Shown: piece by piece, positions 1 to 64,000 of the stretch
Numbering within the stretch: position 1 is the stretch's first letter
How the letters are laid out: every line of letters starts with the position of its first letter
Source of the DNA: a virus
DNA: 64,000 bases
Direction: 5' to 3' (one strand)
Virus record (IMG/VR): IMGVR_UViG_3300036766_000686
Coordinates: 27,711 to 91,710 of that record
Program-made: the position numbers and the translations under genes
The notes under the pieces: generated by a model
Told to the model about the DNA's origin: nothing
Databases searched by the model: none
The model's input: only the letters and a program-made list of their open reading frames with translations

Positions 1-1113
1 AAGTCCTACTTCTCTTAACTTTACTTTGTCTAGCTCCTCGACGATTGAAGCGTCCAAATACTTTCCCAACGCCTCCTCGTGTTGTGATGGCTCTTGAATC
101 TCCAGCCGTTGCTCGTGTTGAAACACAGGAACGTGGCGGGTAAACACGTTGACCCCGCGTTCCTTCAACGCATCGACCTCGCGTTGTAAGTTCGCAAGCG
201 TCACCTTCGCCTCGGCATGGGTCGCAGGGTAATCAATGCGAACATAGTCTCCTTCTCCCACTACCAGTTGCGATTGAAAGCCCCCGCGCTCCCATACCGC
301 AGAAAAGAATCGAGGGGCGACAATGGCAACGCGTTTATGCTCGATACTCGTTCCAGTGAACGTATAAACCGATACCGCTGTTCCGTTGTTACATTCGCCA
401 AAGTCGAGTTGCATTGGAGCGCCAACGTATTCGAAAGTCCGAACCCCCGATACTTCACTATAATTCCTGCGTTGATAAGTATGGAAATGCCCGCTCAGCA
501 CCAGGTCGAAACCTTCGATCAATTCCGAAAGTTCCATCCCTTCATCGCACTCCCACGCCCCATCTCGCATCCCCTTGACGCTTGCGTGAGTTAATAGAAC
601 GTTGCGCGCCGTGACAAAGGAGTTAGATTTTTTGATACCGTCAAGCTCGGCACGCATTTCCGAGAGCGGTGCCCACGATAGCGCATGGAAAGCAACGCCG
701 TCCGCTTTAGAAAACGTGTATCCCTCTCCGCTCTCCATGACGGTTACGGAAGCGCCGTTGACGTGAGGAGCGATCGCGGAGAATACGTCCACGAGCGATC
801 GCCCCCCGTACTTAGTGTGGGCATCGTGATTGCCCGGCAACAGGTAGACCTCGTGTTGTGCCGATAGTTCAAGTATGGCGCTAACCCCCGCGCGTAACGT
901 CACGGCATCAAGGAGACGTTTATCGAATATATCTCCCAAGACCATGATGGCATCGGCATCGAAATCGCGCGCCACTTTCCCGATCTGCTTTACGACCTCT
1001 ATCTGGTCCTTGAGTCTGTCCGTAAGCCCTCGTCCGTCGTCAAGCGGGCGAGCGTAGGGTAGAGCGTTCGAAAAATGAAGGTCAGCGGTGACAACGAGCG
1101 TTAGGTTTTTCAT
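1..1113 (-). CDS. SbcD/Mre11/T4 gp47-like metallophosphoesterase nuclease (3' end runs off the window)
   Basis: Not in the ORF track because it has no stop in the window. Manual translation of the start from ATG at 1113 (ATGA overlap with recA stop) gives MKNLTLVVTADLHFS...VLGDIFDKR, with LPGNHD further on, the calcineurin-like motifs. The same frame is open at the window edge. Confidence 0.85.
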   Translation of the reverse strand, partial: MKNLTLVVTADLHFSNALPYARPLDDGRGLTDRLKDQIEVVKQIGKVARDFDADAIMVLGDIFDKRLLDAVTLRAGVSAILELSAQHEVYLLPGNHDAHTKYGGRSLVDVFSAIAPHVNGASVTVMESGEGYTFSKADGVAFHALSWAPLSEMRAELDGIKKSNSFVTARNVLLTHASVKGMRDGAWECDEGMELSELIEGFDLVLSGHFHTYQRRNYSEVSGVRTFEYVGAPMQLDFGECNNGTAVSVYTFTGTSIEHKRVAIVAPRFFSAVWERGGFQSQLVVGEGDYVRIDYPATHAEAKVTLANLQREVDALKERGVNVFTRHVPVFQHEQRLEIQEPSQHEEALGKYLDASIVEELDKVKLREVGL

Positions 1114-2168
1114 CCCACCACCCCCGTCTCCAGTGCGCTCAGCAGTTTCGCCTTTAGCTCGGGGTTGTCTTTCAGCACCCGCACCATTCCCTCTTCCCCG
1201 TGATAGCTCTCTCCAGCGAACGCGAGCCAGCCTCCGTGGGCGCGTTCGACGATCCCGACCTTCAACGCTTCCTTGAGAATTGAATCCACGTAATCAATGC
1301 CCTTCCCATAAATCACGGTGAACTCCGCACGACGAAACGGAGGGGCGATCTGGTTCTTTGCGATATAAACCTCAACGCGGTTCCCTATCGCTTCCTCGCC
1401 CTCCCCCTTGATCGTGTCCTTGCGGGATACCTGCATCAATAGCGAGGCGTAAAAGCGCGGGGCGTTCCCGCCCGCCGTACGCTCCTTCGACCCGTACATC
1501 ACCCCGATCTTGTCCCGCACCTGAGACACGAGCAACAACGCGATATCCTCGCGGCTCAACATGGGAACGAGTTTCGGCAAGCAACGGCTCCAAACGATCT
1601 GCTCCGGTGTTACCAGTTGTTGATCCCATTCTCCCTCTACCGTTGCCTTCGCTTTGGTGGCGTCGATGGAATCAAGGACAACAAGAATCGGAACCCGCTG
1701 TCCCGAGCTTCGAAACTCCTGAGCAACGTTTACCATGACCTCGATTTTTTCGAACGCTGCCTCAAGGTATCGGGGCTGTAGTATGACCAAGTGATCTGTG
1801 TCCACGCCCAACACCTTCGCATAGTCGGGGTCCAACTTGTGTTCGCTGTCAATGTAGATCGCCATGCCCCCGCGCGCTTGCGCTTCCGCTACACAGTGTA
1901 AAGCCAGTGTCGATTTACCCGCGCCCTCCTTGCCCCACAACATAGTCACCCGACCGAGCGGGATGCCTCCGCGCCCAATCGCTTTGTCGAGCGTTGCGCA
2001 CTGAGTAGAAATTACCCCGCGAATTTTGATCGCCATTCCATCGCTACCGAGGAGCTGCGCGGGGGAGAATTCTTCTCCTCGATTCAACTCCTCGAGTAGC
2101 CGCTCCGCGAAGCCCCCCGGCTTGTGCGCCGGGGAGACCTCGCGTTGTTCCTTCTTGCGGCTTGCCAT
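1110..2168 (-). CDS. recA: RecA recombinase
   Basis: Walker A GKEGAGKST, YIDSEHKLDPDYA, SQVRDKIGVMYG, GGNAPRFYAS, KNQIAPPFR. Confidence 0.95.
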   Translation of the reverse strand: MASRKKEQREVSPAHKPGGFAERLLEELNRGEEFSPAQLLGSDGMAIKIRGVISTQCATLDKAIGRGGIPLGRVTMLWGKEGAGKSTLALHCVAEAQARGGMAIYIDSEHKLDPDYAKVLGVDTDHLVILQPRYLEAAFEKIEVMVNVAQEFRSSGQRVPILVVLDSIDATKAKATVEGEWDQQLVTPEQIVWSRCLPKLVPMLSREDIALLLVSQVRDKIGVMYGSKERTAGGNAPRFYASLLMQVSRKDTIKGEGEEAIGNRVEVYIAKNQIAPPFRRAEFTVIYGKGIDYVDSILKEALKVGIVERAHGGWLAFAGESYHGEEGMVRVLKDNPELKAKLLSALETGVVG

Positions 2169-2176
2169 TGTCTTTC

Positions 2177-3502
2177 CTACTTCCTCTTTTGTTTGGCGAT
2201 ACGGTCAACCTCGGCCTGTATCGCATCAAGTTCGGTGTCCTCGCTGCCGACAGGTTCCGCGGGCGCGTCCTCAACCGCTTCGGGTTCTGCTACAATGTCC
2301 TCAGCCTTCGCTCCTCTTGTCTCGACACGACAGACCTTGGCAAGGTCGCATTTCCCGCAAGCATCGTCGTCCTCAAGGAAATCGCCATAACATTCAGGTC
2401 GCGCCTCGTCTCCCTGTGACTTGCTCGCGGACGTTGTTGCGCGTTCCTTCTCGGCGGACTTAGATCGCAGATCGATCTCCTCGAAACAAGAATCCCCGTC
2501 CTTGCAAGTGCGGCAGATTTTATTTCGAGGCGCTTCCAATCCCACGCCCCAACACTTGCGCCGCTCTTGTGTCGGCGCCTGAGCGAGCGCGGGTGCGGGA
2601 CGTTCGCGTTCGCTCGTGTTGTTTCGCCGCGTCTCGCGCGGCTCTTGTTGTGTCTGCCTGCGACGGTCACGAGGAGGGAACTCGGTAGCTTCCTCTTCCT
2701 CGGCATCAATGCCCAATAGAGCGGCTTCCATCTGATCGGGCGTCTTGATCCAGTTCGCAATCACTCGGAACAAGTCACAGTGGCCGCCCACTCGAACCGC
2801 GTCCTCGATCGCGGCGCGTTGCGCCTCGTCGAACTTCGTCGGCTTCCTAAGCGTGTCCTTGTCGATTGACACTTTATAGTCCGTATTGCTGAAATCCTTT
2901 CCCGTCCTCGACACTTGCAACAACACAACAGGGTCAAGAGCGGTCAAGTCAATGTCGCCCGAATCGTCCATCTCCGAACACACCCCATCAAACACTGTGG
3001 TTCCCGAGAGGTAGACCTTCGGTTCGAAAGGCAAGCGCTTCCAGTCCCGCAATCGCGGAGCCCTGTGGTACATCGGGGTCATGCCTAGTAACCAACGCTT
3101 TGTTCGTCTATGCTTCTCCCCGATACCCGCTACCGCCTCGACCATTTCCTCGCTCAACTTCTCCTTCGACGTTGCGAAGGCTTCACAGATCGGGCAACGC
3201 GTCCTGGGAGTAATGTCGAGGTTCTTGCGCCCCTTGACGTGATCCCGAATCAACGGGTGCAGAATCACGGGATTCCGCTCGGGGTCGAGACACACAACTC
3301 CGCCCTTGCCAACGCCGTAGTGCATCACCACCTGAAGGAAGTTAAGCCCCGCTGTAAAAGCAAAGTCGTCCTCAGAGTGAACTAACCCGTGGAGATAGAC
3401 TTTATAATCCCCTTCATCGAGCTTCCAAAGTTTTCCTCCTCGGTCGCTATCGCTCCGCGCCTCGTCTCGCCGTTGTCGTACTTTGTCTAAATCAATTCCC
3501 AT
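2177..3502 (-). CDS. Phage single-stranded DNA-binding protein (gp32-like) with Cys-rich, acidic C-terminal extension
   Basis: MGIDLDKVRQR N-terminus, HYG..CL..CPICE zinc motif, RTGKDFSNTDYKV, acidic tail; lies between uvsY-like gene and recA. Confidence 0.7.
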   Translation of the reverse strand: MGIDLDKVRQRRDEARSDSDRGGKLWKLDEGDYKVYLHGLVHSEDDFAFTAGLNFLQVVMHYGVGKGGVVCLDPERNPVILHPLIRDHVKGRKNLDITPRTRCPICEAFATSKEKLSEEMVEAVAGIGEKHRRTKRWLLGMTPMYHRAPRLRDWKRLPFEPKVYLSGTTVFDGVCSEMDDSGDIDLTALDPVVLLQVSRTGKDFSNTDYKVSIDKDTLRKPTKFDEAQRAAIEDAVRVGGHCDLFRVIANWIKTPDQMEAALLGIDAEEEEATEFPPRDRRRQTQQEPRETRRNNTSERERPAPALAQAPTQERRKCWGVGLEAPRNKICRTCKDGDSCFEEIDLRSKSAEKERATTSASKSQGDEARPECYGDFLEDDDACGKCDLAKVCRVETRGAKAEDIVAEPEAVEDAPAEPVGSEDTELDAIQAEVDRIAKQKRK

Positions 3503-3556
3503 TTTTTGATCTCCTTATTCTGCTTTGTTCGTTATTCATCTTATTCGCCTATTGAG

Positions 3557-3997
3557 CTACCTCCGCGCGGGGGTGCCCATGTTAATCGCGGCCATTTCCT
3601 CGCGCATCCTCGCGCCCTTGGAGCGCAGGTTCTGCGACTTCTCTTTGAGCGCTACAACGAAATTTTCCAATACCGTTTCATTATATCGGCAATGTGCCTC
3701 GGCTTGTTTGTAGGTCATGAACTTGTCGTCCGATTCGATCGCGGACTTGGTTTTCCACTCGCTCAACTTCGAGTCCTCAACCAACGACTTATGCGCAACC
3801 CCCGCCCGCCACTTCCTATAGAGAGAGTCAAGGATCACCGTCTCGCATCGAGCCGTTGCCAGCAGCGTTCCATAGAAGGCAATCTGGGCCGAGACACGAT
3901 CCATCTCCTCGTCTATGTTCTCCCCGATACCCGCAACCTCCTCCACGTTGATTTCGAACTCCTCTTTGCCCAACTTTACTTTAACTATCGCGTCCAT
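3557..3997 (-). CDS. UvsY-like recombination mediator (helical)
   Basis: 146-aa coiled-coil ending ALKEKSQNLRSKGARMREEM; context next to SSB and RecA. Confidence 0.55.
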   Translation of the reverse strand: MDAIVKVKLGKEEFEINVEEVAGIGENIDEEMDRVSAQIAFYGTLLATARCETVILDSLYRKWRAGVAHKSLVEDSKLSEWKTKSAIESDDKFMTYKQAEAHCRYNETVLENFVVALKEKSQNLRSKGARMREEMAAINMGTPARR

Positions 3998-4256
3998 ATT
4001 CCTTCTCTTTCCTCAGTTGATTGCTTATCCTGAAATATAGCGTCCTCGATTTCTTCTTCCCCTTTGAATCCGAAAACGAAAACACCCCATTTTTGCGGGA
4101 CTTCACAGCATTCCCCGCGTAAACTTCATCAATAACCCTTCGCAACAACTCGTCCCCAATGTCTTTAGAACTCAGCCGCGCGCCACAGCAATTGCAATAC
4201 ATCCTAACGCTCGCGGAAATACGGGTGAGAGGTTTAACCTTACTCATACGCCTCAA
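3981..4256 (-). CDS. Hypothetical small basic protein (CxxC)
   Basis: Fills the gap between dnaE and the uvsY-like gene with short overlaps. Confidence 0.5.
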   Translation of the reverse strand: MRRMSKVKPLTRISASVRMYCNCCGARLSSKDIGDELLRRVIDEVYAGNAVKSRKNGVFSFSDSKGKKKSRTLYFRISNQLRKEKEYGRDS

Positions 4257-7200
4257 CCTTTTCGTGCTTATCGAGTGACCACGCCCCTCCGTCTATCCCG
4301 TGTAAAATCGTCTTGATCAATGCTCCGTTTTTGATGCTAGGTTTCAACTCTCTCCACGAGGACGCGAAACACAAGACGCGCAAAAACTCGCCATTGCAAG
4401 CGAGCCCAAACCTGCCCATCGCACGCCCTTCTTTGTCAAAAAGTTCCGACACCCTCGCCACAACTCCTATCACCTTTGCCCTCTTGTCGCTCAGTCTTAC
4501 AACCCCCGCTCTCCCCAGTTTCTTATCCGCTCGATTATTCCACTCCCTCAAAGTCGCAGGGTGTTCGAGGAACAACTGCTCCGCATAGGACTTAATAGAC
4601 TTGTCGTCCATCAACTTTCGAATGTCCGCTAGATAGTTGATGTAAACATTATGCCACTCCGCAGACACGTCTCCGCAGACAAGCAACGGGACTCCATAAT
4701 CTATGACTGGGCGAAACTCCTCGTATAAGTTCCAATCGAGCTTCGCCCACAACGTCGTTCCGCTTGCGCCCTCCAGCAAGACCTTCAACCACTTTCGGTC
4801 CCACCCCTTGTGCTCTCTCTCCTTCTCAGTCCCGGGAATGTTTTCTGCCAACGTCGTGTCCCCGACAAGTCTTTCCTGAAAATCTTTCACAGCCCCAGCA
4901 AGGTAAACCGTTCCCGTCTCCGCAAACAACTCCTCCGATACATCGAATAAAGCTACCTTGACCTTTTCGTTGATGAATCCTTCAAGGTCCACGAGCGGGT
5001 GGGGCAACATGGCAATAGGATTTATTTCAGCGGCAACCGTCAAGCGTTCCCTCTCGGAATACTGAGGCGCGGAGTGAAGGCGCGCACCAAAAGCTTTAAC
5101 AAACTCCTCCTCTTTCCCTTTTGCCACGTAGGTCCAGAAGGCTTCGAAGTTCTCCACGACCCACTTGGGATTCACGAGCAGCGAATCCAGGGCTCCCGAC
5201 TTCGCCAACACGAGCACCGTTCTCTTTGTAACAGCCCTTCCCCTCCGTCGCAAAAAATCAACAAGGTCAGCGTAAGCGCCCCCCTTACCGCGCTCCTCAA
5301 CGATTGATTGCGCTCCAGCTTCTCCAACCCCTTTGATATGCAACAACGACCCGACAATGCACTCCCCATCTTTGTCGAGGGCAAAGCGGGCGCTGGACTT
5401 GTTGATATCGGGAAAGCGAACTGTGACTCCGTGCCTCTCCGCGTCCTTAGCGTATCGTCTAACCTGATCAAGGTCGGGTTCGTTCGCCAACAACGCCCAA
5501 TAGAACTCCAGCGCCCAATGACATTTCAAATACATGGTCCAATACGAGTGCAACGAATAGGAGACGGCATGGGAGTTATGAGAAACAAGCCCGTTAGCTA
5601 AGGTGAATAAATGATCTCCCCCAACTTCGATATCAACCACCGGTCGCACACCCGCGTCCTCCCAGCGTACAAGTCTCCGATAAGAGTAAGTCCGAAAGGC
5701 GGGTCCTTCAGTATTCGAAGCACAGGAAGTTCCCAAACTTTGCGCAAATTTCCGGATGTGGAAAAGCAGTCTATCGACAAACGAACCAAAGATTTTTTTT
5801 GTTTTATTTTGATCCAACGGTCTAAAGCATCGTCCCTCTCTGCTGTTATCTGAAAACGATCTTCTCCCCATAAAGGTTGGAAATGGTGAAGCCCATCTAC
5901 CTCGATTAAAAAAGGGCCAACGAAATCTACTTGCCGAACCATTGTTCCTATCCGTATTTGGACATTTCTCTTGAAGGTTGATTGATCCAACAAGCTCCAA
6001 ATTTTTTCTTCCATATGAGAAACCGTCTTCCGTCTTATTTCTCCCGTCGCCATTCGTGCCGACAGCCGTCTCCCTATCTCTTGAATTTTTTCCGGGTTTC
6101 TCGTCCGCCACTCTTTTAGGCGCCGCGACCGAGCTTCCAAAATGTCTTGTCGAGAAGAGGTTTTTTTCGCCGTTAGTCTCGCCCACTCGATTATCTTGGC
6201 CCTCTCGGCAGGATCGGCCCACCTCTTGCGACAGTTCTCCGCTCGAATATTCAACTTCACTTGTTGGCATACCGTACAGTGTTTTAAGTGCTCGGTCTTT
6301 TGCGACCTCACTTGAAAACTCTGGCCGCAAAGTGTCTTCCATCCTCCGAACTTTCGTTTCATCGACAAGCAATCCGGACACGTCCGCTGATGGTCGATAA
6401 CTTTTTTCATTCCTCGAAGTTCCTGCCCACACCTCGTCTTGTAGAACACACAAGCCTTCCTCAATAATTTCTCTGGTGCTGCATATCCCTCGTTCGGTTT
6501 GCCATCTGTGCCCGAGAGTGCATACCGTTGTTGAACCATCATCAAACTCCAACCTAACCGTTGGCCTGTATTCAATCGGCCAAATATGAATTACTTTTTG
6601 AGTTGTAGGTTTGCCGTTTAAGAACCCAAATATCTTGTCGCCAGCACGTAACTGCCCGATCTCCTTCTCTCCTTCAACCGTAGCGACTTTTTCGGATATG
6701 TCAATACACTTGTTGAAACCGTATCGTCCGAATTTCACAATGGCATCCCACAACTCGTTTCCCACATGCGCGCTCATATCGGGGGTTCGCTTCGCGCAAC
6801 CATCAAGAAACATCTTGCGAAAATCCTCGATTGCGGCGGCGCCTTCGGACTTGCCGATCTTCTTCCTCAATCTATCAGCTTCCTCAGCAGAGAACCCCGC
6901 TACGTCCGTTGCAATCTTGATCACCTGCTCTTGGAATATCAGCAGCCCGAAAGTTTCCTTCGTAATTGCTCCAACTTTGGGGTGGAATAGTTGCTCCTCT
7001 GTGCGCTCAGGCCTCTCTTGTCGAAGTTTGTACTCCGTAGCGAAATCTTTGGCGCCGGGGCGATTTACTGCGTTTAAGTTCACCACATCGTTAAAGCCCT
7101 TGAACGTAAGCCCCAAGGAACAACGGTGAGCGGACGAACTATCAAACTGAAATACTCCTACGAAATCGTGTCCCGTGAACGCTTCTAGCGTCTTGGGATC

Positions 7201-9126
7201 GTCAAGAGGAATACCGTATAACGCGAACGCGGGGGAGACTTGTTTGATGGCTTGCTCGGCTTCGCTCAGTACCGTCACCGTACGGGAGGATAAGACGTCT
7301 ATCTTAATGAGCCCCAACCCTTCAATGCCTTCCATGTCAAACGCCGTTACCACTCCCTTGTTACGGACCTCGATCGGACAGGTATTAACGATAGGCTCTG
7401 GCGCAACAACAACCCCCGCCGCATGAACGCCAAAGGATTTCGTAAGTCCCTCCAGCGCCACAGCGTGTGCAACCACAGAAGGATTTTCCGCGGCGAACTT
7501 CTTAAAAATGTCCTTGTCTTTTAGCGCCTTCTCGATTGCTCCTCGATCGTCTTGCGGCTCGATAGCGGAGGCGGCAATCGAGACGGACTGGTAAGGAACG
7601 TCAAAAACGCGCGCAACGTCTCGCAATACCGCCTTGCCGTTCATCCTGCCGAGGGTCCCGATCAACGCAACTTTTTCCTCTCCGTACTTCTCCTTCAAAT
7701 ATTCAACGATCTCTCCGCGCCTGTCCGCACTAAAATCAATGTCACAGTCAGGCATGTTGATACGCCCCGGGGAGATAAATCGTTCAAACATCAAGTCAAA
7801 TACGATCGGGTCAACGTCGGTTATCCCGAGTAAATACGAAATGAGGGACCCCGCCGCGCTTCCTCGTCCCGGACCTTTTGCTATCCCATGCTCCCGCGCC
7901 CACCTACATACGTCGTATAAGATCAAGAAGTAATCCACGAATCCGTATTTACCCAGCACCTTCAACTCCCGCGCCACTCGCGCGGTATAACTATCGAACT
8001 GAGCAGAGGGCAGCTTGTCGAGCCCGCGCGCCCTTATCCCCTCCCCCGCTAAGTTTATCAAATACTCAGCAGAGGATAAGAAGGGAGGAGGCAAGGATAC
8101 ATGAGGTAATCGAGCTTTCAAAGGATCAATAACTATTCGCGCGCTACACCTTTCGGCAAGTTCCACAGTATTGCGCAACGATTGTTCCACTAAGTGCTCA
8201 GGAATGTGATGGTGATACTCTGAAAACCCATGCCGCATTTCCTCAGCGGACTTGAGGAAATACTGTGTGCCATCGAATGTAAAGCGATCGTCCGTTGCCA
8301 TCGTCGCCTTCGTGCCTATCGCCAACATGACCTCGTGGTGCGCCGCGTCTTGCTCCCGCAAGTAATGAGCGTCTTGAGTTGCTAACAGTTTGCACTTCCC
8401 GCCCGTCAGTGCCAGACAATCCAACGCGAACTGATTTACCCGTTGTTGCCTTGCCTCGCGTAAATCGTGAGGCATGATTTCAAGGTAAAGGTTCTCCCCG
8501 AAGGTATCGTAAAGCATGGAAAACGCTAAGTCCAAATCTTGTGATCTTTTCTCAATCAACGCTCCATTGATCACCGATCCCGCGCACCCCGTTCCCACAG
8601 CAAGCCCTTTGCTCATAGAGCATAGGAACTGTAAATCTATTCTAGGTTTATAATAGAATCCTTCAAGCCACGCCTTGCTCGATAGTGCATACAAGTTCCT
8701 AAGCCCTTCGTCGTCCAGAGCCCACACCGTCAAGTGTTCAACGCGCCTGATGCCCTTCTCCTTTTCTATCTTCTTAATCTCCTCGCGTGTTCTCTTGCGC
8801 TTACCGGAGAAATCAGGATTTACAACGAATAGCTCCCCGCTCGTTTCTTCTTCGTATTTTTCAGCGTCCTCAAGTCCCCGCTGTTTCATGTCCTTGCCAA
8901 CGTAGAACTCGACGCCATAGACAGGCTTGACCCCATGCTTATTGCACTGAGCGGTCAACAGGTACGCCCCACGGATCGTTCCGTGATCAGTCAACGCAAT
9001 CGCGCCATCTCCTCGCTTCGCCGCAGCTTGAACATAGTCCTCGACACGGGCGCACCCGTCCAGCGCACTCATATCCGAATGAACGTGAAGGTGGACGAAC
9101 TCACCGCCCATAATAACCCTCCGCAA
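4240..9126 (-). CDS. dnaE: DNA polymerase III alpha subunit (family C), intein-containing
   Basis: PHP motifs HLHVHS/ALTDHG, GPGRGSAAGS, PDCDIDF, GVHAAG, GVFQF, YGFNK|intein|SHAVSY. Confidence 0.95.
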   Translation of the reverse strand: MRRVIMGGEFVHLHVHSDMSALDGCARVEDYVQAAAKRGDGAIALTDHGTIRGAYLLTAQCNKHGVKPVYGVEFYVGKDMKQRGLEDAEKYEEETSGELFVVNPDFSGKRKRTREEIKKIEKEKGIRRVEHLTVWALDDEGLRNLYALSSKAWLEGFYYKPRIDLQFLCSMSKGLAVGTGCAGSVINGALIEKRSQDLDLAFSMLYDTFGENLYLEIMPHDLREARQQRVNQFALDCLALTGGKCKLLATQDAHYLREQDAAHHEVMLAIGTKATMATDDRFTFDGTQYFLKSAEEMRHGFSEYHHHIPEHLVEQSLRNTVELAERCSARIVIDPLKARLPHVSLPPPFLSSAEYLINLAGEGIRARGLDKLPSAQFDSYTARVARELKVLGKYGFVDYFLILYDVCRWAREHGIAKGPGRGSAAGSLISYLLGITDVDPIVFDLMFERFISPGRINMPDCDIDFSADRRGEIVEYLKEKYGEEKVALIGTLGRMNGKAVLRDVARVFDVPYQSVSIAASAIEPQDDRGAIEKALKDKDIFKKFAAENPSVVAHAVALEGLTKSFGVHAAGVVVAPEPIVNTCPIEVRNKGVVTAFDMEGIEGLGLIKIDVLSSRTVTVLSEAEQAIKQVSPAFALYGIPLDDPKTLEAFTGHDFVGVFQFDSSSAHRCSLGLTFKGFNDVVNLNAVNRPGAKDFATEYKLRQERPERTEEQLFHPKVGAITKETFGLLIFQEQVIKIATDVAGFSAEEADRLRKKIGKSEGAAAIEDFRKMFLDGCAKRTPDMSAHVGNELWDAIVKFGRYGFNKCIDISEKVATVEGEKEIGQLRAGDKIFGFLNGKPTTQKVIHIWPIEYRPTVRLEFDDGSTTVCTLGHRWQTERGICSTREIIEEGLCVLQDEVWAGTSRNEKSYRPSADVSGLLVDETKVRRMEDTLRPEFSSEVAKDRALKTLYGMPTSEVEYSSGELSQEVGRSCREGQDNRVGETNGEKNLFSTRHFGSSVAAPKRVADEKPGKNSRDRETAVGTNGDGRNKTEDGFSYGRKNLELVGSINLQEKCPNTDRNNGSASRFRWPFFNRGRWASPFPTFMGRRSFSDNSREGRCFRPLDQNKTKKIFGSFVDRLLFHIRKFAQSLGTSCASNTEGPAFRTYSYRRLVRWEDAGVRPVVDIEVGGDHLFTLANGLVSHNSHAVSYSLHSYWTMYLKCHWALEFYWALLANEPDLDQVRRYAKDAERHGVTVRFPDINKSSARFALDKDGECIVGSLLHIKGVGEAGAQSIVEERGKGGAYADLVDFLRRRGRAVTKRTVLVLAKSGALDSLLVNPKWVVENFEAFWTYVAKGKEEEFVKAFGARLHSAPQYSERERLTVAAEINPIAMLPHPLVDLEGFINEKVKVALFDVSEELFAETGTVYLAGAVKDFQERLVGDTTLAENIPGTEKEREHKGWDRKWLKVLLEGASGTTLWAKLDWNLYEEFRPVIDYGVPLLVCGDVSAEWHNVYINYLADIRKLMDDKSIKSYAEQLFLEHPATLREWNNRADKKLGRAGVVRLSDKRAKVIGVVARVSELFDKEGRAMGRFGLACNGEFLRVLCFASSWRELKPSIKNGALIKTILHGIDGGAWSLDKHEKVEAYE
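5575..6708 (-). mobile_element. Intein in DnaE (378 aa), no in-frame endonuclease
   Basis: Starts CIDISEKVAT after GFNK; block B CTLGHRW; ends VVDIEVGGDHLFTLANGLVSHN followed by Ser+1; removal restores GFNK-SHA. Confidence 0.92.
5598..6410 (-). CDS. Vsr/DUF559-like PD-(D/E)XK endonuclease nested in the +1 frame of the DnaE intein
   Basis: Track ORF 5598..6575; likely start ATG 6410 (AGGA 10 nt upstream). CPDC/CTVC zinc motifs, basic helical region, SHMEEKIW..FKRNVQI..VDFV..LIEVDGLHHF..RDDALD. Confidence 0.8.
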   Translation of the reverse strand: MKKVIDHQRTCPDCLSMKRKFGGWKTLCGQSFQVRSQKTEHLKHCTVCQQVKLNIRAENCRKRWADPAERAKIIEWARLTAKKTSSRQDILEARSRRLKEWRTRNPEKIQEIGRRLSARMATGEIRRKTVSHMEEKIWSLLDQSTFKRNVQIRIGTMVRQVDFVGPFLIEVDGLHHFQPLWGEDRFQITAERDDALDRWIKIKQKKSLVRLSIDCFSTSGNLRKVWELPVLRILKDPPFGLTLIGDLYAGRTRVCDRWLISKLGEIIYSP

Positions 9127-9916
9127 TCACGGCAAACGCCTTCCCGCACCTACGCGCCTCGTAAGCTGTAGACATATAAAGTCTAAGCGTTGTAAACCTC
9201 GCCTCCGCAATACGACAACGAAACGGGGGAACACAGTTGTTTAAGCGCTCAGCAATCTCGACACGCCAACGTCTTACCCCGATTATTCTTGTCATCGCCC
9301 CACCCTTCCAATCCTCGAACGTGCAAACAACGCGCGGGGTATGTTCAAGTCTTAGGACTTCACGAGGACGGGTGTCTATGCGATACAGCGACCCTTCGAT
9401 CGCCGCAACATATCTCTCCTCGCCCTTCTCCCCCAACACGTATGCCGCGGGGTGCGCAAGTTCAAGGCCGCTTAGGAAATGCTGGAATAGCTTTTCACCA
9501 CGCCTCTCCATGCGCTCTCGGGCAAAGCGCTCCATCATTTTCGAGCGTCCTCTATCCAATGTCGCCCTCGTCCGCTCCGCGTTTATTCTATCCACCCGCT
9601 CCTCATTCAACGGTCCGACAACGCCTTGCTTCCTCAAGCGCTCGACCCTACGCATCCAACTTTTTATCTGCCCTATCTCCCGCCTTCTGCTTACGAACCT
9701 CTCCGTTTCTATCTCGTTTAGTTTGCAATAAGTTCGGAAGCGTTCACATGCTGTCCGAAACTCACACCTTCCGACGTTGTTTCCTCGCGAAGGCAACCCG
9801 TGTATCGTGTTACGCTTGATGCCTTCGCACCTTTCCGCTCCGATGGCGAACGCGCCGAAGCATCGAGGAACCACGCGTGCGGATATTAACTTGTGTTTAC
9901 TTTTCTTATACTTCAC
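9101..9916 (-). CDS. Hypothetical basic protein with N-terminal Cys motif
   Basis: 271-aa ORF in operon; RCFGAF...C...CEFRTAC. Confidence 0.55.
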   Translation of the reverse strand: MKYKKSKHKLISARVVPRCFGAFAIGAERCEGIKRNTIHGLPSRGNNVGRCEFRTACERFRTYCKLNEIETERFVSRRREIGQIKSWMRRVERLRKQGVVGPLNEERVDRINAERTRATLDRGRSKMMERFARERMERRGEKLFQHFLSGLELAHPAAYVLGEKGEERYVAAIEGSLYRIDTRPREVLRLEHTPRVVCTFEDWKGGAMTRIIGVRRWRVEIAERLNNCVPPFRCRIAEARFTTLRLYMSTAYEARRCGKAFAVIAEGYYGR

Positions 9917-10484
9917 GTTTCCCGTACCCGAGGGGGTCGCGCCACCCGGGCGCCATCACGTCGGACTTGGTTCGCTCTCGAACCCACTCCTCTGTGTTTC
10001 TCTGTAATACTCCAATCAATTCTCGTTTAGTCACTCCCCATTCCTTCTCCAAATAATCGACAAGTCTTTTAATAAATCTATTCTCCTGCTCTCCTACCCC
10101 ACCGCATACTTCAACCGACTTCACAAGCGTCCTTAAGTTCAAAGCGTTTTCCCCCTCTACCCTAAACACTTCCTTCCACCACTCCCTCCACTTAGCTATC
10201 AGCGCCATGTCCGCATTCGTCCGCTTTTTATCTCGCAACATTTTCGCCATCGAATACGGTGTTTCCCCTTCCAACTCTTGAGGGAATAGGGGAGCTTGTT
10301 GAGACCTGAGCCCGCCCCGTTCTATGTCGTCCTCGACGACCCTAAGCCACTTCGTCCTTCCTTCTTCCGTCTGCAAAGTTATCTTCCATAGTTCGCTCAA
10401 GGTCTTTGGCGGTACGCCTACACTCGATAAGGCGCCCTCGCAGTTTGTTGACCCGTTCGCTGCCCTTCCTTCGCTCTCCATCAT
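9906..10484 (-). CDS. Hypothetical protein
   Basis: GGAGG 6 nt upstream of ATG; overlaps the 3' end of the initiator-like gene by 143 nt. Confidence 0.55.
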   Translation of the reverse strand: MMESEGRAANGSTNCEGALSSVGVPPKTLSELWKITLQTEEGRTKWLRVVEDDIERGGLRSQQAPLFPQELEGETPYSMAKMLRDKKRTNADMALIAKWREWWKEVFRVEGENALNLRTLVKSVEVCGGVGEQENRFIKRLVDYLEKEWGVTKRELIGVLQRNTEEWVRERTKSDVMAPGWRDPLGYGKREV

Positions 10485-11871
10485 CTATTGCCTCCAGTTC
10501 CTTTAGGATTGCTTGTTGCTCTAGGTTTATCTCGCCTATTCTACCTTGAGCCTTCGAACGTTCCTGCATCCGCTTCCCCCTGAGCCACCAGCGGTTCAGG
10601 TTCTTTTCAAACATCTGGATAGGGTGCCCTGCTTTCCTAAGCCATTCATCGTCCCGCGTTGACCAATACCCGAACGCTGCCCACGTTACAACGTCGTAGG
10701 CGCTTATCCCTTCGTCCTTCGCTACCATCGACGCCCACTTGGGAATCGAGGACAAAGTTCGCTCGTGAGAAGGAACCAACGAGTAGCGTCCCGCCTCTGC
10801 TTTTTTCATGCCTTCATCAATCGCGCCTACAACCTCATCAATCGAAATCGTGCCGTTCCTGCGCTTGAAGGCACAAGCAGGCTCAAGGATTCGCGCAGAA
10901 GCTACGGCGTGTATAGACGGGAAAGGTTGGGGGGTGTTGTTGTGGGACTCAGCATACGCAAACACGACCTCGGGGGTAATGCCCGCTTCCAAGCAACTCA
11001 CTCCGATCTTGAAACAAGCATCCCTCCAAGTCCCCGTGCCCTTGAGGAACTTCTCCCCAGTGCGCTTCCCGCGTATCGCAACGTAAAGCCGGAACACTTC
11101 GTCCTCGAGGACTTTCCTCACCCGAGACGTTTCCTCGGCCTCGCTCACCCCGCTCGCCTGCAGTTGCGCAAGCAACGAGGCGCGCCCTGCTGTGTCGAGT
11201 CCGAAAAGTTCGGAGCAGGCGGGAGCGAAGTTTTCGACGACCCTGACCAGCTTGCCTTCCCTGCTGGCGTTGCGCTTTGCTGTGCCCGTTCCTTGGGTTC
11301 GCTTGGTAGCTCGCGGTTGAGGTTTGTCAAACTCGCTTACGCTCGTTTGTATGTTCGCTTTTGAATTTAGATTCTTAACTCTTAAATTCTTAACTCTTAA
11401 ATTCTTAACTCTTAAATTCTCTTTACTTGCTAACGCAAGTAAGGGGGGCGCGTGACGGTCTGTGACGGCATCGTCACACTTCGTCACATGACCCTCCTCG
11501 CCTTGCTCTTTGTGACGGCCTGTGACGGCATCGTCACACTTCGTCACACCGTTCACCACTGGGGTTCGTTTTGTGCGCCATCGTTGCGTTCGTTCCGCTC
11601 CAGACAGGGGCGGCGGTTCAACTTTCAAAGCTCGTGTCCTCGAGGTTAACAATTCGCCCAGTTCGATGCACTCCTTCAACCCTATCTCCACAATTTCTTT
11701 CGGTAAGCTCGTGAAATATTCCACCACTTCGTTCAGGCTTTTATTCTCAATATTCGCGTGATTTTTTGCTGTTTTGATTAACGTGGCTATCAATGCTTGG
11801 GCTTCCCAACTCAGTAAAATATTCCCCGCCGCCTCGTCTTTGAGGCGAACGTGTTGAGGAGCGTCACTCAT
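10342..11871 (-). CDS. Putative replication initiator/replisome organizer
   Basis: N-terminal helical region with AERTQRWR motif, low-complexity linker containing iteron-like DNA repeats, position between helicase and dnaE. Confidence 0.6.
   Translation of the reverse strand: MSDAPQHVRLKDEAAGNILLSWEAQALIATLIKTAKNHANIENKSLNEVVEYFTSLPKEIVEIGLKECIELGELLTSRTRALKVEPPPLSGAERTQRWRTKRTPVVNGVTKCDDAVTGRHKEQGEEGHVTKCDDAVTDRHAPPLLALASKENLRVKNLRVKNLRVKNLNSKANIQTSVSEFDKPQPRATKRTQGTGTAKRNASREGKLVRVVENFAPACSELFGLDTAGRASLLAQLQASGVSEAEETSRVRKVLEDEVFRLYVAIRGKRTGEKFLKGTGTWRDACFKIGVSCLEAGITPEVVFAYAESHNNTPQPFPSIHAVASARILEPACAFKRRNGTISIDEVVGAIDEGMKKAEAGRYSLVPSHERTLSSIPKWASMVAKDEGISAYDVVTWAAFGYWSTRDDEWLRKAGHPIQMFEKNLNRWWLRGKRMQERSKAQGRIGEINLEQQAILKELEAIDDGERRKGSERVNKLRGRLIECRRTAKDLERTMEDNFADGRRKDEVA
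11371..11420. repeat. AT-rich 15-bp tandem repeat (attcttaactcttaa) x3.3
   Basis: Directly visible; encodes (NLRVK)n. Confidence 0.95.
11452..11547. repeat. Two copies (60-bp spacing) of a quasi-palindromic GTGACG-N4-GTGACG-N4-CGTCAC-N4-CGTCAC block; candidate origin iterons
   Basis: 11452-11487 and 11512-11547 are near-identical, with 10-bp phased hexamers. Confidence 0.85.
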
Positions 11872-12097
11872 GGAGCGACCTCACAGAAAAGGGTGGCCTC
11901 CCTCTCCGATAGGGTATTTAGTTGCGCGATTAGGGGGGGGCGAAACCACGCAACATGGACGGGGACAAGCAATAAACCCCGACTATATGCGCCCGATCTT
12001 GGGGAGAGGGAGGCATAAAAACTTTCGCAAAGTTTCGTCATAGGTGCTTGTGAACGCTAAGAATAAATCGAATAAATCAAAAAGTAAATAAAAATCG

Positions 12098-13537
12098 TTA
12101 CCCGTCCACCACGCTCACCTTGAACGCTCGTTCTTTTCGATACACGCCCATCCTACTCCTCGAGTGCTCCGCGAAATAGGGATGGGTTAAATCAACGAAA
12201 TCCACAATAAAAGCACGCTGCTTCCCTGCGTGAGGAGTCAAGCATCGTAACCTTTGGTAAGTCCTCTTGATATCTGACCCGCCTTCTGCAATCACCACCG
12301 CGTCAATCTCGGGAATGTCCACTCCCTCGTCGAAAATCGTCCCAACTAACACGAGTATATCCCCATTCTTGAATCGTGATACCTCACGTTCCCGGTCCTC
12401 GGTCTTGGTTTCGCCGGTCAAACAAGCGTACCGAACTCCTAACTTGTCGAGACGATCGCACAACTCCACAACTTGTTCCAGCCTGCTCGATATCACAACA
12501 ACGCGCAGCCCTTCCTTTGACATACGGAAAGCCTCTGCGGCTATCTTGTCGTTTCGGTAATCGTTGAGGATGATTGCGTCCTTGTGAAGTTTCTGGGACC
12601 AACGACGGCGCCCAAGGTCGGGCTTCCGAATGACGTGCAAAGATACCTCGGGGCGGACCAAATAGTTTTGATCGATCAAGTCGCTCATAGGAACATCGAT
12701 CAAGATGTCCCCGGTACAAGCGTGAAGCCAGATCACGCCAAGTTCCGTTTCGCGTTCGTTGTCGAAAAACACAGTTGCCGAAAGCCCGAGTTTGTAAGGA
12801 GCGTCGGAATCGAGTAGAGCCTGCCTCCACGTTTCACTTTTCAAGTGGTGAATCTCGTCCGCTATCACGAGGTCGGTTCGTTGCAGGAGTTCAAAGTACT
12901 TTTCAAACGTTCGCCCACGGGCCGAGGACAGGGTTTGAAACGACGCCACGTTAATGTCCCGCTCGTTCCATTCCCCATCTCCCATTACGCCAACGTCAAC
13001 CTTCAACGCTTTTTCCAGCGCTTGTCGAGTTTGATGGAGCAGGAAAGTTGCGGGGACGAGAAATAGAGTCCTCACGCCCAGCCGGGCAATGATTGCGGCA
13101 GCGGTGCGGGTCTTGCCCGCCCGAGGAGGCATCTTGACGATGCCCCTCCCGATCGTTCCCAAAGCCCCCTGCGGTGTCGTGGCGCACGTAAGCGCCTCGC
13201 ACTGATAGGGTCGGAGCCCGTCAACGGGCGCGAGACGAAGGAAGGACGCGGGAAAGCGCCGACAGTCCTCGAAATCAAACTCCGTGCCTTGCTCTCTCAG
13301 CGTTGCCATGACGTCGTTAGCCATGCCAGCGGGGAACCTGAGACTGCCATCAGGTAACGCCTTTGCAAGTCTCACCCTACCGTCCCACGTGTGCGCAACA
13401 AAGCGAGGAGAGAAACGCCGCCCCGCCATCAAGTAGGAAGTCCTTTGGGAGATTGCCTTGAGGACTGCCGTGGGGGCTCCGTACAACCTCCCGTGTCGAT
13501 TATCTAAGGTCAGCCTCACTCCTACATTATCGCACAA
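12098..13537 (-). CDS. Superfamily 2 (DExH) helicase, UvsW/XPB-like
   Basis: LRPYQ, PPRAGKT, DEIHH, LGLSAT, EGVDIP. Confidence 0.9.
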   Translation of the reverse strand: MCDNVGVRLTLDNRHGRLYGAPTAVLKAISQRTSYLMAGRRFSPRFVAHTWDGRVRLAKALPDGSLRFPAGMANDVMATLREQGTEFDFEDCRRFPASFLRLAPVDGLRPYQCEALTCATTPQGALGTIGRGIVKMPPRAGKTRTAAAIIARLGVRTLFLVPATFLLHQTRQALEKALKVDVGVMGDGEWNERDINVASFQTLSSARGRTFEKYFELLQRTDLVIADEIHHLKSETWRQALLDSDAPYKLGLSATVFFDNERETELGVIWLHACTGDILIDVPMSDLIDQNYLVRPEVSLHVIRKPDLGRRRWSQKLHKDAIILNDYRNDKIAAEAFRMSKEGLRVVVISSRLEQVVELCDRLDKLGVRYACLTGETKTEDREREVSRFKNGDILVLVGTIFDEGVDIPEIDAVVIAEGGSDIKRTYQRLRCLTPHAGKQRAFIVDFVDLTHPYFAEHSRSRMGVYRKERAFKVSVVDG

Positions 13538-13666
13538 GGCGGGGGCGGGGTAAATGAGAAAAGCGCCTCACCCCCCCCCCGCCTCCCCAGAGTTTCCAGA
13601 AGGCGTTTTGTTGTCGGGGGCACAGAATCGTAGCTCCCCGGAGGTGAAAGTCGGAAATAGAGGGTG

Positions 13667-14143
13667 CTATGGCGGGGCGTTTAGGGTGCGCGAGCCCAAC
13701 CAAGTCACCGTTACGACCTCGTCCAACTGCTTTGCCGTTTTTCTCAATTCTTCGAGCGCTCGGTCAATACGTTTCGGGTCTGCGGACTCGACCGCGTCTT
13801 GAGCATCCAGCCGGGCCTTGTCGAGTGCCAGCCACGCATCATTGAGCGTTGCACAGTCTGCCCGCAGTTTGCGCAACGTCACGTCCGCGTCCGCGTCCTT
13901 GTCCACTACCCCCCTCGCCTGCAGCTCCCGCTCCCTCACGTCACACGCCGCCCGCGTTGCCTCAATCGACGGGACGAGGACTGTCTGGATTACGTGCAAG
14001 AGGGAATGGATTGTGGAGATAGAGGATGCAAACTGAGAGGGCGAGCAAGCCGCCAAAAGCCCCACGGCAAGGAAAGGTATGGCAAGCCGGGCGATCAAGC
14101 ACTCGAACAGACTGGTCAGGATTTTTCTTGCTTTGTTTTGCAT
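13667..14143 (-). CDS. Lipoprotein, candidate spanin component
   Basis: Lipobox GLLAA-C followed by a helical/coiled-coil region; downstream of endolysin. Confidence 0.55.
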   Translation of the reverse strand: MQNKARKILTSLFECLIARLAIPFLAVGLLAACSPSQFASSISTIHSLLHVIQTVLVPSIEATRAACDVRERELQARGVVDKDADADVTLRKLRADCATLNDAWLALDKARLDAQDAVESADPKRIDRALEELRKTAKQLDEVVTVTWLGSRTLNAPP

Positions 14144-14171
14144 CCTCGTCCTCCTCGGTTTTCTTACACGC

Positions 14172-14198
14172 GGTAGCGGGTGCAGGAATCGAACCTGC
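14172..14198 (-). pseudogene. Orphan 3' tRNA fragment (T-arm + acceptor 3' strand)
   Basis: GCAGG-TTCGATT-CCTGC-ACCCGCT-ACC; no matching 5' half seen upstream. Confidence 0.65.
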
Positions 14199-14203
14199 CA
14201 TCC

Positions 14204-14884
14204 TCATGAAGTTGCAGGGAGAGAAATCGAATCTCTAACCTCGTGGGTATGAGCCACGCGCGCTGCCTTTGCGCCACCCTGCACAAGTTTTTCCAACTCA
14301 ATTAATCCATGATCTAGTTCCCAATGATGATTAGGACACAAAGTAACCAGATTTTCAATGGCATTCACAGCCTCAATTTTTGTTGCCCCGGAAAATTTGG
14401 CGATAGCGCGAACATGACAAATTTCTACGTGCCGATCGTACCCACAGACGAAGCACACACGCTGCCGTTTCGATCCTAAATAAATATGTCTTGCGTGGTT
14501 TTGAATGGAGGAACGCGAGGACTGATAACCTTTGCAACGATCACGATGCTCTTCCAACTTATACCCCTTTATTTTTTCACGTTGATGGCAATCTTTGCAG
14601 GCTCGCAGCCTCAACCCTTCTGGAATAATTTTCCCGCAGCGTTTGCATTTACGAGGAGATTTATCGCGCTTGCGTTCTTTATTGGTCGTTATCGCCGCGC
14701 AGGATCTTGAACAGTATTTCCGCTTACGCGTGTCAGCTATTTTACTTTTACCTTTTACCGAAATAGTTTTGCCGCAATTTTGGCATATCCGGGGAGAAGA
14801 ATAATAGCGACTTAAAGCGGCTTGCCGACTTATTATCGCTGTCGCCCGTCCACCAAAACTTTGAGGACTAATTGGATCGTTCAT
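14204..14884 (-). CDS. Free-standing HNH endonuclease with N-terminal zinc fingers
   Basis: CQNCGK..YCSRSC, CKRCG, CFVCG..EICHV..NAIENLVTLCPNHHWELD. Confidence 0.88.
   Translation of the reverse strand: MNDPISPQSFGGRATAIISRQAALSRYYSSPRICQNCGKTISVKGKSKIADTRKRKYCSRSCAAITTNKERKRDKSPRKCKRCGKIIPEGLRLRACKDCHQREKIKGYKLEEHRDRCKGYQSSRSSIQNHARHIYLGSKRQRVCFVCGYDRHVEICHVRAIAKFSGATKIEAVNAIENLVTLCPNHHWELDHGLIELEKLVQGGAKAARVAHTHEVRDSISLPATS
14212..14283 (-). tRNA. tRNA-Met (CAT), no encoded CCA
   Basis: Acceptor TGCAGGG/CCCTGCA, D-stem GCGC/GCGC, anticodon arm CGTGG-CTCATAC-CCACG, T-arm AGAGA-TTCGATT-TCTCT. Confidence 0.85.
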
Positions 14885-14958
14885 CCTCTCAGTTTAGCGG
14901 GTAAGCGTTACGAAATCAACAAACCTATGCGTGCCTCCAGTACACCTACCCGCAACAA

Positions 14959-15417
14959 CTACCCTCCACACGTTCGAGTGAAGCAAGGCTCCATGTTCTG
15001 CCTCAACCTCCACTCGTTTATTCTCAATATGCGATCGTATTCGGATGAGCGAGTCACGGCGTCCCGAATCGGATCCGTCACCCGGTGAGCCTCGCGGCTC
15101 GCTCGATCCTGAATTATGTCCATTCGAATTTGCTGTACCGAATCCTTAATTTCGGTAACGGCTTTTTCGTGAACGTCGAGGCGCTTCTTAATTTCGACGT
15201 GTTCCTGAGTATTCGTGTCCTTCAACGTCTTGACCTCTTGTGGTTCGGCACCTTCGGGGAACTGAAACGCCCCGCCCGCCGCCTGCAGTAACGCCGCTCC
15301 CCACCCGCCACCGCCCACCAATACGATAATCCCCGCAACGACGATCCACTTGATCCTTACGGTCAGCGTTGACGGGCCTATGGAGATTGGCGGATCAGTA
15401 TTTCCCATGTATACCAT
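14959..15417 (-). CDS. Single-TM coiled-coil membrane protein (holin or inner-spanin-like)
   Basis: TM WIVVAGIIVLVGGGGWGAALL then coiled coil and C-terminal Cys pair; immediately after endolysin; start moved from 15510 to avoid overlap. Confidence 0.55.
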   Translation of the reverse strand: MVYMGNTDPPISIGPSTLTVRIKWIVVAGIIVLVGGGGWGAALLQAAGGAFQFPEGAEPQEVKTLKDTNTQEHVEIKKRLDVHEKAVTEIKDSVQQIRMDIIQDRASREAHRVTDPIRDAVTRSSEYDRILRINEWRLRQNMEPCFTRTCGG

Positions 15418-15446
15418 CTTACCAAGTTTGTAGGTTTCTGTCACCT

Positions 15447-16130
15447 TCAAACCCCCGTCGCCCACTGAAAGTGCATGGGGTCGGGGTTGCTGTGAAACTT
15501 CGCGCCCCACGTAAATCCAGCCGCCTCGAAAATCTGCACCACACCCGGGTGAATCCTGCTCGGGTGCCCCGGAGGATTTTCGCTCCAGTTTACATCACAC
15601 GCGATTGCCCACGAGTGCAGGGAAAGAGGTTTGCTCGGGTCGTTCATCTTGTGCCGCGGCGCCCACACCGCGAACTGTCGGACCTCGCTCGACAGCCCTT
15701 GCCTTTGCACCTGTTCGAACACTTCGAAAAATACGTCCGCGAGTTTCTTGTGGACGATTTCCTTGCCGACAACAGGGAGGAAAATAGCGACCGTGTTGTC
15801 CTCACTCCACCCGTTTGTGATCTTGATCCTCCCACCCTCCGCGTTCACGTATTGAATTTGCCCAAACACGCGCGCCACGTTGTCGAGCCCATGAGGAATC
15901 TCGACCACAGAGGCGATTGGATGCGGGACGGCAACATCTCGCGCAATCGCGCCCAACGTCACCTCGTCCACTGTCCCTGTAACAAACCTTTGCCGCTGGT
16001 ACTCTCGTACCGCGCTCTCCGTGATGCGTCCATACTCTCGATCCATGCGCCCGTGATAGTACCCGAGCTTGCCCAAGTCCTCTTGTAACTTGCCGACCTC
16101 CGGCCCTTTGTCTCCAATGTGAAGTTCCAT
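15447..16130 (-). CDS. Endolysin: PG-binding domain + M15 zinc peptidase
   Basis: GDKGPEVGKLQEDL..YG..TESAVREYQ; SLHSWAIACD..WG..DPMHFQ. Confidence 0.9.
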   Translation of the reverse strand: MELHIGDKGPEVGKLQEDLGKLGYYHGRMDREYGRITESAVREYQRQRFVTGTVDEVTLGAIARDVAVPHPIASVVEIPHGLDNVARVFGQIQYVNAEGGRIKITNGWSEDNTVAIFLPVVGKEIVHKKLADVFFEVFEQVQRQGLSSEVRQFAVWAPRHKMNDPSKPLSLHSWAIACDVNWSENPPGHPSRIHPGVVQIFEAAGFTWGAKFHSNPDPMHFQWATGV

Positions 16131-16139
16131 TTTGCTCTC

Positions 16140-18065
16140 CTATAGTGGGATGGGAGCCAGGTCGATTCCCGTGAGCCCGTGACGGAGTGTGGTGAACAGC
16201 CCCCCGTGAGGATTGCCAGCGTCCACTTTGACCACACCCCCAAATACCCACGCTCCTTGCGCAAATCCCAACCCGTAGACGGTAAAGGCGGGAAGATAAG
16301 TCGAATCAATTGATGCTAAGGACGCGAGAGGATTCCACGAGGAACCATTGTCGATAGAGACCCACAAACTGTTTAACGATCCCCCGCATATCATCAACCC
16401 CGTATCGTCCGAACAAATTGAGAATCCTTGGATCAGGCCGTCAAATACCGCTCCAACATCGTTCCACGTCGTACCGTCCGCAGAAGTGGCGACCTCGCCT
16501 CCCTCCGTGATAAGACTAAACACGGTTCCGTTCCACGTGATATCGTTGACCGCGTGGGTGATCGAAGCAGGGAGCGTCCGGGCCGTCCAAGTTTCGCCGT
16601 CTGGACTGGTGAGAATTTTCGGCACCCCACCGCCCGATCCACCCGCGACAAATAAGCGCGAACCGTTTGGCGTTCCACAGCATACACAATTTAAATCACA
16701 GTTTGGAACGCCTGTTGTTTTCTGAACCCACGTTTCCGCGTCCACGCTACAAAGGATCACCGCATTGCTCCCATCGTTTTTCCCAACCGCGATAAATAAC
16801 ATAGCTCCATCCGAAATCACGTCATTTAAGATTGCAATTGTTGGAGTTATTTGTTCCACCCACGAACTAAAGTCCGGCCCTTCCCCCTTCGCCACAAAAG
16901 AGTCTCCCCCTGCCTCTCGGGAGCCAACTACCACAAACACCCCGTCTTTGCTAAAGTTAAAAGGATCAAAACATACGCTGGTTAAATAGAGATTTTTGGC
17001 AACCGTATCGTACTTCCAATCCTTGCCCCCGTAACTCCAATAAATATAACAGGGCGCTGGGCCAGGCAGTTGAAAGGCTACGGCGCAATAAACAGGAACA
17101 AGACCAATACCGCTCCCGTTATTTACCGATCCTCCCGCCACTTTCGAAAATACTCGGTAGTCCGTTCCGTTGTTGAACCAGTTGAGTATAGTAGATGCAA
17201 ACGATTTCCTAAGTTCCATCTTGCTCGTATGCGCCTCTGACCAGTCAGAAAGCGAGTAAGGCAAAAACCGTTGCCCCGTCACATCGAACACTGTCGGACT
17301 AGTTCCGATCCCGCTTCCCTTTACTTTGCCAACCCACCAGTACCCCGATACGTCGAATAAATCCCCGCTCTCTAACGTCTTGATAGTCGGCCCGATAAGT
17401 CGAACCTTGTAATGGGAAGCGTCCGTATCTACGCTCCCCACCTGCTGTCCGAGCAAAGCCGCCGTCTCGATATAGTTTTCCGTTTCCCCGCCATCCCACT
17501 GTACCGTGCAAGTCTCGATGGCGACGGACTCGCTCGTTCCGTTTTGCGCTGGGGTAATCAACCAAACCTGCACCTCTCTCCCCGCGTTCGAAACGCCTGC
17601 CTCGGTAATGGTATCGACGACCAAGCGCAACGTGGTCCCTTGATCCGTAACTTCATCGGGGTAATCACATTCCCCAATTGCCTCTTCCCAGTTTATGTAT
17701 TCGGGATATCCGGTGCGAGGATTGACCTGTACTCCGCTCGGTATCTCGCATTTTTTGAGCGCCACTTGGTAATACGTTGCGGAGGTGTTCTCAAAGTAAT
17801 AGTCCTCATCACAGGTGTTAAGCAGGATATTTCCAATCGCATCCGTGCCGTAGAAGGCTCCGGTCAACTTAACTCGATCCGTCTCGCTACTCGACAGGGT
17901 TATCCTTGTGCTGCCGAACGTGCCTTGAAGGGTATAAACCCTTGCGGTCAGAGCCTTTACAGAGTTTATCAAGTAATCAAGGAAATAGTCCTTGAAGGGG
18001 CTAACACCCATCAAACGTTTAAGGGTAATGTTTACGAACTTATCCTGAGTTGTCATGGTACTCAC
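16140..18065 (-). CDS. Tail fibre/receptor-binding protein with BNR-repeat beta-propeller
   Basis: Repeated SxDGxTW motifs (SVDAETW, SPDGETW, SADGTTW, SIDNGSSW); follows baseplate genes. Confidence 0.7.
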   Translation of the reverse strand: MSTMTTQDKFVNITLKRLMGVSPFKDYFLDYLINSVKALTARVYTLQGTFGSTRITLSSSETDRVKLTGAFYGTDAIGNILLNTCDEDYYFENTSATYYQVALKKCEIPSGVQVNPRTGYPEYINWEEAIGECDYPDEVTDQGTTLRLVVDTITEAGVSNAGREVQVWLITPAQNGTSESVAIETCTVQWDGGETENYIETAALLGQQVGSVDTDASHYKVRLIGPTIKTLESGDLFDVSGYWWVGKVKGSGIGTSPTVFDVTGQRFLPYSLSDWSEAHTSKMELRKSFASTILNWFNNGTDYRVFSKVAGGSVNNGSGIGLVPVYCAVAFQLPGPAPCYIYWSYGGKDWKYDTVAKNLYLTSVCFDPFNFSKDGVFVVVGSREAGGDSFVAKGEGPDFSSWVEQITPTIAILNDVISDGAMLFIAVGKNDGSNAVILCSVDAETWVQKTTGVPNCDLNCVCCGTPNGSRLFVAGGSGGGVPKILTSPDGETWTARTLPASITHAVNDITWNGTVFSLITEGGEVATSADGTTWNDVGAVFDGLIQGFSICSDDTGLMICGGSLNSLWVSIDNGSSWNPLASLASIDSTYLPAFTVYGLGFAQGAWVFGGVVKVDAGNPHGGLFTTLRHGLTGIDLAPIPL

Positions 18066-18068
18066 CTC

Positions 18069-21000
18069 TTACGAGTTAATTTCGATCGTATCAGATTCGA
18101 GAGGCAAAGGCATAACCTCAACCTCGTCTATCGTTACCACACTTTTCTCCGCGCCTAACCCCACGTTCCCGGAAACGAACGCGGTAAGATAGTCGGCGTC
18201 ATCATGCACCAATACATTATCAACATAAAACCTAAGCCAGTTCGAGTAAACTGGATGGTCTGAAATCTCGAACCGATACGCGTACCAAGCTCCCAAGTAA
18301 ATCGGTATTCCTATCTCGTTCCGAGTATAGGTTACAGAGGAAACAACGCTCCCACCAACAACTTTAGAAATCGTGATCGAACTATTCCCGTCCACACCAA
18401 ACACAATCCGAGCCGAATAATAATCGAGCCCGTCCGAGCTCACCATCTGGCGCATTTCAAACACCGGGGAGGATTGCGAGGACTCGACCTTTGCTTTTAC
18501 CGTGTATAGACCATGCCCGAAATCTGCCCAATTGACTGAGGACAGCAACGTTCCCACCCCACTCGCGCTATCCGCGTCAATCTCCATCGTTCCCCCGCTC
18601 ACGCTCACAGTGGCATCGGTCAGCGTAGGATTCCATTGTGTGAAGTCCGCATCCTTTTCGAATAAATCGAGTAAGCCCAAATAAAATACCTCGAAGTTTT
18701 CGCCCGAAGGGCGCATCAACCGCAGCAGGGACAACACGAGGTCGCGGTTAAGCGCTCCGTTGTCCACAATTCTAATCGTGCTCCAGTACTCATCCCCAAG
18801 CCCTTCGCCCGGGTGCGCTATAACCCATGGATCCGAGTGAGCGTGTTCCTCCCAAATGCCCGTCTCCTCCATGATCCAGCGATAGTCGAACCAGTTCAGG
18901 ATTCTATTTCTCGCTCCCGTTGCGAAATACAAGATTTCCCGCGTTGCGCTTTCCGGCCCGCGCCTGCGCCACATGGGAACAGATACGGAAATCAAACGCC
19001 TCAATTCATCATAAGAGAGCCCATCCGTAATGCTCGACAAGTCGGGGGTCCATCCGACTATTCTCTTGAGGTACTGTAAGAGTTCATCAGGACATTTTTC
19101 GACGTCCCACAACTCGGGGACGGTCTTATACAACTCCACAAGACGCTCCCATACGAGTTGCGGGCCAAGGAGCCAACGCCACAATAACTTATTCCCTACA
19201 CGCTGGTCTTCCATGCGCACAGGTTCAATTAAAAACTCGTATAGGGAACGCGGGGTCAGCAGGACGGTGGGAACTGCCTGCCCGTAGACCTCGGACTTGT
19301 CAATGCTCAACGTGTCCGAAAAATCCCTTAGGAAAAAATTTCCGCGATAAATAAAGTCCGAGATTGCGAGACCATCGACAAAGGTTCGGTCGTATTCCGC
19401 AAAGTGGTCACAATCTTCGATAAGGGTCATAGTGTCCGCGATACGGACCTCAAACGTCACCCCGACCGCCAACGTTTCGCTCAAGGATAGAGAGGAAGAA
19501 AAATCTCTCAGGTACCGCGCTTCGAAATTAGTCCGCTCCGTTAGCGTCAACGAATCGAAGGAACCGACAAACCGCTCCGCTTCAATCTCGATCCACTCCC
19601 CCTCCATCCCCACTGTGTCGTTTTCCTTACGCTCGAAAGTTTCTTCCTTCGCAACTTCGTCCAACACCTCCAACGTTTCAGTTTCGGTTTTTTCCGCTTG
19701 CAGTTCCGTACCAATTGTTTCGACCAACGTAGCCGAATCCTGTGTTTTCCTCTCGCCTTCGTACTCCTGCTCCAGCCTATCCTCCGCCCCGATTTCATCC
19801 GCAAGAGCTTGTGCCTGATCAACCTCGCTCCTTACCTCGTCATTCAATACCAACGAATCCGCTCCGGCTGATAACCCCATCTCTTGCCCTAATCGCAACT
19901 CATCCGAAAATTCAAATTCATCGGAGGCGGATCTTCCAAACTCGAACCGTTGAGAAATCTCCTCAGCAACGTCCATGGAATCGCTCGAAAGGCGCTCCAT
20001 CGACAATTCAAAATCCAGATCACCTCCGAATCTATAAATCTTTCGTTGGTTACTGATCCCAACGTAGACGGAGGAGCGATAAGCAACAAGCCCGGAAACA
20101 GGAGTGGAAGCGCCAAAGTTGTAAAGGGTTTCCCCCACGTTTATCCCAGGTATCAAGTATCTTTTGATAGCTCCGTTATGCTCGAAATAGACCCAATCAC
20201 CAGCCACAGACAAATCGAGCGGCCAATAGGAAGGGCTTGGCAAAAAAGCGAATGTTGCTCCATTGTTTTCGACCGCTGTCTTGAGTACCTTTTTGACATG
20301 GACCACAGTTGTGCCGTTAGTGAAAATCACCCAGTCCCCATACAACGTCAAGGTCATCGGTCCATTAGAGGCTTGAGCATTGGTTACATTCGTTACGCTA
20401 CCACCGTCCTTAGCAACTCGGCGCACTCGTAAAGACGGGGTATTGGTGATCCAGTACAAAAACCCATCATCCTTTTCAAGCCCTTGAATCGTTCCTTGTC
20501 CGGTAACGATATCCTCAACGCTACCGCTTCCATCACAATGTATTCGTTGTATCTTCCCGCCGCCAGTAGTCCACCAAACGTATTCGCCATCCGTTACCAC
20601 TTCGCCGGGATTATTCAAACCGGTAGCAAGATCGGTCACAGATCCACCGCCGATAGGAACCTTGCGGATTGCTCCTCCCCACTTATCAGCAAGGTAAACG
20701 TTGATCCCATCAACGGCAATCCCCGCTACCATAGACTGTCCAGACGCCAAAAGCGAAGGAACTCCGCCGCTTATCGGTAAGGAGTATGCCCTCTGTAAAG
20801 TATCATCTGTCCAATACAGATATGGCCCCCACTTGACCATCCGAAAAACATATGAATAGCCATCTTGTAAGAGGTGTGACGGAGTTACGTCAATAGAATC
20901 CGAAACGGACTTAGTTGATTCCCCCGCGATCGATAATAAATCCGAAATCTCAGCAGAGTCCGAAATCGGCTTGTGAAATTCCCTTCCACTTGAGAGTAAA

Positions 21001-23114
21001 TCCGAAGCACCAATAGCATCCGAAACCAACTTGTGAAATTCCCATCCACTTGAGAGTAAATCCAAGACTCCAACAGCGTCCGAAACTGGCTTGTGAAATT
21101 CCCATCCTCTTGAAAGTAAATCCGAGACTCCAACAGCGTCGGTAACGAGCTTCTCAATCCCAAGCGATCGATTGAGGAGGTCGGTCGCATTAATCGTTTC
21201 CGAAATCGCACGGAGAGAATTTACCGAACGCGCAAGCGCATCGGTACTCGACACAGAATCGGAAATAGATTGTTCAAACAGTTGCCCAACCTGTGCGAAC
21301 GTGATCCGAAAATATATCTGCCTCGTAGTATTGTTAACGACCCATTTAATCGTGTCTTTGTCCTGATAAACTCCACGCCGCTCGAAAGTGGGCGACCCTC
21401 CCGGCGTTCCAATATCACCGTTGCTGTCAGCCAATACGGATGCGCCGGTATCTCGGGCTCTCTCGCTCGTGTTTCCTGTGCGGGTAAATAGCCCGCTATA
21501 CTGATTAAGTCCCCCAGAAACTTGAACCGAACCGACGAAAGAAGATCCAAGCGTATCGTTCACTTGGTCAGAGTTGCTGTCAGCTCCAAATAGGAGCATG
21601 GCGGCAATGCTCTCCCCGTTGGCAAAAATCACGTCGTCCTGATTTGTGTCGGCTACCCCGGAAGCGTCACCGTTAGCGACCTCACCTTCCAAATAGTATC
21701 GCTTGCCGTTAAAGTTCAACGCGAGCACCTGAACATCATCGGCATTAGTGAATCCCGTCCACGAAAATCCGTTCGACAGCCACTCCGAAATCCAGTTCCG
21801 CCAAGTCAAAGTGCTTGAATCGGTTTGTTGTGAGAAGGCTCCCGGTGACACCACGTGATTGAAATTAGATGCGGCAGGTCCTGCCGATAAACTCCAACAA
21901 CCACTCGCTCCGCCCTTGCCCGCAAACCCGAGCATCATCGCGGCAGTGGTTCTTATCTGGTCAGTCCATCCGTCGATACACTGAGAAATACCAAATAGAA
22001 AATCCGGTGCCCACGGGTAACCCGTATGGCTCGCCGTGTCGGCTGAACAGGTTATCATGGTCGCGCGCAGATCCGCTCCTCCTAGCGCGATGTATCGCAA
22101 CTCCTTCCCACTTGAAACCGCCGTCCAGTTGAGCCTAAAGCCGTTCGTAATTTTACTGTAGGTAGCCAGCATGTCCGGGGAACCAAGCGTGCTATTTCCC
22201 GCCGTGTAATAGCCGACGATCTCTCCATTGCGAGAGTAGCCGCTATGCGAAGTCCCCCCGCTATCATGCCACATTCCGACGCATCCTTGAGTTACGCCTG
22301 TCACCCCGTCGTCCGCTCCGGCGCCAAACATCAACTCGGCGTCCTCGGTGACGTTACCATCCGATACGCCAATAGAAAAAATCAACAACGCCTTCACGTC
22401 AAAACCGACCGTTGTATCCTGATTCCCTGTACTGCCGGGACAAGTGATCGTCCCGGTCTTAACTTTGATATCCGCTTTGGTAGTACTATCCGAAGGTTGA
22501 ATAATCAGAGTAAAGGAACAAAACTCGTTATTAGTAGAACGATTGATGGTTGGTGCACCAGTGCTTCCAGCCGAAGCAAACGCCTTGGTATACATCCCGT
22601 AAGAGAGGGCGGAACCGACATCCTCTTCGCTACGCTCGGTCCACGTTGCATCCGAGATATAAATATCAACGGTCGCATTATTGTACCAAGTGTAGGCGAT
22701 GACAGCCATCGTACCATCGACCTCGGTGCTCTGTGCCTTCGTGGGAATAAGGTCGTCGTTCCCAATAACCCCTGAATAGCGCCGAATCGGTTTGGCTTGA
22801 TCTACTCCGCGATACACCGTTAAAATCGAGCCGACATACATCGAGGAACCGAAGTTAAAAGTCGGATTCGACTCTGATCCCGAAGTGGCGATTTTCCAAA
22901 AAGAGATAAGTCGAATAGGTGTATAATCAACGCACGGTCCCCAATGCCATCCTGCAGGCGGATAGCAATGCATATTGGTAGTGTCGCCGCCTCCGTATAC
23001 GTGCAAGGTTACGAGCAACAAATCACCCGCCTGATGTGACGGCATCGTGATCGTCAGGCTCGTGCCCGGATTGGCAATAGAGGCCGCGCTTTTGCTGATA
23101 TAACTGACCGCCAC
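18069..23114 (-). CDS. Large baseplate wedge/tail protein (P2 gpI-like C-terminal domain) with beta-rich modules, beta-propeller and SDS-repeat stalk
   Basis: C-terminal WDVEKCPDELLQYLKRIVGW..RRLI..WRRRG; position right after baseplate J. Confidence 0.7.
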   Translation of the reverse strand: MAVSYISKSAASIANPGTSLTITMPSHQAGDLLLVTLHVYGGGDTTNMHCYPPAGWHWGPCVDYTPIRLISFWKIATSGSESNPTFNFGSSMYVGSILTVYRGVDQAKPIRRYSGVIGNDDLIPTKAQSTEVDGTMAVIAYTWYNNATVDIYISDATWTERSEEDVGSALSYGMYTKAFASAGSTGAPTINRSTNNEFCSFTLIIQPSDSTTKADIKVKTGTITCPGSTGNQDTTVGFDVKALLIFSIGVSDGNVTEDAELMFGAGADDGVTGVTQGCVGMWHDSGGTSHSGYSRNGEIVGYYTAGNSTLGSPDMLATYSKITNGFRLNWTAVSSGKELRYIALGGADLRATMITCSADTASHTGYPWAPDFLFGISQCIDGWTDQIRTTAAMMLGFAGKGGASGCWSLSAGPAASNFNHVVSPGAFSQQTDSSTLTWRNWISEWLSNGFSWTGFTNADDVQVLALNFNGKRYYLEGEVANGDASGVADTNQDDVIFANGESIAAMLLFGADSNSDQVNDTLGSSFVGSVQVSGGLNQYSGLFTRTGNTSERARDTGASVLADSNGDIGTPGGSPTFERRGVYQDKDTIKWVVNNTTRQIYFRITFAQVGQLFEQSISDSVSSTDALARSVNSLRAISETINATDLLNRSLGIEKLVTDAVGVSDLLSRGWEFHKPVSDAVGVLDLLSSGWEFHKLVSDAIGASDLLSSGREFHKPISDSAEISDLLSIAGESTKSVSDSIDVTPSHLLQDGYSYVFRMVKWGPYLYWTDDTLQRAYSLPISGGVPSLLASGQSMVAGIAVDGINVYLADKWGGAIRKVPIGGGSVTDLATGLNNPGEVVTDGEYVWWTTGGGKIQRIHCDGSGSVEDIVTGQGTIQGLEKDDGFLYWITNTPSLRVRRVAKDGGSVTNVTNAQASNGPMTLTLYGDWVIFTNGTTVVHVKKVLKTAVENNGATFAFLPSPSYWPLDLSVAGDWVYFEHNGAIKRYLIPGINVGETLYNFGASTPVSGLVAYRSSVYVGISNQRKIYRFGGDLDFELSMERLSSDSMDVAEEISQRFEFGRSASDEFEFSDELRLGQEMGLSAGADSLVLNDEVRSEVDQAQALADEIGAEDRLEQEYEGERKTQDSATLVETIGTELQAEKTETETLEVLDEVAKEETFERKENDTVGMEGEWIEIEAERFVGSFDSLTLTERTNFEARYLRDFSSSLSLSETLAVGVTFEVRIADTMTLIEDCDHFAEYDRTFVDGLAISDFIYRGNFFLRDFSDTLSIDKSEVYGQAVPTVLLTPRSLYEFLIEPVRMEDQRVGNKLLWRWLLGPQLVWERLVELYKTVPELWDVEKCPDELLQYLKRIVGWTPDLSSITDGLSYDELRRLISVSVPMWRRRGPESATREILYFATGARNRILNWFDYRWIMEETGIWEEHAHSDPWVIAHPGEGLGDEYWSTIRIVDNGALNRDLVLSLLRLMRPSGENFEVFYLGLLDLFEKDADFTQWNPTLTDATVSVSGGTMEIDADSASGVGTLLSSVNWADFGHGLYTVKAKVESSQSSPVFEMRQMVSSDGLDYYSARIVFGVDGNSSITISKVVGGSVVSSVTYTRNEIGIPIYLGAWYAYRFEISDHPVYSNWLRFYVDNVLVHDDADYLTAFVSGNVGLGAEKSVVTIDEVEVMPLPLESDTIEINS
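20935..21145. repeat. 60-bp tandem repeats (about 3.5 copies) inside the tail gene
   Basis: ttgtgaaattccc..cacttgagagtaaatcc recurs at 20971, 21031, 21091; encodes SDAxGxSDLLSxGWEFHKxV. Confidence 0.9.
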
Positions 23115-23115
23115 T

Positions 23116-23193
23116 TCAAGTTCCTATCGTGATAGTAATGGTTCCCGCAATCGGAAGTTCCGTTGAGCCAAGCGATAAATCCGCCGCCGCCAT
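23116..23193 (-). pseudogene. Relic duplicate of the baseplate-J C-terminus
   Basis: Translates to MAAADLSLGSTELPIAGTITITIGT*, versus baseplate J end SASDLTLSAYELPVAGSIAIVEG*. Confidence 0.65.
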
Positions 23194-23249
23194 CGTTCAT
23201 ATAAGGCGAAGGAATCAGAAATTTTACGGGTTATCAGGGTCACGGCTTA

Positions 23250-25412
23250 TTAACCTTCAACGATAGCGATTGACCCCGCCACAGGCAACTCGTAAGCGCT
23301 CAAAGTTAAGTCGGAAGCGCTACCGTTAATTTTTAGCCCTGTTACTCGGTATATACTGGGGTCGGCGGCAAAAATCTCGTGGTAAATGCGTGATAAATAA
23401 ACGTCACCACCAAAACTCCATTCAAAGTTAATGCCATCTGCTTTTTTTGCATCGGGTTGAAGAAGAGCCGCGATAACCGCCTCGATTGCCGAGATACTGA
23501 CCGCTCCATAGACCGTTGCTTCAATGTCCACGATCTTTCGTTGATAGTTCAACGCGAGAACCTCTTGGTTCGCTACGAGGCGTTTTCGCACAGGTGGGAG
23601 CGCGGTATCGTCTCCGTTAAAATAAGTCTGTATCTCCTCGAGTTGTTCCGCACTCGCAACCCCAGCTCCCGACACAGCAAGAATAAGAATAATGGTCTTG
23701 GGTAACGCCAGCCCTCCCTCGATTGCACAAGCGCGAATAAACGGACGCGCTCCTGCTTCATTTTCATACTCCAGCGTCAATAACTCCACATCGTCCGGAC
23801 CTAACGCAACCTCACTGATACGCAACGAGGCCGGGCCCCTGACCTTCGCTATTTCTAAGCTCTCCTCGCTCGCCACGTCCGATTCCTGCCAACCTATTGC
23901 GGGTCGAGGGTTCCAGAGAGTATTTACCACGGCCAACCCCGACTTATCCGCAACGATTGTCCCCGCGCCTACGTTCCCGTTATCGTTCGCGCCTTTACGA
24001 TACGTTACCGAAACTACCCCGCTGGGAATCGCTCCCGTTACCCCGTCTCCGAATTTTATACTCGCCTTATCATTCTCCCCGAGCACCACGCGATAATGAC
24101 GATCGGTGGAAACGCTCTGGAGGAAGTTCGTCACGCGTGCCCATGTCGTGCCCGCTACCGTTACCGTATCGCTCCCGTCAATGAATCCCTCCTGAGACGT
24201 TGCGAAGGTAAGCCCCGCGGTCACTCCATCTCCAGTGCCGATATTCGAATCAATCTGGCGCTGTCCTTGCACCGCGACCGCCTTCACGTATTGCCCCCCT
24301 TGATCAATCCTTAGCCGATAGATTTCGGGAGAGGCAGGGCCGGAGACGGAAATCAAGCGATAGCGCAACCAGTACGCCTCGATTCCATTGACCTCGCACT
24401 TGTTCCACTGTTGCGTCAAGGACTCGGGGAGAGTGTAAGAGACCGAGCCTCCCGCGTTCCAGTTCGAAGTGCTATCGGTCGTGGTCAACTCTTTCCACTC
24501 CGTTCCTACCGTGTAATCGTTGACGTCACTTGCGTTCGCCTCGCTTACCGTCTGCCCAAGGAGCGTTGTCGTGTGAATCTTATTTTCCCCCGACTCCCAA
24601 ACCGAAACGCACTCCTCGTAGGCTCCGGAACTGTCGAGTTGAACCCGAACGATTGTGCCTACACGTTTCGCTGTGCCGAGGATGCTATTGACGCCGAATA
24701 CCAACGTTCCACCGTCAACAACCTTCGTGCCCGGCTTCCCCGTCAAGACGTCGCCATCATAGTATTCCCAGATACCTGTGAGCCCGCTCCCACCCGTTTT
24801 CAATGTTACCCCGAGCTTGTCCCACATGACTCCAGAATGGCCGACGTAAAGCATGTCCCCAGCGGCAGGCGTAGCCCACGGAACAAAAGAAGCGGACGGA
24901 CCCGTGTTCGCCTCAAGCGTATAGTCCGTATAAACACTACTTTCCAAAGCGAACACCGCGGTCAAAAACCCGTTGGCGCTCGCGGCGACACCCAACGCCT
25001 CAAGGAACTCGAAAGGTACGGACTTCTCGGTAAGGGTAGCGCGGGTAGCGACTTGGGCAAACGCCGATAAGACCTGTGTGCTTGCGGCTAGAGCGGCAGT
25101 CAGTTTACATACAATATCAGCAGAGGCGGGATTGGCGGGAGATAACTCGTACCCGATAAGACGAAGCATGTTCCGCACGACCTCAGGGAGCTTAGCGGTG
25201 GGGAGCGTGGATTCGTTTGCCACCATGTCTATATCACACGAGTTAAGATGCCCCACCAGCGCCATCGCGCGAAGCGTTTGGATCAAGGGGTCTTGCGGGG
25301 ATTCGTCCGTGTGCTCGGGGCAATTAATGCGTTTATCTGCAATCAACGCCTCAAGAATTTGAGGGTAATAAAATGCCGTCCACTTGAAATTCGGAACGCT
25401 TATTGTTGTCAT
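23250..25412 (-). CDS. Baseplate J-like wedge protein
   Basis: ANESTLPTAKLPEVVRNMLRLIGY, IKFGDGVTGAIP, YRKG..GNVGAG. Confidence 0.9.
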   Translation of the reverse strand: MTTISVPNFKWTAFYYPQILEALIADKRINCPEHTDESPQDPLIQTLRAMALVGHLNSCDIDMVANESTLPTAKLPEVVRNMLRLIGYELSPANPASADIVCKLTAALAASTQVLSAFAQVATRATLTEKSVPFEFLEALGVAASANGFLTAVFALESSVYTDYTLEANTGPSASFVPWATPAAGDMLYVGHSGVMWDKLGVTLKTGGSGLTGIWEYYDGDVLTGKPGTKVVDGGTLVFGVNSILGTAKRVGTIVRVQLDSSGAYEECVSVWESGENKIHTTTLLGQTVSEANASDVNDYTVGTEWKELTTTDSTSNWNAGGSVSYTLPESLTQQWNKCEVNGIEAYWLRYRLISVSGPASPEIYRLRIDQGGQYVKAVAVQGQRQIDSNIGTGDGVTAGLTFATSQEGFIDGSDTVTVAGTTWARVTNFLQSVSTDRHYRVVLGENDKASIKFGDGVTGAIPSGVVSVTYRKGANDNGNVGAGTIVADKSGLAVVNTLWNPRPAIGWQESDVASEESLEIAKVRGPASLRISEVALGPDDVELLTLEYENEAGARPFIRACAIEGGLALPKTIILILAVSGAGVASAEQLEEIQTYFNGDDTALPPVRKRLVANQEVLALNYQRKIVDIEATVYGAVSISAIEAVIAALLQPDAKKADGINFEWSFGGDVYLSRIYHEIFAADPSIYRVTGLKINGSASDLTLSAYELPVAGSIAIVEG

Positions 25413-25792
25413 TATTCGGGCCTCGTTGAATAACTCTTGGCGAACTCCTCGACCTTGTCACTCTCAAGGTTAACATATTTGAAGGTAACTTTTAATTCTC
25501 CTTCCGCCTCAATCGTGAATTCTACCGTTTCTCGCATCAATCTAAAAAGCTTCCTTTGCTCGAAATCAACAAAGATCGCGGACAGGCGGCTCAGTATGTC
25601 CGACCTTAGTTCCGTCGTGTCTCCTTTGAATATCGGGGCGTCCCCAAGGTTTATGTCCTGTTGGAAAGCGTGGGCGCTCTCCCCGCTCGACAACGCGATG
25701 GAGATTAATTGAAAGGCTTGCTCGTCCCCTTCGACCATTTGGGTTCGACCTGCCTTGTCTACGCTTACAGGTATTTTAATTCCTCGTGACAT
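25412..25792 (-). CDS. Baseplate wedge/sheath initiator (gp25-like)
   Basis: Size, position before baseplate J, GIKIPV N-terminus. Confidence 0.65.
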   Translation of the reverse strand: MSRGIKIPVSVDKAGRTQMVEGDEQAFQLISIALSSGESAHAFQQDINLGDAPIFKGDTTELRSDILSRLSAIFVDFEQRKLFRLMRETVEFTIEAEGELKVTFKYVNLESDKVEEFAKSYSTRPE

Positions 25793-25798
25793 AACACC

Positions 25799-26047
25799 TC
25801 AAGATAACCCGCCGGTGCTTTTATCGGGGTCTCCCGTAAGACTAACTGGCGCGGCGTTGGGAACCCCAGCTTGTGCAGCTACAAGAAAAGTTCCTGTTGG
25901 AACAGTGACTTCCGCTACCGCTGTTTTAACGTAAGTGTCTATCGCGTTCGCTAAGGCCTGCGCCGCTTGCGCCGCGGTCTTTGACGTTCCAAGGTCTTCG
26001 AATACGGATTGTATAGCCGTTTTCAACGTGGTCTTGTTAAGGGACAT
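25799..26047 (-). CDS. Small baseplate-associated protein
   Basis: MSLNKTTLK..LANAIDTYVK pattern typical of small genes after spike genes. Confidence 0.6.
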   Translation of the reverse strand: MSLNKTTLKTAIQSVFEDLGTSKTAAQAAQALANAIDTYVKTAVAEVTVPTGTFLVAAQAGVPNAAPVSLTGDPDKSTGGLS

Positions 26048-26063
26048 TTTTTTCTACCTTTAG

Positions 26064-26393
26064 CTAATCGAGCGGACAAGGTGGGAGTTGTGGAAGGGAA
26101 GGTAAAGCAGGGAAAGGGGGGATAAGAGGGGGGACAGGCGGGAAGGGGATACCTGGAATCGGAGGTAGGGGGATAGCAACTTCAAACGAAGGCAATTGTG
26201 GAAGGGAAGGTAAAGCAGGGAACGCAGGAAGGGGGATAGGCGGGAAGGGGATATCTGGAATCGGCGGTAGGGGGATAGCAACTTCAAACGAAGGCAATTG
26301 TGGAAGGGAAGGTAAAGCAGGGAAAGGGGGGATAAGAGGGGGGACAGGCGGGAAAGGGATACCTGGAATCGGCGGTAGGATACATTTCGACAC
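26064..26393 (-). CDS. Proline-rich tandem-repeat protein
   Basis: Three ~36-aa units PPIPGIPFPP..PALPSLPQLP, flanked by Cys (SKC.. and CPLD). Confidence 0.55.
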   Translation of the reverse strand: MSKCILPPIPGIPFPPVPPLIPPFPALPSLPQLPSFEVAIPLPPIPDIPFPPIPLPAFPALPSLPQLPSFEVAIPLPPIPGIPFPPVPPLIPPFPALPSLPQLPPCPLD

Positions 26394-26396
26394 ATA

Positions 26397-27221
26397 CTAC
26401 CTCACCATAAGCACTTTTGCCTTTACGACGTCAAAGGCCAGAGGCGGTACTTCAAGAGGAGGACCACTTGGGCCGGTGCCGGTCGGGTGCGTGTGCGCTC
26501 GGAAGATTGTCAAAAACTGATTGGCAAGGACGGCGGGTTCGAGCAACGCCAGCGGGCTCCCGTCGCCTCCTACGTTCACCGTGGGCGCCTGTATCTGAAT
26601 GTACCCACCCTTTGCGCTAAGTTCGATAAACCCACCTTTCTTGTCCACGAGCTTGATCCCATCCGTGTTTGTCGCAAGCAGGTTCCCAAATTCGTCAATC
26701 ACCGCAAGTTCCCCGCTTGCCGCGTTGAGATAAATCAACGATCCGTTTTTGTTGGCGACAACGACCGACCCGTCCTCGTCAATTGAAAATATCGCATAGT
26801 GCCCCGCTCCATCGTGCCACGCGAGATTGATCTTTCGCGCTCCCTCCGTATCGTCAAAGCACAACACATGCCCGCCCGGAGTGCAAAACCCACGCCTCTT
26901 GCCGTAGTTCGTCTGGAACATTTCATTGGGCGTGACGGTGGGAGAAAAGAACCTGTCCCCGCACCAGCGAACGTTGGGAGTGGAGAGAAACGATTGTCCC
27001 CGAACCTCGTCCGTCGAGCTTCCCGCATCCACTTCGATTTCTACTTGCTCTCCTACGTCCGGCACCAACACAAAACCCCACGTCAACTTGGGCTCGACCC
27101 ACTGATTATAAACGACCTTCTCGCTTCCCAACAAAGCCCCACACTTGACCTTAATGCGGAATCGGTTTTCGGGGTCGCTCGTATCTGCGACAACGGCAAT
27201 ATGGCGCTCGGTTCTTATCAT
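26397..27221 (-). CDS. Baseplate central spike (gpV/gp5 OB-fold)
   Basis: VVADTSDPENRFRIKV..VPDVGEQV; C-terminal HTHP metal-binding motif. Confidence 0.88.
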   Translation of the reverse strand: MIRTERHIAVVADTSDPENRFRIKVKCGALLGSEKVVYNQWVEPKLTWGFVLVPDVGEQVEIEVDAGSSTDEVRGQSFLSTPNVRWCGDRFFSPTVTPNEMFQTNYGKRRGFCTPGGHVLCFDDTEGARKINLAWHDGAGHYAIFSIDEDGSVVVANKNGSLIYLNAASGELAVIDEFGNLLATNTDGIKLVDKKGGFIELSAKGGYIQIQAPTVNVGGDGSPLALLEPAVLANQFLTIFRAHTHPTGTGPSGPPLEVPPLAFDVVKAKVLMVR

Positions 27222-28366
27222 GCGAGAATCTTCCTTGCTGTAAAATCACAAGTGTACCCGCTATCCCTGTCGAACTTGTGAGCCACACGAGAGAAATAAT
27301 AGTCCCCAGTTAAAGACATACTCGGCAAGGTGAGAGAGTGGGTTTGCCTTGCGCGTAAGTCCTCGATTCCGATCACCGACCCACGCCCCATCACAAAATT
27401 TTCCCGCTTGCGCTTGAACCATTCCTGCGCCCACACCTTCATGTCCACGGCGCTCGAAAACTTTTTATCCGTGATAACGTCCACAGCGTAATCCCCAAAC
27501 ATCAACCTTACCACCGCCCCTGCCGTCGTGTGTGTTTCGTCAACGACTTTGGAAGGGTCGCCTTGGTACTTGACGTCTGGAGCGTTCGCTAGATCGTCGA
27601 ACTCCTCCACGTAAAGTTCATCGGTTAGAGGGTTGCGGGACTGGACTTGCAACCGAGTGACCGCGCCGGTTAGCGCAAGCTCGGGCCGGAACTCTAACAA
27701 CGAACACGATCCCACCGCGTGTTCGAAAGTATATTTTTTGTCCTGTATCATCCCGCTTCGGTTGTCGGGATTTACAAAGTATAGACACCATCCAAGCACC
27801 TCGTTGTAATCGACCCAGAATAAATACCCCACCAAGTTCGCCAACCCTTTTACGAATTCGAAATCGGACATGTCCGACTTTTGAGGAGAGGTATTGCGGT
27901 TGGGCGTTGGGTCCACAAACGCCTTGAAGTTATAAGGAGCGCAAGCCGCAATCCGTTCAATGGCTTGGTCGATCTGGAATACCTCGAACTGAGTTATTGA
28001 TTCCTCTTGAGGACGAGCGTCCTTCGGCTTGTTTTGGGTCATTAGAATATCCTTTGTATACCCCTTGATGGTGATTGTCGGCATCCCATCTTGGACAAAG
28101 GATAGTTCGGGTTTGCAGATTATTACCCGCCCGATAAAAGACAACTGTGTGCCGTAACCGCACCAAATATCTAGTTCGTTTCCCGGCTGCCATAGCGGGG
28201 AATCGCATAGGATATAATCTGGGTTGGCAAGCGTCACGCGAGCCTCGTCCACTACCCCGTCCGCACTCTCGTACTCGACGGACTGAACCAAGTCGGAAAT
28301 CCCCGTTCCGAGTTTGTTGCCCGCAACTGCTACTTCGAAATTCGGGGCGAGGTCATCGTTGCTCAT
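27218..28366 (-). CDS. Baseplate hub (late control D-like)
   Basis: GNELDIWCGY, SDFEFVKGLA, GDYYFSRVAHKF..GYTCDF. Confidence 0.85.
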   Translation of the reverse strand: MSNDDLAPNFEVAVAGNKLGTGISDLVQSVEYESADGVVDEARVTLANPDYILCDSPLWQPGNELDIWCGYGTQLSFIGRVIICKPELSFVQDGMPTITIKGYTKDILMTQNKPKDARPQEESITQFEVFQIDQAIERIAACAPYNFKAFVDPTPNRNTSPQKSDMSDFEFVKGLANLVGYLFWVDYNEVLGWCLYFVNPDNRSGMIQDKKYTFEHAVGSCSLLEFRPELALTGAVTRLQVQSRNPLTDELYVEEFDDLANAPDVKYQGDPSKVVDETHTTAGAVVRLMFGDYAVDVITDKKFSSAVDMKVWAQEWFKRKRENFVMGRGSVIGIEDLRARQTHSLTLPSMSLTGDYYFSRVAHKFDRDSGYTCDFTARKILA

Positions 28367-29208
28367 CCGTACCTCACGATCGAGGACGAATAGGACAAGC
28401 TGTTACGGTCAACGACGTCTTGCCTCAAAGTTTTTTGGTCAGAGGTTTTCGTTGAGGTGACTCCCTGAAAAATCAACGAACGAGGCTTGACCGCAGTAGT
28501 GCGCAAGGATTCCACGGAGTGTAACGTCACCACCTCTCCCTCGCTCAATAGCAACTTGTCGGGGTGTTGCTTGCGAACGAGGTCGCCAAGCATCGGGTTC
28601 CCATATTCGAAATAGGCTAAATACTCGAAATAGTCTCCTTGCTTTGCGCGATGGTAACGAGTCTGAGGCAAGGGCTCGGATTTCAGTTCGAACTTGGTAT
28701 AAGCGCGAAGGGTGATCGTAGAGTTCCACCCGCGGATCCCACCCGCTCTTTCCTTCGGCGGATCGTAATACTGAACATCCCCGAGGGACATTACCGCCGA
28801 TCGCATTGACACCTCTCCGTCACCGAGCGTAAAAGCGACAAGAGGCGGGCGTAAAAGTTTAGGATCGCGCTTCGACCAGTTTTTCAAAACCTTTAGAATT
28901 TTAGCAGGCGTTTCGTCCTTGTCGTCCGTAGCGAAAAAATAGGCATTGAAAGTAAGTTGGTCCCCGCTCCCGTGAACGTATTGCAGAATAGGCTCCCCGC
29001 GATTAAGCGAAGTATGCTCCGCGTAGACCGACACGCCGGGCTGTTCCTTGAGGTCCGAAGGACCAAACTGCCCCTTGACCTTTTCTTTCGTGTCGAGATT
29101 AGATAGTTCCCAGCGGTGAATACGCTTTGTAAAAAGCGAGGAGAGCAAAGGACCGAAAGCGCCAGCCGCAACCCTTGCAACGTTTCCCGCTATACCTTCG
29201 CCTGCCAT
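28363..29208 (-). CDS. Tail tube initiator with LysM-like domain
   Basis: PILQYVHG..LTF, RPPLVAF, YHRAKQGDYFEYLAYFEYGNP. Confidence 0.75.
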   Translation of the reverse strand: MAGEGIAGNVARVAAGAFGPLLSSLFTKRIHRWELSNLDTKEKVKGQFGPSDLKEQPGVSVYAEHTSLNRGEPILQYVHGSGDQLTFNAYFFATDDKDETPAKILKVLKNWSKRDPKLLRPPLVAFTLGDGEVSMRSAVMSLGDVQYYDPPKERAGGIRGWNSTITLRAYTKFELKSEPLPQTRYHRAKQGDYFEYLAYFEYGNPMLGDLVRKQHPDKLLLSEGEVVTLHSVESLRTTAVKPRSLIFQGVTSTKTSDQKTLRQDVVDRNSLSYSSSIVRYG

Positions 29209-29216
29209 CGTGTCAC

Positions 29217-31535
29217 CTATGAGAAATTAACCCACGCCGTTACCCCATGCTCGACCGCGAGCCGACGTTGCCACGGGGTCGTCTCAAATCCGGATCTGAC
29301 CTTGATTTCTTCCTGATGCTTGGCATTGGCTCGCGCTACTTCACGCCCGTCCACGTTGACGTTGGTGGGTTTACCTGCGGCTTTATTCGCCGCATTTGCC
29401 GCCGCTTCCGCTGATTTCGCCGCAGCCGCAGAGGACCGAGAGCTATCCGCTGTAAGCGCGCCTAACTCTTTCAACGTTTCCAAGAAATTTTCCCCGGCCT
29501 TGGTCTCCTTTTCTGAAACAACCGCTCCGCGTGCCGCAACCTGCTCTGCGAGCCCGCGAGCCCCCGGAGCCTTGGCTATCGGCGCTTTGTTTTCAAGCAT
29601 CCCCGGGAGAAACCCCTTGGACATTGAACGGACAAGAGCGGGAACCATTGCTCCTTTGCCCGCCATATCGAATAGCGCGATTACCCCTGCCATGAATAAT
29701 CGAATAGGGGCTGTAATAACGTCCGAGATCGTTGCGAATATCCACTTCAAACCAGTAGCGAGCATACCGAACGCGTCAAGGATAGACTTTGCTGCCATGA
29801 TCCCATAGGTGCCTAACTCAATAACCCCAGTGACCAAAGTTGAAATCATCGCCCCAATGAACATTCCAACATTTTTCCAAGTCTCTGTGGACTCTTCCGC
29901 CGATCCCCCGAACGCGGCAGACAACGCGGCTCCGCAAGCGACAATGGTATTAAGGATATCATCGAACACGTACCCCACAACCGCCCCGAGCCCTTCGAAT
30001 ACCGCCCACAGTTGATCCTTGAAAATGAGCACCACAGCAACCAGCGCCCACATAGGCCAGGTCATTCCCGCAATCACTGCGCCTATCCCTGAGATTATTG
30101 TCCAGAGCCCGGTGAATAGACCGAATAAACCCGATACCAAAAATCCCACCACTCCGAGTGACACGATCACAGGAAGAAGTGCGGCAGCGGCAAGCCCGAT
30201 TACCACCCCGAACTTCACTATATTTCCAATCGCGTCGGAGCCGAAAGTTTCCACAATCCAAGACTTCGCGCGGGACATAGATTCTATAAACCCGAGAACC
30301 ATGCCACGCACCGTTTCGAAAGCCCCAGAAATTCCTATCGCCACAGCCTGTGAGGTCTCGTTTAGCTCACCGAAATCCCCCGACTTGACGGCCATCATTA
30401 TCTTTACCATTTCCGCGGCTACGCCCCCCAGCGGTTCGGCAATTTTCATTAAGTTTTCCCCCAACACCTGTCCAAATAAAATTTCAATGCCCTCCTTCTG
30501 CGCCACAAGCTGTCTCATCTTAAAAGCCATCGTCCCCGCCATTTTCATAAACGCTTCCTCAGCCGCTCCAGACCGTTCCTTCATCCCCTCCAACATGTAA
30601 TTGAACATCTCACCACTATTTGTAGTAATTGCCATGATTGCTCGCAAGGCGCGAGTGGAGCCGAATAATGCCGCAGAGGCCGCCTCGTTCCCGTACACCT
30701 TCGGGATTATCTCGCCCAAAAAACCCGCGAGCCCTTTCGACTTCAAAGCGGTCACAGAAAAATCCACCCCTAGTTTCTTCGCCGTATCGCTGGCTTCCTT
30801 TGTCGGGTTAAGCACGTTGGACAAGGCGGCGTTAAGTCCCGTTGTTGCCATCGTGGTGTCAACGCCTTGCATAGTGCAAGTGGCCAAACCCGCCGCCAGT
30901 TGCTCGAACGGGACCCTTAGTTGCGAAGCTACCGGGATGACCTTGCCCAGATTCGAGGCCAATTCGGGCATCGTGGTCTTGCCTAGTTTAACCGCTGTAA
31001 ACATTACGTCATTGGCGTCGGCAGCGGTAAGGTTCATCCCTTTATAGGCGTTGAGCGCAGTGGTCAACACGTCAACCGCCGAAAAGGTATCCGTGAGCCC
31101 TGCGACCGCCAGTTTATTCGCGTTAATCAAAAGCCCAACCGCCGAGCTTGCCGTAATGTTTCCCGCCGATATCGCTTGGTATAACCCCTTGGCCTGCTCA
31201 GCGGCAGTGGTTCCGAAAGCCTCTGAGAGCTTTAACGCGGACGTCTCTATGGTCTTAATTGAAAACGCGGTGGGATCTGCGATGGTGCGTACCTCCGTTA
31301 CTGCGGTCTCGAACCCTCGCGCCGCTTCCATCGAGCGATACATGCCGTAAGTGAGCGGAGCGGCAGCTACGGACAATTTCATCAATGATCCGCCCACCGT
31401 GCCGATCCCTCGCGAAATCCTTTCTGCCCCGCCCCGCATTGACTCCATAGCCGCTTGCGTCCGAGCCATTGATTCCAACGCTTGTCGAGAATCGAATTGG
31501 AAAATAGCTTTAAGAAAAAATGATTCCGTCGCCAT
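29217..31535 (-). CDS. Tape measure protein (TP901-type)
   Basis: Ala/Gly-rich helical protein, AVKLGKTTMPELA, hydrophobic segments, VNVDGREVA. Confidence 0.92.
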   Translation of the reverse strand: MATESFFLKAIFQFDSRQALESMARTQAAMESMRGGAERISRGIGTVGGSLMKLSVAAAPLTYGMYRSMEAARGFETAVTEVRTIADPTAFSIKTIETSALKLSEAFGTTAAEQAKGLYQAISAGNITASSAVGLLINANKLAVAGLTDTFSAVDVLTTALNAYKGMNLTAADANDVMFTAVKLGKTTMPELASNLGKVIPVASQLRVPFEQLAAGLATCTMQGVDTTMATTGLNAALSNVLNPTKEASDTAKKLGVDFSVTALKSKGLAGFLGEIIPKVYGNEAASAALFGSTRALRAIMAITTNSGEMFNYMLEGMKERSGAAEEAFMKMAGTMAFKMRQLVAQKEGIEILFGQVLGENLMKIAEPLGGVAAEMVKIMMAVKSGDFGELNETSQAVAIGISGAFETVRGMVLGFIESMSRAKSWIVETFGSDAIGNIVKFGVVIGLAAAALLPVIVSLGVVGFLVSGLFGLFTGLWTIISGIGAVIAGMTWPMWALVAVVLIFKDQLWAVFEGLGAVVGYVFDDILNTIVACGAALSAAFGGSAEESTETWKNVGMFIGAMISTLVTGVIELGTYGIMAAKSILDAFGMLATGLKWIFATISDVITAPIRLFMAGVIALFDMAGKGAMVPALVRSMSKGFLPGMLENKAPIAKAPGARGLAEQVAARGAVVSEKETKAGENFLETLKELGALTADSSRSSAAAAKSAEAAANAANKAAGKPTNVNVDGREVARANAKHQEEIKVRSGFETTPWQRRLAVEHGVTAWVNFS

Positions 31536-31768
31536 CAGCGGAGCCTTCCTCGATTAGATTTTTTAAGAAGCGGCGCCCACTTACCTTCTTCCTTTTGCAA
31601 AGTTTGGTTGAGTCTCGACAAATACTCCTGACGCTCCTCTCGTGTCATTTCCAAAGCGTCTCCCCATGTCACTCCGTTCCCGTAATAGGTGATTGAAAAT
31701 AATTCATCATAAATTGCCTTTACGTCCGAGACGGGGAAGAAACTGCGAAAAAACTTTGATAGTTCCAA
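31535..31768 (-). CDS. Tail assembly chaperone C-terminal part (T-like), reached by -1 frameshift
   Basis: In the -1 frame of the upstream chaperone, overlapping a T TTT TTC slippery site; abuts the tape measure gene. Confidence 0.75.
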   Translation of the reverse strand: MELSKFFRSFFPVSDVKAIYDELFSITYYGNGVTWGDALEMTREERQEYLSRLNQTLQKEEGKWAPLLKKSNRGRLR

Positions 31769-32583
31769 TCAACTGTTCGCAGTACCAACGCCCTACACTG
31801 AGGTGTAGGACACTTGGCTTCAATGCGCATATCGGGACCGATCAAGTGTTGATCAAATTGTCCTACTATGCCCTCAAGGTCCCGCTTGGAAAGTTCGTCA
31901 ATTTCGTTATCCGCAAGAGGTATCTCCCCGAGTTCCGCCGCGCCCCGTATCGCTCCGCATATCACCGCAAGCTTCCCCGATTCGAAATCCCAACGGCTCT
32001 CAGGGCGAGAAGTCTCCGCACGATGCCACGCCGGTTGACACAGCCACAACGTTTCCACCCGCTTTCCTCGAATCTCCATAGGGTTGATCAACTTATACTC
32101 CCAGTAGGAGTCCTCAAGTTTGTCCACTACTGAAATCGTGAGCGACCCCAAGTCCCCAACCCAATCAAAACTTCTTCCGCAGACTGGGCAATCCAAGGTC
32201 ATCGGAAGTTCCGCTCCGATAGCCGAATAGCGAAGCCAGCAGTAGGCATGGAACACGTCACCCGCCGCCATTTGACTTACCACGAGCCTCCGCTCCTTGT
32301 CGGACATGCGGGTAAAGTCATGCGGGCCGATACGGGTACACATTGTAGCGAGGACATGGCCCACATATTCTGCCATGTTCGCCGTTTTCAAGTTCTCCCT
32401 CAGCCTGCCCAACTCCCGCTCTTGTTTCGCTTTCCACTCTCGAACCTCAAGCGACTTGTTGAGCGCTCCCCCCGGCTCCACGATTCCTAACGCAAGCAAC
32501 GGTCCCCGCTCAGCAAGGGAGACAACTGTTTTATTTCTGAGCCCTTCCGAAGGCTCTTTTTTCTTAGCTACGAACTCCTTCAC
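31720..32583 (-). CDS. Tail assembly chaperone (G-like)
   Basis: Between tube and tape measure genes; CPVC and CPTPQC motifs. Confidence 0.75.
   Translation of the reverse strand: MKEFVAKKKEPSEGLRNKTVVSLAERGPLLALGIVEPGGALNKSLEVREWKAKQERELGRLRENLKTANMAEYVGHVLATMCTRIGPHDFTRMSDKERRLVVSQMAAGDVFHAYCWLRYSAIGAELPMTLDCPVCGRSFDWVGDLGSLTISVVDKLEDSYWEYKLINPMEIRGKRVETLWLCQPAWHRAETSRPESRWDFESGKLAVICGAIRGAAELGEIPLADNEIDELSKRDLEGIVGQFDQHLIGPDMRIEAKCPTPQCRALVLRTVDWNYQSFFAVSSPSRT
31747..31753 (-). promoter_or_regulatory. Programmed -1 ribosomal frameshift heptamer T TTT TTC
   Basis: AGT TTT TTC in frame 0 becomes AAG TTT TTT CGC in frame -1; canonical G/GT location. Confidence 0.75.
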
Positions 32584-32654
32584 AGCGCACCTCCAATCGG
32601 CTCACACGTCGAGCCTTGAGAAGCCCCGCTGGTTGGGGCAATTAGTTACTCGGT

Positions 32655-33095
32655 TTAGACGGGAGTGACCTCGTCCGCTTGAAACTTGTAGGTCAACTCG
32701 GCCATTTCGCCTTCGTTTTTCATGTCCCCTCCGGGGATAGTGCGACCCGAAATCCAGAGATTGAGCAACGAAAATGTCCTGACCCCGCCGTCCCCTCGGT
32801 AGAAAATCATCGTTGCCGCTTTTTTGTACCCCGGTTGCACAGGGTCCTGACCTTGCTTGTACCAGAGTTCCATTGCGGCAATTTCAACGTCGTGGTGCAT
32901 CGGGAGTTTTCCCGAGAAGTTGACCGGCTTGGTCTGTCCCCCGCTCCTCACGGTGCGGTCGGGAAGGGTAACGGCTTCTAGTTCTTCTTCGATATCGTCG
33001 AAGGAGATCAGGGTGATCTTGGGCATTCCCAAAACCAAGAGGTCGAACTTGTTAAGCGGAATGTGATTTTCTTTTATGAGCCCTTTAATGGTCAT
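32655..33095 (-). CDS. Tail tube protein (T4 gp19/contractile type)
   Basis: 146 aa after sheath; ELWYKQ..YKKAATM..NLWI..GDMKNEGE. Confidence 0.8.
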   Translation of the reverse strand: MTIKGLIKENHIPLNKFDLLVLGMPKITLISFDDIEEELEAVTLPDRTVRSGGQTKPVNFSGKLPMHHDVEIAAMELWYKQGQDPVQPGYKKAATMIFYRGDGGVRTFSLLNLWISGRTIPGGDMKNEGEMAELTYKFQADEVTPV

Positions 33096-33148
33096 TGAGA
33101 TTCCTCCTTACGGCCAGTGCTTCCTAAAAGCCTGTTGCCTTACTCGAT

Positions 33149-33601
33149 TTATCGCACCGCAAGCGTGGCGGTCTGCCTGGTCCGCGCCGACACTGTAACG
33201 TTGGCCGCACCTGTCGCCACCGCCGAAAGCGCAATAGTCACCACATCGTTTTCGGCCAGTGCGTCCGTCAATGCCGTTTCCGCCACCGTGCCGTCGGCAT
33301 CGTCGTGGGCAACGCTGACCGAGCCCTTTTCCACGCCATTGACGTAAACCTTCGCCGTCGTTGTACCAGCCGTTCCGCAGATGCCGACGGCCATGCGCAG
33401 GTCGGTCAACACGCCCGCCTGCTCAACAACGGCGCCCACGAGCGTTACTGCAGTAGGCGAAGCCACGAAAGCGGTAATCAACTCGCGTACCGCGTTGATT
33501 GCATTTACGATCGCCACGAGGACGTCGTAAAGCGTGTCCTTGCCCGCCATCTTGTCGAGCCCGCCGCCCGCCTCGCCCATATACTGTTCCAAATATTTCA
33601 T
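33149..33601 (-). CDS. Small virion structural protein
   Basis: Ala/Val/Thr-rich beta protein between sheath and tube. Confidence 0.55.
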   Translation of the reverse strand: MKYLEQYMGEAGGGLDKMAGKDTLYDVLVAIVNAINAVRELITAFVASPTAVTLVGAVVEQAGVLTDLRMAVGICGTAGTTTAKVYVNGVEKGSVSVAHDDADGTVAETALTDALAENDVVTIALSAVATGAANVTVSARTRQTATLAVR

Positions 33602-33634
33602 TTCCTTTTCCTCCTATACGAGTGACCCGCGCGA

Positions 33635-35959
33635 TTACGGTGCCACGGATTCGAAAATTCCTGCCTTTGAGATATTGAATACCATTCGCTCCACGACTCC
33701 CACGAGCCGCAAAGTTATTTTCATTATCATGTCCCCCGCGTCTTTCGTTTCTGGGGTGTTGATTTCAAGGTCACACTTCAAGACGCAAGCGTCCTCGAAT
33801 TTATAGTCCCTATCTAGCGCACCCTTGCGGTACTCGGCTTTGAAAAACTGCCGCACGGCTTGAAGCGTCATTTCCCGCGCCGAGGCGTCGTTGAGCGAGA
33901 AAATGATCCAATCAAAACTCTCCGCGAGGACCTGTTCGTAGTAGCTCATGGTTTCGCGTTGGTGCTTCCACTTCCACGTCGTGTCGGCGGCGGGGATGCG
34001 ATCCCCCCAGATAACAAAGTTGCCTTGTTTGACCCGAATCACGGGGATGCCGCGCGGGTTCAAAAGCTCCTCGTTGAGTATTCGATTGCCCGTGGTCAAC
34101 TTGATCACGGAGGGCAGAATCGCATCAATGCCCGCTTCCGCTCGATGGTATCCTTCGTTGTCCTCGGCCATCCGCGCCTCGCGCCCATGAATTTCACCCG
34201 TTCGCGTGGTCAGCTTTAACTTGTTTTCTCCCACGCTCTCGGGGTCGGTCACGTAAGCGTAGGAAGGAAAGGTCACGGCCATATAGTTCGACCGCCCGAT
34301 CGTGTCGTTGACGTATGCGTCCGCGCCTTCATCCGAAGTTGTCCCCGAAGGAATCTCGATTCGGTACTGGTGGTTTTTCGCGTAGGAGTAAGCCACGCCC
34401 GCCTTCTGTACCGCGGTCGAAGTAACCCCGGGGGTTGCAAACTTTACGAGCCCCAAATTCTTGCCCGCTATGCGATTAAACAACGAGGTGCTGGGCTCCC
34501 ACGCCTTGAGGTAATCTGCGTCCGCAACGTCCGCGTTCCCGTCTCGTCCCCCCTCAAACTCCTGAGCCACAGTCACCATGAACTGGTCCCCGTCCCCGCC
34601 GCTTGTCGTGAGGTCGGAGCCGTCTGCCACGGTGATCGTCTTGTGGTCGTTGTCGGTAATGCGGTAGCACTCGCGCTTGGCGTTAACTTTGTCGGGGTAC
34701 AAGTACCCGCCGATCAACGCATCCGCAACAAACGGCTTAAAGTTAATCACAAGGGTATCCGCTGCGGAAAGCGCCGATACCCCCGCTGTAATGGTGAACG
34801 TCGGAGCCCACTTGTTTTTCAACGCGCCGCCCGTTGCTGCCGTGGGGTTGAAGGCTGACCCAAGTGTAACCGTGCCTAAAGCTCCATACCTGTCCGAGAC
34901 CACCGCGCCAGAGGTCGGGCTGGACATCGTGATCGTGATTTTCTGCGCCAACATTGTATCACTCGTTGACCCGAGGGCGCAGGTCGGATTGCCTCCTCCC
35001 GCCGAATTAATCGTGAAGTCGTGAATCAGGGAGGTCAGGACAGTTTTCGTCGGCGCTTCACTCGTGATCCCGTAAATGTTCGCGGGGCGAACGTTCGCAA
35101 CGATCTCCCCCGCGAACGACATGGTGGCGGTCACTTCATAATTCGATTCGTCGTTGTTAATGAGATTGACCCAGTAACGGGATGACGTGGAATCAAGCGA
35201 CAGGTTCGGATAAGGGTTCACCAATGCGCCATCCACGTAAATGAACAGCCCGAATTCGGTATCAGGGTTTTCCTCGCCATCGCGTATCTCGACACTTAGC
35301 GCCTTCCCACTATTTTCGCGTACCAGATAGTAGCGAAGGTCAGCAGGAGTGCCCGCTTGCAAGTCGGCTTTCAACGTGGCGTCCGATGACACGGTGATCA
35401 CCCCCGCTGCCGTGTTGCCTACGATCAGGTATTGCTTGGTGGGAGTAGCGGTGCCCGAGAGTTGAACGTACCCACCCGCCCACTCGTCCTTTTTGAAAGA
35501 GGTCGTGTCCTCGGTGTCGAGTGTGGTCGCCGTGAGCTTGCCAATAGCCGACAGGTCTTTGGAATACCTTTTGAGCTTACCGCCCCACCTTCCGCCGTTT
35601 TTCGCGGACAGCGTGCCCACGAGCGTCAACAACGATCCCCTCCGCGCGTACAAGTTGAAACTTGCCTTGACCTCGTTGCCATCGGTCAAGCGCAACGCAA
35701 CGACCCCTCCTGCGCCTCCCGCGACCTTCAAGGAGTCGTAGATAGCGTCCGGGCACAGGGAATCCGAAATGTAACTGCCGATCCTTCTGAGCGCTTGATC
35801 TTTCGAAGCGATAAAAATTAATTCGTCGGTGGGTCCCTTTTCCAAGAGCCCCGCATAACCGCGCCATCCGAGAGCCCCCGGAACGATAGGATTTCCTCCT
35901 GTCTGTTCAACGATTCGAGTGCCTGCCGCACGGGTGGGTCCGAAAACTCGTTGTGCCAT
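33635..35959 (-). CDS. Tail sheath protein
   Basis: GLLEKGP, FEGGRDG, LNPRGIPVIR..VIWGDR, WIIFSLND. Confidence 0.92.
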   Translation of the reverse strand: MAQRVFGPTRAAGTRIVEQTGGNPIVPGALGWRGYAGLLEKGPTDELIFIASKDQALRRIGSYISDSLCPDAIYDSLKVAGGAGGVVALRLTDGNEVKASFNLYARRGSLLTLVGTLSAKNGGRWGGKLKRYSKDLSAIGKLTATTLDTEDTTSFKKDEWAGGYVQLSGTATPTKQYLIVGNTAAGVITVSSDATLKADLQAGTPADLRYYLVRENSGKALSVEIRDGEENPDTEFGLFIYVDGALVNPYPNLSLDSTSSRYWVNLINNDESNYEVTATMSFAGEIVANVRPANIYGITSEAPTKTVLTSLIHDFTINSAGGGNPTCALGSTSDTMLAQKITITMSSPTSGAVVSDRYGALGTVTLGSAFNPTAATGGALKNKWAPTFTITAGVSALSAADTLVINFKPFVADALIGGYLYPDKVNAKRECYRITDNDHKTITVADGSDLTTSGGDGDQFMVTVAQEFEGGRDGNADVADADYLKAWEPSTSLFNRIAGKNLGLVKFATPGVTSTAVQKAGVAYSYAKNHQYRIEIPSGTTSDEGADAYVNDTIGRSNYMAVTFPSYAYVTDPESVGENKLKLTTRTGEIHGREARMAEDNEGYHRAEAGIDAILPSVIKLTTGNRILNEELLNPRGIPVIRVKQGNFVIWGDRIPAADTTWKWKHQRETMSYYEQVLAESFDWIIFSLNDASAREMTLQAVRQFFKAEYRKGALDRDYKFEDACVLKCDLEINTPETKDAGDMIMKITLRLVGVVERMVFNISKAGIFESVAP

Positions 35960-35985
35960 GTTTGATCTCCTTATCAGTGCCCGGG

Positions 35986-37356
35986 TCAGGTTGCCAAGGC
36001 GTATGTTACCGCGACCCGTTTAACCAACTTATCGTTCGATACATCACCGCCCCAAACCCTGAAATGTTCGACACGGACGGTCCTTGTCCAGTTGTGCAGG
36101 TCTTCGGCGTTCGGAGTGGGCCTGTAATCATAATCCGCTACCAGCCTCAGTGTATACCGTTCATCCAGTCCTGTCGATATTAGCTCAGGATTGCGGGCGA
36201 GAAAACGGTTGAACGCGTCGGATAAACGGAAGTGATCTGTGAGCTTATCCGCTATCCCGCGAAGTGACAAATCCAGCGGGCCTTGCTGGGGGCGCGAGAC
36301 AACAAAAGCATCCCCCGAACTTCGATTGCCGACCGATTCTTCACCAGCCAGCCCCAGCCCCCGAAAATTAACACGCTCGATTACCACGGACGGCACGTGC
36401 TCCAACTCGTAATAATCCCTCCCCGTGAGCACTATCACCTCAGGCTCTATCAAGAGACGAAGCCACAACACCTTCCCCGCTGCCATAGCCTCACTCAACA
36501 CGACAGAATCCACCGTACCGTCGAGACGGGGATTGGTGCTGGTGCGGGTCGTGTGCGAGTAGTAAAGGGAGCGCAAGTGATCAGGATCGTCCGTGTGATT
36601 GAACACCCCGTCCACGTCAATAACCCGGTACTCCGTCTCCAATCGAAAATCGTTGTCGCTTGTCGCGTTGCCAAGCACGAGGTTCAACGAGGAAGCGGGT
36701 GAAGCCAAGAGGACGGGAAACTCCGCTACGCTTTGTAACCCTTCACGCAACGCGGGAAGAAATGAGCGAACAACCATGTCCTCAATTTCCGAGTCCATCA
36801 CCGCCCCGTACACAACTCGCACTTCCTCAAGCTCAGGGGTAACAGAGTCCTCGTTGGTAACGAGATTAACCACGACCTGCAACGCCTTACCCTCAACAGG
36901 GAAGCGGGAAATGCCAACATTGACCTCGCTCTCCGTGTTCCACTGTCCAGTTCCGGCGACTTCCCACGCCACGCCGTTCCAGAAATAGTCGGTTGTGCCA
37001 TCCGAAAGCCTGAACCCGGCTGAGGTAACTGTGGCTCCGTTCACGACCTTGTGATCAATCACAGCCTCAAACGCTACCCACTCCCGCACAGCTTGAGGAC
37101 GCGCAACATGGCTCCGCACAAAGTACCCCGCCCCCGTGGGGTAAGTCGGGGAGTTCCACGTTCCCAACTGCGCCTTATTTGTCGCGGGGTTGATGCGTGT
37201 ATTCTCTCCCAACGTCACCCGAGAGCGATCCCCCTCTTGCCAAGTAAAGTGCTTAACGAAATGCCGAAGCGAAAAACCCACCCTTCCCACCAGCGAACGT
37301 GTTACCGAATCGCTTGAGGTCAACGCATCGGATTGGCTTTTCTCGTATAGCGACAC
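35986..37356 (-). CDS. Neck/tail-completion-type structural protein
   Basis: Position immediately before sheath; no diagnostic motif. Confidence 0.5.
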   Translation of the reverse strand: MSLYEKSQSDALTSSDSVTRSLVGRVGFSLRHFVKHFTWQEGDRSRVTLGENTRINPATNKAQLGTWNSPTYPTGAGYFVRSHVARPQAVREWVAFEAVIDHKVVNGATVTSAGFRLSDGTTDYFWNGVAWEVAGTGQWNTESEVNVGISRFPVEGKALQVVVNLVTNEDSVTPELEEVRVVYGAVMDSEIEDMVVRSFLPALREGLQSVAEFPVLLASPASSLNLVLGNATSDNDFRLETEYRVIDVDGVFNHTDDPDHLRSLYYSHTTRTSTNPRLDGTVDSVVLSEAMAAGKVLWLRLLIEPEVIVLTGRDYYELEHVPSVVIERVNFRGLGLAGEESVGNRSSGDAFVVSRPQQGPLDLSLRGIADKLTDHFRLSDAFNRFLARNPELISTGLDERYTLRLVADYDYRPTPNAEDLHNWTRTVRVEHFRVWGGDVSNDKLVKRVAVTYALAT

Positions 37357-37369
37357 ACCGCCTTACCCT

Positions 37370-38101
37370 TTACTCGATATATTCATCAAAAGTTGACGCG
37401 GAGCCGGACGTCCTGCGCCATGTGGGTATAGTTCGTAAGCGTGACCGACCCGCTCCCGAAGTATCGACCTCAGCGGTCGTCACCTTCGTCCCGCCCATGT
37501 AGTAGACCCCAGCGGTTATTTTTAACTTAAGCCCAGAAGGCTCACTCAACGCGGAACCCGTCGCCCACTCAAACCCGCGATAGGTCAGCCGGTCAACTTC
37601 GGAGCGAATAAAGTTGGGAAGCGTCTCCCCTGCGGTCAGTACCTCGACGCTTGACCCCGACTTGAAAATTTGTCCGAGAACAAACTGGTCGGTGAGGCGA
37701 ACGGACTCGGGGTTCGTTGTCGATAGGTAGCGAGGCGTCCCGCTGTTATAGTCAACGTAAATCCAGTTGGTGGAGTTGTCGGTCAAACTAGCCGAGGCGA
37801 TATTGCCCGCCCCAAGGTCGAAAAACTTACTCGCCGCAAGTACCGAGTTAGATACTTTAATCAACCCCTTGAGGGCGCTAATATTAACGCCTCCCGATCC
37901 ATCGCTTGATAGCTGCCCTCCATCAACTCGACCGCTCGACCAGAGATTGAGCATGTCCACGATCGTCTTGTAGGTCGGGGTGCCTACTTGGCTCGCGGAC
38001 AACTCTATGTCCGAAAACTTAGGTGTTCCCCCCGTTACGCTTTGAGGCGGCGATTGATTGAGCTTGAGGCAATCGCCTCGCGTGATTTCAACGACTATCA
38101 A
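37370..38101 (-). CDS. Putative virion fibre-like protein (possibly truncated)
   Basis: Ser/Gly/Thr-rich beta protein; NWIYVDYNSGTP, LKITAGVYY. Confidence 0.45.
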   Translation of the reverse strand: MIVVEITRGDCLKLNQSPPQSVTGGTPKFSDIELSASQVGTPTYKTIVDMLNLWSSGRVDGGQLSSDGSGGVNISALKGLIKVSNSVLAASKFFDLGAGNIASASLTDNSTNWIYVDYNSGTPRYLSTTNPESVRLTDQFVLGQIFKSGSSVEVLTAGETLPNFIRSEVDRLTYRGFEWATGSALSEPSGLKLKITAGVYYMGGTKVTTAEVDTSGAGRSRLRTIPTWRRTSGSASTFDEYIE

Positions 38102-38271
38102 CGATTAACCCTCGGGAAAATGTTGCGACACTGGGGGTTGGAACACTCCAACGCCTCGCCCGTTTCTACGGGAAAGGCGTCGCTTCCGCATTTCGGGCAC
38201 TTGTCGCGTGGAACGCTTCGGATCAATTCGACCTTGACGTGTTCCCCGACTTTCAAATTGTCCGAAATCAT
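38098..38271 (-). CDS. 57-aa zinc-ribbon protein (below ORF-track cutoff)
   Basis: MISDNLK..KCPKCGSD..LECSNPQC; ATGA and TTGA overlaps with both neighbours. Confidence 0.6.
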   Translation of the reverse strand: MISDNLKVGEHVKVELIRSVPRDKCPKCGSDAFPVETGEALECSNPQCRNIFPRVNR

Positions 38272-39002
38272 CGCGTTCCTCCTTGGTTTTTGACTTGAAA
38301 GATACGTTGCCGAGCTAACTCGTATAAATCACGCCATTTCACCCCAAGTTTTTCGTTTGCTATTTTGAAGAGAATATCGCTCTCGATTTTATGCTGTAAT
38401 GAGTGACATTGACGGCAAAGACGCTCAAGGTTATCTGGTTCGTTATTGCGGATATCGTGATCTTTATGCCCGACGTCTTGCCCAAACGCGCCACAAATAA
38501 CGCAAGGCCCATGTTTGACACTTCGTCTGGCACGAGCGCGTAGAGCGACCTCGGATAAAATCGCTGGGTCCTTCCTGCGTGCGAAACAAGGCCTTGTTAA
38601 TTTTGCTTCGCTTATTCCCCGAGGCGCTAAACCCAGTCTTAGTATTGCCTGATAAACGCTCTGGGGGGTAGCACCCACGATCCTAGCTATCTCGGAATAG
38701 TTCAACCCTTCGACTTCGTATTTTCGTACCATCCATTCTTTATTATTTATTGTGGCAAGGAACTTCTTGCGCGGACGGGGAACCCTTGACCCATGAAGCA
38801 CCCCCCGTCTCCACATAAGTTGGATTACTTCTGTTTGTCCCTTTACTTGGAAACCATGTTTTCGAAGTTGCCTTAATACCGCACTGTTATCGCAACCAAT
38901 CAGTCTTGCAATATCAGAAGCGGTATTATCAGCTTCGGCATACATGCGCTGTAACCATTCTTTACTGTAAATAGTCTCTTCAAATTTCTTGCTGTAAGGC
39001 AT
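38268..39002 (-). CDS. Free-standing HNH endonuclease with two HTH repeats
   Basis: KEWL..Y..IARLIG repeated twice; CVICG..HKDHDIRNNEPDNLERLCRQCH. Confidence 0.88.
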   Translation of the reverse strand: MPYSKKFEETIYSKEWLQRMYAEADNTASDIARLIGCDNSAVLRQLRKHGFQVKGQTEVIQLMWRRGVLHGSRVPRPRKKFLATINNKEWMVRKYEVEGLNYSEIARIVGATPQSVYQAILRLGLAPRGISEAKLTRPCFARRKDPAILSEVALRARARRSVKHGPCVICGAFGQDVGHKDHDIRNNEPDNLERLCRQCHSLQHKIESDILFKIANEKLGVKWRDLYELARQRIFQVKNQGGTR

Positions 39003-39044
39003 GCTTACAGCATAAAATCGAATCGAGAAAAAGTAAAGTTTATG

Positions 39045-39539
39045 TTACGAAATGCGCAACGAATATGTAATTTTTATCTTGTCGGATTTCGTCTTGTTGA
39101 CGCTGGTGCCGAAGATCGCCCGCATCAACGCCGTGCCGCCGGGGGTCGTGATCTGGTTCAGGATGCAGACTTCCTTGATCCCCGCAACCGACAACGAGCC
39201 CGCGCTAGAGGCGTAGCAGGCGACGATCTGGAGGGTGCGCGGACCACCCGCCGTTGCGGACATGGTCTTGGCGGAAAACGTCTTGCGGGTCGAAGCGATC
39301 GGGCTGAGCAGGTTGGTCTGGACGCTAGACACCGCGGCGCCCGAAGTGCCGATCCGCATGCACTTCATTAACGAGGTCTGGAGCCCCACGAGCGTTCGAA
39401 GCACCTGCCTCTTGCCCACGTTGACCACGGTGTTGTGGGTTTCTTGACGATGGATGACCTCTGGCCCGTGCTTGCCATCTCGGATCACTTCCATCGTGAC
39501 CACACCGACCATTTTCTTGATTGAATCAAACTGTTCCAT
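39045..39539 (-). CDS. Virion structural protein
   Basis: HNTVVNVG..MRIGT..IKEVCI..VNKTKSDKIKITY, typical of phage fibre/collar N-terminal-like domains. Confidence 0.6.
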   Translation of the reverse strand: MEQFDSIKKMVGVVTMEVIRDGKHGPEVIHRQETHNTVVNVGKRQVLRTLVGLQTSLMKCMRIGTSGAAVSSVQTNLLSPIASTRKTFSAKTMSATAGGPRTLQIVACYASSAGSLSVAGIKEVCILNQITTPGGTALMRAIFGTSVNKTKSDKIKITYSLRIS

Positions 39540-41400
39540 TTTTATTACTCTCCTTGTCTTGTGGCAAACGATTAACCGTTAACCGCTCCAGTTCTTTTAT
39601 AATTTGCCGAGATTCCTTCACGACCTCATACGGAGCGTCATCAGGAAGCAATTCGAGAGCGCTCCTTGCCCACCTAAGGGCTTCCTCTCCGTTTCCCAAT
39701 TCTGCGCATACCATGGCAAGCCGCTGGGCAGGCAGGTAAGAGTATGCCGCCTCGTCAATCCACCAGACGGTAAAAGGAGCTTCATTGATCCCGGTTGCCG
39801 CATACCTATAGAATTTATATGCCTGTTCGTAGGCTTCGTCAATGTTTGCAAGATCCCCAAGCCAAAGCCAGTGCTCCGTCCTCGACCAATCGTCCGCTGT
39901 AGCTGCAAACAAAGCCCTCCTCGCCCTCTCTATGCACTGTCTTTTTTCCCCCTTATCTTTTGATAATAAATATCGCCCCATCGACTCCTTGGCGATCACG
40001 AGTTGGACTTGGTAACGCTGAGGCCCGTTGTGGCTACGGGCAAGAAATTCCTCATAGCGGGTCAGCGCCTTATCTGTGTTGAATTGTCGCCACTCTTGCG
40101 CCAGATAAAACAAAGAATTTTCATTTTGGTTCATGCGCCAATCATCGAGGAGTGTATTGCGGTTTTGCGCGTTGCGTTGTTGAGCACGGGCGTGGGCGTT
40201 GTCTTGCGAACGCTCGTGGTAGGTATGAATCTGCGGAAGCCTAACGCAATAGGTTCCATCGGGATAAGACAACGCATTATGGACGGCACGAGAGAATTTG
40301 ATATCGGGGGCGCGTTGGAAGAGCCAAGGAAAAGCCCAACGTTGCCCGCCCCCGTTCCTGAACACAAAGCCCACGCGAGCTTGTTTCGGCATCACTTTGT
40401 CAAGGTGCCTCAGCACCATGTCCCCTTGGATCAACCGCTCGTGCCCCTCGGTCATAAAAATCCAATCACCCGTGCATTGATCTAGGCACTGATTTCGACA
40501 ATGCGAAAAATGCGCCTTGCCTTCCCCTTGAAATTCCTCGCCAACTCCCGCGGGGGAGTCGATAAGAAATACCTTGTCCGCGTACCGCTCCGCGATTTCA
40601 AACGTGTTGTCCTTGGTGCGCGGGTCGATCCCAATTACCATTTCGTCCGCGACCCCTCGAAACGACGCCAGCACCTTTTCGATATCTCGCGCCTCGTCAC
40701 GGACGGGCATCGTCACGGACAAGCGGTAGGGCTTGTGAGCGATCGGCCCGCAGACCCCGAGTAGAAAAGGGCCAAGCGCTTCCACGAACACGTCCTCGAA
40801 AAACTGCCCGAGATAATGCTTGAACTGGATCGCGGTAAATTTGATCGTGTGTTGAGGCTCCTCCTCGGGACCGAGCCGATTATTTGGAACACTGAAAAAA
40901 CACCCCGCATACTTTTGAGCGCTTGCGATATTGAGAATTTGCCCACGCGTTGTTTCGGACAAGTGTTCGAGGACTTCCGTTGCCACGAGGAAATTGTTTT
41001 TACCTTCGTGCGAAATTTCGTGCCCCCGAAATACGTTCCTCCACTGTAAATCATCCTCAAGGTCAGTGTGGTAGATCTTGTGACCTTTTGCGCCTGCCAA
41101 CGCCAACGCCTCCTCGCTGATATCGCACACGCAAACACACGCCTGCTTGGCTTCTTTCAACTGGTCCGCGAGTATTCCCACGCCCCCGCCCAAGTCCACC
41201 ACTCCGCAACTCTCGGGCAGCTCTCGCTCGATATGTCGGTATACTCTATTTAGCGCTTCCTTGCGCCATGATTCATCCCCTTCCGCAACCCACAGCTTAT
41301 CCCACAAGTCCGCGGAGTTCATCTGGCGAGCGTGCCTCTCGATACGTTCCTTGCCTTCATCGAAAGGTTCCTCGACGTTTTTTGCCATATCAGTCATCAA
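39526..41400 (-). CDS. SAM-methyltransferase + GT2 glycosyltransferase + TPR fusion
   Basis: VVDLGGGVG, EVLEHL; LSVTMPVRDE..FSHCRN..DWIF; C-terminal TPR-like helices. Confidence 0.8.
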   Translation of the reverse strand: MMTDMAKNVEEPFDEGKERIERHARQMNSADLWDKLWVAEGDESWRKEALNRVYRHIERELPESCGVVDLGGGVGILADQLKEAKQACVCVCDISEEALALAGAKGHKIYHTDLEDDLQWRNVFRGHEISHEGKNNFLVATEVLEHLSETTRGQILNIASAQKYAGCFFSVPNNRLGPEEEPQHTIKFTAIQFKHYLGQFFEDVFVEALGPFLLGVCGPIAHKPYRLSVTMPVRDEARDIEKVLASFRGVADEMVIGIDPRTKDNTFEIAERYADKVFLIDSPAGVGEEFQGEGKAHFSHCRNQCLDQCTGDWIFMTEGHERLIQGDMVLRHLDKVMPKQARVGFVFRNGGGQRWAFPWLFQRAPDIKFSRAVHNALSYPDGTYCVRLPQIHTYHERSQDNAHARAQQRNAQNRNTLLDDWRMNQNENSLFYLAQEWRQFNTDKALTRYEEFLARSHNGPQRYQVQLVIAKESMGRYLLSKDKGEKRQCIERARRALFAATADDWSRTEHWLWLGDLANIDEAYEQAYKFYRYAATGINEAPFTVWWIDEAAYSYLPAQRLAMVCAELGNGEEALRWARSALELLPDDAPYEVVKESRQIIKELERLTVNRLPQDKESNKNGTV

Positions 41401-41411
41401 AAGCCTCCTTG

Positions 41412-42035
41412 TTATTTTTTCATTTTCTTAATGGTAAGTCCGACCGCTTGTTGCCATTGCTCCTCTGCGAATTCTCGTACCCCGGGGTCTGCCATCGTAG
41501 CAGAAAAAAAAGGGCGGGGAGGGATTACTAAAGCGTTCGTTGAAAGTTTCAAAGGCAGGAACCGTTTTCGGCGGGAGGGTTTCGTAGCGTCCCATATCTC
41601 CTTCGCCCTCCCAGTCAATTTACTCACAGGGAGCCTTCCCTGCCCTGCAAGCCACAGCGCCCAAAAGAGTCCGTGCATTTTCGCGGTCACGGGAACCGTG
41701 GCACCCTCGTGAACTATTCGCGCCACATCCCACTTCCCGTTCGTTCGCTGTACCCCGACAACAACTCCATACCACCCAATCTTGTCGAACGTCACGGAGT
41801 TAAACAAGTTCGCCCCTTTGGTGCCTACAAGCGCCTTGCTCCCCCCTTTTATTACCGCGGTCAAAGGGGCATTTTTTTCAAAGTCCCCAGATCGAATTAC
41901 ATCACGTACCTTCCCGCGCGTTTCCAACCCGATCCGCAAATTAGCCGACTCCACATTTTTTTGCAGTTCGGGGCCGAATAAGGTTATCGCCCGAGCGAAG
42001 TCCGAGAACCCAATCAACTTGACCGAAAACGTCAC
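41412..42035 (-). CDS. Virion morphogenesis/tail-completion protein
   Basis: NAPLT..KG..L, ARIVHEGAT, IPPRPFF. Confidence 0.75.
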   Translation of the reverse strand: MTFSVKLIGFSDFARAITLFGPELQKNVESANLRIGLETRGKVRDVIRSGDFEKNAPLTAVIKGGSKALVGTKGANLFNSVTFDKIGWYGVVVGVQRTNGKWDVARIVHEGATVPVTAKMHGLFWALWLAGQGRLPVSKLTGRAKEIWDATKPSRRKRFLPLKLSTNALVIPPRPFFSATMADPGVREFAEEQWQQAVGLTIKKMKK

Positions 42036-42460
42036 GACAAGCGCCTCGGTTGCTTTCCCGGCTGGCGATCTTCGAAATACGCCTTAATCAAAGTCGCGCC
42101 CCCGAGGTCGCCATAGTGTCCTTTAGGTTCTAAGCGAATAATGTAGGCATCGTGTTCGACCGCTCCGATTTTCGTAATACGATCGCCAATAGACAAAGTA
42201 ACCTCAACCGCTTCCAAGTCCCTCGTGCGAAACAACACGTACCCGCTTTCCGATTCTCTCGTCCCTGCCGTCTCGTAGGTGATTTCCTTCGACGTTCCAT
42301 ACTTGACTTGCCCTTGTAACTCGATAACGGGCTTCCTTGTCGCTTGTTGCACGGGGGCTCGGGTTGATTCGTCATAAACAGTCCGCGACTTATCAATCCG
42401 TTCCAAGCGAACGCGCACAGGGTGGATCAACGTGGGATAGGAACGCATCAATAACTCCAT
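42032..42460 (-). CDS. Head closure protein
   Basis: Position, size, IGDRITKIG. Confidence 0.6.
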   Translation of the reverse strand: MELLMRSYPTLIHPVRVRLERIDKSRTVYDESTRAPVQQATRKPVIELQGQVKYGTSKEITYETAGTRESESGYVLFRTRDLEAVEVTLSIGDRITKIGAVEHDAYIIRLEPKGHYGDLGGATLIKAYFEDRQPGKQPRRLS

Positions 42461-43221
42461 GCGGCGGGCGTGGCTACTCCGATCGGAGCACGATATAGAG
42501 CGAATATATCCAAGATTTCCATGTCCGACGTGATACCAAGAAGTCCTGAGCGGCGCGAGTTTGTCGATTGAACTCCATAGGAGATGCTGTGTCCGTCTGT
42601 GGTTTCCGACACTACCGTTCCCGCAATCACAGTGGACGTTCCCCCGCTTGCCCCTGCTCCATATTGAGCTACCAACTTTTCCGTGACTAGTTTCGTCAAC
42701 GCTCGACGGATCGGGCGAGGGGCTTTGTTCCCCGTGATAACGTGCCCGAACACGCCCACGATCCTTTGATTCTGATAGCCTTTATAAAATCTCGCATCCC
42801 CTCCTCGCAACGCTGCGGTATAGAGGTCAGCTATTTGTTGGGCGTGGGTCAGGCAAATTTTGGGGTCTCGATAGTCGAGATAAACCTTGTAGGCAGAGGA
42901 GTCGAGCGCTTCCACGCCCCCATTAATGTAAACTTCGCTTACCGAGATAATAGGAACGCCAAAGTGAAGCACGTCCGAATCGTTCCCATTGACTTCAAGG
43001 GTAAGCGACTTCGGGTAAAACCATTGACGGCAAATCCGCTCTATGACCTCCTGCCATAATTGTATCGCGGCAAACACGCCTTCGTCCGATACTTGTGAAG
43101 GGGTCAACCCCGAAAACTCACGAATGTCCTCGATGGAAGCGTAGATTGTTGCACCCCCCTCCTCTGCCACTGAGTCCGAAACTCCCAACGAATCCGATAT
43201 AGATTGTATAAACTCAGCCAT
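42448..43221 (-). CDS. Head-tail connector (adaptor)
   Basis: YASIEDIR, IERICRQWF, PRPIRRA, SETTDGHSISY; start set to ATG 43221. Confidence 0.7.
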   Translation of the reverse strand: MAEFIQSISDSLGVSDSVAEEGGATIYASIEDIREFSGLTPSQVSDEGVFAAIQLWQEVIERICRQWFYPKSLTLEVNGNDSDVLHFGVPIISVSEVYINGGVEALDSSAYKVYLDYRDPKICLTHAQQIADLYTAALRGGDARFYKGYQNQRIVGVFGHVITGNKAPRPIRRALTKLVTEKLVAQYGAGASGGTSTVIAGTVVSETTDGHSISYGVQSTNSRRSGLLGITSDMEILDIFALYRAPIGVATPAAWSY

Positions 43222-43579
43222 GTTTTTGCTCCATGCGAGGATTATACGCCAGTTTACCAGTTTTCGACAAACTGATCCTTGCGGCTCGTTGCTCTTGATG
43301 CACAAGCACCACAGCCCTCAGTTCCCCCGCTTGACAGATCAACCTTTCCCCACCTTTGAACCTTCGTTGCGGATCGGCCAACAAGTGTTCGCAATCGACA
43401 AAAACTCCTTCGAAGCCAAGCGGGCGAGTGAATGAATACGATACCCCACCGCTTTGCAACGTGACCGCGCTTATTCGTTGCTGGAAAGCAAAGTCCTTAA
43501 CAAGCTCTTTCCACCCTGCGCCGTCCGAAACAAGGTCGAACTTGAGCGTTGTCCCGTCCGTTAGATGAACACACAACAC
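43214..43579 (-). CDS. Hypothetical protein
   Basis: Contiguous minus-strand ORF in the head-neck operon. Confidence 0.55.
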   Translation of the reverse strand: MLCVHLTDGTTLKFDLVSDGAGWKELVKDFAFQQRISAVTLQSGGVSYSFTRPLGFEGVFVDCEHLLADPQRRFKGGERLICQAGELRAVVLVHQEQRAARISLSKTGKLAYNPRMEQKHG

Positions 43580-43597
43580 ACGCCCGCTCCTACGCTC

Positions 43598-43969
43598 CTA
43601 TTGCAGCCGCGTTCCTCGTCGGCGTCGTATCGGGGGAATCTTGTCTGGGTCGGAGGCTGGAGCAGGGACGGGCGCGGAGGCTATCGAACGCTCGACGACC
43701 TCAACGCCCGGCCCAACCACAATCTTCGCAATCGTCAAGCGCAGGGAAAGGGGGTTAGGCGGGACAACGATCGAAGGATCAAAGTAAGCGCCACGCCCCC
43801 GCAACTCTGGGCAACTCGACAAGACGCCAAGCCACTCATCCTCTGTCACAACATAAGATGCCCCCGGGCGTAAATAGAGCGCTCCCTTGACGGTGCGCTC
43901 CTTGCCTGCAGGCACTTCCACTTGCTGGAGCCGCGAATCCCGCGGGTAGATGAAGGCGACGCGAATCAT
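43598..43969 (-). CDS. Hypothetical protein
   Basis: ATGA overlap with upstream ORF. Confidence 0.55.
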   Translation of the reverse strand: MIRVAFIYPRDSRLQQVEVPAGKERTVKGALYLRPGASYVVTEDEWLGVLSSCPELRGRGAYFDPSIVVPPNPLSLRLTIAKIVVGPGVEVVERSIASAPVPAPASDPDKIPPIRRRRGTRLQ

Positions 43970-44232
43970 TCCGAGCGCTTCGCCGGGACGCGCCCTCGCG
44001 CCTCGCCGGGGAACGCGGGCTTGTGTTCGTTCATTTCGGGGTCGATGGGCGGGAGGACTTCGTCTCGCTTTGTCACCTCGACGGAAAACTGGGTACGGGT
44101 TTTGCAGTATTCAATTAACCGCTCGTCCGTCGTGATAAATGCCCGATCGTTTTGCAACACGACCTCCGTTTGCATGTGCGGCAAGCGTAGCGTGTGCGAT
44201 CTGCCTTCCAACAATCCGATTCTTGCTTCCAT
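43966..44232 (-). CDS. Hypothetical protein
   Basis: First ORF after the capsid gene; GGAG upstream. Confidence 0.55.
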   Translation of the reverse strand: MEARIGLLEGRSHTLRLPHMQTEVVLQNDRAFITTDERLIEYCKTRTQFSVEVTKRDEVLPPIDPEMNEHKPAFPGEARGRVPAKRSE

Positions 44233-44337
44233 CTTGAGACTCCTTTTCCAAACGATGGTTATTTACTTTCAATATCTCACAGCCCCAGAGACAACTCCCC
44301 GAGGCCGTGAGCTATTAGGATAGTAGGTTTACGCGAG

Positions 44338-45528
44338 CTATACGCCCACGCCGATGTTGTACGCCTTGACCAGAGCGTCGGTTTCCTCGATGTTGACCGA
44401 GACCTTCGCGGTCACGACGTATTCGTTGGCGCGCTTGTGGATGTTGCGCTGTTTCTCCATGCGAATGTCCCGACCAATGCCGAGGATGAAATTCTGCATG
44501 TGGGTCAGCAGAATTTGCGGGTACGCTTTGTAGGTGACCTTCACCGTCGCGCCGTCACCGATCGCCCCGCCGCCCTTCCGATTGATCTGGCCGGTGGCAT
44601 AGTCGATTTCGTAATCGGTGTCCTTGATGTACTTCGTGGTCGGAGCGCCCGCGAGGGTGCTCGGCAAGACGACCTCTTCGGTCATGGGGGAATAGCGCAA
44701 GGTGACTTTGGTCGTACCGCTGAGGACGACGTGTTGCACGATGGACTGGTACATCGAAAGCAACGGCACCTCGACGATCGGAATACCGAACGGGGTCTGG
44801 GTCTGTCCTTCGCTCGCCGCGTCGCCTTTCGGAGTGGCGCGAGTGGCGACCTTTTCGATGTAAATCTGCGCAAGGTCGCTGGACATGAAGAACCGCAGGT
44901 TGGCTTTGTTGCGCCGGAACTTCTGGGGCATCGCTCGAATCATCGATCCGAACACGCTCAGACCGATGTTGGATCCTCCCGCGTTGACGAGGTGCGAGCT
45001 ATCGCCCGTCCTCATCCAGCCATCGAACATGGCGAGCAACGGGTCCTTGATGTATTTCGCGGTGTCGCCGTTGTCGTGGACGTCGCCTTGGATCGACGCC
45101 TGACCAACGATATCGCCGCAGAGAGCCAAGGTCTCGGCGTCGTTACGCCAGCCCGTAGCAAACATCTTGACGATATGATCCTCGACCGATTCGCCTTCCA
45201 AGGACAGTTCCTTGAACGCGTCCGAAATATCGAACGCGGCAATCACCTCTTTCGGGGTCAAGGTGATCTGTGAAGTCGAGACGCCGCTCCGCTGGTCGGG
45301 AGCGACGTACTCGGCGGCGGGCTGCATGACCCGCTTGCCGATTCCGATCTTGTCGATGTTCAATTGTTCGTTCCGAAAGCGAACCACACGGACGTTGTCC
45401 TGCAGCACCGATTCGTCCACGACGTAATCAATGAACTTGTCGGACTGGGCAGGGTTCAGTTTGCCTGAGGAGGCAAGCGCATCCGCCGCCGTGATTGCCT
45501 TTTCCCTCAACAGTTGCTCGTTATCCAT
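44338..45528 (-). CDS. Major capsid protein (HK97 fold, XkdG/P2-like) with internal beta insertion
   Basis: GKLNPAQSDKFIDYV, IDKIG, SLEG, FDGW, FGIPIVEVP, NFILGIGRDI. Confidence 0.9.
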   Translation of the reverse strand: MDNEQLLREKAITAADALASSGKLNPAQSDKFIDYVVDESVLQDNVRVVRFRNEQLNIDKIGIGKRVMQPAAEYVAPDQRSGVSTSQITLTPKEVIAAFDISDAFKELSLEGESVEDHIVKMFATGWRNDAETLALCGDIVGQASIQGDVHDNGDTAKYIKDPLLAMFDGWMRTGDSSHLVNAGGSNIGLSVFGSMIRAMPQKFRRNKANLRFFMSSDLAQIYIEKVATRATPKGDAASEGQTQTPFGIPIVEVPLLSMYQSIVQHVVLSGTTKVTLRYSPMTEEVVLPSTLAGAPTTKYIKDTDYEIDYATGQINRKGGGAIGDGATVKVTYKAYPQILLTHMQNFILGIGRDIRMEKQRNIHKRANEYVVTAKVSVNIEETDALVKAYNIGVGV

Positions 45529-45568
45529 TTCCGTTTTTCTCCTTCTGAGTTTGAATCCCTGAGCCCAA

Positions 45569-46522
45569 CTAGATCAGGCCCTTCCAAATGTTGTCGCTCT
45601 TTGTGACGATGCCTTTGTCCGTACCGTCGCCCTCACCCTTCGGCGCGGGGCGTGTGTTCTCGATGGTCGCGAGACGCTTCTCCGTTTCCTCGAGTTTGGA
45701 TTGGAGCGGAGAGGTCGCCGCTTTGACGGCTTCCTCAATCTCGCTCTTGCTCACGGACTTGGCGGGAGTGGCAGTCGTTGCCGAGGTCCACTTGATAGAA
45801 CCGGGAAGTTCCTTGCCCACCAAGGCTTCCATGACGCCCTTGGCCGCTTCCGAGTCCACGCCAGCCAACAGTTCGAGCATTTTACGTGCCGTATCTGCAA
45901 GGCTCGCGGTGCGTTCGCTGGTGAACTGCTTCCCGCCCTTCGCCACGTCCGCGTTGATCGTGACCCGACCGTCCTCGTCAATCTCCACGAGGTTCTTCTT
46001 GGCGGGGATGGACTTCGCTTCATACCCGCATTTCTCGCACACGCCGTCCTTCATGGCACCTTTGCACTTGGGGCAAAGCTCGGGAGCGGCTTTCGTTTCG
46101 CCTTTGTTGTCGGCGGCGGCTTTCGTTGTCGCGTCCTCTTTGCAGGCGCCCGCGCTTCCCGGCGCTTTTTTGTCGGGGGTCGCTTTGGACTCGGGCGAAG
46201 GGTAGGGGTAACTCCCGCCCGCGACCTTGCCGAGAAACGACACAACCCGGGCAATCGAGTCCATGGGGACCCCATCGCCTTTTTGTTGACCCAGCCAAGC
46301 AACGCAATCCTTAATTGCCGTTGCAAGGTCGGCGGGGAGAGCCTTGTTGATTTCTTCGGACGAGCCCCCGTCCTCCCGATCTTTTTCAAACGCGCCCATA
46401 TTTTCCTCCTGTCTTTTGATGACCAGAAACTCCCGCAGAATGGCGGGGCGGTCCACGAGTGATACTTCCTTTACCATCAGGTCAAGTATTTCTCGTGGGT
46501 CCTTTGTATTCGATTCTGCCAT
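45569..46522 (-). CDS. Scaffolding protein
   Basis: N-terminal EVSLVDRPA..FLVIK, charged low-complexity body, coiled coil; directly upstream of capsid gene. Confidence 0.75.
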   Translation of the reverse strand: MAESNTKDPREILDLMVKEVSLVDRPAILREFLVIKRQEENMGAFEKDREDGGSSEEINKALPADLATAIKDCVAWLGQQKGDGVPMDSIARVVSFLGKVAGGSYPYPSPESKATPDKKAPGSAGACKEDATTKAAADNKGETKAAPELCPKCKGAMKDGVCEKCGYEAKSIPAKKNLVEIDEDGRVTINADVAKGGKQFTSERTASLADTARKMLELLAGVDSEAAKGVMEALVGKELPGSIKWTSATTATPAKSVSKSEIEEAVKAATSPLQSKLEETEKRLATIENTRPAPKGEGDGTDKGIVTKSDNIWKGLI

Positions 46523-46530
46523 GTATTTTT

Positions 46531-49500
46531 TTAGCTGGCGATCGTTGCCACTCCTCCAATTGAGAAGCCTGTTAACTTTCCAGCCTTGACGTCACTCCAA
46601 ACCTTATCACTGGTAACATGGACTGTCATTATCCACGAACCTTTTTTGACCTTCTCGTTTCCCAACGCAAACTCAGCGGGGGCAACATAGGACTCCACAA
46701 GCTCGATTCCCAGATCGCCAAAGGCGCGGTGCATCAATCCTAATTGTGTGCCGTTTTGCCCCACCGGTTTATTATAATTCATTAAGAATTTGTGGGCGGC
46801 GCGTTCGATGGTCTCGGGCTCCTCGTAATCGTGTTGGGCATCAATGACATTCGGCTCCAGTACCACCCCAGTGACTAACCTCTTTTCTTGCCCGTCCGCT
46901 CCCTTCCGCAACTCGACACGATAGACAGGAACAAAAATTTCGAAATCATAACGTTTCTCCGCGCTTTGCACTTCGGGAGCCTCCTGAGACGGAGCCCACA
47001 ACCATTGGTTACTTTGCGCGTTGCGCGTCAAAGTATAAACGCCTTTAAGCTTCTTCCCGTGGAATCGCGCTTTGATGAATGTATCGGATTGGGAAAGTAT
47101 TTCCGCGCGTCCCCTGTCCACCGCGTCAACGAAAGAAGGCGTTTCTTTGGTCGGATTTAGATAGTGCCCCGGCTTGACCACGCCCTCTATGCCCATCGAA
47201 TCCCTATGTCCGTCATGGGAAACCATCGTTGAAATTTGCTCGTTGCTCAAAGGGTCTTGAGGCATTTCGAATACCAGCAGATCGCCTACGCCCAAGTCCA
47301 CCCTGATAAACCAACGCCTGCGCGAAGGACCGAGGCGTATCTGGATTGGCCCCCGCCAAGTTTGATCTTGCAATACGAACTCCGCGTCCAGCAAGGATTT
47401 CTGCGCCCGCTTGTAAGGAGCCTCGAAATCGAGCTTGACCTCGCCCTTCGCAATCGCGTCCACGAGTGCGTCACGCATTGCCAACGCTTCCTGCCCCCGC
47501 TTGTCCCAGTATTGAAAACCTTTAGGCACTTGAACGCGAACGGCTTTAGGAAGCGCCGAGTACCCGTCCGGGGGCATCCATTTTTTGTCCACCGCTTCTT
47601 TTCCCAACACGTAAGGGGTCGGGTCGTCGGGGTAGATTGCGAGCCACGCCGCTTCATCCCCCATACCTTGATCCTCGGACGGAGGCAAAACCACGTCGGC
47701 CTTTTTCAGCAACTCTTTGGCGCAATCTAAACAGAGTAAAGCCTTGTCACCTTCCGCCCACCCTATCGCTACCGTCGCTTCGGACTCGGGGTGGGTCTCA
47801 CAACACTCGCCTTTGTTCGCAGAGTTGAAGGCAAGCTCTCGGAAAAACATACGATAGTTAAGCGCTTTGCCGTGGAAGAAATACTCATGGAACCAAGACT
47901 TTTGCGCTCCATATTCTACCGTTCCTTGATCAAGAATCAAAAATACCCCGGGGTACTGTCGAGTGCCCCCGACAGGCGGGGGTTGGCCGGGCTGAGGGTC
48001 TTTCGTCTTCCCCTCGACGTCGATCCATGCGTAAGGTTCCGGGGCCTTACGTTCGCTTTGAATTTCAGCCCGTACCAATTTATCCGTGCCTCCTTTAGGT
48101 CGCGTCGCCCACTCGCCCGTCTTCCAGTTGATCTTTTGCTTTCCATCCTCAGCAATCCATCGCCTTGCGTCCGCAAGCGACAGAATAGGGCGATCAGGAT
48201 TGCCGGGAATCTGTGTGTTAAGTGTCCATCCGGCCAGCAAGTCCTTGGGGCGCATTTCGATCCTAAGGTCATTATGAACACTCGCGCCTCGAAAATGGTT
48301 TTGCACCACATAGCGATAAGCGCCGTCCTCGGGCGGAACCTCTAGGTACGGGTCTTGTTGCTTCGCCAAGCCCTTAGCAAGGTCGGGGTAGGAATGTTCA
48401 AGCTCCATAGCCACATCGTCCGATTCCCAACGTTGCTCAAAAGCCTCCTTGACCTTTCGTTTGTCTCGCTCAGATAGCGCTTCCCATAGCGTCTTAACCT
48501 TCTTGCGCCCTTCCGACCCTAAAAATGCCGCTACTGCGCCTGACCATTCATTGGGCGGGCCAGCTTCGACCAGAAGTTCCGCGACGGTACGAGACTTACG
48601 AACGCCTTGCCCCGTGGGGCGATACGATACGTTGCCCTTTACGTCCACGTCCTTTTCTTGCAACACAAGGTCGCGCCGAGCTTGTGTCACCACCTCGTCC
48701 ACAGTGTTCGCGCCCCCATGCCCTTCCGATAGAACGCGAGGGACCCACGCTGAAATGTCAATGCCTTGAGGTGAACGCGTGAGGTTAATCGTCTCGCCCT
48801 CTATTCTCAACAGATCTCCCATTTCCAAGTCGAGGGACGTGGTAAACGTGTCGCCCATCGGCACCACGTCTTGCTCTTTTACTTGAACTATCGTTGCAGG
48901 CTTCTCGCGCCCCGGAAGCACCCCGTATTGATAGGCCCACGCGCCTCCCGCTGTTTTTTTCTTGCCGAGAATAACCGCAGTAAATACCGTGGCGTTGTGG
49001 TACTTGATCTGATAGTCAGGGTGGGTAAGGGCGAGCAAGTACGGCGCGTCCACTTGTTTGCATACAACGCCCTCCGAGCCCGGGAGCGTTCGATACTCGC
49101 GGACAACACGTTCGAGGTCGCGCGTATTGTCTACAACAACGAACGGGGCGACGTTGAGGCAATAACGTAAATCAGGCGCTCCTTTGGTCCCTTGCTTGAC
49201 TCCGAGTTTCGACAGTAAGCCAAGGCGATAGGCCGCTTCCTTGACGTGAATGTCACCCTCCTTGCCGTACCACAGGACATCGTAGATATTGCACACGAGG
49301 TTGGAATCGTCTGGAGCGCCCGTTGAGTGAATGTACCCGCTGGCGACCTCGCGGGGCATGTGTTGCGATCCCTCCCACGCCTCGATCTCCATCGGTACAA
49401 CGAGCGGGTCAACAGGAAGAGCCAGCAACTCCTTCACAACGTTGGGAAGCCGATCGGTATTATCTGTTCCGTCCTCGGAGAAAATACGCACCTTCCCATC

Positions 49501-51738
49501 CCACTTGTGCGCTTGATGGTTGGAGTTGGAAACAAGTATCTCCCCAACAAAATAGTTGTGGTTGCCTTCGACCTCTATATCAAAGCGCCCTTTAGAACGA
49601 GAAAATGAAACTCGCCTCGACCATTTGACCTTACGAGGGATTATTCCTTCGTAAGGTTCTTCGGCATGTCTCCACCCTTGACCAATGACATTAAGTCCGG
49701 TTCCGCCTAACTTATACGCCATATCTTCGCAAAACCAAGGGGCGCATTTTTGCAGAATAAGTTTTGTACCCTTACTACTAAACGCCAAATATTCGTAACC
49801 GCGAGATAGATAGATTTTAACTTCAAATCCGAAACTACAAAAATAGTTTTTGATTAGCTTATTCTCTTTCGAAGAAAACCCTTCTGTATGAAGTAACAAC
49901 CTTGGAGACTTATTCCAAGCAATAGACCCGTCGTCCATAATCCAAGCAGCCCAAGAAACCGGGGACAATTTATACAGAAAATCTTTGGTGATCGTTTTTT
50001 TGAGTGCCCCGTCCGGATGTAGTTCTTCCCAGATTTCCAGTAATCCAACGTCGGAGCGCGAGTCCCACCTTACTCCGGGGTGCCCAAACTGAGATATCCT
50101 CGGCTTAATCTCGCCTCCTAAAACGCCAAGCAATCTCGATTTCCATTCCAAATACGCCTGTTGCTTTATCGAGTGAGAAATAGAGACATACGGAGACTGA
50201 GATTCTTTTTGACGAGGTAAAGACGTATCCCCCATTAAAGAACCACGCAAAAAATCCTCCCTTTCCTTTCCAAGAACACTTCCGCGAACACAAACAAGAT
50301 CGTTGGCTTTAATGTCGGATGCGTTTTGTTTTGTGCCTGATGCGGTGTAAATACCGTGATTGCCCGTACAGGTAAGCATCCGCCTTCTTCCGTTTTCGCC
50401 AGAGCATCCAAATGAGGTGTACTCATGGCACGAACCGTTAGTAAACCAATTTGTTACCGGCTTCCACTCAACTCTCTTTGTTTCCCAGTTATACGATTTA
50501 ACTTTTACTTTCAACCGAGCATTTACAATCTCCCCTATCGGCAACGAACCTCTGTTCGTTTCGATCTTTGTTCGATACGGAAAACACCCGTCATACTTTT
50601 TTTGAACTAAAGTCGGTAACCACTCGTCCTCGTTCTCCTCGAATAGCGTTATGAAGTTTTCGACGGTCTGAGGCTGATCGGGGTATTCGGGACGGTAGGG
50701 TTTCATCATTGGGAAAAACTTGCCCAGCGTGATCCCCTCGACCTTTCCTACGCTGAAATAACGAGACGCGAACGCCCCGTCCTCCTCGTCCAATTTTGCA
50801 ATCGCCATCTGTGTCAAGAATTCGTACCCCTTGCGGGAGTTCGCTTTGTAATACTCCCACAAGGATTGCAGGTACTTTTCCATCTCTCGAAAATTGAAGC
50901 GACGCCGATCCACTTCATTATCAAGATCAAGCTTCCATTGCTTCGCCAACTTTGAGACGGCTTCAGGAGCCTCACGACCACGCCCCACCGCGTACCCCGA
51001 GCAACGCGGAGGCATTCCTTCTGCTTTCGGCTCGCGGCTCAACATCACGCGCCCGTACCCGCCCGCGATAAAAATGGACGCGGCGTCGAAGGACTTGATC
51101 ACATCGAAATAGGGTAGAAACTTGCGCAGTCTCGAACCTACGCCTAAAAGGTGAATGTCGTTTAGAGGAGGAACCTTGGCCAACTTGTACCGCTCACTCA
51201 CGCGGTTCGCAATCGCGGTCCACTGCGCGGGGGTCATAAATTGAATCGTGTACCCCGCGGGCATTTTCTTTTCCAAATGCCAATCGCCCATCGGGGTTTT
51301 CTCCCCCGCGAGAAACCCCGCCCAACACAAGCGCCCCCCGTCCTTGTACCAAGACTGAGCGTGGGTATGTACCTTGAACCACATATGGTCAACGACGATC
51401 GGAGACAGACCTGATTCCTTCATCTTGAGGTAGTGGTTGACCGTGACCTTCGTCTCCAGAGGGTCGTCGAGGACGATATATTCATCAAACAATTCCTTAT
51501 GCTCGTTGAGCCATCGCACGTACCCGTCCAATGTCACCGAGCCCGGGTGGGCGATATTCGAGTGGGCGCCTGAATCGAGAATAAACTTGACCCCGTTCTT
51601 AACGCCTTTCTCGATTCCCTCCAGATACCCCGCGCCTCTGCGCGCGTAGGCGTAGGAAACGAGGATGTGCTTTGCACCTTCTTCCATCAAGAAGTGGATT
51701 CGGTCAGGGTTGTTGGCGACGTAATAACAGTTAAACAT
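46531..51738 (-). CDS. Polyprotein: TGT/DpdA-like + ATP-dependent ligase (intein) + LigD 3'-phosphoesterase-like domain(s) + XkdF-type prohead protease
   Basis: ILDSGAHS/LDD/IHLLG/SFDAAS; QKKYDG, YDVL, SEGVVCK, QIKYH; VVQNHFRG..HNDLRIE; VTGVVLEP..DAQHD..AAHKF..GSW..LTGFSIGG. Confidence 0.82.
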   Translation of the reverse strand: MFNCYYVANNPDRIHFLMEEGAKHILVSYAYARRGAGYLEGIEKGVKNGVKFILDSGAHSNIAHPGSVTLDGYVRWLNEHKELFDEYIVLDDPLETKVTVNHYLKMKESGLSPIVVDHMWFKVHTHAQSWYKDGGRLCWAGFLAGEKTPMGDWHLEKKMPAGYTIQFMTPAQWTAIANRVSERYKLAKVPPLNDIHLLGVGSRLRKFLPYFDVIKSFDAASIFIAGGYGRVMLSREPKAEGMPPRCSGYAVGRGREAPEAVSKLAKQWKLDLDNEVDRRRFNFREMEKYLQSLWEYYKANSRKGYEFLTQMAIAKLDEEDGAFASRYFSVGKVEGITLGKFFPMMKPYRPEYPDQPQTVENFITLFEENEDEWLPTLVQKKYDGCFPYRTKIETNRGSLPIGEIVNARLKVKVKSYNWETKRVEWKPVTNWFTNGSCHEYTSFGCSGENGRRRMLTCTGNHGIYTASGTKQNASDIKANDLVCVRGSVLGKEREDFLRGSLMGDTSLPRQKESQSPYVSISHSIKQQAYLEWKSRLLGVLGGEIKPRISQFGHPGVRWDSRSDVGLLEIWEELHPDGALKKTITKDFLYKLSPVSWAAWIMDDGSIAWNKSPRLLLHTEGFSSKENKLIKNYFCSFGFEVKIYLSRGYEYLAFSSKGTKLILQKCAPWFCEDMAYKLGGTGLNVIGQGWRHAEEPYEGIIPRKVKWSRRVSFSRSKGRFDIEVEGNHNYFVGEILVSNSNHQAHKWDGKVRIFSEDGTDNTDRLPNVVKELLALPVDPLVVPMEIEAWEGSQHMPREVASGYIHSTGAPDDSNLVCNIYDVLWYGKEGDIHVKEAAYRLGLLSKLGVKQGTKGAPDLRYCLNVAPFVVVDNTRDLERVVREYRTLPGSEGVVCKQVDAPYLLALTHPDYQIKYHNATVFTAVILGKKKTAGGAWAYQYGVLPGREKPATIVQVKEQDVVPMGDTFTTSLDLEMGDLLRIEGETINLTRSPQGIDISAWVPRVLSEGHGGANTVDEVVTQARRDLVLQEKDVDVKGNVSYRPTGQGVRKSRTVAELLVEAGPPNEWSGAVAAFLGSEGRKKVKTLWEALSERDKRKVKEAFEQRWESDDVAMELEHSYPDLAKGLAKQQDPYLEVPPEDGAYRYVVQNHFRGASVHNDLRIEMRPKDLLAGWTLNTQIPGNPDRPILSLADARRWIAEDGKQKINWKTGEWATRPKGGTDKLVRAEIQSERKAPEPYAWIDVEGKTKDPQPGQPPPVGGTRQYPGVFLILDQGTVEYGAQKSWFHEYFFHGKALNYRMFFRELAFNSANKGECCETHPESEATVAIGWAEGDKALLCLDCAKELLKKADVVLPPSEDQGMGDEAAWLAIYPDDPTPYVLGKEAVDKKWMPPDGYSALPKAVRVQVPKGFQYWDKRGQEALAMRDALVDAIAKGEVKLDFEAPYKRAQKSLLDAEFVLQDQTWRGPIQIRLGPSRRRWFIRVDLGVGDLLVFEMPQDPLSNEQISTMVSHDGHRDSMGIEGVVKPGHYLNPTKETPSFVDAVDRGRAEILSQSDTFIKARFHGKKLKGVYTLTRNAQSNQWLWAPSQEAPEVQSAEKRYDFEIFVPVYRVELRKGADGQEKRLVTGVVLEPNVIDAQHDYEEPETIERAAHKFLMNYNKPVGQNGTQLGLMHRAFGDLGIELVESYVAPAEFALGNEKVKKGSWIMTVHVTSDKVWSDVKAGKLTGFSIGGVATIAS
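49525..50586 (-). mobile_element. Intein in ligase motif I (354 aa) with in-frame LAGLIDADG endonuclease
   Basis: KYDG|CFPYRTKI; CTGNH; GSLMGD and WIMDDG; ends FDIEVEGNHNYFVGEILVSN|S. Confidence 0.92.
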
Positions 51739-52846
51739 TTTGTAACTCCATGCACCACCGAACTATCTCGGCAAGGCTCTTTTCATATTTCAACGCGTGT
51801 CCTCTCACGGAGAACGGGAACGCGATGGCGTCCTCTATCAATCGCACTTGTTCCTCCAAGTCATGCGCCTCAAACATACAACGCCTTTCTCCATCCAAAA
51901 GCTGAGGGTGGGAAAAACCAAAGGGAACAATTGGTATTGTATCCAATGCCATCGCTTCCAGCACACAATAACCAAAGTTTTCCTCGATCGTATTGCTGAC
52001 CATGACCTTCGCTCGTGAAAGAAGGCAAAGGTACTCGCGCTTCGAAATGCCTTCCCGTATCTCGATTACCCCCCGCCTTTGAAGTTCCAACGCTCTCTCT
52101 CTCAGTTCCCCCGCCCCCCACTGCCTCCTACTTGTCGTGACAAGGAAACGCCAATCAGGGTGCCGAAGTTTCAAGGACTCGAAAACTGTTAGCGACACCC
52201 CGGGGCGTTTCTCGAAATCAGGACGATTGGTTAATATTATTAGGTTCTCCTTCGCTCCATTCTGCGCTCCTACAAGCTCCCCAAGCTCCCCGAGCTTGTA
52301 TGGGTTGCCGGAAACGACGATCTTGGAATCTGGGACGCCCCTGCGCTCCGCAAGCTGCCCCTTGTGATACTCAGAGCCAACGAATAGCAGGTCAAACACC
52401 GCTCCCCACCCTCGCTCATAGTGTCGAGCGAACGGAGCACACTTTTCCATGAAGTCCTCACGCGTATAGGAACCGGCGTGAACGAACCCCGCCATCTTGA
52501 CGTCCACTCCGTTCAACGTCGCCAAGTACCTGATCGATTCAATGCCCCAGAACTCCACGTCCGCAACAAAAAACAAGTCCTTGTTTTTGATCGTTCCTTC
52601 GTGAAACAACCTCGCAACTTTCCTCAACTGTGTTGCCTTGTAGTGGAGCGTGGAGTTGACGTCGAGGAACGTTCCTACTTGAATCTCGTTGCTAAGCGCC
52701 TCTCCGTCAATCGTCCTGCACTCGGCTCTCTGTCGAGCAAACTCCTCGGGGAACCAGCGGTACCACTGCTCCGTGTATCGTTCGTCAAGAGGTTCAATAG
52801 GTAGGTACCAGATCACCTTCCACCTCGCTTGCAAACCCAAATCCAA
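51731..52846 (-). CDS. GT-B (GT4-like) glycosyltransferase
   Basis: NRPDFEK, EENFGYCVLEAM. Confidence 0.85.
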   Translation of the reverse strand: MDLGLQARWKVIWYLPIEPLDERYTEQWYRWFPEEFARQRAECRTIDGEALSNEIQVGTFLDVNSTLHYKATQLRKVARLFHEGTIKNKDLFFVADVEFWGIESIRYLATLNGVDVKMAGFVHAGSYTREDFMEKCAPFARHYERGWGAVFDLLFVGSEYHKGQLAERRGVPDSKIVVSGNPYKLGELGELVGAQNGAKENLIILTNRPDFEKRPGVSLTVFESLKLRHPDWRFLVTTSRRQWGAGELRERALELQRRGVIEIREGISKREYLCLLSRAKVMVSNTIEENFGYCVLEAMALDTIPIVPFGFSHPQLLDGERRCMFEAHDLEEQVRLIEDAIAFPFSVRGHALKYEKSLAEIVRWCMELQNV

Positions 52847-53325
52847 CTTCCCCCTCTTATTCTACCTCGAACCTCAACCGCTCGTGACAAGTAAAACCTC
52901 GATTCCGAAAGAAATCTGAGGACGTTTATTTTACAGTCCCTATTCGCCGTGATCACCAACACCCCGCCGCGTCTCGTTATTTCGTAAGCTCGATAGATCG
53001 CCTGCGCCACTTCGTGTTCGCTATTCAACCCATACCCTATCAACCCAACCATTAGAACGTTATCGAAGGGAACGACGGGGTAGAAATCTTGCAGCTTTAC
53101 CACCCTGTGTTGTTTCATCCCGTAGACCGATCGCTCGGGTTCGCAGTCAATCGACTCCGCGCCCTCGGGGAAGTGCTCGGGACGGGTATGCCAGTCCACG
53201 CCTACGACCAACGTCGCCCCGCGCAACTGGGCGTAGATTGCTCGCAGGACACGACGTTCCGAGGGCTCCCAGATTCCTGCCCGCCACAACTGCACCCAAA
53301 ACCATTCGCTCAGTCTATTCCACAT
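52813..53325 (-). CDS. Class I SAM-methyltransferase-like protein (divergent)
   Basis: TLVVGV, FDNVLMVGLIGY, TRRGGVLVIT; start set to ATG 53325. Confidence 0.55.
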   Translation of the reverse strand: MWNRLSEWFWVQLWRAGIWEPSERRVLRAIYAQLRGATLVVGVDWHTRPEHFPEGAESIDCEPERSVYGMKQHRVVKLQDFYPVVPFDNVLMVGLIGYGLNSEHEVAQAIYRAYEITRRGGVLVITANRDCKINVLRFLSESRFYLSRAVEVRGRIRGGSWIWVCKRGGR

Positions 53326-54073
53326 CACAACCATTCTCCCCGTCCTCGTACAAGGACACACGGACGAGACGATCGGGAAAAGTAATTTCGAGTTGTCGCT
53401 TGATATGTCGCGCCGCCGCCTCGCAGGACATGCCGCGGGGTCGCTCCCATTTCGTCTCCAACATATCGTTCACGATATCCCGGACCTTCGCGCGTAAAAT
53501 AAAATACTCCAGTTCTCTATCTCCCTCGAACTGCTGGACGCGGGCGCGGACGTGAAAAATATGCCGATGCGGAAAACGCAAAAACCCGACCTCGTCCGGC
53601 GCCTGCTCCCATGCGTGAAACTCCTCGAACTTCCAACCCACACTCGCCCAAGTGATTTCGTCAAAAGGTTGGACACTTCGAAAAAGCCAATACTTGTGAT
53701 CCACCAGCCTCTCGCGCTCACGCGGGTAAAGCTCGCGGAACAACGCTTCCTTTTCACGAGGGCGCAATTCTTCCTCAAGCCACGGCGTGTTCATTTCCAC
53801 CGAGTAGTACATCAATCGAGCGGGGAGCAGGAGTCCGATCCTGCGCACCAAATGGTGAAGCGGGTGCAGGTCGAAGCGCGAAGGAACGAACACTGTATCC
53901 CCCGCCACGATGCGCCCCACGCTATCCGCTTCCCACTTAGAGTAACGCGGATCCGCCTTTATCGCGTCCACTCTATAATCGTCCGTGAAATAGAAAATAC
54001 GATCGATCGTGTCCAAGACGTGAAAACAACCGATCACTTCGTCGTCCAGATGTGGTGCGAGAATATAACGCAT
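53315..54073 (-). CDS. PIG-L/LmbE-like deacetylase fused to QueD-like T-fold domain (DpdL-like)
   Basis: APHLDDEVIG and HPLH; C-terminal FHAW..FLRFPHRHIF..SCE..VSLYEDGENG. Confidence 0.7.
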   Translation of the reverse strand: MRYILAPHLDDEVIGCFHVLDTIDRIFYFTDDYRVDAIKADPRYSKWEADSVGRIVAGDTVFVPSRFDLHPLHHLVRRIGLLLPARLMYYSVEMNTPWLEEELRPREKEALFRELYPRERERLVDHKYWLFRSVQPFDEITWASVGWKFEEFHAWEQAPDEVGFLRFPHRHIFHVRARVQQFEGDRELEYFILRAKVRDIVNDMLETKWERPRGMSCEAAARHIKRQLEITFPDRLVRVSLYEDGENGCDVE

Positions 54074-54075
54074 AA

Positions 54076-54684
54076 CTACAACCCCAACAGGCGCAACGCC
54101 TCGTCCCGCCCCCGATGGTCCTCAAGCCAGTCGCCAAGTATTGCGCTTGTCCTCATAACGGAGTGCGGTTGTTGTACCCCTCGCGCAACCATGCACATGT
54201 GGGTTCCTTCGACGATCACCGCAACCGCACGGGGAGAGATCGCCTGATCGATCGTCTCCGCAATCTGTCGGGTCATGCGCTCTTGTATCTGCAATCTTCG
54301 CGCCACATGATTCGTTATCCGTGCGAGCTTCGAAGCACCCAAGACGTGTCCAACGCCATCTTGCGACACGGCGGGCAGGTAGGCGATATGGCATTGCCCA
54401 AAAAAGGGCATCATGTGGTGCTCACAAAAGGAGAAATAGTCGATCCCTTTGATTGCCACAACCTCGTCGTAGGTTTCATCGAACACGCGAATTTGCCCGC
54501 CGATATCCTCAGTATACCCCGCGAACAACGTCTCCCACGCTTTAACCACGCGCTTCGGAGTATCACGAAGCCCTTGCCTGTCGGGGTCGTCTCCGATGAG
54601 CGTGATCAACTCGCGGATAAGACGCTCCGCGCGTTCCCTCTTGCCTACATCAACTGCTCCCACGTATTCTGCCTCCATTGTCAA
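54076..54684 (-). CDS. folE: GTP cyclohydrolase I
   Basis: GLRDTPKRV, CEHHMMPF, SKLAR, RLQIQER, HMCMVARG. Confidence 0.95.
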   Translation of the reverse strand: MTMEAEYVGAVDVGKRERAERLIRELITLIGDDPDRQGLRDTPKRVVKAWETLFAGYTEDIGGQIRVFDETYDEVVAIKGIDYFSFCEHHMMPFFGQCHIAYLPAVSQDGVGHVLGASKLARITNHVARRLQIQERMTRQIAETIDQAISPRAVAVIVEGTHMCMVARGVQQPHSVMRTSAILGDWLEDHRGRDEALRLLGL

Positions 54685-54702
54685 CTCCTTGCCTCCTTCA
54701 GT

Positions 54703-55350
54703 TCATTTAATTTTCCAAACCTTGTGTTGTTGCACCGATAGACGAAGCCTCGGGTTATCTTTTACTTTTTCTATGCACCACGCCAGCGCTGCCTCGTCAA
54801 TCTCATTGCCTCGCGTTGCTGGAGAAACGTAAACGAGGGCGGCGGGGGAAATTGGCAACATAGGCTCAAGGACTTTTTGTCCCGTGGTGATTACGAACCT
54901 GACCTCGTCTGCCCTCTTGATCACTTCGTCCCTCAGCGGGTGACGAGTGGGGAACTTGGGAGAGACCGAAACCCAATCTAGTTCGGCGGGAGGAAGTTTG
55001 ACTGTGCCGTTCGTCTCGATTGCGATATACTCGAAATACTCTCTAAGCGTCTCCAGCAATTTGCCATCGACTTGCAACGTAGGTTCGCCCCCCGTCAACA
55101 ACAGGGCGCGATTATCGTACCCTCCCGACACACGAATCCCATCCGTAATGATTTCAGAGGCGGTAAGGCTGTCGCATTTACTGTGGTCGGTATCGCAATC
55201 GAAGCCCCCGGGCGATAGCGGGCCGGGTTGCATACGGCAACGAAGGTTACACCCCGCAAAGCGAACGAATACAAAAGGTCGCCCCGCGTTCGCTCCCTCG
55301 CCCTGCAAGGAATAGAATATTTCGGATATGCCGTAGCGCTTCGCCTTCAC
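54703..55350 (-). CDS. queE: 7-carboxy-7-deazaguanine synthase (radical SAM)
   Basis: EIFYSLQGEG, FVRFAGCNLRC, CDT, LTGGEP, IETNG, VSPK, LSVQQHK; GTG start overlaps queD stop. Confidence 0.92.
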   Translation of the reverse strand: MKAKRYGISEIFYSLQGEGANAGRPFVFVRFAGCNLRCRMQPGPLSPGGFDCDTDHSKCDSLTASEIITDGIRVSGGYDNRALLLTGGEPTLQVDGKLLETLREYFEYIAIETNGTVKLPPAELDWVSVSPKFPTRHPLRDEVIKRADEVRFVITTGQKVLEPMLPISPAALVYVSPATRGNEIDEAALAWCIEKVKDNPRLRLSVQQHKVWKIK

Positions 55351-55793
55351 CCCGTCACCTCCGCTTTGCTGTCCTCTGTTTCCCACACCGTTACTTTCGA
55401 TACGCTGATCCACGGCATGTCCGCAAACAACTTCCGAGACACGTCAAGCAATAACGCTGCCATCTCCTCTGCGGTTGGGTTCGACAACATTGGGTACTCC
55501 TTAGTGTCCAGAGGCACGTTCCCCGAAATCGTGGGCAACGTGAGCCCCAACGGCGAGTCCTCTTGGTGGCGTAGATACGCATGGTCCCAAAACGAATCGA
55601 GCCACGCGCCTATTCGCGCTTTGATCTGGGAGAAATCAACAACCATTCCCGTTGTCTCATTCACGCCCCCGTCTATTCTACGCAACGAGACCTCAATCTT
55701 GTATTCGTGCCCGTGAACGTTAAAGCATTTTCCTTCATGAAATCTCAGCCTGTGCGCCGCACTTATTCGAAATATCTTGGTAACGGTTATCAT
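55347..55793 (-). CDS. queD: 6-carboxy-tetrahydropterin synthase
   Basis: AAHRL..KCFNVHGH, VVDF, DH, NPTAE, VWET. Confidence 0.92.
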   Translation of the reverse strand: MITVTKIFRISAAHRLRFHEGKCFNVHGHEYKIEVSLRRIDGGVNETTGMVVDFSQIKARIGAWLDSFWDHAYLRHQEDSPLGLTLPTISGNVPLDTKEYPMLSNPTAEEMAALLLDVSRKLFADMPWISVSKVTVWETEDSKAEVTG

Positions 55794-55819
55794 CCTTTCT
55801 CCTCCTGTTTTTACTTGCC

Positions 55820-57268
55820 TTAGTCGTCCTCAAAGGATTTTTGCATCGCCAAAAAGTACCCTTCTTCGCGTTCGTCCAACGGTTCATCCTCCGCGGACTT
55901 CTCAATCGCAAGACGCATTTCCTTGACCTCGTTGTTTGTCGAACGTTCCAAAACTAGATCGAATAACTCCATGTGGTTCGTGAACGGCCCGCGCTTTCGG
56001 TCATAGTGAATGGACAAGCGCTTCGCCACGTCTCCCGATAACGCTCGTCCCAAACGAAACGCCAACACTTCCTTGAGCCAATCGGGAACGTTCGTCTCCT
56101 CGTCGTTGACAAGGATATCAATGTCACCTTCCGTCTCTCCGTGATTGGCCAACCCCCCAACCAACATCACGTAAGGCGTCCTAACCTTGAACGTCTTGAA
56201 GTTGTCCACCACGTCGTTGATCTTGATCAAGGGACCAAGCTTGTTCCCGGAGTGACGGATATCCATGTACTCGCCCTTTTCCGTTGCCTTCGCTTCAAAG
56301 TCTGCGGACATTTCGTCCAGCCCCGTATCGGGCGGAGGCGGGTGTTTTTCGCCTCTCGCTCTCAACTCGTCCACGACCCTCGCGTGCATATTCACCACGT
56401 CCTCGACGCTCCAGCCGTCCCGCTCTTCCAAATACATGCGGTGCAGTTCATCGTGGGCTTGGCAAAGCCAATCGAGTGACTGCGCGGTAGGGTCGGAATC
56501 GACGTCGAAAACAAATTGGGATTTATACATCGTAGCGGGTACGTTTGCCTCGTTTGCCGTTTCCATAAAAAACCTCCTCACGCTTGTTTTCATCCCCTTC
56601 GGATCGAAGCTCACCACACCTGGCCCCCGTTTCACAAGTTCTTTTAATACCACCACCAACAAGCGCTTGATAGTTGCTAGATCGTAACGGAACCCGCTCG
56701 GGTTTTTGCGCCATGTTGAGTACCACGCCAGCAGTATGCGCATATCGTCCCGCAACTGCGCGTCCGTCATTTCGGCGGGGTTATAGGAGTTTACATCATG
56801 TATCTTGGACAGCCCCTCCACCTGAACGTCTCGCACCGTTACCTGAGGTCCGCTTCCCACGTTCGTCCTCAAGGGGCTATCGAACTTGTCCAGCACTTTA
56901 ACGTTCCAGCAATACAGCGTTCCTTGTTTCCAAGAAGGCTGAGCCTCTGCCCATTGCGCTCTAAGCTCAGAGGTTATTAAGTGTTGCGGCTCAGTTGCGG
57001 CAAACTCCTCATTGCCCATTTCCTTCATCGGGCCAAGATGCACCACGCCAAGCGCCTGACGTTGACTAACAAGAATAAAGTCCTTGTTTGAAATCTCAAA
57101 AGGCTTGGTCTTAACGATCAACGTTTTCCTGCCGTCGATAACCGCGCGAGCCATAAACGAAGGCGACAAGATCAATCCATCGTGAACGTTCAAAGCGGAA
57201 CTCCCGATGGTTGCAGGAGACAGTTTCCCGCCCGTTGCCAACGCGTCACTTGTGATCGCCTTATTCAT
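55820..57268 (-). CDS. Multidomain protein: capsid-like N-terminal peptide + ASCH-like domain + helical domains + Pol-beta-type minimal nucleotidyltransferase
   Basis: AVIDGRKTLIVK..ALGVVHL..LYCW (ASCH); VMLVGGLANHGETEGDIDILV (hGG..DxD). Confidence 0.7.
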   Translation of the reverse strand: MNKAITSDALATGGKLSPATIGSSALNVHDGLILSPSFMARAVIDGRKTLIVKTKPFEISNKDFILVSQRQALGVVHLGPMKEMGNEEFAATEPQHLITSELRAQWAEAQPSWKQGTLYCWNVKVLDKFDSPLRTNVGSGPQVTVRDVQVEGLSKIHDVNSYNPAEMTDAQLRDDMRILLAWYSTWRKNPSGFRYDLATIKRLLVVVLKELVKRGPGVVSFDPKGMKTSVRRFFMETANEANVPATMYKSQFVFDVDSDPTAQSLDWLCQAHDELHRMYLEERDGWSVEDVVNMHARVVDELRARGEKHPPPPDTGLDEMSADFEAKATEKGEYMDIRHSGNKLGPLIKINDVVDNFKTFKVRTPYVMLVGGLANHGETEGDIDILVNDEETNVPDWLKEVLAFRLGRALSGDVAKRLSIHYDRKRGPFTNHMELFDLVLERSTNNEVKEMRLAIEKSAEDEPLDEREEGYFLAMQKSFEDD

Positions 57269-57530
57269 TGATCGGTTCCTCCGTTGTTGAAGTCTTGCCG
57301 TGTTGCTCCATAAAAGCGTCTTGTTGCGTCTCCAATTTTAGGTCCAACTCCTCGAATCTGTTGGCATCAAATAGCAAGCTAAGGCACTTAACGTATTGGG
57401 TATCCGTCATATCGCCTCGTTCCTTCAACACCTCTGCCGATAGTTCAAGTATACGCTCCACCGTCCACGACGGGTCGCGGGTGGATTCCTCAAGGCGATA
57501 CGCCGCCGTACCTTTTTTGGGATCGCTCAT
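57261..57530 (-). CDS. Hypothetical acidic protein
   Basis: ATGA overlap with MuF stop. Confidence 0.6.
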   Translation of the reverse strand: MSDPKKGTAAYRLEESTRDPSWTVERILELSAEVLKERGDMTDTQYVKCLSLLFDANRFEELDLKLETQQDAFMEQHGKTSTTEEPINE

Positions 57531-60500
57531 AGCACCCTCAATTTCGACAGTGCGTCCTGTAACGCTACCTTTTGCTCCCTCGTAAGCTCAGCATTTCCCG
57601 GCAACAACTCGATAAACATTCTAGGCGCATTGTAGTGGGACGCGATGGTTGAGGCAGCGCTGGTACTCATCAGGTGGGAGGCTCGCTCGATTTCGGTCCA
57701 CGCTCGTTCCTTGGCCCACCCCGTCGCCTTCGTGACCGAATTAACTAGATCGTCGATTACCTGACCGTAGGAACGTGACATTGTAAAAATAGATTCCCCG
57801 GCAGGGAACTTGTGCCCAGTAATATCGACAAGAATTTTCCGAGCCGTGATCTCCGTGGATGCCTCACACAACGCCTTTCCTTCGAAATTGTAAGCGCTGG
57901 AAAGGAGACGATTGGAACCGTGGACGGACTCGTGAATGAAGGTAAAAAAGCCCCCATCCCTCATTGTCCCGTTACTTGTTGCTCCTATGCTCGCGGACAT
58001 ATCATCAAAGCGCTTGCCCCTGAGCGTGATCCCCTCGAACCCGTCTCGCCATCCGTTATATTTTCGCGTCCGAGCGTTCCTCTCTATCAAGTCCCTCCGC
58101 GCACCTCCAGTGCGGCTAGGCTCTAAAGACAAACCCCACTGTTTCTCAAAAAAGTCCTCCGTGTTTCGACGAAACTGCGGGAAATCAAACTTGCTAATTT
58201 TTTTCTTCTTATTGCTCGCAAGCGTTTGGTCCCACAGCGTCTTAAACTTCTTGACCTCTTGTTGCAAAACTTCAGGAGCAGCAGGAGTAGGCAAAAGGGG
58301 AATCGGACGCGGAGGAATATAGTTCGACAAGGGTGCGGCGGGGATTACAGCAACAGGCGCCTCAACAGGGACGGCGGCGGGTGCTTCAATAGGTAAAGCC
58401 ACAGGAGGTTCGATTGGGATGGAAACGGGGGGAGCGATCGGGGGTGCTGGAGGGGGGGCAACCGGAGGACGAGGGGCGACAACTGGAGTGCCGGGGATCC
58501 TCGATACCACATCAATGCTACAACGACAGTTATGTACCGCAAATAGTTGTTCACCAACTAAGAAACTCTCATCCTCTTCGACGGTAAGATTCCAGACCAC
58601 TCTATGACTGGAAAATCTTTGAATAAACCCAATAGGAACAAACCCAATTTCTGAAAATGAGAAGGGGTCACATAGATTAAGTGTTCTGGAAATAGCTCTT
58701 GTATAAGATGATCCCTCGGTTTGAACCATCCTTTGACCTCTATCCAAATTTTCCGTCTCGGCAAAAAGAAATCCGGAAGGTATGTTAAGTCCGGGGTCAA
58801 ATAGAAACGTTGGCACTCGTAAAGAAAAGGTTCCTGCAAGGTTAATAATTCTTTGGCTAACTTGTCTTCCCAAGTGCTTCGCAATCTTAACGTACCTTGC
58901 CAAGGTGTCTCCAACGTAGACCAACGCCCGTGCCCAGGCTTTTTGCCAAACATGGGATTTTTTGCACCGGAAAATTGTCCCTTCCTCGCCCCACCTCTGG
59001 GACCACAACCCAATCTCTTCCATCGTTTCGTTCGACAGCCCAGCGAACACGTAAAAATATTTTCTGAATGACACGGAGTCCGCCAAAACTTTTTTCCACA
59101 TTCGGAACAAGCAACGTATTCCCCTTTTATATGGGATATTCTCTTGCACTCGCTGGAACAATAGTGAAACCGATCCTTCTGAAAAGAAGGAATCAAAACT
59201 ATTTTCCCACATTGAGCGCAACGCGCTTGAACCTTCGCGGAGGCAGGCCCCCTCATGGAGCCAGCGCGCGCCCGATTCGCCAACATATATTCGCGAGAAC
59301 AAGACTTCTTCGTTCCGATTCGCGACGGCATTACCATAATGATCTTGCCGCAATTCGCGCAATGGGATGTTACACGGGTTAACTTTTCCAACGAGATCGT
59401 CCTCGATGACTGCACTAAAGATATTACACCCGTCACGGCGAATCAAATAAGGATGGTCCGCTGTCGAAATTATCCCCTCGATGTTTATGAAATCCCCAAG
59501 AAAATCCCTGGACATCACGTTAGAAACTTTTTTCCAACGCAACTTGTGAGTTAAAACCTCGTCTCCAACGCGGATGCTACTTATAGGAATCAAACCTCGA
59601 CGGGACAAGACAGGGGTAGACCCGATAAAACAGTTTAGGTGGAAGGGGGGCAACGCGTTCCCATTCTCTTCCAACTTGCTTGTCAAAGAAGGACCCATCG
59701 GTCCTCGCGCTCCCCCGACAAGCGACAGCGTATCGGATATTGATAGGAAGGGTTGTATTGTCCGTATGCTGGTAGGGTTTTTCGCGCCCAGTATTCGGTT
59801 CGCCAAAGCGCTTCCATCTGCGACCTTGAACCGCTTCCCGTCCAATATCTCGCACCTATCACAGGTCCGTTGGTCTTTCGGATTGACGATTCGATACTCC
59901 GTATACCCTGCGCGCCGCATGACGTTCACACTCGAAATCGCCCGAGACGTCGTTGCGGCGTTGCTCACAAGCCCTTCGAAGTATCGAGCTTGTGTCCCGT
60001 TAAATCCCTTCGGTACGGTGACTTGTGATAGCGTTCGCCCCACCAAGCGCTCCAGCGCCCGCCCCGCCACTTCGTTTGACCTACCTTGCTCCATCACAAA
60101 CTTTTTCGTGGTGGAGGCGATAGCGTTGCCCACGTTTGCCGAGTAATGCTCTCCGATCCAATAAGTTTGATGCTTACCCAAGACGTTCATCGCCGCCTTG
60201 TCTTGCAACCCAAAACCCACACGCAAATTAGGAGGGGGCTCGGCTTTCGTGACCGTCCCCGTGTCCCACTCGCCTATCGGGTACTCAATGGGAGCCTTCA
60301 TCTTGCCCGATATGCGAGCCTGCATTACCTCGAAGGACAGTTTGTAGATCGCCCGCATATCCCTAGTAAATCGTTCCTCGACGATTCCCGCCCACTGTTC
60401 CATCGTCTTTCCTATGCCATTGGAAATCGTCTCCGCGTCCTTATCCGTAAGATCGCCCTTCATCGCCATGAAGCGTTCCCGCGCTTCCCTCGCTGCCTTT

Positions 60501-60658
60501 TTCGCAAGCTGTTCCCACTGAGCCAGCAGGTACTCGCGGAGTTTCGTCTCAATACGAGCGGACTGGGCTAACGCATCCACGCCAATCGACTTAGCGACAA
60601 GATCGTCCAGCAGCCTTACCCCATCGTAGAGGGCATCAATTGTGAGCGTGTCCCGCAT
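57527..60658 (-). CDS. Head morphogenesis protein (SPP1 gp7/Mu gpF) with intein and C-terminal HExxH domain
   Basis: DQRTCDRCEILDG, PPFHLN|intein|CRC; follows portal; Pro-rich linker then FIHESVH..E. Confidence 0.88.
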   Translation of the reverse strand: MRDTLTIDALYDGVRLLDDLVAKSIGVDALAQSARIETKLREYLLAQWEQLAKKAAREARERFMAMKGDLTDKDAETISNGIGKTMEQWAGIVEERFTRDMRAIYKLSFEVMQARISGKMKAPIEYPIGEWDTGTVTKAEPPPNLRVGFGLQDKAAMNVLGKHQTYWIGEHYSANVGNAIASTTKKFVMEQGRSNEVAGRALERLVGRTLSQVTVPKGFNGTQARYFEGLVSNAATTSRAISSVNVMRRAGYTEYRIVNPKDQRTCDRCEILDGKRFKVADGSALANRILGAKNPTSIRTIQPFLSISDTLSLVGGARGPMGPSLTSKLEENGNALPPFHLNCFIGSTPVLSRRGLIPISSIRVGDEVLTHKLRWKKVSNVMSRDFLGDFINIEGIISTADHPYLIRRDGCNIFSAVIEDDLVGKVNPCNIPLRELRQDHYGNAVANRNEEVLFSRIYVGESGARWLHEGACLREGSSALRSMWENSFDSFFSEGSVSLLFQRVQENIPYKRGIRCLFRMWKKVLADSVSFRKYFYVFAGLSNETMEEIGLWSQRWGEEGTIFRCKKSHVWQKAWARALVYVGDTLARYVKIAKHLGRQVSQRIINLAGTFSLRVPTFLFDPGLNIPSGFLFAETENLDRGQRMVQTEGSSYTRAISRTLNLCDPFSFSEIGFVPIGFIQRFSSHRVVWNLTVEEDESFLVGEQLFAVHNCRCSIDVVSRIPGTPVVAPRPPVAPPPAPPIAPPVSIPIEPPVALPIEAPAAVPVEAPVAVIPAAPLSNYIPPRPIPLLPTPAAPEVLQQEVKKFKTLWDQTLASNKKKKISKFDFPQFRRNTEDFFEKQWGLSLEPSRTGGARRDLIERNARTRKYNGWRDGFEGITLRGKRFDDMSASIGATSNGTMRDGGFFTFIHESVHGSNRLLSSAYNFEGKALCEASTEITARKILVDITGHKFPAGESIFTMSRSYGQVIDDLVNSVTKATGWAKERAWTEIERASHLMSTSAASTIASHYNAPRMFIELLPGNAELTREQKVALQDALSKLRVL
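58529..59632 (-). mobile_element. Intein in MuF (368 aa), no in-frame endonuclease
   Basis: Starts CFIGSTPV..IPISSIRVGDEVLTH; block B STADHP; ends VVWNLTVEEDESFLV..AVHN followed by Cys+1; removal restores PPFHLN-CRC. Confidence 0.92.
58558..59436 (-). CDS. PD-(D/E)XK endonuclease with three zinc-finger repeats and NUMOD3-like motif, nested in the +1 frame of the MuF intein
   Basis: CxxCGK..CS..C x3; GAKNPMFGKK; RSTWE..YE..YLPDF..WIEVKG; alternative start TTG 59391 with GAGGA 8 nt upstream. Confidence 0.85.
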   Translation of the reverse strand: MTGVISLVQSSRTISLEKLTRVTSHCANCGKIIMVMPSRIGTKKSCSREYMLANRARAGSMRGPASAKVQARCAQCGKIVLIPSFQKDRFHYCSSECKRISHIKGEYVACSECGKKFWRTPCHSENIFTCSLGCRTKRWKRLGCGPRGGARKGQFSGAKNPMFGKKPGHGRWSTLETPWQGTLRLRSTWEDKLAKELLTLQEPFLYECQRFYLTPDLTYLPDFFLPRRKIWIEVKGWFKPRDHLIQELFPEHLIYVTPSHFQKLGLFLLGLFKDFPVIEWSGILPSKRMRVS

Positions 60659-62384
60659 CGTTGTCGGCGCCCTCAGTGTGCTCCCCGTCTACCTCTCGAT
60701 TCCAATCTTCCTCAAGTTGCAATCGCAACGCCTGCAACCCTTTGACGATCTGCGCCGCCGCACTGTCGCCCCCGAGTATCATCCCCGCCGCCTTCAACGC
60801 GGTCACGGTCTGTCCGGGCTGTGTTGTGTCGCCTAGATTTTTAACCGCCTCTGCCATCGTGAGACTGAATGGAATGTCTGGGTCGAACCCCTCCTTGAAC
60901 GGGGGCAATTCGTCCCCGAGAATTTGCTCCAGCACTTGTCGAGCAATACGCGGGGTCATTCCACCTGTGCGCTCCGACCCACTTAGTATGCTTACCAGTT
61001 CCGCGTTGTCTGTCGTGTTCGGGCTGTTGGACTTGAATTGATGGTACAAGGCTTGCAGGTGCGGAAAGAGAATACGATTAATAAAATCGTCGAACTCATC
61101 CCGCGCGGGGGCAAATACCTGCTCATCCGCGAGCCTTCTTGCCGTGTCCGCAACGTTACGCGAATAGTCGCTGGAGCGTCCAAGAAAAATGGGCGGGATA
61201 CGAAACGCCACGCGCACCTTCACTTGGTTCGCCTCACTGTACTTCTGGAAAAGGGCGTCGCTTTGTTGCGCGGCGGAAAGAGGTTGCGCTTGAATCTTCG
61301 CCGTCCCCATCTCCTCGCCTTCCATTCCCAACGGCTCGGCTTCGATTACTAGGACTTTACTTCGGTTATCGTCTCCCTGTAATCGTTCGAACATTTCCTT
61401 AATCCGATCGATTGAATCGGGGGTCAAGGAACCATTGCTGACCATCACCAACAAGGAAGGAACGTTGTTATTGTTGAAGGTGACGTAATTGACCTCGCTC
61501 GCCTTGCGATCCCCGAACATATCCACGAGGCACCCCACGTAACGAGGCATCCCGTAAGGCGACCTCGACGAATAGAGCTTCCAGTGGATCACTTCGTTGG
61601 CTTGTTTCGCAGGAGAGCAGGTAACGATCTGTCCCGCGGGAACTTCTTGCCCCGTCTCGTTGTCATAAACGCGCGGATCCCCGAACTCCTTAAACCAACG
61701 TTTTTTGTAACCTCCCGATACCGCTCCCGACCTGATCGCAAGATTGCGCTGGACGAACTTGCGGAAACGAATCATGCACGGTTTCGCCACGATCGTGAGC
61801 GACCCGTCCGGCTGTATCACGTATTGAGGAACGTTGACACGGTAAGGGTCGGATTCGGTCGGGGTAATACGAACTTGGTAAGACTTCATGTGGGAGAAAT
61901 AAACGATCTCCCCCTTCCCGTTGCGCACCACTTCCCAATACGCGTTCCCCGTCGCCTCCAGGTCGTGTCGAGTTTTTACCCTAAGCGTTCGAAACGAATC
62001 CGAGGGGCCGCCCCCGTAGAGGAAAAAGTTTGTAAGGCGTATCTTCTCCGCTTTTACTTTTGCTATCAGGTCTTGACCCACTTCGGGTAGATGGAGATTG
62101 ATGCGATTAACTAAACGATGCCCGAACCCGTCAATATTCTGTGCCATCGTGTCGATACAAGGTTCAAGCTCGGTGGAGTTCTCGGGCATCGTTGCGAGGG
62201 CGAATTGATCAAAGGGCGGTTCGATCAACAACCCCTCTCGAATCATCGCGGTAAAGGGGTCGTCCTCTGCGACCTGCTTTGAGGTTCCGGGATCAAGTTC
62301 GGGAGCAGGAGGCACGGAAGGGTCAATCGGAAAGAGCTTTGCCACTATTCGTTGTGATCTTTTTCTGTCGCTATTGAGTCCCAT
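60636..62384 (-). CDS. Portal protein (PBSX-like)
   Basis: DLEATGNAYWEVVR, NEVIH, YGMP, FNNNNVP, FRIPPIFLG. Confidence 0.92.
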   Translation of the reverse strand: MGLNSDRKRSQRIVAKLFPIDPSVPPAPELDPGTSKQVAEDDPFTAMIREGLLIEPPFDQFALATMPENSTELEPCIDTMAQNIDGFGHRLVNRINLHLPEVGQDLIAKVKAEKIRLTNFFLYGGGPSDSFRTLRVKTRHDLEATGNAYWEVVRNGKGEIVYFSHMKSYQVRITPTESDPYRVNVPQYVIQPDGSLTIVAKPCMIRFRKFVQRNLAIRSGAVSGGYKKRWFKEFGDPRVYDNETGQEVPAGQIVTCSPAKQANEVIHWKLYSSRSPYGMPRYVGCLVDMFGDRKASEVNYVTFNNNNVPSLLVMVSNGSLTPDSIDRIKEMFERLQGDDNRSKVLVIEAEPLGMEGEEMGTAKIQAQPLSAAQQSDALFQKYSEANQVKVRVAFRIPPIFLGRSSDYSRNVADTARRLADEQVFAPARDEFDDFINRILFPHLQALYHQFKSNSPNTTDNAELVSILSGSERTGGMTPRIARQVLEQILGDELPPFKEGFDPDIPFSLTMAEAVKNLGDTTQPGQTVTALKAAGMILGGDSAAAQIVKGLQALRLQLEEDWNREVDGEHTEGADNDAGHAHN

Positions 62385-62392
62385 TTTTCCTC

Positions 62393-64000
62393 CTACAACA
62401 ACCCGAAGCTCGGACGTTCTCTACGCGGACGACGGATCCCGCGCTTCGCCGCTCGCAACGCGTGGTCAAGGCTATCGAACATATCCCCAGTAAACCGACC
62501 GTCTGGGAAGCGCACTAGGTGGTCAATTGCTCGCATCTGGACGGCACGCTTGAAAAATACCCGCTTGTTTTCAAACAACGGAGCGATCTTCCATGCCCTC
62601 AAGAGTTTGTCCTGAGAGGTCGGGATTTTTTCTACGACCATGCCCGGGCGCAACTCTCGAACTAAGTCTGCCAACAACTCTTGGTACTGGACTGTTTCAA
62701 TGCCCACGCGCAACGGAGTCCAGCGGTCGTAAAACTCTAGGACTTTTTCGGGCTGCTTGGTCGCCTTCAAGTGGTCAAGGTAAAAGTCCACAAGATAAAC
62801 TCTATAATCATCCTTCAAGATCGACCCGAGCAACCCGATCACGGAAATCGAAAACATCGAATGGCGCTCCTCGGCTTGCGCCGCTAAGTCCACGCCCATG
62901 TATAAGCGCAACTCTGCGTCCTTCGGGAAATCCGCTTCCCCTATCTGCTGGCAATCGTCGTAGGCAAATACCTCGCCCTTCATCGCCTCGGTATCACACT
63001 GGTATTGGGAGTTTCCAGAAATAAGCACGCGCCCATTACGTCGCGTTATCAAGGTTTCATTAGGAACGGAAAAACAAACAATTTTGCCGTCGTAATCTAC
63101 CTCTTGGGTTCGTTCAGGAAGATAGGTCAGCACCTCAGCATAATGCCCATAGGAGTCATAACTAGGGTTCCACATTGGGTTAGAAAAAGTATCGCATCGG
63201 CTGGACAAAACGATACCAACCCTCAAACATAAATCATGTAAATCGTCATTAAGTTGTTTTGATATTGTCGAATACCAAAACGAGCCCTCACTTCCCGCCG
63301 GGTTACGACTGCCATCCCCTGATACCAGCGTATCCAAAAATTCTTCAATCTCAATCGAAGGTAAACAAAAAACTATTCTAGGAACTTTCTTTTCTTTGCT
63401 ACACGTTCCACAGTTCCGACGCAACCACGACCAAAATCCCATGTGAGCAAACCCAAAATGGACATACGGAGAATGATTCCTGTTAACCCACGGCTCGATT
63501 CCTAGTTGCCGAATCGTTTCGATCATATCATCGGCAATAGCGCCCTCCTTCTGAGAGAAAGTCACCGTCCCTCGCACAGGGAAAGTGGTATGTCCTTCCG
63601 AAACAAAGTACCCCAAGAATCTTACGAAAGGTCGAATCTTCAACTTAAGGTCCCCTACGTGCACTGTCTTAGGTAGCTTGCGATTCGAATAGCACCGAGG
63701 GGAATCTTTTATACAAAGGTATTCACGACGTTTTCCTCGCCAAATCGTGGTCGCGGGAAACTGAACCCTTCCGGTACGTGTGCTCTTTGCCTTATCGAGT
63801 TTATTCGCAGTCACGAATTTCCAAGTATCTTGACGCTCATCACCGCCACGTAACGCTCGGGTAAGAAAGCGATGATCCACGGTGACTAAAGCATCAACGC
63901 TCCTGCTCTTAAGGTGAAGCATAGACCCACGGTAGCGTTTTATTAATCGACATAAAGGACGCTGAAATTCCAACACCCATTTTTTTTGATTGAAGGTCGC
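62393..64000 (-). CDS. Terminase large subunit (5' end outside window), intein-containing
   Basis: Nuclease domain YMGVDLA, IGIE-like VGIETVQYQ, DKLLRA, FP..DMFDS; frame open to window edge. Confidence 0.88.
   Translation of the reverse strand, partial: ATFNQKKWVLEFQRPLCRLIKRYRGSMLHLKSRSVDALVTVDHRFLTRALRGGDERQDTWKFVTANKLDKAKSTRTGRVQFPATTIWRGKRREYLCIKDSPRCYSNRKLPKTVHVGDLKLKIRPFVRFLGYFVSEGHTTFPVRGTVTFSQKEGAIADDMIETIRQLGIEPWVNRNHSPYVHFGFAHMGFWSWLRRNCGTCSKEKKVPRIVFCLPSIEIEEFLDTLVSGDGSRNPAGSEGSFWYSTISKQLNDDLHDLCLRVGIVLSSRCDTFSNPMWNPSYDSYGHYAEVLTYLPERTQEVDYDGKIVCFSVPNETLITRRNGRVLISGNSQYQCDTEAMKGEVFAYDDCQQIGEADFPKDAELRLYMGVDLAAQAEERHSMFSISVIGLLGSILKDDYRVYLVDFYLDHLKATKQPEKVLEFYDRWTPLRVGIETVQYQELLADLVRELRPGMVVEKIPTSQDKLLRAWKIAPLFENKRVFFKRAVQMRAIDHLVRFPDGRFTGDMFDSLDHALRAAKRGIRRPRRERPSFGLL
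63011..64000 (-). mobile_element. Intein in terminase with in-frame LAGLIDADG endonuclease (N-terminus outside window)
   Basis: Block B VTVDHR; FLGYFVSEG and LVSGDG; ends IVCFSVPN..LISGN|SQYQ. Confidence 0.88.

Follow-up and report, generated by a model that had tools for sequence, protein, structure and literature searches.

Where is the homing endonuclease of an intein encoded when the interior of the intein appears featureless in its own reading frame? This question is raised by the window, a 64,000-nt stretch of the 91.7-kb genome of an uncultured phage (IMG/VR record IMGVR_UViG_3300036766_000686), in which two host genes each contain such an element. The original prediction proposed intact splicing ends at 5575-6708 (DnaE) and 58529-59632 (MuF), a stop-free interior and a complete endonuclease in the +1 frame of each intein. 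All features of both loci are located on the minus strand, and the predicted coordinates hold. The host genes and their inteins are arranged as follows.

4240..9126, minus strand: DnaE (DNA polymerase III alpha) gene, host of intein 1; 1628 aa, with Pfam PHP, DNA_pol3_alpha, DNA_pol3_finger and HHH_6.
5575..6708, minus strand: DnaE intein (intein 1); residues 807-1184 of DnaE, 378 host-frame codons, insertion GFNK|SH.
6451..6708, minus strand: putative N-terminal splicing region of intein 1, with Cys1 and TLGH; host-frame conservation is 0.3-0.5 and drops downstream.
5575..5682, minus strand: putative C-terminal splicing region of intein 1, blocks F/G ending in ...VSHN, delimited by the conservation profile.
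57527..60658, minus strand: MuF-like head-morphogenesis (minor capsid) gene, host of intein 2; 1043 aa.
58529..59632, minus strand: MuF intein (intein 2); residues 343-710, 368 codons, insertion PPFHLN|CRC.
59429..59632, minus strand: putative N-terminal splicing region of intein 2, with Cys1, STADH and a weak Hint_2 match; conserved in comparison with L029.
58529..58606, minus strand: putative C-terminal splicing region of intein 2, ...VEEDESFLVG...AVHN; conserved in comparison with L029 and L107.

Judged by their sequences, both elements are class 1 inteins with intact splicing ends, and splicing itself is predicted. The hallmarks of this class (an N-terminal Cys/Ser, a block B TxxH and a His-Asn pair followed by Cys/Ser/Thr) are present in both, as Cys1, TLGH and ...VSHN|S in the DnaE intein and as Cys1, STADH and ...AVHN|C in the MuF intein. 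Each intein is inserted in frame within a conserved host motif, and the extein is continuous once the intein is taken out. In the Pfam scan the DnaE intein gave no match, and its identification rests on the motifs together with homology to the DnaE intein of L008 at both ends (E=4e-27) because Pfam leaves it unscored. Residues 343-386 of the MuF gene product match Hint_2 weakly (E=0.001, 19.9 bits, cutoff 28.4), and the gene itself matches Phage_Mu_F weakly (20.3 bits, cutoff 29.6). The DnaE insertion site is also occupied in L008, L009, L012-16 and L021, and the MuF site in L029 and L107, where the intein ends are homologous. The ligase and terminase inteins carry their nuclease in frame, as had been predicted, in the form of LAGLIDADG domains.

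By far the longest open reading frames nested on the same strand anywhere in the genome lie in the +1 frame of these two inteins. The ORF in the DnaE intein (5598-6575, 325 codons) ends 23 nt before the C-terminal junction and that in the MuF intein (58558-59436, 292 codons) ends 29 nt before it, within the distance of about 30 nt originally proposed; the next longest nested ORFs have 211 and 176 codons. Each contains a candidate start codon preceded by a Shine-Dalgarno (SD)-like sequence, as follows.

5598..6449, minus strand: nested +1-frame gene 1, putative zinc-finger and Vsr-like (EDxHD-type) homing nuclease; 283 aa from GTG 6449.
6261..6431, minus strand: two C/H zinc-finger units of nuclease 1 (Ros/MucR-like in relatives), defined by alignment.
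5697..6029, minus strand: predicted Vsr/DUF559-like catalytic domain of nuclease 1, with E189, D217, E225, D227, H231 and D248.
6455..6462, minus strand: SD-like GAGGAAGG, 5 nt upstream of GTG 6449.
58558..59391, minus strand: nested +1-frame gene 2, putative T7 endonuclease I-like nuclease; 277 aa from TTG 59391.
58672..58887, minus strand: predicted T7 endonuclease I-like catalytic domain of nuclease 2, with RSTWE, PDF and EVK.
58927..58971, minus strand: NUMOD3-like motif SGAKNPMFGKKPGHG of nuclease 2, invariant in alignments.
59400..59404, minus strand: SD-like GAGGA, 8 nt upstream of TTG 59391.

The host frame remains open across both nested ORFs. It contains 0 stops in either, compared with 15.0 (DnaE) and 14.1 (MuF) expected from synonymous shuffles, and it was open in 0 of 5000 shuffles; the third frame contains 26 and 20 stops, respectively, which matches expectation. 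The same was observed at all 16 nested loci tested (the 2 window loci and 14 relatives), with 0 host-frame stops against 8-19 expected and a third frame as expected. In free-standing or fractured relatives, the host-equivalent frame exhibits 27-67 stops in 10 of 11 cases, the exception being the GC-rich L028 with 3. A stop can arise in the host frame only where T is the last base of a nuclease codon and the next codon begins with AA, AG or GA, and thus a synonymous T-to-C change removes every such stop and leaves the nuclease unchanged. Consistent with the depletion that had been predicted, the T/(T+C) wobble before AA/AG/GA codons in the nuclease frame is 0/271, compared with 43-81% elsewhere. 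Host-frame stop avoidance is achieved by wobble choice alone.

Conservation follows the nuclease frame. Over 133 pairs, identity is 39% in the nuclease frame but 22.5% in the host frame, a level no different from the 22.4% of the third frame, which is non-coding, and the positional profile along the insert passes from host frame to nuclease frame and back to host frame, the interior being unconserved in the host frame. Both frames are constrained at ~5598-5706, where the tail of nuclease 1 is kept in homologues. As read from these comparisons, the intein interior is truly dual-coding, with purifying selection on the +1 frame and selection for stop avoidance only on the host frame, in line with the frame-specific selection originally anticipated.

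The two nucleases belong to different families, as had been proposed, and there is no relationship between one intein/nuclease pair and the other; both nucleases are predicted to have restriction-endonuclease-like folds. The nuclease 1 family has 135 representatives. E225, D227, H231 and D248, together with E189 and D217, are invariant in 61 sequences including the protein of the window, which has every invariant family residue. The zinc-finger profile PF05443 matches 9 of 61 members and DUF559 matches 7 of 61, and no relatives of nuclease 1 were found among 50,697 GenBank phage records. The AF2 model has a pLDDT of 86.8, with values below 50 for the residues upstream of GTG 6449. It aligns with Vsr (1cw0; Z 9.8, 133 aligned residues, rmsd 5.0), with I-Bth0305I (3r3p; Z 7.8, 93 of 98 residues, rmsd 3.5) and with a DUF559 protein (3hrl; Z 6.9), and Foldseek returned 1cw0 at probability 0.99. 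In the model, nuclease 1 is thus predicted to combine a Vsr-type restriction-endonuclease-like fold with the conserved E..D..H..D motif of EDxHD homing endonucleases.

Nuclease 2 comprises three CxxC zinc ribbons, the NUMOD3-like motif and the T7 endonuclease I-like domain. It matches phrog_9019 (8e-15) and PDB 1m0d (E=0.002), with the catalytic E, D, E and K aligned (T7 E20, D55, E65 and K67; PD-(D/E)XK core). Relatives carry PF05367, which gave no match to the window ORF at E<=0.1 in the Pfam scan; the relative P0007 carries PF07460, which backs the NUMOD3-like assignment, and P0002 shares 49% identity with nuclease 2 over 272 residues. A single-sequence fold reached a pLDDT of 32. By these alignments, nuclease 2 is a predicted distant relative of T7 endonuclease I, with membership at the superfamily level. 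The original prediction of a complete endonuclease is thus borne out for both ORFs, in which the family-invariant or catalytic residues are all present.

An SD sequence and a start codon lie ahead of the first zinc finger at both window loci; of the 14 nested relatives examined, 13 have such a pair, and L008, the one exception, has just weak candidates. The SD motifs are short. For the homologues P0010 and P0002, gene callers place the start at the equivalent position, and in the fractured relative L019 the nuclease starts at its own ATG. These observations support the view that the nucleases are separate genes with their own predicted SD and start. Of the two routes of expression first envisaged, internal initiation is the one favoured by this conservation, and a +1 frameshift is not needed because the conserved SD and start codon are present.

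The overlap recurs among relatives. Nuclease 1 is nested at +1 in 16 of 19 IMG/VR loci (13 distinct), always in the same register and in DnaE as well as other host genes, and nuclease 2 is nested at +1 in the MuF inteins of L029 and L107, which occupy the insertion site seen in the window; the out-of-frame layout expected of homologues was thus recovered for both families. Pfam Intein_splicing spans the insert at nested nuclease 1 loci, and L017 and L022 pass the PF14890 cutoff. The same intein-nuclease unit is found in different host genes, which implies movement. Among the relatives, L019 is a fractured DnaE, and this one fractured gene appears to be derived from the nested state.

Three other readings of these loci were weighed. 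An assembly or sequencing artefact, in which two compensating indels hide a canonical intein with an in-frame nuclease domain, has nothing specific in its favour. Were the nuclease truly in frame, there would be no selection on what is now the host frame, and ~15 stops would be expected in it, whereas neither window locus has any; the 14 other nested loci, assembled independently, lack them as well and share one register, and the wobble T is missing from all 271 positions. The artefact reading is effectively refuted, with a residual probability that is close to nil. Programmed +1 frameshifting by ribosomes that are reading the host frame, which would yield an N-extein/N-Hint/nuclease fusion and dispense with internal initiation, draws some support from the +1 ORFs being open for 42 (DnaE) and 15 (MuF) codons upstream of the proposed starts and from the identical register in all relatives. 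However, the conserved SD and start codon lie directly ahead of the first zinc finger, the poorly modelled residues upstream of GTG 6449 are also unconserved in the nuclease frame, and P0010, P0002 and the fractured L019 each begin at an equivalent or stand-alone start. We regard such a frameshift as very improbable.

It is also unlikely, to a marginally smaller degree, that the nested genes are relics, with fixed and vertically inherited inteins, nucleases out of homing use and decaying +1 ORFs. Decayed forms do exist: at this DnaE site, the inteins of L194-L198 have lost all of the nuclease ORF except its tail and its zinc-finger start, and their host frame is still open. In the window, however, both ORFs extend over their full length and lack none of the family-invariant or catalytic residues, purifying selection on the nuclease frame is seen among relatives that share 31-45% identity, and the occurrence of the unit in different host genes implies movement.

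We therefore consider it highly probable that both loci are contiguous class-1-type inteins in which the homing endonuclease is a separate +1-frame gene lying over the linker, not an in-frame domain. Ribosomes translating DnaE or MuF would read through ~250 codons of meaningless linker, after which the two Hint halves would fold and the intein would splice in cis. Other ribosomes would initiate at the internal SD and GTG/TTG right after splicing block B to produce the free nuclease, which would cut intein-less alleles (at GFNK|SH in DnaE and PPxHxN|CRC in MuF) so that repair copies the entire element. The +1 register costs little, its stops being avoidable by synonymous T-to-C wobble.

The supposition that this arrangement had not been described, and forms a distinct new class, does not stand. 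Gorbalenya (1998) proposed that inteins may have their homing endonucleases encoded out of frame or on the opposite strand, and non-canonical actinobacteriophage inteins with such endonucleases were reported by Gosselin, Arsenault & Gogarten (bioRxiv 10.1101/2025.01.02.630785), who proposed that they originate by invasion of a free-standing homing endonuclease gene (HEG). As in the present loci, a separate endonuclease ORF in another frame or strand lies between the splicing blocks of a contiguous intein, and DNA polymerase III alpha and minor capsid (MuF-type) proteins are among the hosts. In contrast to the window, whose Vsr-like and T7 endonuclease I-like nucleases are sense, +1 and from uncultured phages, their same-strand out-of-frame case is an endonuclease VII-like enzyme in 'frame 3' and their Vsr-like and LAGLIDADG enzymes are antisense. 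A cyanobacterial dnaX intein with an out-of-frame LAGLIDADG endonuclease, of which Gorbalenya (1998) gave the first hint, was analysed by dN/dS by Phillips, DeSimone & Gogarten (bioRxiv 10.64898/2026.09.14.751524). It likewise exhibits a same-strand overlap, an unconstrained intein frame, reported there to be disordered, an endonuclease frame under purifying selection and coexisting mini-intein alleles, but differs in nuclease family, in its cellular host and in the name '+2 ORF', and no two unrelated examples within one genome were described.

The fractured genes of Dassa et al. (2009, PMC2677866) are split inteins with a free-standing Vsr-like or GIY-YIG HEG between the halves. They resemble our loci in a Vsr-like nuclease of ~300 aa with a C-terminal catalytic domain, in hosts that include DnaE and other phage replication genes, in an HEG 3' end that overlaps the C-intein coding region and, for some relatives, in an SD-sequestering hairpin. 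The fractured state was found in L019 only; both window host frames are continuous, so that a single precursor must splice in cis, and this contiguous out-of-frame state is absent from the Dassa model. In phage methylases, ShiLan-type HNH insertions (Arsenault et al., 2025, PMC11855218) similarly combine an other-frame nuclease with a stop-free host frame, but have no splicing domains, whereas the window inteins have complete splicing blocks. What is new here is the nuclease families and their register, together with one fractured DnaE seemingly derived from the nested state.

These findings indicate that out-of-frame intein homing endonucleases are more than a curiosity of actinophages and of dnaX in cyanobacteria. 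Any gene caller or intein survey that considers in-frame domains only would label such inteins as mini-inteins or 'endonuclease-less'. One uncultured phage carries two unrelated examples, each family retains the +1 overlap across deep divergence, and sense-strand Vsr/EDxHD-like and T7 endonuclease I-like enzymes are added to the nuclease types known in this layout. Over ~750 nt of dual-coding DNA, the loci provide a clean natural example of a frame on which selection acts just to exclude stops, with a simple codon-level explanation, and they link contiguous inteins to the fractured genes that yielded gp41-1, NrdJ-1 and IMPDH-1, split inteins in wide use. More speculatively, the contiguous +1 dual-coded intein may be a long-lived state and the precursor of at least some fractured genes and naturally split inteins, with the +1 register recurring across unrelated nucleases via wobble-removable stops; one nonsense change would be enough, arising in the linker frame that is free of constraint, to give a split intein with an HEG between its halves. 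If this tentative proposal is true, the long-lived precursor would add a missing state to the Dassa model and reverse one of its arrows, and the wobble-removable stops would supply a simple rule for where overprinted homing genes persist.

The out-of-frame nuclease genes nested in two inteins of this phage are real, selected and recurrent. The genome is a single contig of 91.7 kb, the last 64 kb of which form the window. The minus strand carries nearly all genes, and those in the window encode sheath, tape-measure, portal and terminase proteins, among others. A DnaE gene and a MuF-like gene are each interrupted by an intein, and the boundaries found match the coordinates of the original prediction exactly. 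Within each intein, a long ORF lies one base downstream of the intein/extein (host) frame.

Features of the two intein-bearing genes (window coordinates; slashes mark splice junctions)
4240-9126, minus strand: DnaE gene, 1628 aa, with PHP, DNA_pol3_alpha, finger and HHH_6 domains
6708..5575, minus strand: DnaE intein, 378 codons, between K and S of the conserved GFNK/SH; Cys first, TLGH block B, ...VSHN/S end
5598-6575, minus strand: nested ORF 1 in the DnaE intein, 325 codons open, one base downstream of the host frame
57527-60658, minus strand: MuF-like gene, 1043 aa, with a weak Phage_Mu_F match below the Pfam cutoff
59632..58529, minus strand: MuF intein, 368 codons, inside PPFHLN/CRC; Cys1, STADH, ...AVHN/C
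58558-59436, minus strand: nested ORF 2 in the MuF intein, 292 codons open, one base downstream of the host frame

The nested ORFs end 23 nt (DnaE) and 29 nt (MuF) short of the C-terminal junction, and the longest other same-strand nested ORF anywhere in the genome has at most 211 codons. Pfam searches returned no significant match for either nested protein and no family for the host-frame intein interior, and a blastn search of 50,697 GenBank phages with the DnaE intein gave no match. Compared with each other, the two inteins show no similarity and neither do the two nucleases, which are Vsr-like (nuclease 1, DnaE intein) and T7 endonuclease I-like (nuclease 2, MuF intein); the inteins are thus unrelated and the nucleases of different families, as had been proposed from the sequence. 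The ligase and terminase inteins, also as proposed, carry their endonucleases in frame. In one stop-free frame of 1743 codons (46534-51762, minus strand), an ATP-dependent DNA ligase domain carries a LAGLIDADG_2 intein in frame (residues 404-746), and an XkdF-like prohead protease domain (residues 1625-1740) is present at the C-terminal end; the frame represents an unusual fusion or else two genes with no stop separating them. The terminase large subunit (62393-64000, minus strand, cut by the window end) has a LAGLIDADG_3 domain in frame, and this phage therefore contains at least four inteins (DnaE, MuF, ligase and terminase).

Synonymous-codon shuffles of the nested ORFs gave 15.0 and 14.1 expected host-frame stops, whereas none was observed and 0 of 5000 shuffles were open; the intein frame is therefore kept open. 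The non-coding third frame contains 26 and 20 stops versus 22.6 and 18.8 expected from the same shuffles. In all 16 nested loci tested (the two window loci and 14 relatives), host-frame stops are absent versus 8-19 expected, and the third frame is at expectation. The equivalent frame of free-standing or fractured relatives contains 27-67 stops in 10 of 11 cases. The exception, the GC-rich, free-standing locus L028, has 3 stops and suggests that GC-rich phages are the easiest to invade without fracture. A host stop arises only where the nuclease frame has a codon with T in third position before a codon that starts with AA, AG or GA. The depletion of such pairs anticipated in the original prediction is complete: among pyrimidine-ending nuclease codons before AA/AG/GA, T occurs in 0/271, compared with 43-81% elsewhere. 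Because this codon choice involves only the wobble position, stops are avoided at no cost to the nuclease; this may be the reason for the +1 register of both unrelated families. A sequencing artefact was also considered as the origin of the overlap and was rejected, since the frame is open in 16/16 nested loci and T is never found before AA/AG/GA.

The hydropathy of the linker frame is below that of the shuffles (z mostly -1.4 to -4). Gln/Arg codons in place of would-be stops account for a shift of this size, and additional selection for a hydrophilic linker is not claimed. Synonymously shuffled nested nuclease genes acquire only 8-19 host-frame stops, compared with 25-69 in free-standing relatives. 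The overall amino-acid and codon make-up of the nested genes seems adapted to the overlap.

Conservation also differs between the frames. When the same aligned nucleotides of 133 locus pairs are translated in each frame, the nuclease frame shows 39% amino-acid identity, versus 22.5% for the host frame and 22.4% for the third frame, in agreement with the expectation of selection on the +1 frame and stop avoidance only in the host frame. In the DnaE intein of the window, host-frame conservation is high at 6741-6472, collapses at 6471-5752 and is back at 5706-5575. Nuclease-frame conservation rises over about 6200-5660, and both frames are constrained at about 5706-5620.

A library of 1.84 billion proteins contains 135 cluster representatives of the nuclease 1 family at E<=1e-3, mostly of 270-330 aa. 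Eight residues (E189, D217, E225, D227, G228, H231, F232 and D248) are invariant in a 61-sequence alignment, and the window copy has all of them; domain matches among the members include Ros/MucR zinc fingers (9/61) and DUF559 (7/61). An AlphaFold model built on this alignment has a mean pLDDT of 86.8, with high confidence from about residue 41 on and values below 50 before it. The C-terminal domain of the model matches Vsr (1cw0, Z 9.8; Foldseek probability 0.99), I-Bth0305I (3r3p, Z 7.8) and a DUF559 protein (3hrl, Z 6.9). The matches to Vsr and I-Bth0305I, together with the invariant residues, identify nuclease 1 as a predicted Vsr-like/EDxHD-type homing nuclease, a group first described by Dassa et al. 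2009 (PMC2677866). At the sequence level, phmmer against PDB sequences returned only noise, a profile search gave only a weak DUF559 match (E=0.024), tblastn against the 50,697 GenBank phages gave no match, and a viral-contig scan with the single sequence found no locus.

Scanning IMG/VR with a 7-sequence nuclease 1 alignment yielded 19 loci. The nuclease ORF lies inside an open frame of 757-1787 codons in 16 of these (13 distinct sequences), and its frame is in every case offset from the host frame by one base downstream. Besides DnaE, interrupted at the same GFNK/S site, at least two other proteins serve as hosts. The insert, of roughly 300 codons, is spanned by Pfam Intein_splicing matches, with scores above the cutoff in L017 and L022. 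Of the other three loci, two (L025 and L026) are distant free-standing genes and one (L019) is a fractured DnaE. The nuclease gene follows block B except in the DnaE intein of L023 (L023:3007-3861), the longest branch of the nuclease tree, where it is placed directly after block A, ahead of most N-terminal Hint strands. The DnaE of L008 (L008:3-4328) contains a second intein upstream, which ends at ...GGILVSN/S near residue 541 and partially matches Pfam Intein_splicing.

Nuclease 2 contains three CxxC...C ribbons and a NUMOD3-like motif, SGAKNPMFGKKPGHG. Its C-terminal domain aligns with T7 endonuclease I (1m0d, E=0.002), including the catalytic E, D, E and K, and it matches the phrog_9019 'Holliday junction resolvase' (8e-15). 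A single-sequence AlphaFold model has a pLDDT of 32. The closest relative, P0002, shares 49% identity across 272 aligned residues. The check covered about 65 relatives of viral and metagenomic origin, and all are free-standing but L107 and L029 (the same contig as L108). In these two, a MuF-like gene carries an intein at the same PPxHxx/C...HN/CR site, with a nuclease 2 homologue nested at +1.

Both nested genes have candidate start sites. In nuclease 1, the Shine-Dalgarno (SD)-like GAGGAAGG is located 5 nt upstream of GTG 6449; in nuclease 2, GAGGA is located 8 nt upstream of TTG 59391. Just before the first zinc finger, 13 of 14 nested relatives have a start codon (ATG, GTG or TTG) preceded at 5-11 nt by a GGAG-type motif, the exception being L008, which has only weak candidates further upstream. 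The AlphaFold confidence break agrees with the proposed starts, as do the N-termini that gene callers give to the homologues P0010 and P0002. Of the two mechanisms originally proposed, a separate nuclease gene with an internal start is supported by these sites, and a +1 frameshift fusion was rejected as not needed, given the conservation of internal starts with SD sequences in the relatives. On the simplest reading of the sequences, translation would begin internally, either on the host mRNA or on a transcript whose 5' end lies within the gene. An SD-sequestering hairpin was sought at both window starts, and none was found beyond shuffles (z -0.55 and +0.80). Hairpins that fold the nuclease SD are present in L009 (z=-3.7), L012 and L020, where the SD is paired with an upstream CUCU/CUCC stretch (L009:2917-3002, L012:2944-3029 and L020:2941-3026); they resemble the translation-attenuating hairpins of Dassa et al. 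2009 (PMC2677866).

The claim of a distinct new class is not sustained, as the general architecture has already been published (Gorbalenya 1998; Gosselin 2025; Phillips 2026), and the arrangement is a variant of an already described kind. Gosselin, Arsenault & Gogarten (bioRxiv 10.1101/2025.01.02.630785) described actinophage inteins with antisense LAGLIDADG and Vsr-like homing endonucleases (HENs) and with a 'frame 3' endonuclease VII-like HEN, in hosts that include DnaE and minor capsid proteins. Phillips et al. (bioRxiv 10.64898/2026.09.14.751524) reported an out-of-frame LAGLIDADG endonuclease in cyanobacterial dnaX inteins with frame-specific dN/dS, and Arsenault et al. 2025 (PMC11855218) reported hidden out-of-frame HNH genes within non-splicing insertions. 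Four points were not found described in the literature: Vsr-like HENs on the sense strand at +1 within contiguous inteins; intein-borne HENs of the T7 endonuclease I-like type; the wobble rule (T avoided before AA/AG/GA); and a fractured DnaE apparently descended from a nested one.

Another five DnaE loci (L194-L198) carry an intein at the same site with the host frame still open and the nuclease core lost; of the nuclease ORF, the zinc-finger start and the tail are all that is left. By their sequences, these loci look like decaying or mini-intein stages. In L194, L195 and L197 the region concerned, with the catalytic core deleted, is around 2400-2900. The fractured DnaE has the following layout.

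L019:1-2844, fractured DnaE: N-extein/N-intein ORF ending at 860; Vsr-like nuclease at 854-1726; C-intein/C-extein frame from 1552

The nuclease gene of L019 has its own ATG, and its 3' end is overlapped by the C-intein/C-extein ORF, which is exactly the arrangement of the fractured genes of Dassa et al. 2009 (PMC2677866). The model proposed in that study does not include a contiguous out-of-frame state, whereas the window loci represent that state. In the maximum-likelihood nuclease tree (midpoint root, for drawing only), L019 falls inside a clade (support 97/95) in which the nine remaining nucleases all come from contiguous nested loci, and the successive sister lineages of L019 are nested as well. 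Parsimony on this placement favours the view that the fracture, in this single case, would have arisen from a dual-coded state.

Follow-up and report, generated by a model that had tools for sequence, protein, structure and literature searches.

Fractured genes, in which a free-standing gene for a Vsr-like homing endonuclease lies between the halves of a split intein, were described by Dassa et al. 2009 (PMC2677866). Their hosts are phage replication genes including dnaE; the N-terminal intein half is followed by a stop, the C-terminal half has its own start, and the 3′ end of the nuclease gene overlaps the C-terminal half by 6–69 bp. I-Bth0305I (Taylor et al. 2011, PMC3239194; PDB 3R3P), from a group I intron of recA, is the prototype of the EDxHD homing endonucleases; it has a Vsr-like fold and NUMOD-type motifs, and its bipartite layout places DNA binding in the N-terminal part and the nuclease in the C-terminal one. 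Gosselin, Arsenault and Gogarten (bioRxiv 10.1101/2025.01.02.630785) reported non-canonical inteins of actinobacteriophages that are contiguous, carry an endonuclease gene in another frame or strand and have an in-frame interior without recognisable fold, and proposed that such inteins originate when a free-standing endonuclease gene invades an intein. Their Vsr-like genes are antisense only, the sense out-of-frame case being an endonuclease VII-like gene in frame 3. Phillips et al. (bioRxiv 10.64898/2026.09.14.751524) described a dnaX intein of cyanobacteria in which a LAGLIDADG endonuclease is encoded out of frame (a +2 ORF), and cite Gorbalenya 1998 as having noted the case. Out-of-frame endonucleases in inteins are already known, as are Vsr-like ones with split inteins or in antisense orientation; the nested layout is rare and only recently described.

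We analysed a window of 64,000 nucleotides from a phage record of 91.7 kb. The dnaE gene in this window, encoding DNA polymerase III alpha, very probably contains a contiguous class-1 intein onto which a free-standing type of homing endonuclease gene has been overprinted, read in the +1 frame relative to dnaE (frame 0). The features are as follows:

4240–9126, minus strand: dnaE ORF, intein included, 1628 aa
5575–6708, minus strand: class-1 intein in frame 0, 378 codons, DnaE aa 807–1184, assigned by sequence, TIGR01443, intein alignment (A3) and HINT fold
6430–6708, minus strand: N-terminal splicing domain, intein aa 1–93, pLDDT >90, conserved in 13 related inteins
5695–6429, minus strand: stop-free frame-0 linker, intein aa 94–338, about 245 residues, predicted coil (pLDDT 30–48)
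5575–5694, minus strand: C-terminal splicing domain with blocks F and G, intein aa 339–378, pLDDT >93, conserved in A3
5598–6575, minus strand: ORF2 (product P0002), +1 frame, 325 aa, starting at dnaE offset 2551
5598–6449, minus strand: candidate extent of the homing endonuclease ORF from GTG 6449, 283 aa, stop at 5598–5600, delimited by homologue N-termini and pLDDT
6455–6462, minus strand: Shine–Dalgarno-like GAGGAAGG, 5 nt upstream of GTG 6449
6547–6550, minus strand: second Shine–Dalgarno-like motif, GGAG, 4 and 7 nt upstream of ATG 6542 and ATG 6539
6261–6449, minus strand: two Cys-His-Cys-Cys zinc-knuckle modules, P0002 aa 43–105, consensus GW..CG..F......H...C..C, repeated in the nuclease alignment (A1)
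5676–6026, minus strand: predicted Vsr-like/EDxHD nuclease core, P0002 aa 184–300, assigned by invariant residues and fold
5598–5694, minus strand: overlap of the endonuclease tail with the C-terminal splicing domain, where frame 0 is constrained

The polymerase itself is readily recognised. Pfam models identified PHP, DNA_pol3_alpha, finger and HHH_6 domains, PRK05673 of NCBIfam matched at 9e-239, and the DnaE family models align up to residue 806–807 and again past the insert, with exteins colinear with intein-less homologues. Its start is annotated as a TTG at 9126 and is likely an ATG at 9111 (MGGEFVHLHVHS). The same phage encodes a UvsX-like recombinase (1110–2168).

The first-pass annotation had placed the intein at 5575–6708, from GFNK followed by CIDIS to LVSHN followed by SHA, and these boundaries held. 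The insertion site lies within GFNK-SHA, a conserved host motif in DnaE, and the class-1 residues are present: Cys1, Thr64-x-x-His67 in block B, Asp359 and His366 in block F, His377-Asn378 and Ser+1. His67, Asp359, His366 and Asn378 are invariant in the 13 related inteins of alignment A3, and TIGR01443 (intein C-terminal region) scored 18.1 bits against a cut-off of 15.6. The frame-0 model reached pLDDT >90 at residues 1–93 and 341–378, and these confident parts gave 39 Foldseek matches at E ≤ 1e-3; those listed were all inteins, intein-like (BIL) or hedgehog autoprocessing (HINT) domains. The gp41-1 intein (6qaz) was the best match (E = 1.3e-6), and DnaE and DnaB inteins also matched. In the model, the N- and C-terminal parts of the intein together build a HINT fold, and splicing activity is predicted.

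The interior of frame 0 looks entirely different, as expected from the earlier proposal that it is the shadow reading of a gene in the other frame. Residues 96–338 were modelled as coil with pLDDT 30–48, a value obtained with the shallow A3 alignment of 13 sequences. No conserved columns were found in the linker among those 13 inteins, and no Pfam match or PDB sequence match was found for the interior, so that the folded, conserved domain that would have contradicted a shadow frame did not appear. Polar or small residues make up 70% of the linker versus 53% of the exteins. The frame-0 linker simply reflects the endonuclease gene read out of frame. That it has a function of its own, such as tuning splicing or polymerase maturation, with both readings functional, we regard as highly improbable. 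Frame 0 does remain open in every nested locus, but this openness is fully explained by the need to translate the C-extein; moreover, conserved columns are absent, intein length varies among relatives (349–430 aa), the composition is biased with a coil prediction, and mini-inteins occupy the same site without any linker.

The +1 frame encodes a protein with the features that the interior of frame 0 lacks. The zinc motifs and nuclease residue pattern read there initially (CPDC, CTVC, IEVDGLHH and RD..D) are all present in P0002, and Glu189, Asp217, Glu225, Asp227, His231 and Asp248 are invariant in the 34 sequences of alignment A1. Glu189, Asp217, Glu225/Asp227, His231 and Asp248 make up the composite E-D-x-H-D motif and match, in order, Glu170, Asp196, His213 and Asp222 of I-Bth0305I (PMC3239194). 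The P0002 model has a mean pLDDT of 85, and its top Foldseek match was the Vsr endonuclease 1cw0 (probability 0.97). Structural alignment with VIA-align gave Z 10.1 for 1cw0 (133 aligned residues, rmsd 4.5), Z 7.6 for I-Bth0305I (3r3p; 92 aligned in a 98-residue chain, rmsd 3.4) and Z 7.2 for the DUF559-like 3hrl. The +1 product is thus predicted to adopt a nuclease fold with Vsr as the best match, in keeping with the first reading. Upstream of the core, the zinc-knuckle region weakly resembled the JAZ zinc finger 2mkn in structure (Z 4.7), and the two modules are probably DNA-binding.

P0002 has 134 homologues at E ≤ 1e-3, mostly 200–350 aa and all unnamed or "hypothetical"; matching PHROGs are annotated as homing or HNH endonucleases, the endonuclease families scoring 3e-5 and 0.027. 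Pfam, NCBIfam and PADLOC assigned no nuclease family, and the Pfam Vsr (PF03852) and DUF559 (PF04480) models did not match even at E ≤ 1; the proposed Vsr/DUF559 likeness therefore stands on motifs and fold, and does not extend to membership of these families. A phmmer search of P0002 against PDB sequences returned nothing meaningful. Searching PDB sequences with the A1 profile listed a single match, 3hrl, which was weak (E 0.13), and 3r3p was not among the matches; similarity to I-Bth0305I does not suffice to give a significant HMM match, and the EDxHD link accordingly rests on motif and fold. By these two measures, P0002 sits with the EDxHD homing endonucleases, and nuclease activity is predicted. 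Like I-Bth0305I, it combines the composite E-D-x-H-D residues and a Vsr-like fold with a bipartite layout, but it resides in an intein rather than a group I intron and carries zinc-knuckle modules instead of NUMOD-type motifs. An antisense nuclease was also considered and was rejected because the three antisense ORFs searched (5978–6400, 6611–7129 and 5611–5853) match no family.

Where translation of the endonuclease begins is ambiguous, with three candidate codons: GTG 6449, ATG 6542 and ATG 6539. The homologue N-termini line up with P0002 residues 45–47, and the model shows pLDDT <50 at residues 1–33 and high values from about residue 41. Starting at either ATG would lengthen the product by about 30 aa, giving an overall range of 283–314 aa. 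Judged from the sequence, GTG 6449 and ATG 6542/6539, with their Shine–Dalgarno-like motifs upstream, are probably better candidates than ATG 6410, the codon singled out earlier. The latter is directly abutted by GAGGA, and its use would cost the protein its first zinc module. Promoter-like and terminator-like sites were no commoner than in shuffled sequence, and RNA structure around GTG 6449 was not notable (fold z −1.2).

The unclear start codon, together with an in-frame fusion of the N-terminal intein half to the same nuclease family in another phage (P0082), might suggest that the nuclease is made by +1 ribosomal frameshifting, as a fusion of DnaE-N, intein-N and nuclease. We consider this very unlikely: in most related loci the first zinc module is immediately preceded by an ATG, with AGGAG 5–8 nt upstream in several of them (L003, L006, L008 and L009), free-standing homologues start at the equivalent position, and neither a slippery site nor a conserved structure was seen at the junction, where the fold z-score was −1.2.

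The first-pass annotation had further suggested that both frames are constrained, and recoding trials bear this out in that both are open beyond chance. From stop to stop, the +1 run spans 5601–6590 (990 nt); the next longest such run in dnaE is 351 nt, and all others are at most 171 nt. Synonymous recoding of ORF2 introduced a mean of 15.2 stops into the DnaE frame and left none of 20,000 recodings stop-free, against no stops observed; an analytic estimate for a stop-free frame 0 gave P0 = 1.4e-8. In the reverse direction, recoding of the frame-0 segment placed 6.2 stops in +1 on average, with 12 of 20,000 recodings remaining stop-free. For each nested locus, between 4.8 and 33.6 frame-0 stops were expected and none was observed.

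A simple codon rule describes this pattern. With the nuclease in +1, a frame-0 stop arises only where a T-ending nuclease codon precedes a codon starting with AA, AG or GA. Since a C-ending synonym exists for every T-ending codon, the +1 arrangement can be accommodated without altering any amino acid of the nuclease. T-ending codons were absent from this context in nested endonuclease genes (0 of 1,405), compared with 25% elsewhere and 30 of 90 in a related, fractured locus, L013. We infer that synonymous T-to-C choice is what keeps frame 0 open.

These numbers also bear on the quality of the assembly. Homopolymer runs (T8, T7 and A6) occur inside the region, and two compensating indels could have shifted what was an ordinary endonuclease domain from the dnaE frame into +1. 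This explanation is effectively refuted already and retains hardly any probability: some 330 frame-0 codons would have to be open by chance (P about 1e-8), more than a dozen separate metagenomes yielded contigs with the same frame relation, and no in-frame long form exists among the 134 homologues, the split form P0082 excepted.

The layout recurs widely among relatives. Of 19 related viral loci, 16 (13 distinct elements) show +1 nesting, as do two MAG contigs; all of these share one ancestry and so do not represent independent origins of the layout. Alignments were needed to detect them, the viral scan with P0002 as the single query returning no loci; the metagenome scan returned only one contig, already among these loci (L002), and the genome scan returned three MAG contigs. 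Nested homologues lie within host ORFs of 757–1830 aa, with intein blocks on both sides. The arrangement noted at first is real; it is not unique, being the usual state across a family of phage inteins.

Across the nested elements, +1 is the only conserved frame. Over the 190 codons of the core, the mean pairwise alignment score was 283 in the endonuclease frame versus 68 in the host frame, with identities of 42% and 28%, respectively. The conserved tail of the homologues, CTILKSP, is what intein block F (VYDLEV) encodes when read in +1; pLDDT in this tail is 69–79. Splicing domains and nuclease co-diverge (Spearman rho 0.71, 78 pairs). In one near-identical pair of relatives (L011 and L012), distinct from the window locus, we observed a signature of homing: the exteins differ at 25 of 1,062 nt and the intein at only 1 of 1,218 nt (P = 1e-11 for at most one difference at the extein rate).

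The same dnaE site also harbours endonuclease-free mini-inteins (L024, L038, L039 and L041), from which it follows that nuclease loss does happen. The window gene might then be a decaying relic, in which a mini-intein carries a long junk linker and +1 has stayed open for want of time; that tblastn of P0002 against GenBank phage records found no match fits this view as well. We nevertheless judge it unlikely. All nine invariant residues of the family are intact in the window copy, the structure model is confident, chance preserves an open +1 in just the 12 of 20,000 recodings mentioned above, and +1 is the conserved frame among elements whose identity has fallen to about 42%.

With respect to the fractured genes (PMC2677866), the overprinted intein shares the Vsr-like nuclease, the replication-gene host and the position of the nuclease between intein halves, the overlap of the nuclease 3′ end with the C-terminal half, and its best structural match, gp41-1, is one of those split inteins. 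Its relative L013 is a true fractured dnaE, with a split intein and the same nuclease family at the same site. The window locus is not a fractured gene: frame 0 continues past the N-terminal half without a stop and stays open across the entire, contiguous intein, and cis splicing is predicted. The overlap here comprises the whole gene (about 850 nt). The window intein also has the features of the non-canonical inteins with out-of-frame endonucleases (10.1101/2025.01.02.630785): splicing domains in the host frame, an unfolded in-frame interior and a nuclease fold in an overlapping frame. Unlike those, the window gene is Vsr-like/EDxHD in the sense strand and the +1 frame, and belongs to uncultured phages. 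As in the dnaX intein (10.64898/2026.09.14.751524), the in-frame interior is disordered and overlaps a folded nuclease in a sense frame, the nuclease frame is under purifying selection and mini-intein alleles coexist; the dnaX element differs in its nuclease family and frame, and in residing on a bacterial chromosome rather than in a phage.

The phage has a second, unrelated +1-nested nuclease (P0137) in another intein, hosted by a minor capsid protein, a class of host also represented among the actinobacteriophage inteins. The relatives of P0137 are free-standing, not nested. A third same-strand overlap (45563–46459) gave no family match.

For the overprinted dnaE intein, we propose the following sequence of events. 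Frame-0 translation of dnaE would yield a precursor in which the HINT halves are joined by the unstructured linker of about 245 residues. Splicing through Cys1, Ser+1 and Asn378 would remove the intein whole and restore the GFNK-SHA motif of the polymerase. An endonuclease of about 283–314 aa would be produced by separate initiation within the intein, either at GTG 6449 or at ATG 6542/6539, all of which have a Shine–Dalgarno-like motif upstream; it is predicted to combine a catalytic core of the Vsr-like EDxHD type with two zinc-knuckle modules and a helical region. Near the insertion site, this enzyme would cleave dnaE alleles that lack the intein, and recombinational repair would then copy the intein together with the nuclease gene into the cut allele.

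Three states thus occur at one dnaE site: a nuclease-free mini-intein, a contiguous intein with a +1 nuclease, and a fractured gene with a split intein. The overprinted layout may be a bridge between ordinary inteins and naturally split ones, which are widely used protein-engineering tools, and the three states constitute a stepwise, testable path for the origin of split inteins and for the entry of endonucleases into inteins. More tentatively, and with some doubt, we suggest that the +1-overprinted layout is a long-lived ancestral state of this intein and nuclease lineage and the direct precursor of gp41-1-type split inteins. The +1 frame would be favoured because synonymous T-to-C choices avoid every frame-0 stop, and a single frame-0 nonsense change, silent in the nuclease, plus the internal start would suffice to turn such a locus into a fractured gene. 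Annotation systematically misses overprinted genes; the homologues found here all lack a name or are labelled "hypothetical", and active nucleases may therefore be hidden in inteins that have been classed as decaying or as "mini with a long linker". Finally, the absence of T-ending codons before AA, AG or GA provides a quantifiable case of synonymous-site selection maintaining a second reading frame.

The window covers bases 27711-91710 of a 91.7-kb IMG/VR virus record with an estimated completeness of 91%, and the dnaE intein lies within its minus-strand replication and recombination module. The dnaE ORF runs for 1628 codons without a break, and its product contains PHP, pol III alpha, finger and HhH domains (PRK05673 match at 9e-239). 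An insert of 378 codons (5575-6708) that has Cys first and His-Asn last, followed by Ser, splits the conserved pol III alpha motif GFNK/SHA. It contains the ORF of a 325-aa protein, P0002, which is read one base on (+1) from the dnaE frame (frame 0).

Features of the replication and recombination module and the nested ORF
1110-2168, minus strand, UvsX-like recombinase
4240-9126, minus strand, dnaE
5598-6575, minus strand, P0002 ORF, 325 codons, +1 frame, entirely within the insert
12098-13537, minus strand, DNA helicase

The +1 stop-free run at P0002 spans 990 nt; the next in dnaE is 351 nt and the others are ≤171 nt. Synonymous recoding of the P0002 ORF with phage codon usage introduced a mean of 15.2 dnaE-frame stops and never left that frame open (0/20000). 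In the reverse test, with frame 0 recoded synonymously and +1 stops counted, +1 stayed open in 12/20000 recodings. Frame 0 and +1 are therefore both open beyond chance.

P0002 matched no nuclease family in Pfam or NCBIfam; its PHROGs hits, at 3e-5 and 0.027, were to families described as homing or HNH endonucleases. Of the 1.84 billion representative proteins covered by a full HMMER search, 134 were homologous at E≤1e-3; nearly all measured 200-350 aa and originated in metagenomes, and all ten homologue clusters checked were unnamed or labelled hypothetical. An alignment of 34 homologues revealed E189, D217, E225, D227, G228, H231, F232, D248 and R265 as invariant. These follow the order of the composite E-D-x-H-D motif of I-Bth0305I (E170, D196, H213 and D222; PMC3239194), with one extra conserved acidic residue. 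The AlphaFold2 model built from the same alignment had a mean pLDDT of 85, with low values for residues 1-33 only, and in a structural search against representatives ranked Vsr endonuclease 1cw0 first (Z 10.1, 133 aligned; also first in Foldseek), I-Bth0305I 3r3p second (Z 7.6, 92 residues aligned of a 98-residue chain) and DUF559-like 3hrl fourth (Z 7.2). Two Cys-His-Cys-Cys modules and long helices precede the nuclease core.

Aligned in the host frame, the intein and twelve related inteins share about 92 N-terminal and about 45 C-terminal conserved columns, with no conservation between them. The frame-0 model is confident for residues 1-93 and 341-378 (pLDDT >90), and these parts match inteins (best, gp41-1 intein 6qaz, E 1.3e-6). 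Residues 96-338 have a pLDDT of 30-48 without secondary structure; polar or small residues make up 70% of this interior, compared with 53% of the exteins (the flanking host protein parts), and the interior has no match in Pfam or PDB sequences. Thus, both fold predictions of the first-pass annotation, a disordered frame-0 interior and a nuclease fold in +1, were borne out. The nested nuclease is a real feature and that interpretation is correct, with splicing, independent translation of the nuclease and cleavage by this copy as predicted activities.

The nuclease ORF has three candidate starts. GTG 6449, with GAGGAAGG 5 nt upstream, is where free-standing homologues begin and where model confidence rises. 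ATG ATG 6542/6539 lies 4 and 7 nt downstream of a GGAG and results when the conserved intein motif FDDG is read in +1; the closest relative, L002, shares the ATG ATG with GGAGG upstream. At ATG 6410, the start originally proposed, GAGGA abuts the codon and the first zinc module would be lost. We favour GTG 6449 as the candidate start, though ATG 6539/6542 may be the start instead. No promoter-like site was conspicuous, nor was RNA structure around GTG 6449.

Scanning IMG/VR with the nuclease alignment yielded 19 loci, in 16 of which (13 distinct elements) an ORF of 757-1830 aa wholly encloses the nuclease homologue, which is in every case in +1 relative to that ORF. Intein blocks lie on either side (...DHKFLT... 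upstream, ...MYDLEV.HP.HNF.LPNG.VTSN/S downstream), and the hosts are dnaE, at the same GFNK/S site, plus at least two other proteins without family assignment. One contig (IMGVR_UViG_3300037520_002447) carries two nested nuclease-inteins, L014 and L015, in dnaE and in a 1682-aa protein without family assignment. Two MAG contigs (L022 and L023) share the layout. In the dnaE intein at L017:2495-7180, the +1 nuclease gene directly follows the initial ~10 intein residues (GFNK/CVCYNQPITV...) rather than lying between blocks B and F, a different insertion point within the intein. The dnaE inteins of L007, L008 and L010 (host frame) and of P0082, a dnaE fragment, start with Thr (GFNK/TVDK..., /TLTED..., /TMDQ...), an unusual first residue instead of Cys or Ser.

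Per nested locus, 4.8-33.6 host-frame stops were expected and none was observed (P(none) 6e-3 to 2e-21). A host-frame stop requires a T-ending nuclease codon followed by one starting AA, AG or GA; this combination occurs in 0/1405 cases in nested loci, T occupies the third position of 25% of codons elsewhere, and the fractured locus L013 has 30/90. Each T-ending codon has a C-ending synonym in the genetic code, and we therefore infer that stop avoidance costs the nuclease nothing. Over the core 190 codons, mean pairwise alignment score was 283 in the nuclease frame versus 68 in the host frame, and identity 42% versus 28%; on these alignments, conservation resides in the nuclease frame. Read in +1, intein block F (VYDLEV) yields the family's conserved nuclease tail, CTILKSP..., so constraint moves to frame 0 at the 3' end. 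Splicing-domain and nuclease divergence correlate (rho 0.71); the two therefore evolve together as a unit.

The same dnaE position also holds other arrangements. L024, L038, L039 and L041 are mini-inteins of ~130-190 residues without a nuclease gene; a short interior remnant is kept in L041 and L042. L013 (L013:1-2400) is a true fractured dnaE: a stop closes its N-terminal intein half, the nuclease gene comes next in another frame, and the C-terminal half and C-extein begin with ATG in a third. In P0082, the N-terminal half continues in frame into the nuclease, then a stop. The nested layout is intermediate between the mini-intein and the fractured-gene form that Dassa et al. 2009 (PMC2677866) described. 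Two relatives from different samples, the phage contigs L011 (4019-6298) and L012 (427-2706), differ at 25/1062 extein positions (2-3%; 20 synonymous) and at one position in their 1218-nt inteins (P(≤1) = 1e-11 at the extein rate), with identity reaching ~80 nt upstream and ~40 nt downstream. This pattern, which bears on the two relatives and not on the copy described here, would be expected from recent homing with co-conversion.

A second nested intein occurs in the same phage.

Features of the second nested intein
57527-60658, minus strand, Mu-F-like minor head protein gene, 1043 aa, host of the second intein
58529-59632, minus strand, second intein, 368 codons, HLN/CFIGS...AVHN/C, within the minor head protein gene
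58558-59436, minus strand, P0137 ORF, 292 aa, +1 frame inside the second intein

P0137 carries several CxxC motifs, and its nuclease core matches the PHROG families 'Holliday junction resolvase' (8e-15) and 'endonuclease' (8e-11); across the P0137 ORF, 13.7 frame-0 stops were expected and none observed (P 5e-8). Both its family and that of its intein are unrelated to the dnaE pair, and distant P0137 relatives in IMG/VR are free-standing genes. Separately, a 299-codon plus-strand ORF (45563-46459) overlaps a 210-codon stop-free run in a neighbouring sense frame; the products of both frames lack PHROG matches, and this double-open run may be chance.

Gorbalenya 1998, as cited in two preprints (10.1101/2025.01.02.630785 and 10.64898/2026.09.14.751524), noted contiguous inteins whose endonuclease genes are out of frame or antisense. 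The former preprint reports actinophage inteins whose endonuclease genes are LAGLIDADG or Vsr-like in antisense, or endonuclease VII-like in frame 3, and the latter a +2 LAGLIDADG gene in a cyanobacterial dnaX intein. By contrast, the dnaE intein carries a Vsr-like/EDxHD gene on the sense strand, in +1. Apart from the antisense actinophage cases, Vsr-like nucleases have been reported with split inteins only (PMC2677866). In the openly accessible literature searched, we found neither a contiguous intein reported to carry a sense-strand +1 Vsr-like/EDxHD gene nor an intein family described as usually having +1 nesting. Out-of-frame intein endonucleases have recently been described as a kind, of which the sense +1 Vsr-like/EDxHD form is a new variant. 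To this kind, our analysis adds a nested layout that recurs family-wide, a codon-level mechanism that holds frame 0 open, a three-state series at a single dnaE site and, within the same phage, another example unrelated to the first.

Follow-up and report, generated by a model that had tools for sequence, protein, structure and literature searches.

We identified in the head operon of this virus a gene (46531..51738, minus strand, stop codon included) whose product, P0001, joins five parts in one chain: a DpdA-family barrel, an ATP-dependent DNA ligase, two modules with the 3'-phosphoesterase (PE) fold and an XkdF-type prohead protease. The best reading of this architecture, and a likely one, is that the enzymes are loaded into the capsid as cargo of the protease. 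The fuller explanation, in which P0001 is a late, intein-interrupted polyvalent head protein whose cargo is carried in the head, has in our estimate slightly better than an even chance of being correct. Coordinates refer to the window (the whole 64-kb stretch of viral DNA analysed), which forms part of a 91.7-kb record.

A single unbroken frame

The first-pass annotation described P0001 as a single open frame, which we confirmed: the gene runs unbroken from ATG to TAA over 1735 aa. The start codon agrees with that of homologues (e.g., P0060), a GGAG lies 7 nt 5' of the ATG, and 8 nt are shared with the glycosyltransferase gene upstream. It is highly improbable that a missed frameshift or stop codon, or a chimeric assembly, joined separate genes. 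No stop interrupts the frame over 1743 codons, fusions in collinear arrangement recur on dozens of independent contigs that come from different samples, and the domain junctions are kept at 45-60% identity; we found no evidence supporting an artefact. Judged by its sequence and that of its relatives, the DpdA-XkdF fusion is thus no product of assembly. Every domain named in the first-pass annotation was present, but a 354-aa LAGLIDADG intein inside the ligase had been overlooked. Lysine followed by alanine, serine or glycine occurs at some domain boundaries of P0001 (aa 1308, 1446) and at the capsid N-terminus, as well as within folded domains, and no cleavage site in P0001 could be called from this pattern.

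A DpdA domain beside a deazaguanine cassette

The N-terminal domain (aa 1-320; 50779..51738, minus strand) belongs to the DpdA family of DNA-guanine transglycosylases, as indicated by structure, profile and conserved residues. An AlphaFold2 (AF2) model (pLDDT 88), structure comparison and a family profile all bear out the earlier description of a TGT/DpdA-like barrel. The top 50 Foldseek matches are all TGTs, and the model, a (beta/alpha)8 barrel of the TGT type, superposes on the archaeosine TGT 1iq8 (VIA; Z 18.7, rmsd 3.5, 269 aligned) and on DpdA 7ui4 (VIA; Z 17.6, rmsd 3.2, 257 aligned, 16% identity). Furthermore, 7ui4 was the sole match of the family profile in the PDB (E 6.5e-10). In that alignment, where the 7ui4 chain numbering is offset by +20, residues D55, D91, H118 and D218 correspond to Asp95, Asp130, His181 and Asp256 of Salmonella DpdA. 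Asp95 is the acid/base of the enzyme, Asp256 the nucleophile, and Asp130 and His181 recognise the base (PMC10164549). All four residues are invariant in the narrower of our alignments (A4), on which the locus scan was built; in A1, which is too diverse for such a scan, D218 is invariant and conservation of D55 and D91 reaches at least 90%.

No Pfam family matches this domain or any of its 48 relatives. Two PHROG families named 'queuine tRNA-ribosyltransferase', 887 and 7068, match 47 and 29 of the 48 clade members, respectively, and a tblastn search of 50,697 phage records with the domain gave zero matches. Direct DpdA-XkdF fusions make up 12 of the 48 proteins. Like Salmonella DpdA (PDB 7UI4) and phage DpdA1-4, the domain combines a TGT-type barrel and conserved active-site residues with adjoining FolE, QueD and QueE genes. 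Unlike them, it is joined to a head protease in one chain and lacks a Pfam TGT match.

The adjoining cassette (54076..55793, minus strand) encodes enzymes of 7-carboxy-7-deazaguanine synthesis: FolE (54076-54684), QueE (54703-55413) and QueD (55347-55793), all on the minus strand. Of 21 related loci, 20 retain it just 5' of the polyprotein gene. No QueC was seen within the 64-kb window, and no second DpdA was found in the 91.7-kb record. We infer that the cassette supplies the DpdA domain of P0001.

A ligase interrupted by an intein

The ATP-dependent ligase with a KYDG motif proposed in the first-pass annotation was also confirmed, with a match to PF01068 above the cut-off (30.6 bits versus 26.2) and motif I at K381-Y-D-G384. 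Comparison with homologues places the N-extein at aa 332-384 (50587..50745, minus strand), ending at motif I. The C-extein (aa 739 to about 1045; 48604..49524, minus strand) holds the rest of the adenylation domain and an OB-like part. A profile of the ligase family aligns with archaeal/Lig1-type ligases (3rr5, 2cfm; E 1e-21) across motifs III, IIIa, IV and V and ends where the OB domain begins. Motif V reads K-x-H, not K-x-K, across the family. No second ATP-dependent ligase was found in the 91.7-kb record.

The intein (aa 385-738; 49525..50586, minus strand) lies directly after the KYDG motif, with Cys385 as its first residue, Asn738 as its last and Ser739 at the +1 position. It matches TIGR01443 (18.5 versus a cut-off of 15.6), carries TGNH at the block B position and has Ser, not His, as its penultimate residue. 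Within it lies a LAGLIDADG_2 homing endonuclease (aa 496-658; 49765-50253, minus strand; PF03161, E 8.5e-21; PDB 6x1j, E 5.8e-6). Six relatives are intein-free at the exact point of insertion (P0003, P0005, P0006, P0007, P0008 and P0013, with KYDG-A-(N/R)HQ uninterrupted), and the same site is occupied in P0002 and P0004. Because the intein interrupts the ligase after motif I, the enzyme would be functional only once spliced.

Two phosphoesterase-fold modules

A stretch of low conservation, either a linker or a small domain (aa 1046-1136; 48331..48603, minus strand), is matched only by P0041 and leads from the ligase to the PE modules. The earlier description of one clear and one degenerate PE module held. 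Module 1 (about aa 1137-1308; 47815..48330, minus strand) keeps H1148, H1155, D1157 and R1159, which align with the motif of 3p4h and 3p43 and are nearly invariant among 42 relatives. We take the equivalent metal-binding and catalytic residues in P. aeruginosa to be His42, His48, Asp50 and Arg52. From its sequence, module 1 is probably an active 3'-phosphoesterase. It also has a conserved RKAPEP-aromatic-AW..VEG stretch, whose register against LigD His84 and Tyr88 was judged by eye.

Module 2 (aa 1451-1586; 46981..47388, minus strand) has the canonical PE fold. It superposes on 3p43 (Z 15.8, rmsd 2.1 A, 119 of 124 residues, 25% identity) and on the PE domain of P. aeruginosa LigD (Z 13.6). It has a conserved GHYLNPTK motif and lacks the metal-binding His/His/Asp, the equivalent positions reading Q..Q.R.G. 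An hhalign comparison of the two modules (probability 84%, E 7e-6) provides indirect support for the fold of module 1. TIGR02777 reached 15.6 bits on the PE modules, far under its cut-off of 144, and Pfam LigD_N gave no match to P0001 at E values up to 1. Between the modules lies a Cys4 zinc-ribbon-like element followed by a conserved helical region (aa 1309-1450; 47389..47814, minus strand; model pLDDT mostly >90), for which we found only weak B-box-like matches. Structure searches listed no separate match for this region or for module 1 because module 2 fills the lists, so the result is not evidence for new folds.

Bacterial LigD and the archaeal stand-alone PE proteins (3n9b, 3p43, 3p4h, 5dmp) offer the nearest comparison, with a PE fold and an ATP-dependent ligase for end-healing and sealing. 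Unlike LigD, P0001 has no polymerase domain and its PE is duplicated, the copy with the motif containing insertions and the compact copy being devoid of metal ligands. Its ligase is also nearer to the archaeal/Lig1-type enzymes than to the LigD ligase (E 2e-5).

The protease core and its predicted docking to the scaffold

The C-terminal domain (aa 1617-1735; 46534..46890, minus strand) is the XkdF-type protease (Peptidase_S78_2) that the first-pass annotation had placed there. It matches PF14550 (96.7 bits versus a cut-off of 24, E 1.3e-27) and the PHROG family 3017 'head maturation protease' (E 4e-35), and its structure resembles that of T4 gp21 (5jbl; Z 8.6, rmsd 4.0, 124 aligned). H1670 and S1726, spaced by 56 residues, form a candidate catalytic pair; among relatives with XkdF, the Ser is conserved in all and the His in nearly all. 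PF04586 and PF00574 gave no match elsewhere in the record; PF03420 gave none either, but its control was also silent and the result is uninformative. By these profile searches, the domain is the only recognisable prohead protease in the record, which is 91% complete.

Ordinary XkdF-type protease-scaffold proteins such as Lactococcus phage 28201 gp33 (350 aa) and Streptomyces phage Gilson gp30 (444 aa) share with P0001 the core motifs ..GVV.EP..DA.GD.. and ..GFS.GG.. and a gene position before the capsid gene, and with the separate scaffold protein a peptide of the VSLVD.PAN type. In these proteins, protease core, peptide and scaffold form one chain without cargo. In P0001, in contrast, a stop codon parts the core, at the end of the 1735-aa cargo protein, from the peptide and scaffold. 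Matches of the XkdF domain to Lactococcus proteins called 'DNA methyltransferase' were considered as a cargo fusion and rejected, for they represent the ordinary 350-aa protease-scaffold protein; the name is an annotation artefact.

The scaffold gene (45569..46522, minus strand) starts in the -1 frame, with its ATG 8 nt past the TAA of P0001. A programmed -1 frameshift or readthrough from P0001 into the scaffold was rejected, as upstream of the ATG the -1 frame stays open for about 19 codons only and has no slippery heptamer. In relatives, the two genes overlap by 4 nt or 14 nt or are separated by 300 nt. A predicted docking peptide near the N-terminus of the scaffold (residues 7-26; 46445-46504, minus strand) is the best-conserved part of that protein. 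A model of the complex between scaffold and protease domain reached an ipSAE of 0.75; of 3 controls, the highest-scoring gave 0.11. In the calibration this mark was attained by 58 of 80 solved complexes and by 2 of 110 mismatched pairs. The runs share at least 69% of contacts, with a partner pLDDT of at least 44 and a shallow, self-made scaffold alignment of 4 rows. The predicted interface sets scaffold residues 7 and 9-26 against the C-terminal strand of the protease. The peptide motif occurs in cis in ordinary proteases, after the core in phage Gilson and before it in phage 28201. The model predicts that the scaffold peptide binds the protease domain of P0001 in trans, which would provide a concrete route into the procapsid. 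The cis placement of the peptide in ordinary XkdF proteases, together with its predicted binding in trans, is new here. The predicted interaction is small and directly testable, and could be reused as a capsid-loading tag.

Gene order and relatives

The first-pass annotation placed the polyprotein between MuF and the scaffold and capsid genes. P0001 is directly upstream of the scaffold and the major capsid protein gene (44338..45528, minus strand) of the head module, but seven genes separate it from MuF: an ASCH/NTase gene, QueD, QueE, FolE, two unknown genes and the glycosyltransferase. DpdA and XkdF share a single frame on 17 of the 21 related viral contigs, and the fusion contigs have the constant order portal-MuF-[QueD/QueE/FolE]-polyprotein-scaffold-capsid. 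L002, L003 and L004 likewise have the fusion between the deazaguanine cassette and the scaffold and capsid genes. The modules between DpdA and XkdF vary: there may be none, PE, ligase or ASCH/NTase. For example, a homologue of the 482-aa gene to which the first-pass annotation assigned ASCH and NTase domains (55820..57268, minus strand) lies within the polyprotein in L026, L027 and L037.

The survey of N-terminal cargo on XkdF proteins that the earlier work had called for yielded 191 longer proteins in which this type of XkdF is joined to Dam, Dcm, uracil-DNA glycosylase (UDG), 2H, ligase or DpdA-like domains. Ligase and XkdF occur together in about 58 long relatives, whose variable N-terminal domain is Dam, Dcm, 2H or DpdA. 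In hundreds of proteins from metagenomes, with many types of enzyme fused to it, the protease domain is always C-terminal.

This architecture makes P0001 a variant of the phage polyvalent proteins, whose assemblin-like peptidases are always C-terminal (Iyer, Burroughs, Anand, de Souza, Aravind 2017, PMC5512222). Both have many enzymatic domains per chain, end at the very C-terminus in an assemblin-fold peptidase and are encoded alongside portal, terminase and MuF genes; packaging and processing have been proposed for both. The paper describes its assemblin-like peptidases as 'rather limited in their distribution' and notes that its 2H domains did not once co-occur with RNA ligases (PMC5512222). 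We found no DNA ligase, LigD-PE, TGT/DpdA or XkdF in the text of that paper. P0001 differs from the proteins described there in its own cargo (a base-exchange enzyme, a DNA ligase and PE modules), in its tie to a deazaguanine cassette and in the predicted docking of a scaffold N-terminal peptide. The literature that we searched contained no description of an XkdF-ligase, DpdA-protease/capsid or deazaguanine-head protease fusion.

Head-carried enzymes delivered with DNA are represented by T4 Alt and internal proteins, the P1 Dar proteins, the N4 virion RNA polymerase and MuF-fused effectors, and in T4 targeted cargo is processed by the prohead protease (background partly in PMC5512222). These systems use a short targeting sequence, a fusion to MuF or portal, or dedicated Dar partners. 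Unlike them, P0001 would use the protease domain itself as the proposed anchor.

What the fusion may be for

The claim that the protease acts as a carrier gained indirect support from the C-terminal place of the protease, the varied cargo, the lack of another recognisable protease, the scaffold-adjacent gene and the modelled docking. As a carrier, P0001 would be expressed late, from the head operon, and the intein would splice itself out to restore motif I of the ligase. The DpdA domain would swap guanine in progeny DNA for the 7-deazaguanine base from the adjacent cassette. The protease core, without the scaffold tail of ordinary XkdF proteases, would bind the N-terminal peptide of the separate scaffold protein and so co-assemble into the procapsid, pulling along an enzyme train of about 150 kDa. 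These steps of splicing, base exchange and scaffold-driven co-assembly are moderately supported. By analogy, the assembled protease would then cut the scaffold, and probably flexible linkers too, leaving the enzymes in the head with the DNA. In the next infection they would exit with the DNA, the ligase and active PE module healing and sealing nicks or breaks and DpdA acting on incoming or newly made DNA. That this repair counters host nucleases after injection, as first suggested, is put forward purely by inference. Against carriage, about 150 kDa of cargo per protease copy would take up a large volume of the head. Relatives of the ligase-PE-PE part that lack any protease are found in the ANMV-1 virus and in Elusimicrobiota and archaeal MAGs, so this unit works without capsid targeting. 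Furthermore, the data agree equally well with action on progeny DNA ahead of or during packaging: this is the phage's only DpdA and must modify progeny DNA at that stage, so the fusion need not serve delivery.

Enzymes tethered in the procapsid could instead work on the genome during its packaging and have no part in delivery, a reading that we consider unlikely. DpdA, or the Dam, Dcm and UDG domains of relatives, would modify the entering DNA; PE and ligase, with the NTase of relatives, would mend nicks and abasic-site breaks from abortive base exchange, and only intact, modified genomes would be sealed in. Such chemistry is consistent with the whole deazaguanine pathway lying beside the fusion gene in the late head operon (20 of 21 loci), with the genome having no other DpdA and with the resemblance of a glycosylase-type enzyme, NTase, 3'-phosphoesterase and ligase to a base-excision-repair kit. 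However, the ligase-PE unit is also fused to methyltransferases, which create no breaks, the base, SAM and ATP would all be needed inside the capsid, and tightly packed DNA is a poor substrate. We know of no precedent for chemistry coupled to packaging. Somewhat less probable still is that 7-deazaguanine hypermodification as such is coupled to head assembly, with DpdA tethered in the procapsid via the split protease and scaffold, a built-in excision-repair kit and the capsid as reaction chamber. A similarly low probability to that of action during packaging attaches to the fusion as a mere device for co-expressing late enzymes and protease, with the enzymes working solely in the producing cell and being freed by the protease in the cytoplasm, or broken down or expelled as the head matures. 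Relatives of the ligase-PE and DpdA parts do exist as free-standing proteins (L032, L039, L040), and an AGGAGG-8 nt-GTG at V1590, exactly at the linker between PE module 2 and the protease, could yield a free 146-aa protease. But this nested start, which we rejected as probably due to chance, is not retained in L002 or L003, and the ORF of P0001 contains AGGAGG at 6 positions. The strict C-terminal protease and the placement before the scaffold across diverse cargos also point to a structural reason for the fusion, and prohead proteases such as those of HK97 and T4 normally gain activity only within the assembled shell.

If the cargo does ride in the head, as we favour, the N-terminus of a prohead protease would provide modular delivery of almost any nucleic-acid enzyme, among them methylases, the base-exchange enzyme, glycosylase, ligase and end-healing enzymes. 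DpdA could then be a virion component, and a whole deazaguanine pathway could be built into the head operon, with consequences for the time and place of modification. The pairing of ligase and PE suggests an unstudied form of counter-defence, in which incoming DNA that has been nicked or cut is resealed.

A recurrent polyprotein ending in an XkdF protease

The polyprotein gene (window 46531–51738, minus strand) is one ATG-to-TAA frame of 1735 amino acids, within 1743 codons open from stop to stop. A GGAG lies 7 nt 5′ of the ATG, and the first 8 nt of the gene are shared with the end of the glycosyltransferase gene upstream. Homologues align from residue 1, which is consistent with this ATG. 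A short way upstream, the same run of minus-strand genes includes FolE, QueE, and QueD for 7-deazaguanine synthesis. The sequence is from an IMG/VR virus contig (91,710 bp; estimated completeness, 91%), whose major capsid protein shares only ~30% identity with those of Streptomyces phages.

The first-pass annotation had read this frame as a prohead protease joined to a base-exchange enzyme, a ligase, and end-healing domains. The one-frame fusion is real and recurrent. A word-indexed search found ~58 proteins of 1000–2100 amino acids with ligase, LigD 3′-phosphoesterase (PE), and XkdF parts in common and with Dam, Dcm, 2H, or DpdA-like domains at the N-terminus; some are ordered PE-ligase-XkdF and some lack XkdF. 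The protease domain alone, used as query for longer proteins, retrieved 191, with Dam, Dcm, uracil-DNA glycosylase, 2H, ligase, or DpdA-like domains as fusion partners. Scanning IMG/VR with close DpdA relatives yielded 21 loci, 17 of them with DpdA and XkdF in one open frame and one more cut by the contig end. FolE, QueE, or QueD genes are present in 20 of the 21, directly upstream of the fusion where it exists, in the order portal, MuF, cassette, polyprotein, scaffold, capsid. The polyprotein middle contains nothing (560–680 amino acids in all), PE only, ligase and PE, or ASCH/NTase with PE and ligase. A separate 482-amino acid gene in the window (55820–57268) is homologous (37–48% identity) to a module inside the polyproteins of three relatives (L026, L027, and L037). 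The first ~18 residues of its product resemble the N-terminus of the major capsid protein after 'K|A'.

The N-terminal domain as a DpdA

Several lines of evidence assign residues 1–320 to the DpdA family, as judged from profiles and a predicted structure. Pfam has no match for this region. PHROG 887 (queuine tRNA-ribosyltransferase) matches it, as well as 47 of the 48 relatives that an exhaustive HMMER search retrieved. The best 50 Foldseek matches to an AlphaFold model based on these relatives (pLDDT 88) were all tRNA-guanine transglycosylases. VIA-align superposed the model on archaeosine TGT (Z 18.7) and on the DNA preQ0 insertase DpdA (7UI4; Z 17.6), the latter with the highest identity (16%). 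Furthermore, 7UI4 was the sole sequence match of the family profile in the whole PDB (E 6.5e-10). In Salmonella DpdA, experiments identified Asp95, Asp130, His181, and Asp256 as acid/base, base-recognition, and nucleophile residues (PMC10164549). The profile alignment places D55, D91, H118, and D218 of the polyprotein at these positions, and all four are conserved across the family. A tblastn search of 50,697 deposited phage genomes gave no match to the domain, which thus belongs to an uncultured DpdA clade.

An intein in the ligase and two phosphoesterase modules

The ligase call also stood (PF01068 cut-off reached), except that a 354-amino acid intein had been overlooked. It starts directly after motif I (K381-Y-D-G384), with Cys385 as its first residue and Ser-Asn738 as its last, followed by Ser739. 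Block B reads TGNH and precedes a LAGLIDADG_2 endonuclease (E 8.5e-21). Six insert-free homologues read KYDG-A-(N/R)HQ through the site, and two other homologues (P0002 and P0004) carry the intein. From its position, the ligase would be inactive until splicing. Across the adenylation motifs, the family profile matches archaeal and Lig1-type ligases (E 1e-21), whereas the mycobacterial LigD ligase scores only E 2e-5. A related intein (31.5% identity over residues 375–742) is present in an 'intein-containing RNA ligase' of Pseudaeromonas phage KLEP7 (OM654377, 92120–93250). Related inteins may use motif I of different ligases as a homing site.

The annotation's 'one clear, one degenerate' PE holds at the motif level. 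In module 1 (approximately residues 1137–1308), H1148, H1155, D1157, and R1159 form the canonical motif Q-x-H...H-x-D-x-R-x-E, which aligns to archaeal PEs and hardly varies among 42 relatives. Module 2 lacks the His/His/Asp ligands and has its own invariant motif, GHYLNPTK. The modules are related (hhalign probability 84%, E 7e-6). Yet the degenerate copy is the one predicted to have the textbook fold. The model of residues 1124–1735 (pLDDT 84) strongly matched only LigD PE domains in the PDB (Foldseek E ~1e-4; VIA against 3p43, Z 15.8, rmsd 2.1 Å, 25% identity). These matches fall on residues 1451–1586, which form module 2, and a sequence search with the family profile also retrieves 3p4h and 3p43 (E 2e-6). 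Between the modules (residues 1309–1450; window 47389–47815) is a strongly conserved, confidently modeled Cys4 ribbon and helical region with the motif PPSE..WLAI.PDD.TPYVL..KKWMPP.G.SALP, in which we recognized no family.

The ligase-PE-PE unit is also found without a protease, both in the ANME-1 virus ANMV-1 (KP703175, 3200–5800) and in assemblies from archaea, Planctomycetota, and Elusimicrobiota. Outside this virus, such free-standing ligase plus PE-PE proteins (L010–L018) come mainly from archaeal MAGs (Methanosarcinales, Archaeoglobales, and Thermoprotei), and one Planctomycetota contig has a match at 41% identity.

Predicted scaffold docking and possible roles of the fusion

The C-terminal domain is an XkdF protease (PF14550, 96.7 bits versus a cut-off of 24) whose fold matches T4 gp21 (Z 8.6). 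S1726 is kept in all relatives with the domain and H1670 in nearly all. No other XkdF, S78, or ClpP-type protease was found in the 91,710-bp record. In ordinary XkdF proteins, protease core and scaffold form a single chain. For example, Streptomyces phage Gilson gp30 runs from the core through an ..ELSLVDSPAN.. peptide to the scaffold, and Lactococcus phage 28201 gp33 places a similar peptide before the core. In the polyprotein family, by contrast, a stop codon directly follows the core, and the next gene starts with this peptide (..KEVSLVDRPA..) and continues into the scaffold. We looked for a frameshift signal joining the two genes and found none. The peptide is the best-conserved part of the scaffold (14 invariant residues within positions 10–37 in four relatives) and its sole detectable part in L021–L024 (61% identity).

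Complex prediction of protease domain and scaffold scored an ipSAE of 0.75, whereas the best of three controls scored 0.11. In calibration, 58 of 80 solved complexes attained this mark, as did 2 of 110 mismatched pairs. At least 69% of contacts agree across runs, with a partner pLDDT of 44 or more. The predicted interface places scaffold residues 7 and 9–26 against the last protease strand, beside S1726. The prediction fits a split-domain complementation in which the scaffold peptide, docked on the protease, would anchor the polyprotein to the scaffold as assembly proceeds. The scaffold (window 45569–46522) also contains a GGxYPYPxP motif and an internal insert resembling a zinc ribbon (CPxC...CxxC); the ribbon is present in L003 and absent from L002 and L004, which have the YPYP motif duplicated.

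The first-pass annotation proposed that the protease carries the enzymes into the head. On this view, the linkers would be cut and the cargo would stay in the mature head until ejected, possibly with a role against host nucleases. The enzymes may instead have a packaging-coupled role, or the fusion may simply be an expression device. We found no second ATP ligase or DpdA in the 91,710-bp record. Modification of progeny DNA in the producing cell must fall to this single DpdA. This requirement and the protease-free ligase-PE-PE units run counter to the carrier role and make either alternative possible.

Phage 'polyvalent proteins' were defined by Iyer et al. (2017; PMC5512222), who describe assemblin-like peptidases as a rare, always C-terminal variant; DNA ligase, LigD-PE, DpdA/TGT, and XkdF were not found in their text. 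The DpdA literature searched does not mention a protease fusion or head-module location, and further literature searches found no description of the fusion. The locus adds the conserved association of DpdA with both the deazaguanine cassette and the head protease, an intein in ligase motif I, and the predicted docking of a scaffold peptide on the protease.

Additional features of the locus

An in-frame GTG at V1590, preceded by AGGAGG and an 8-nt spacer (window 46969–46985, minus strand), falls exactly in the linker between PE module 2 and the protease. By sequence, this GTG could start a free 146-amino acid protease; neither L002 nor L003 keeps it, and the frame contains AGGAGG six times. The glycosyltransferase (51731–52846) and a 252-amino acid gene (53315–54073) co-occur with the cassette and DpdA fusion in several relatives (L020–L025 and L032; 50–65% identity), with only the glycosyltransferase in L020. 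This pattern suggests that the base is modified further. A LAGLIDADG_3 domain lies in the large terminase (62393–63976) and a Hint domain in the MuF protein (57527–60658); counting the ligase intein, the phage looks unusually intein-rich.
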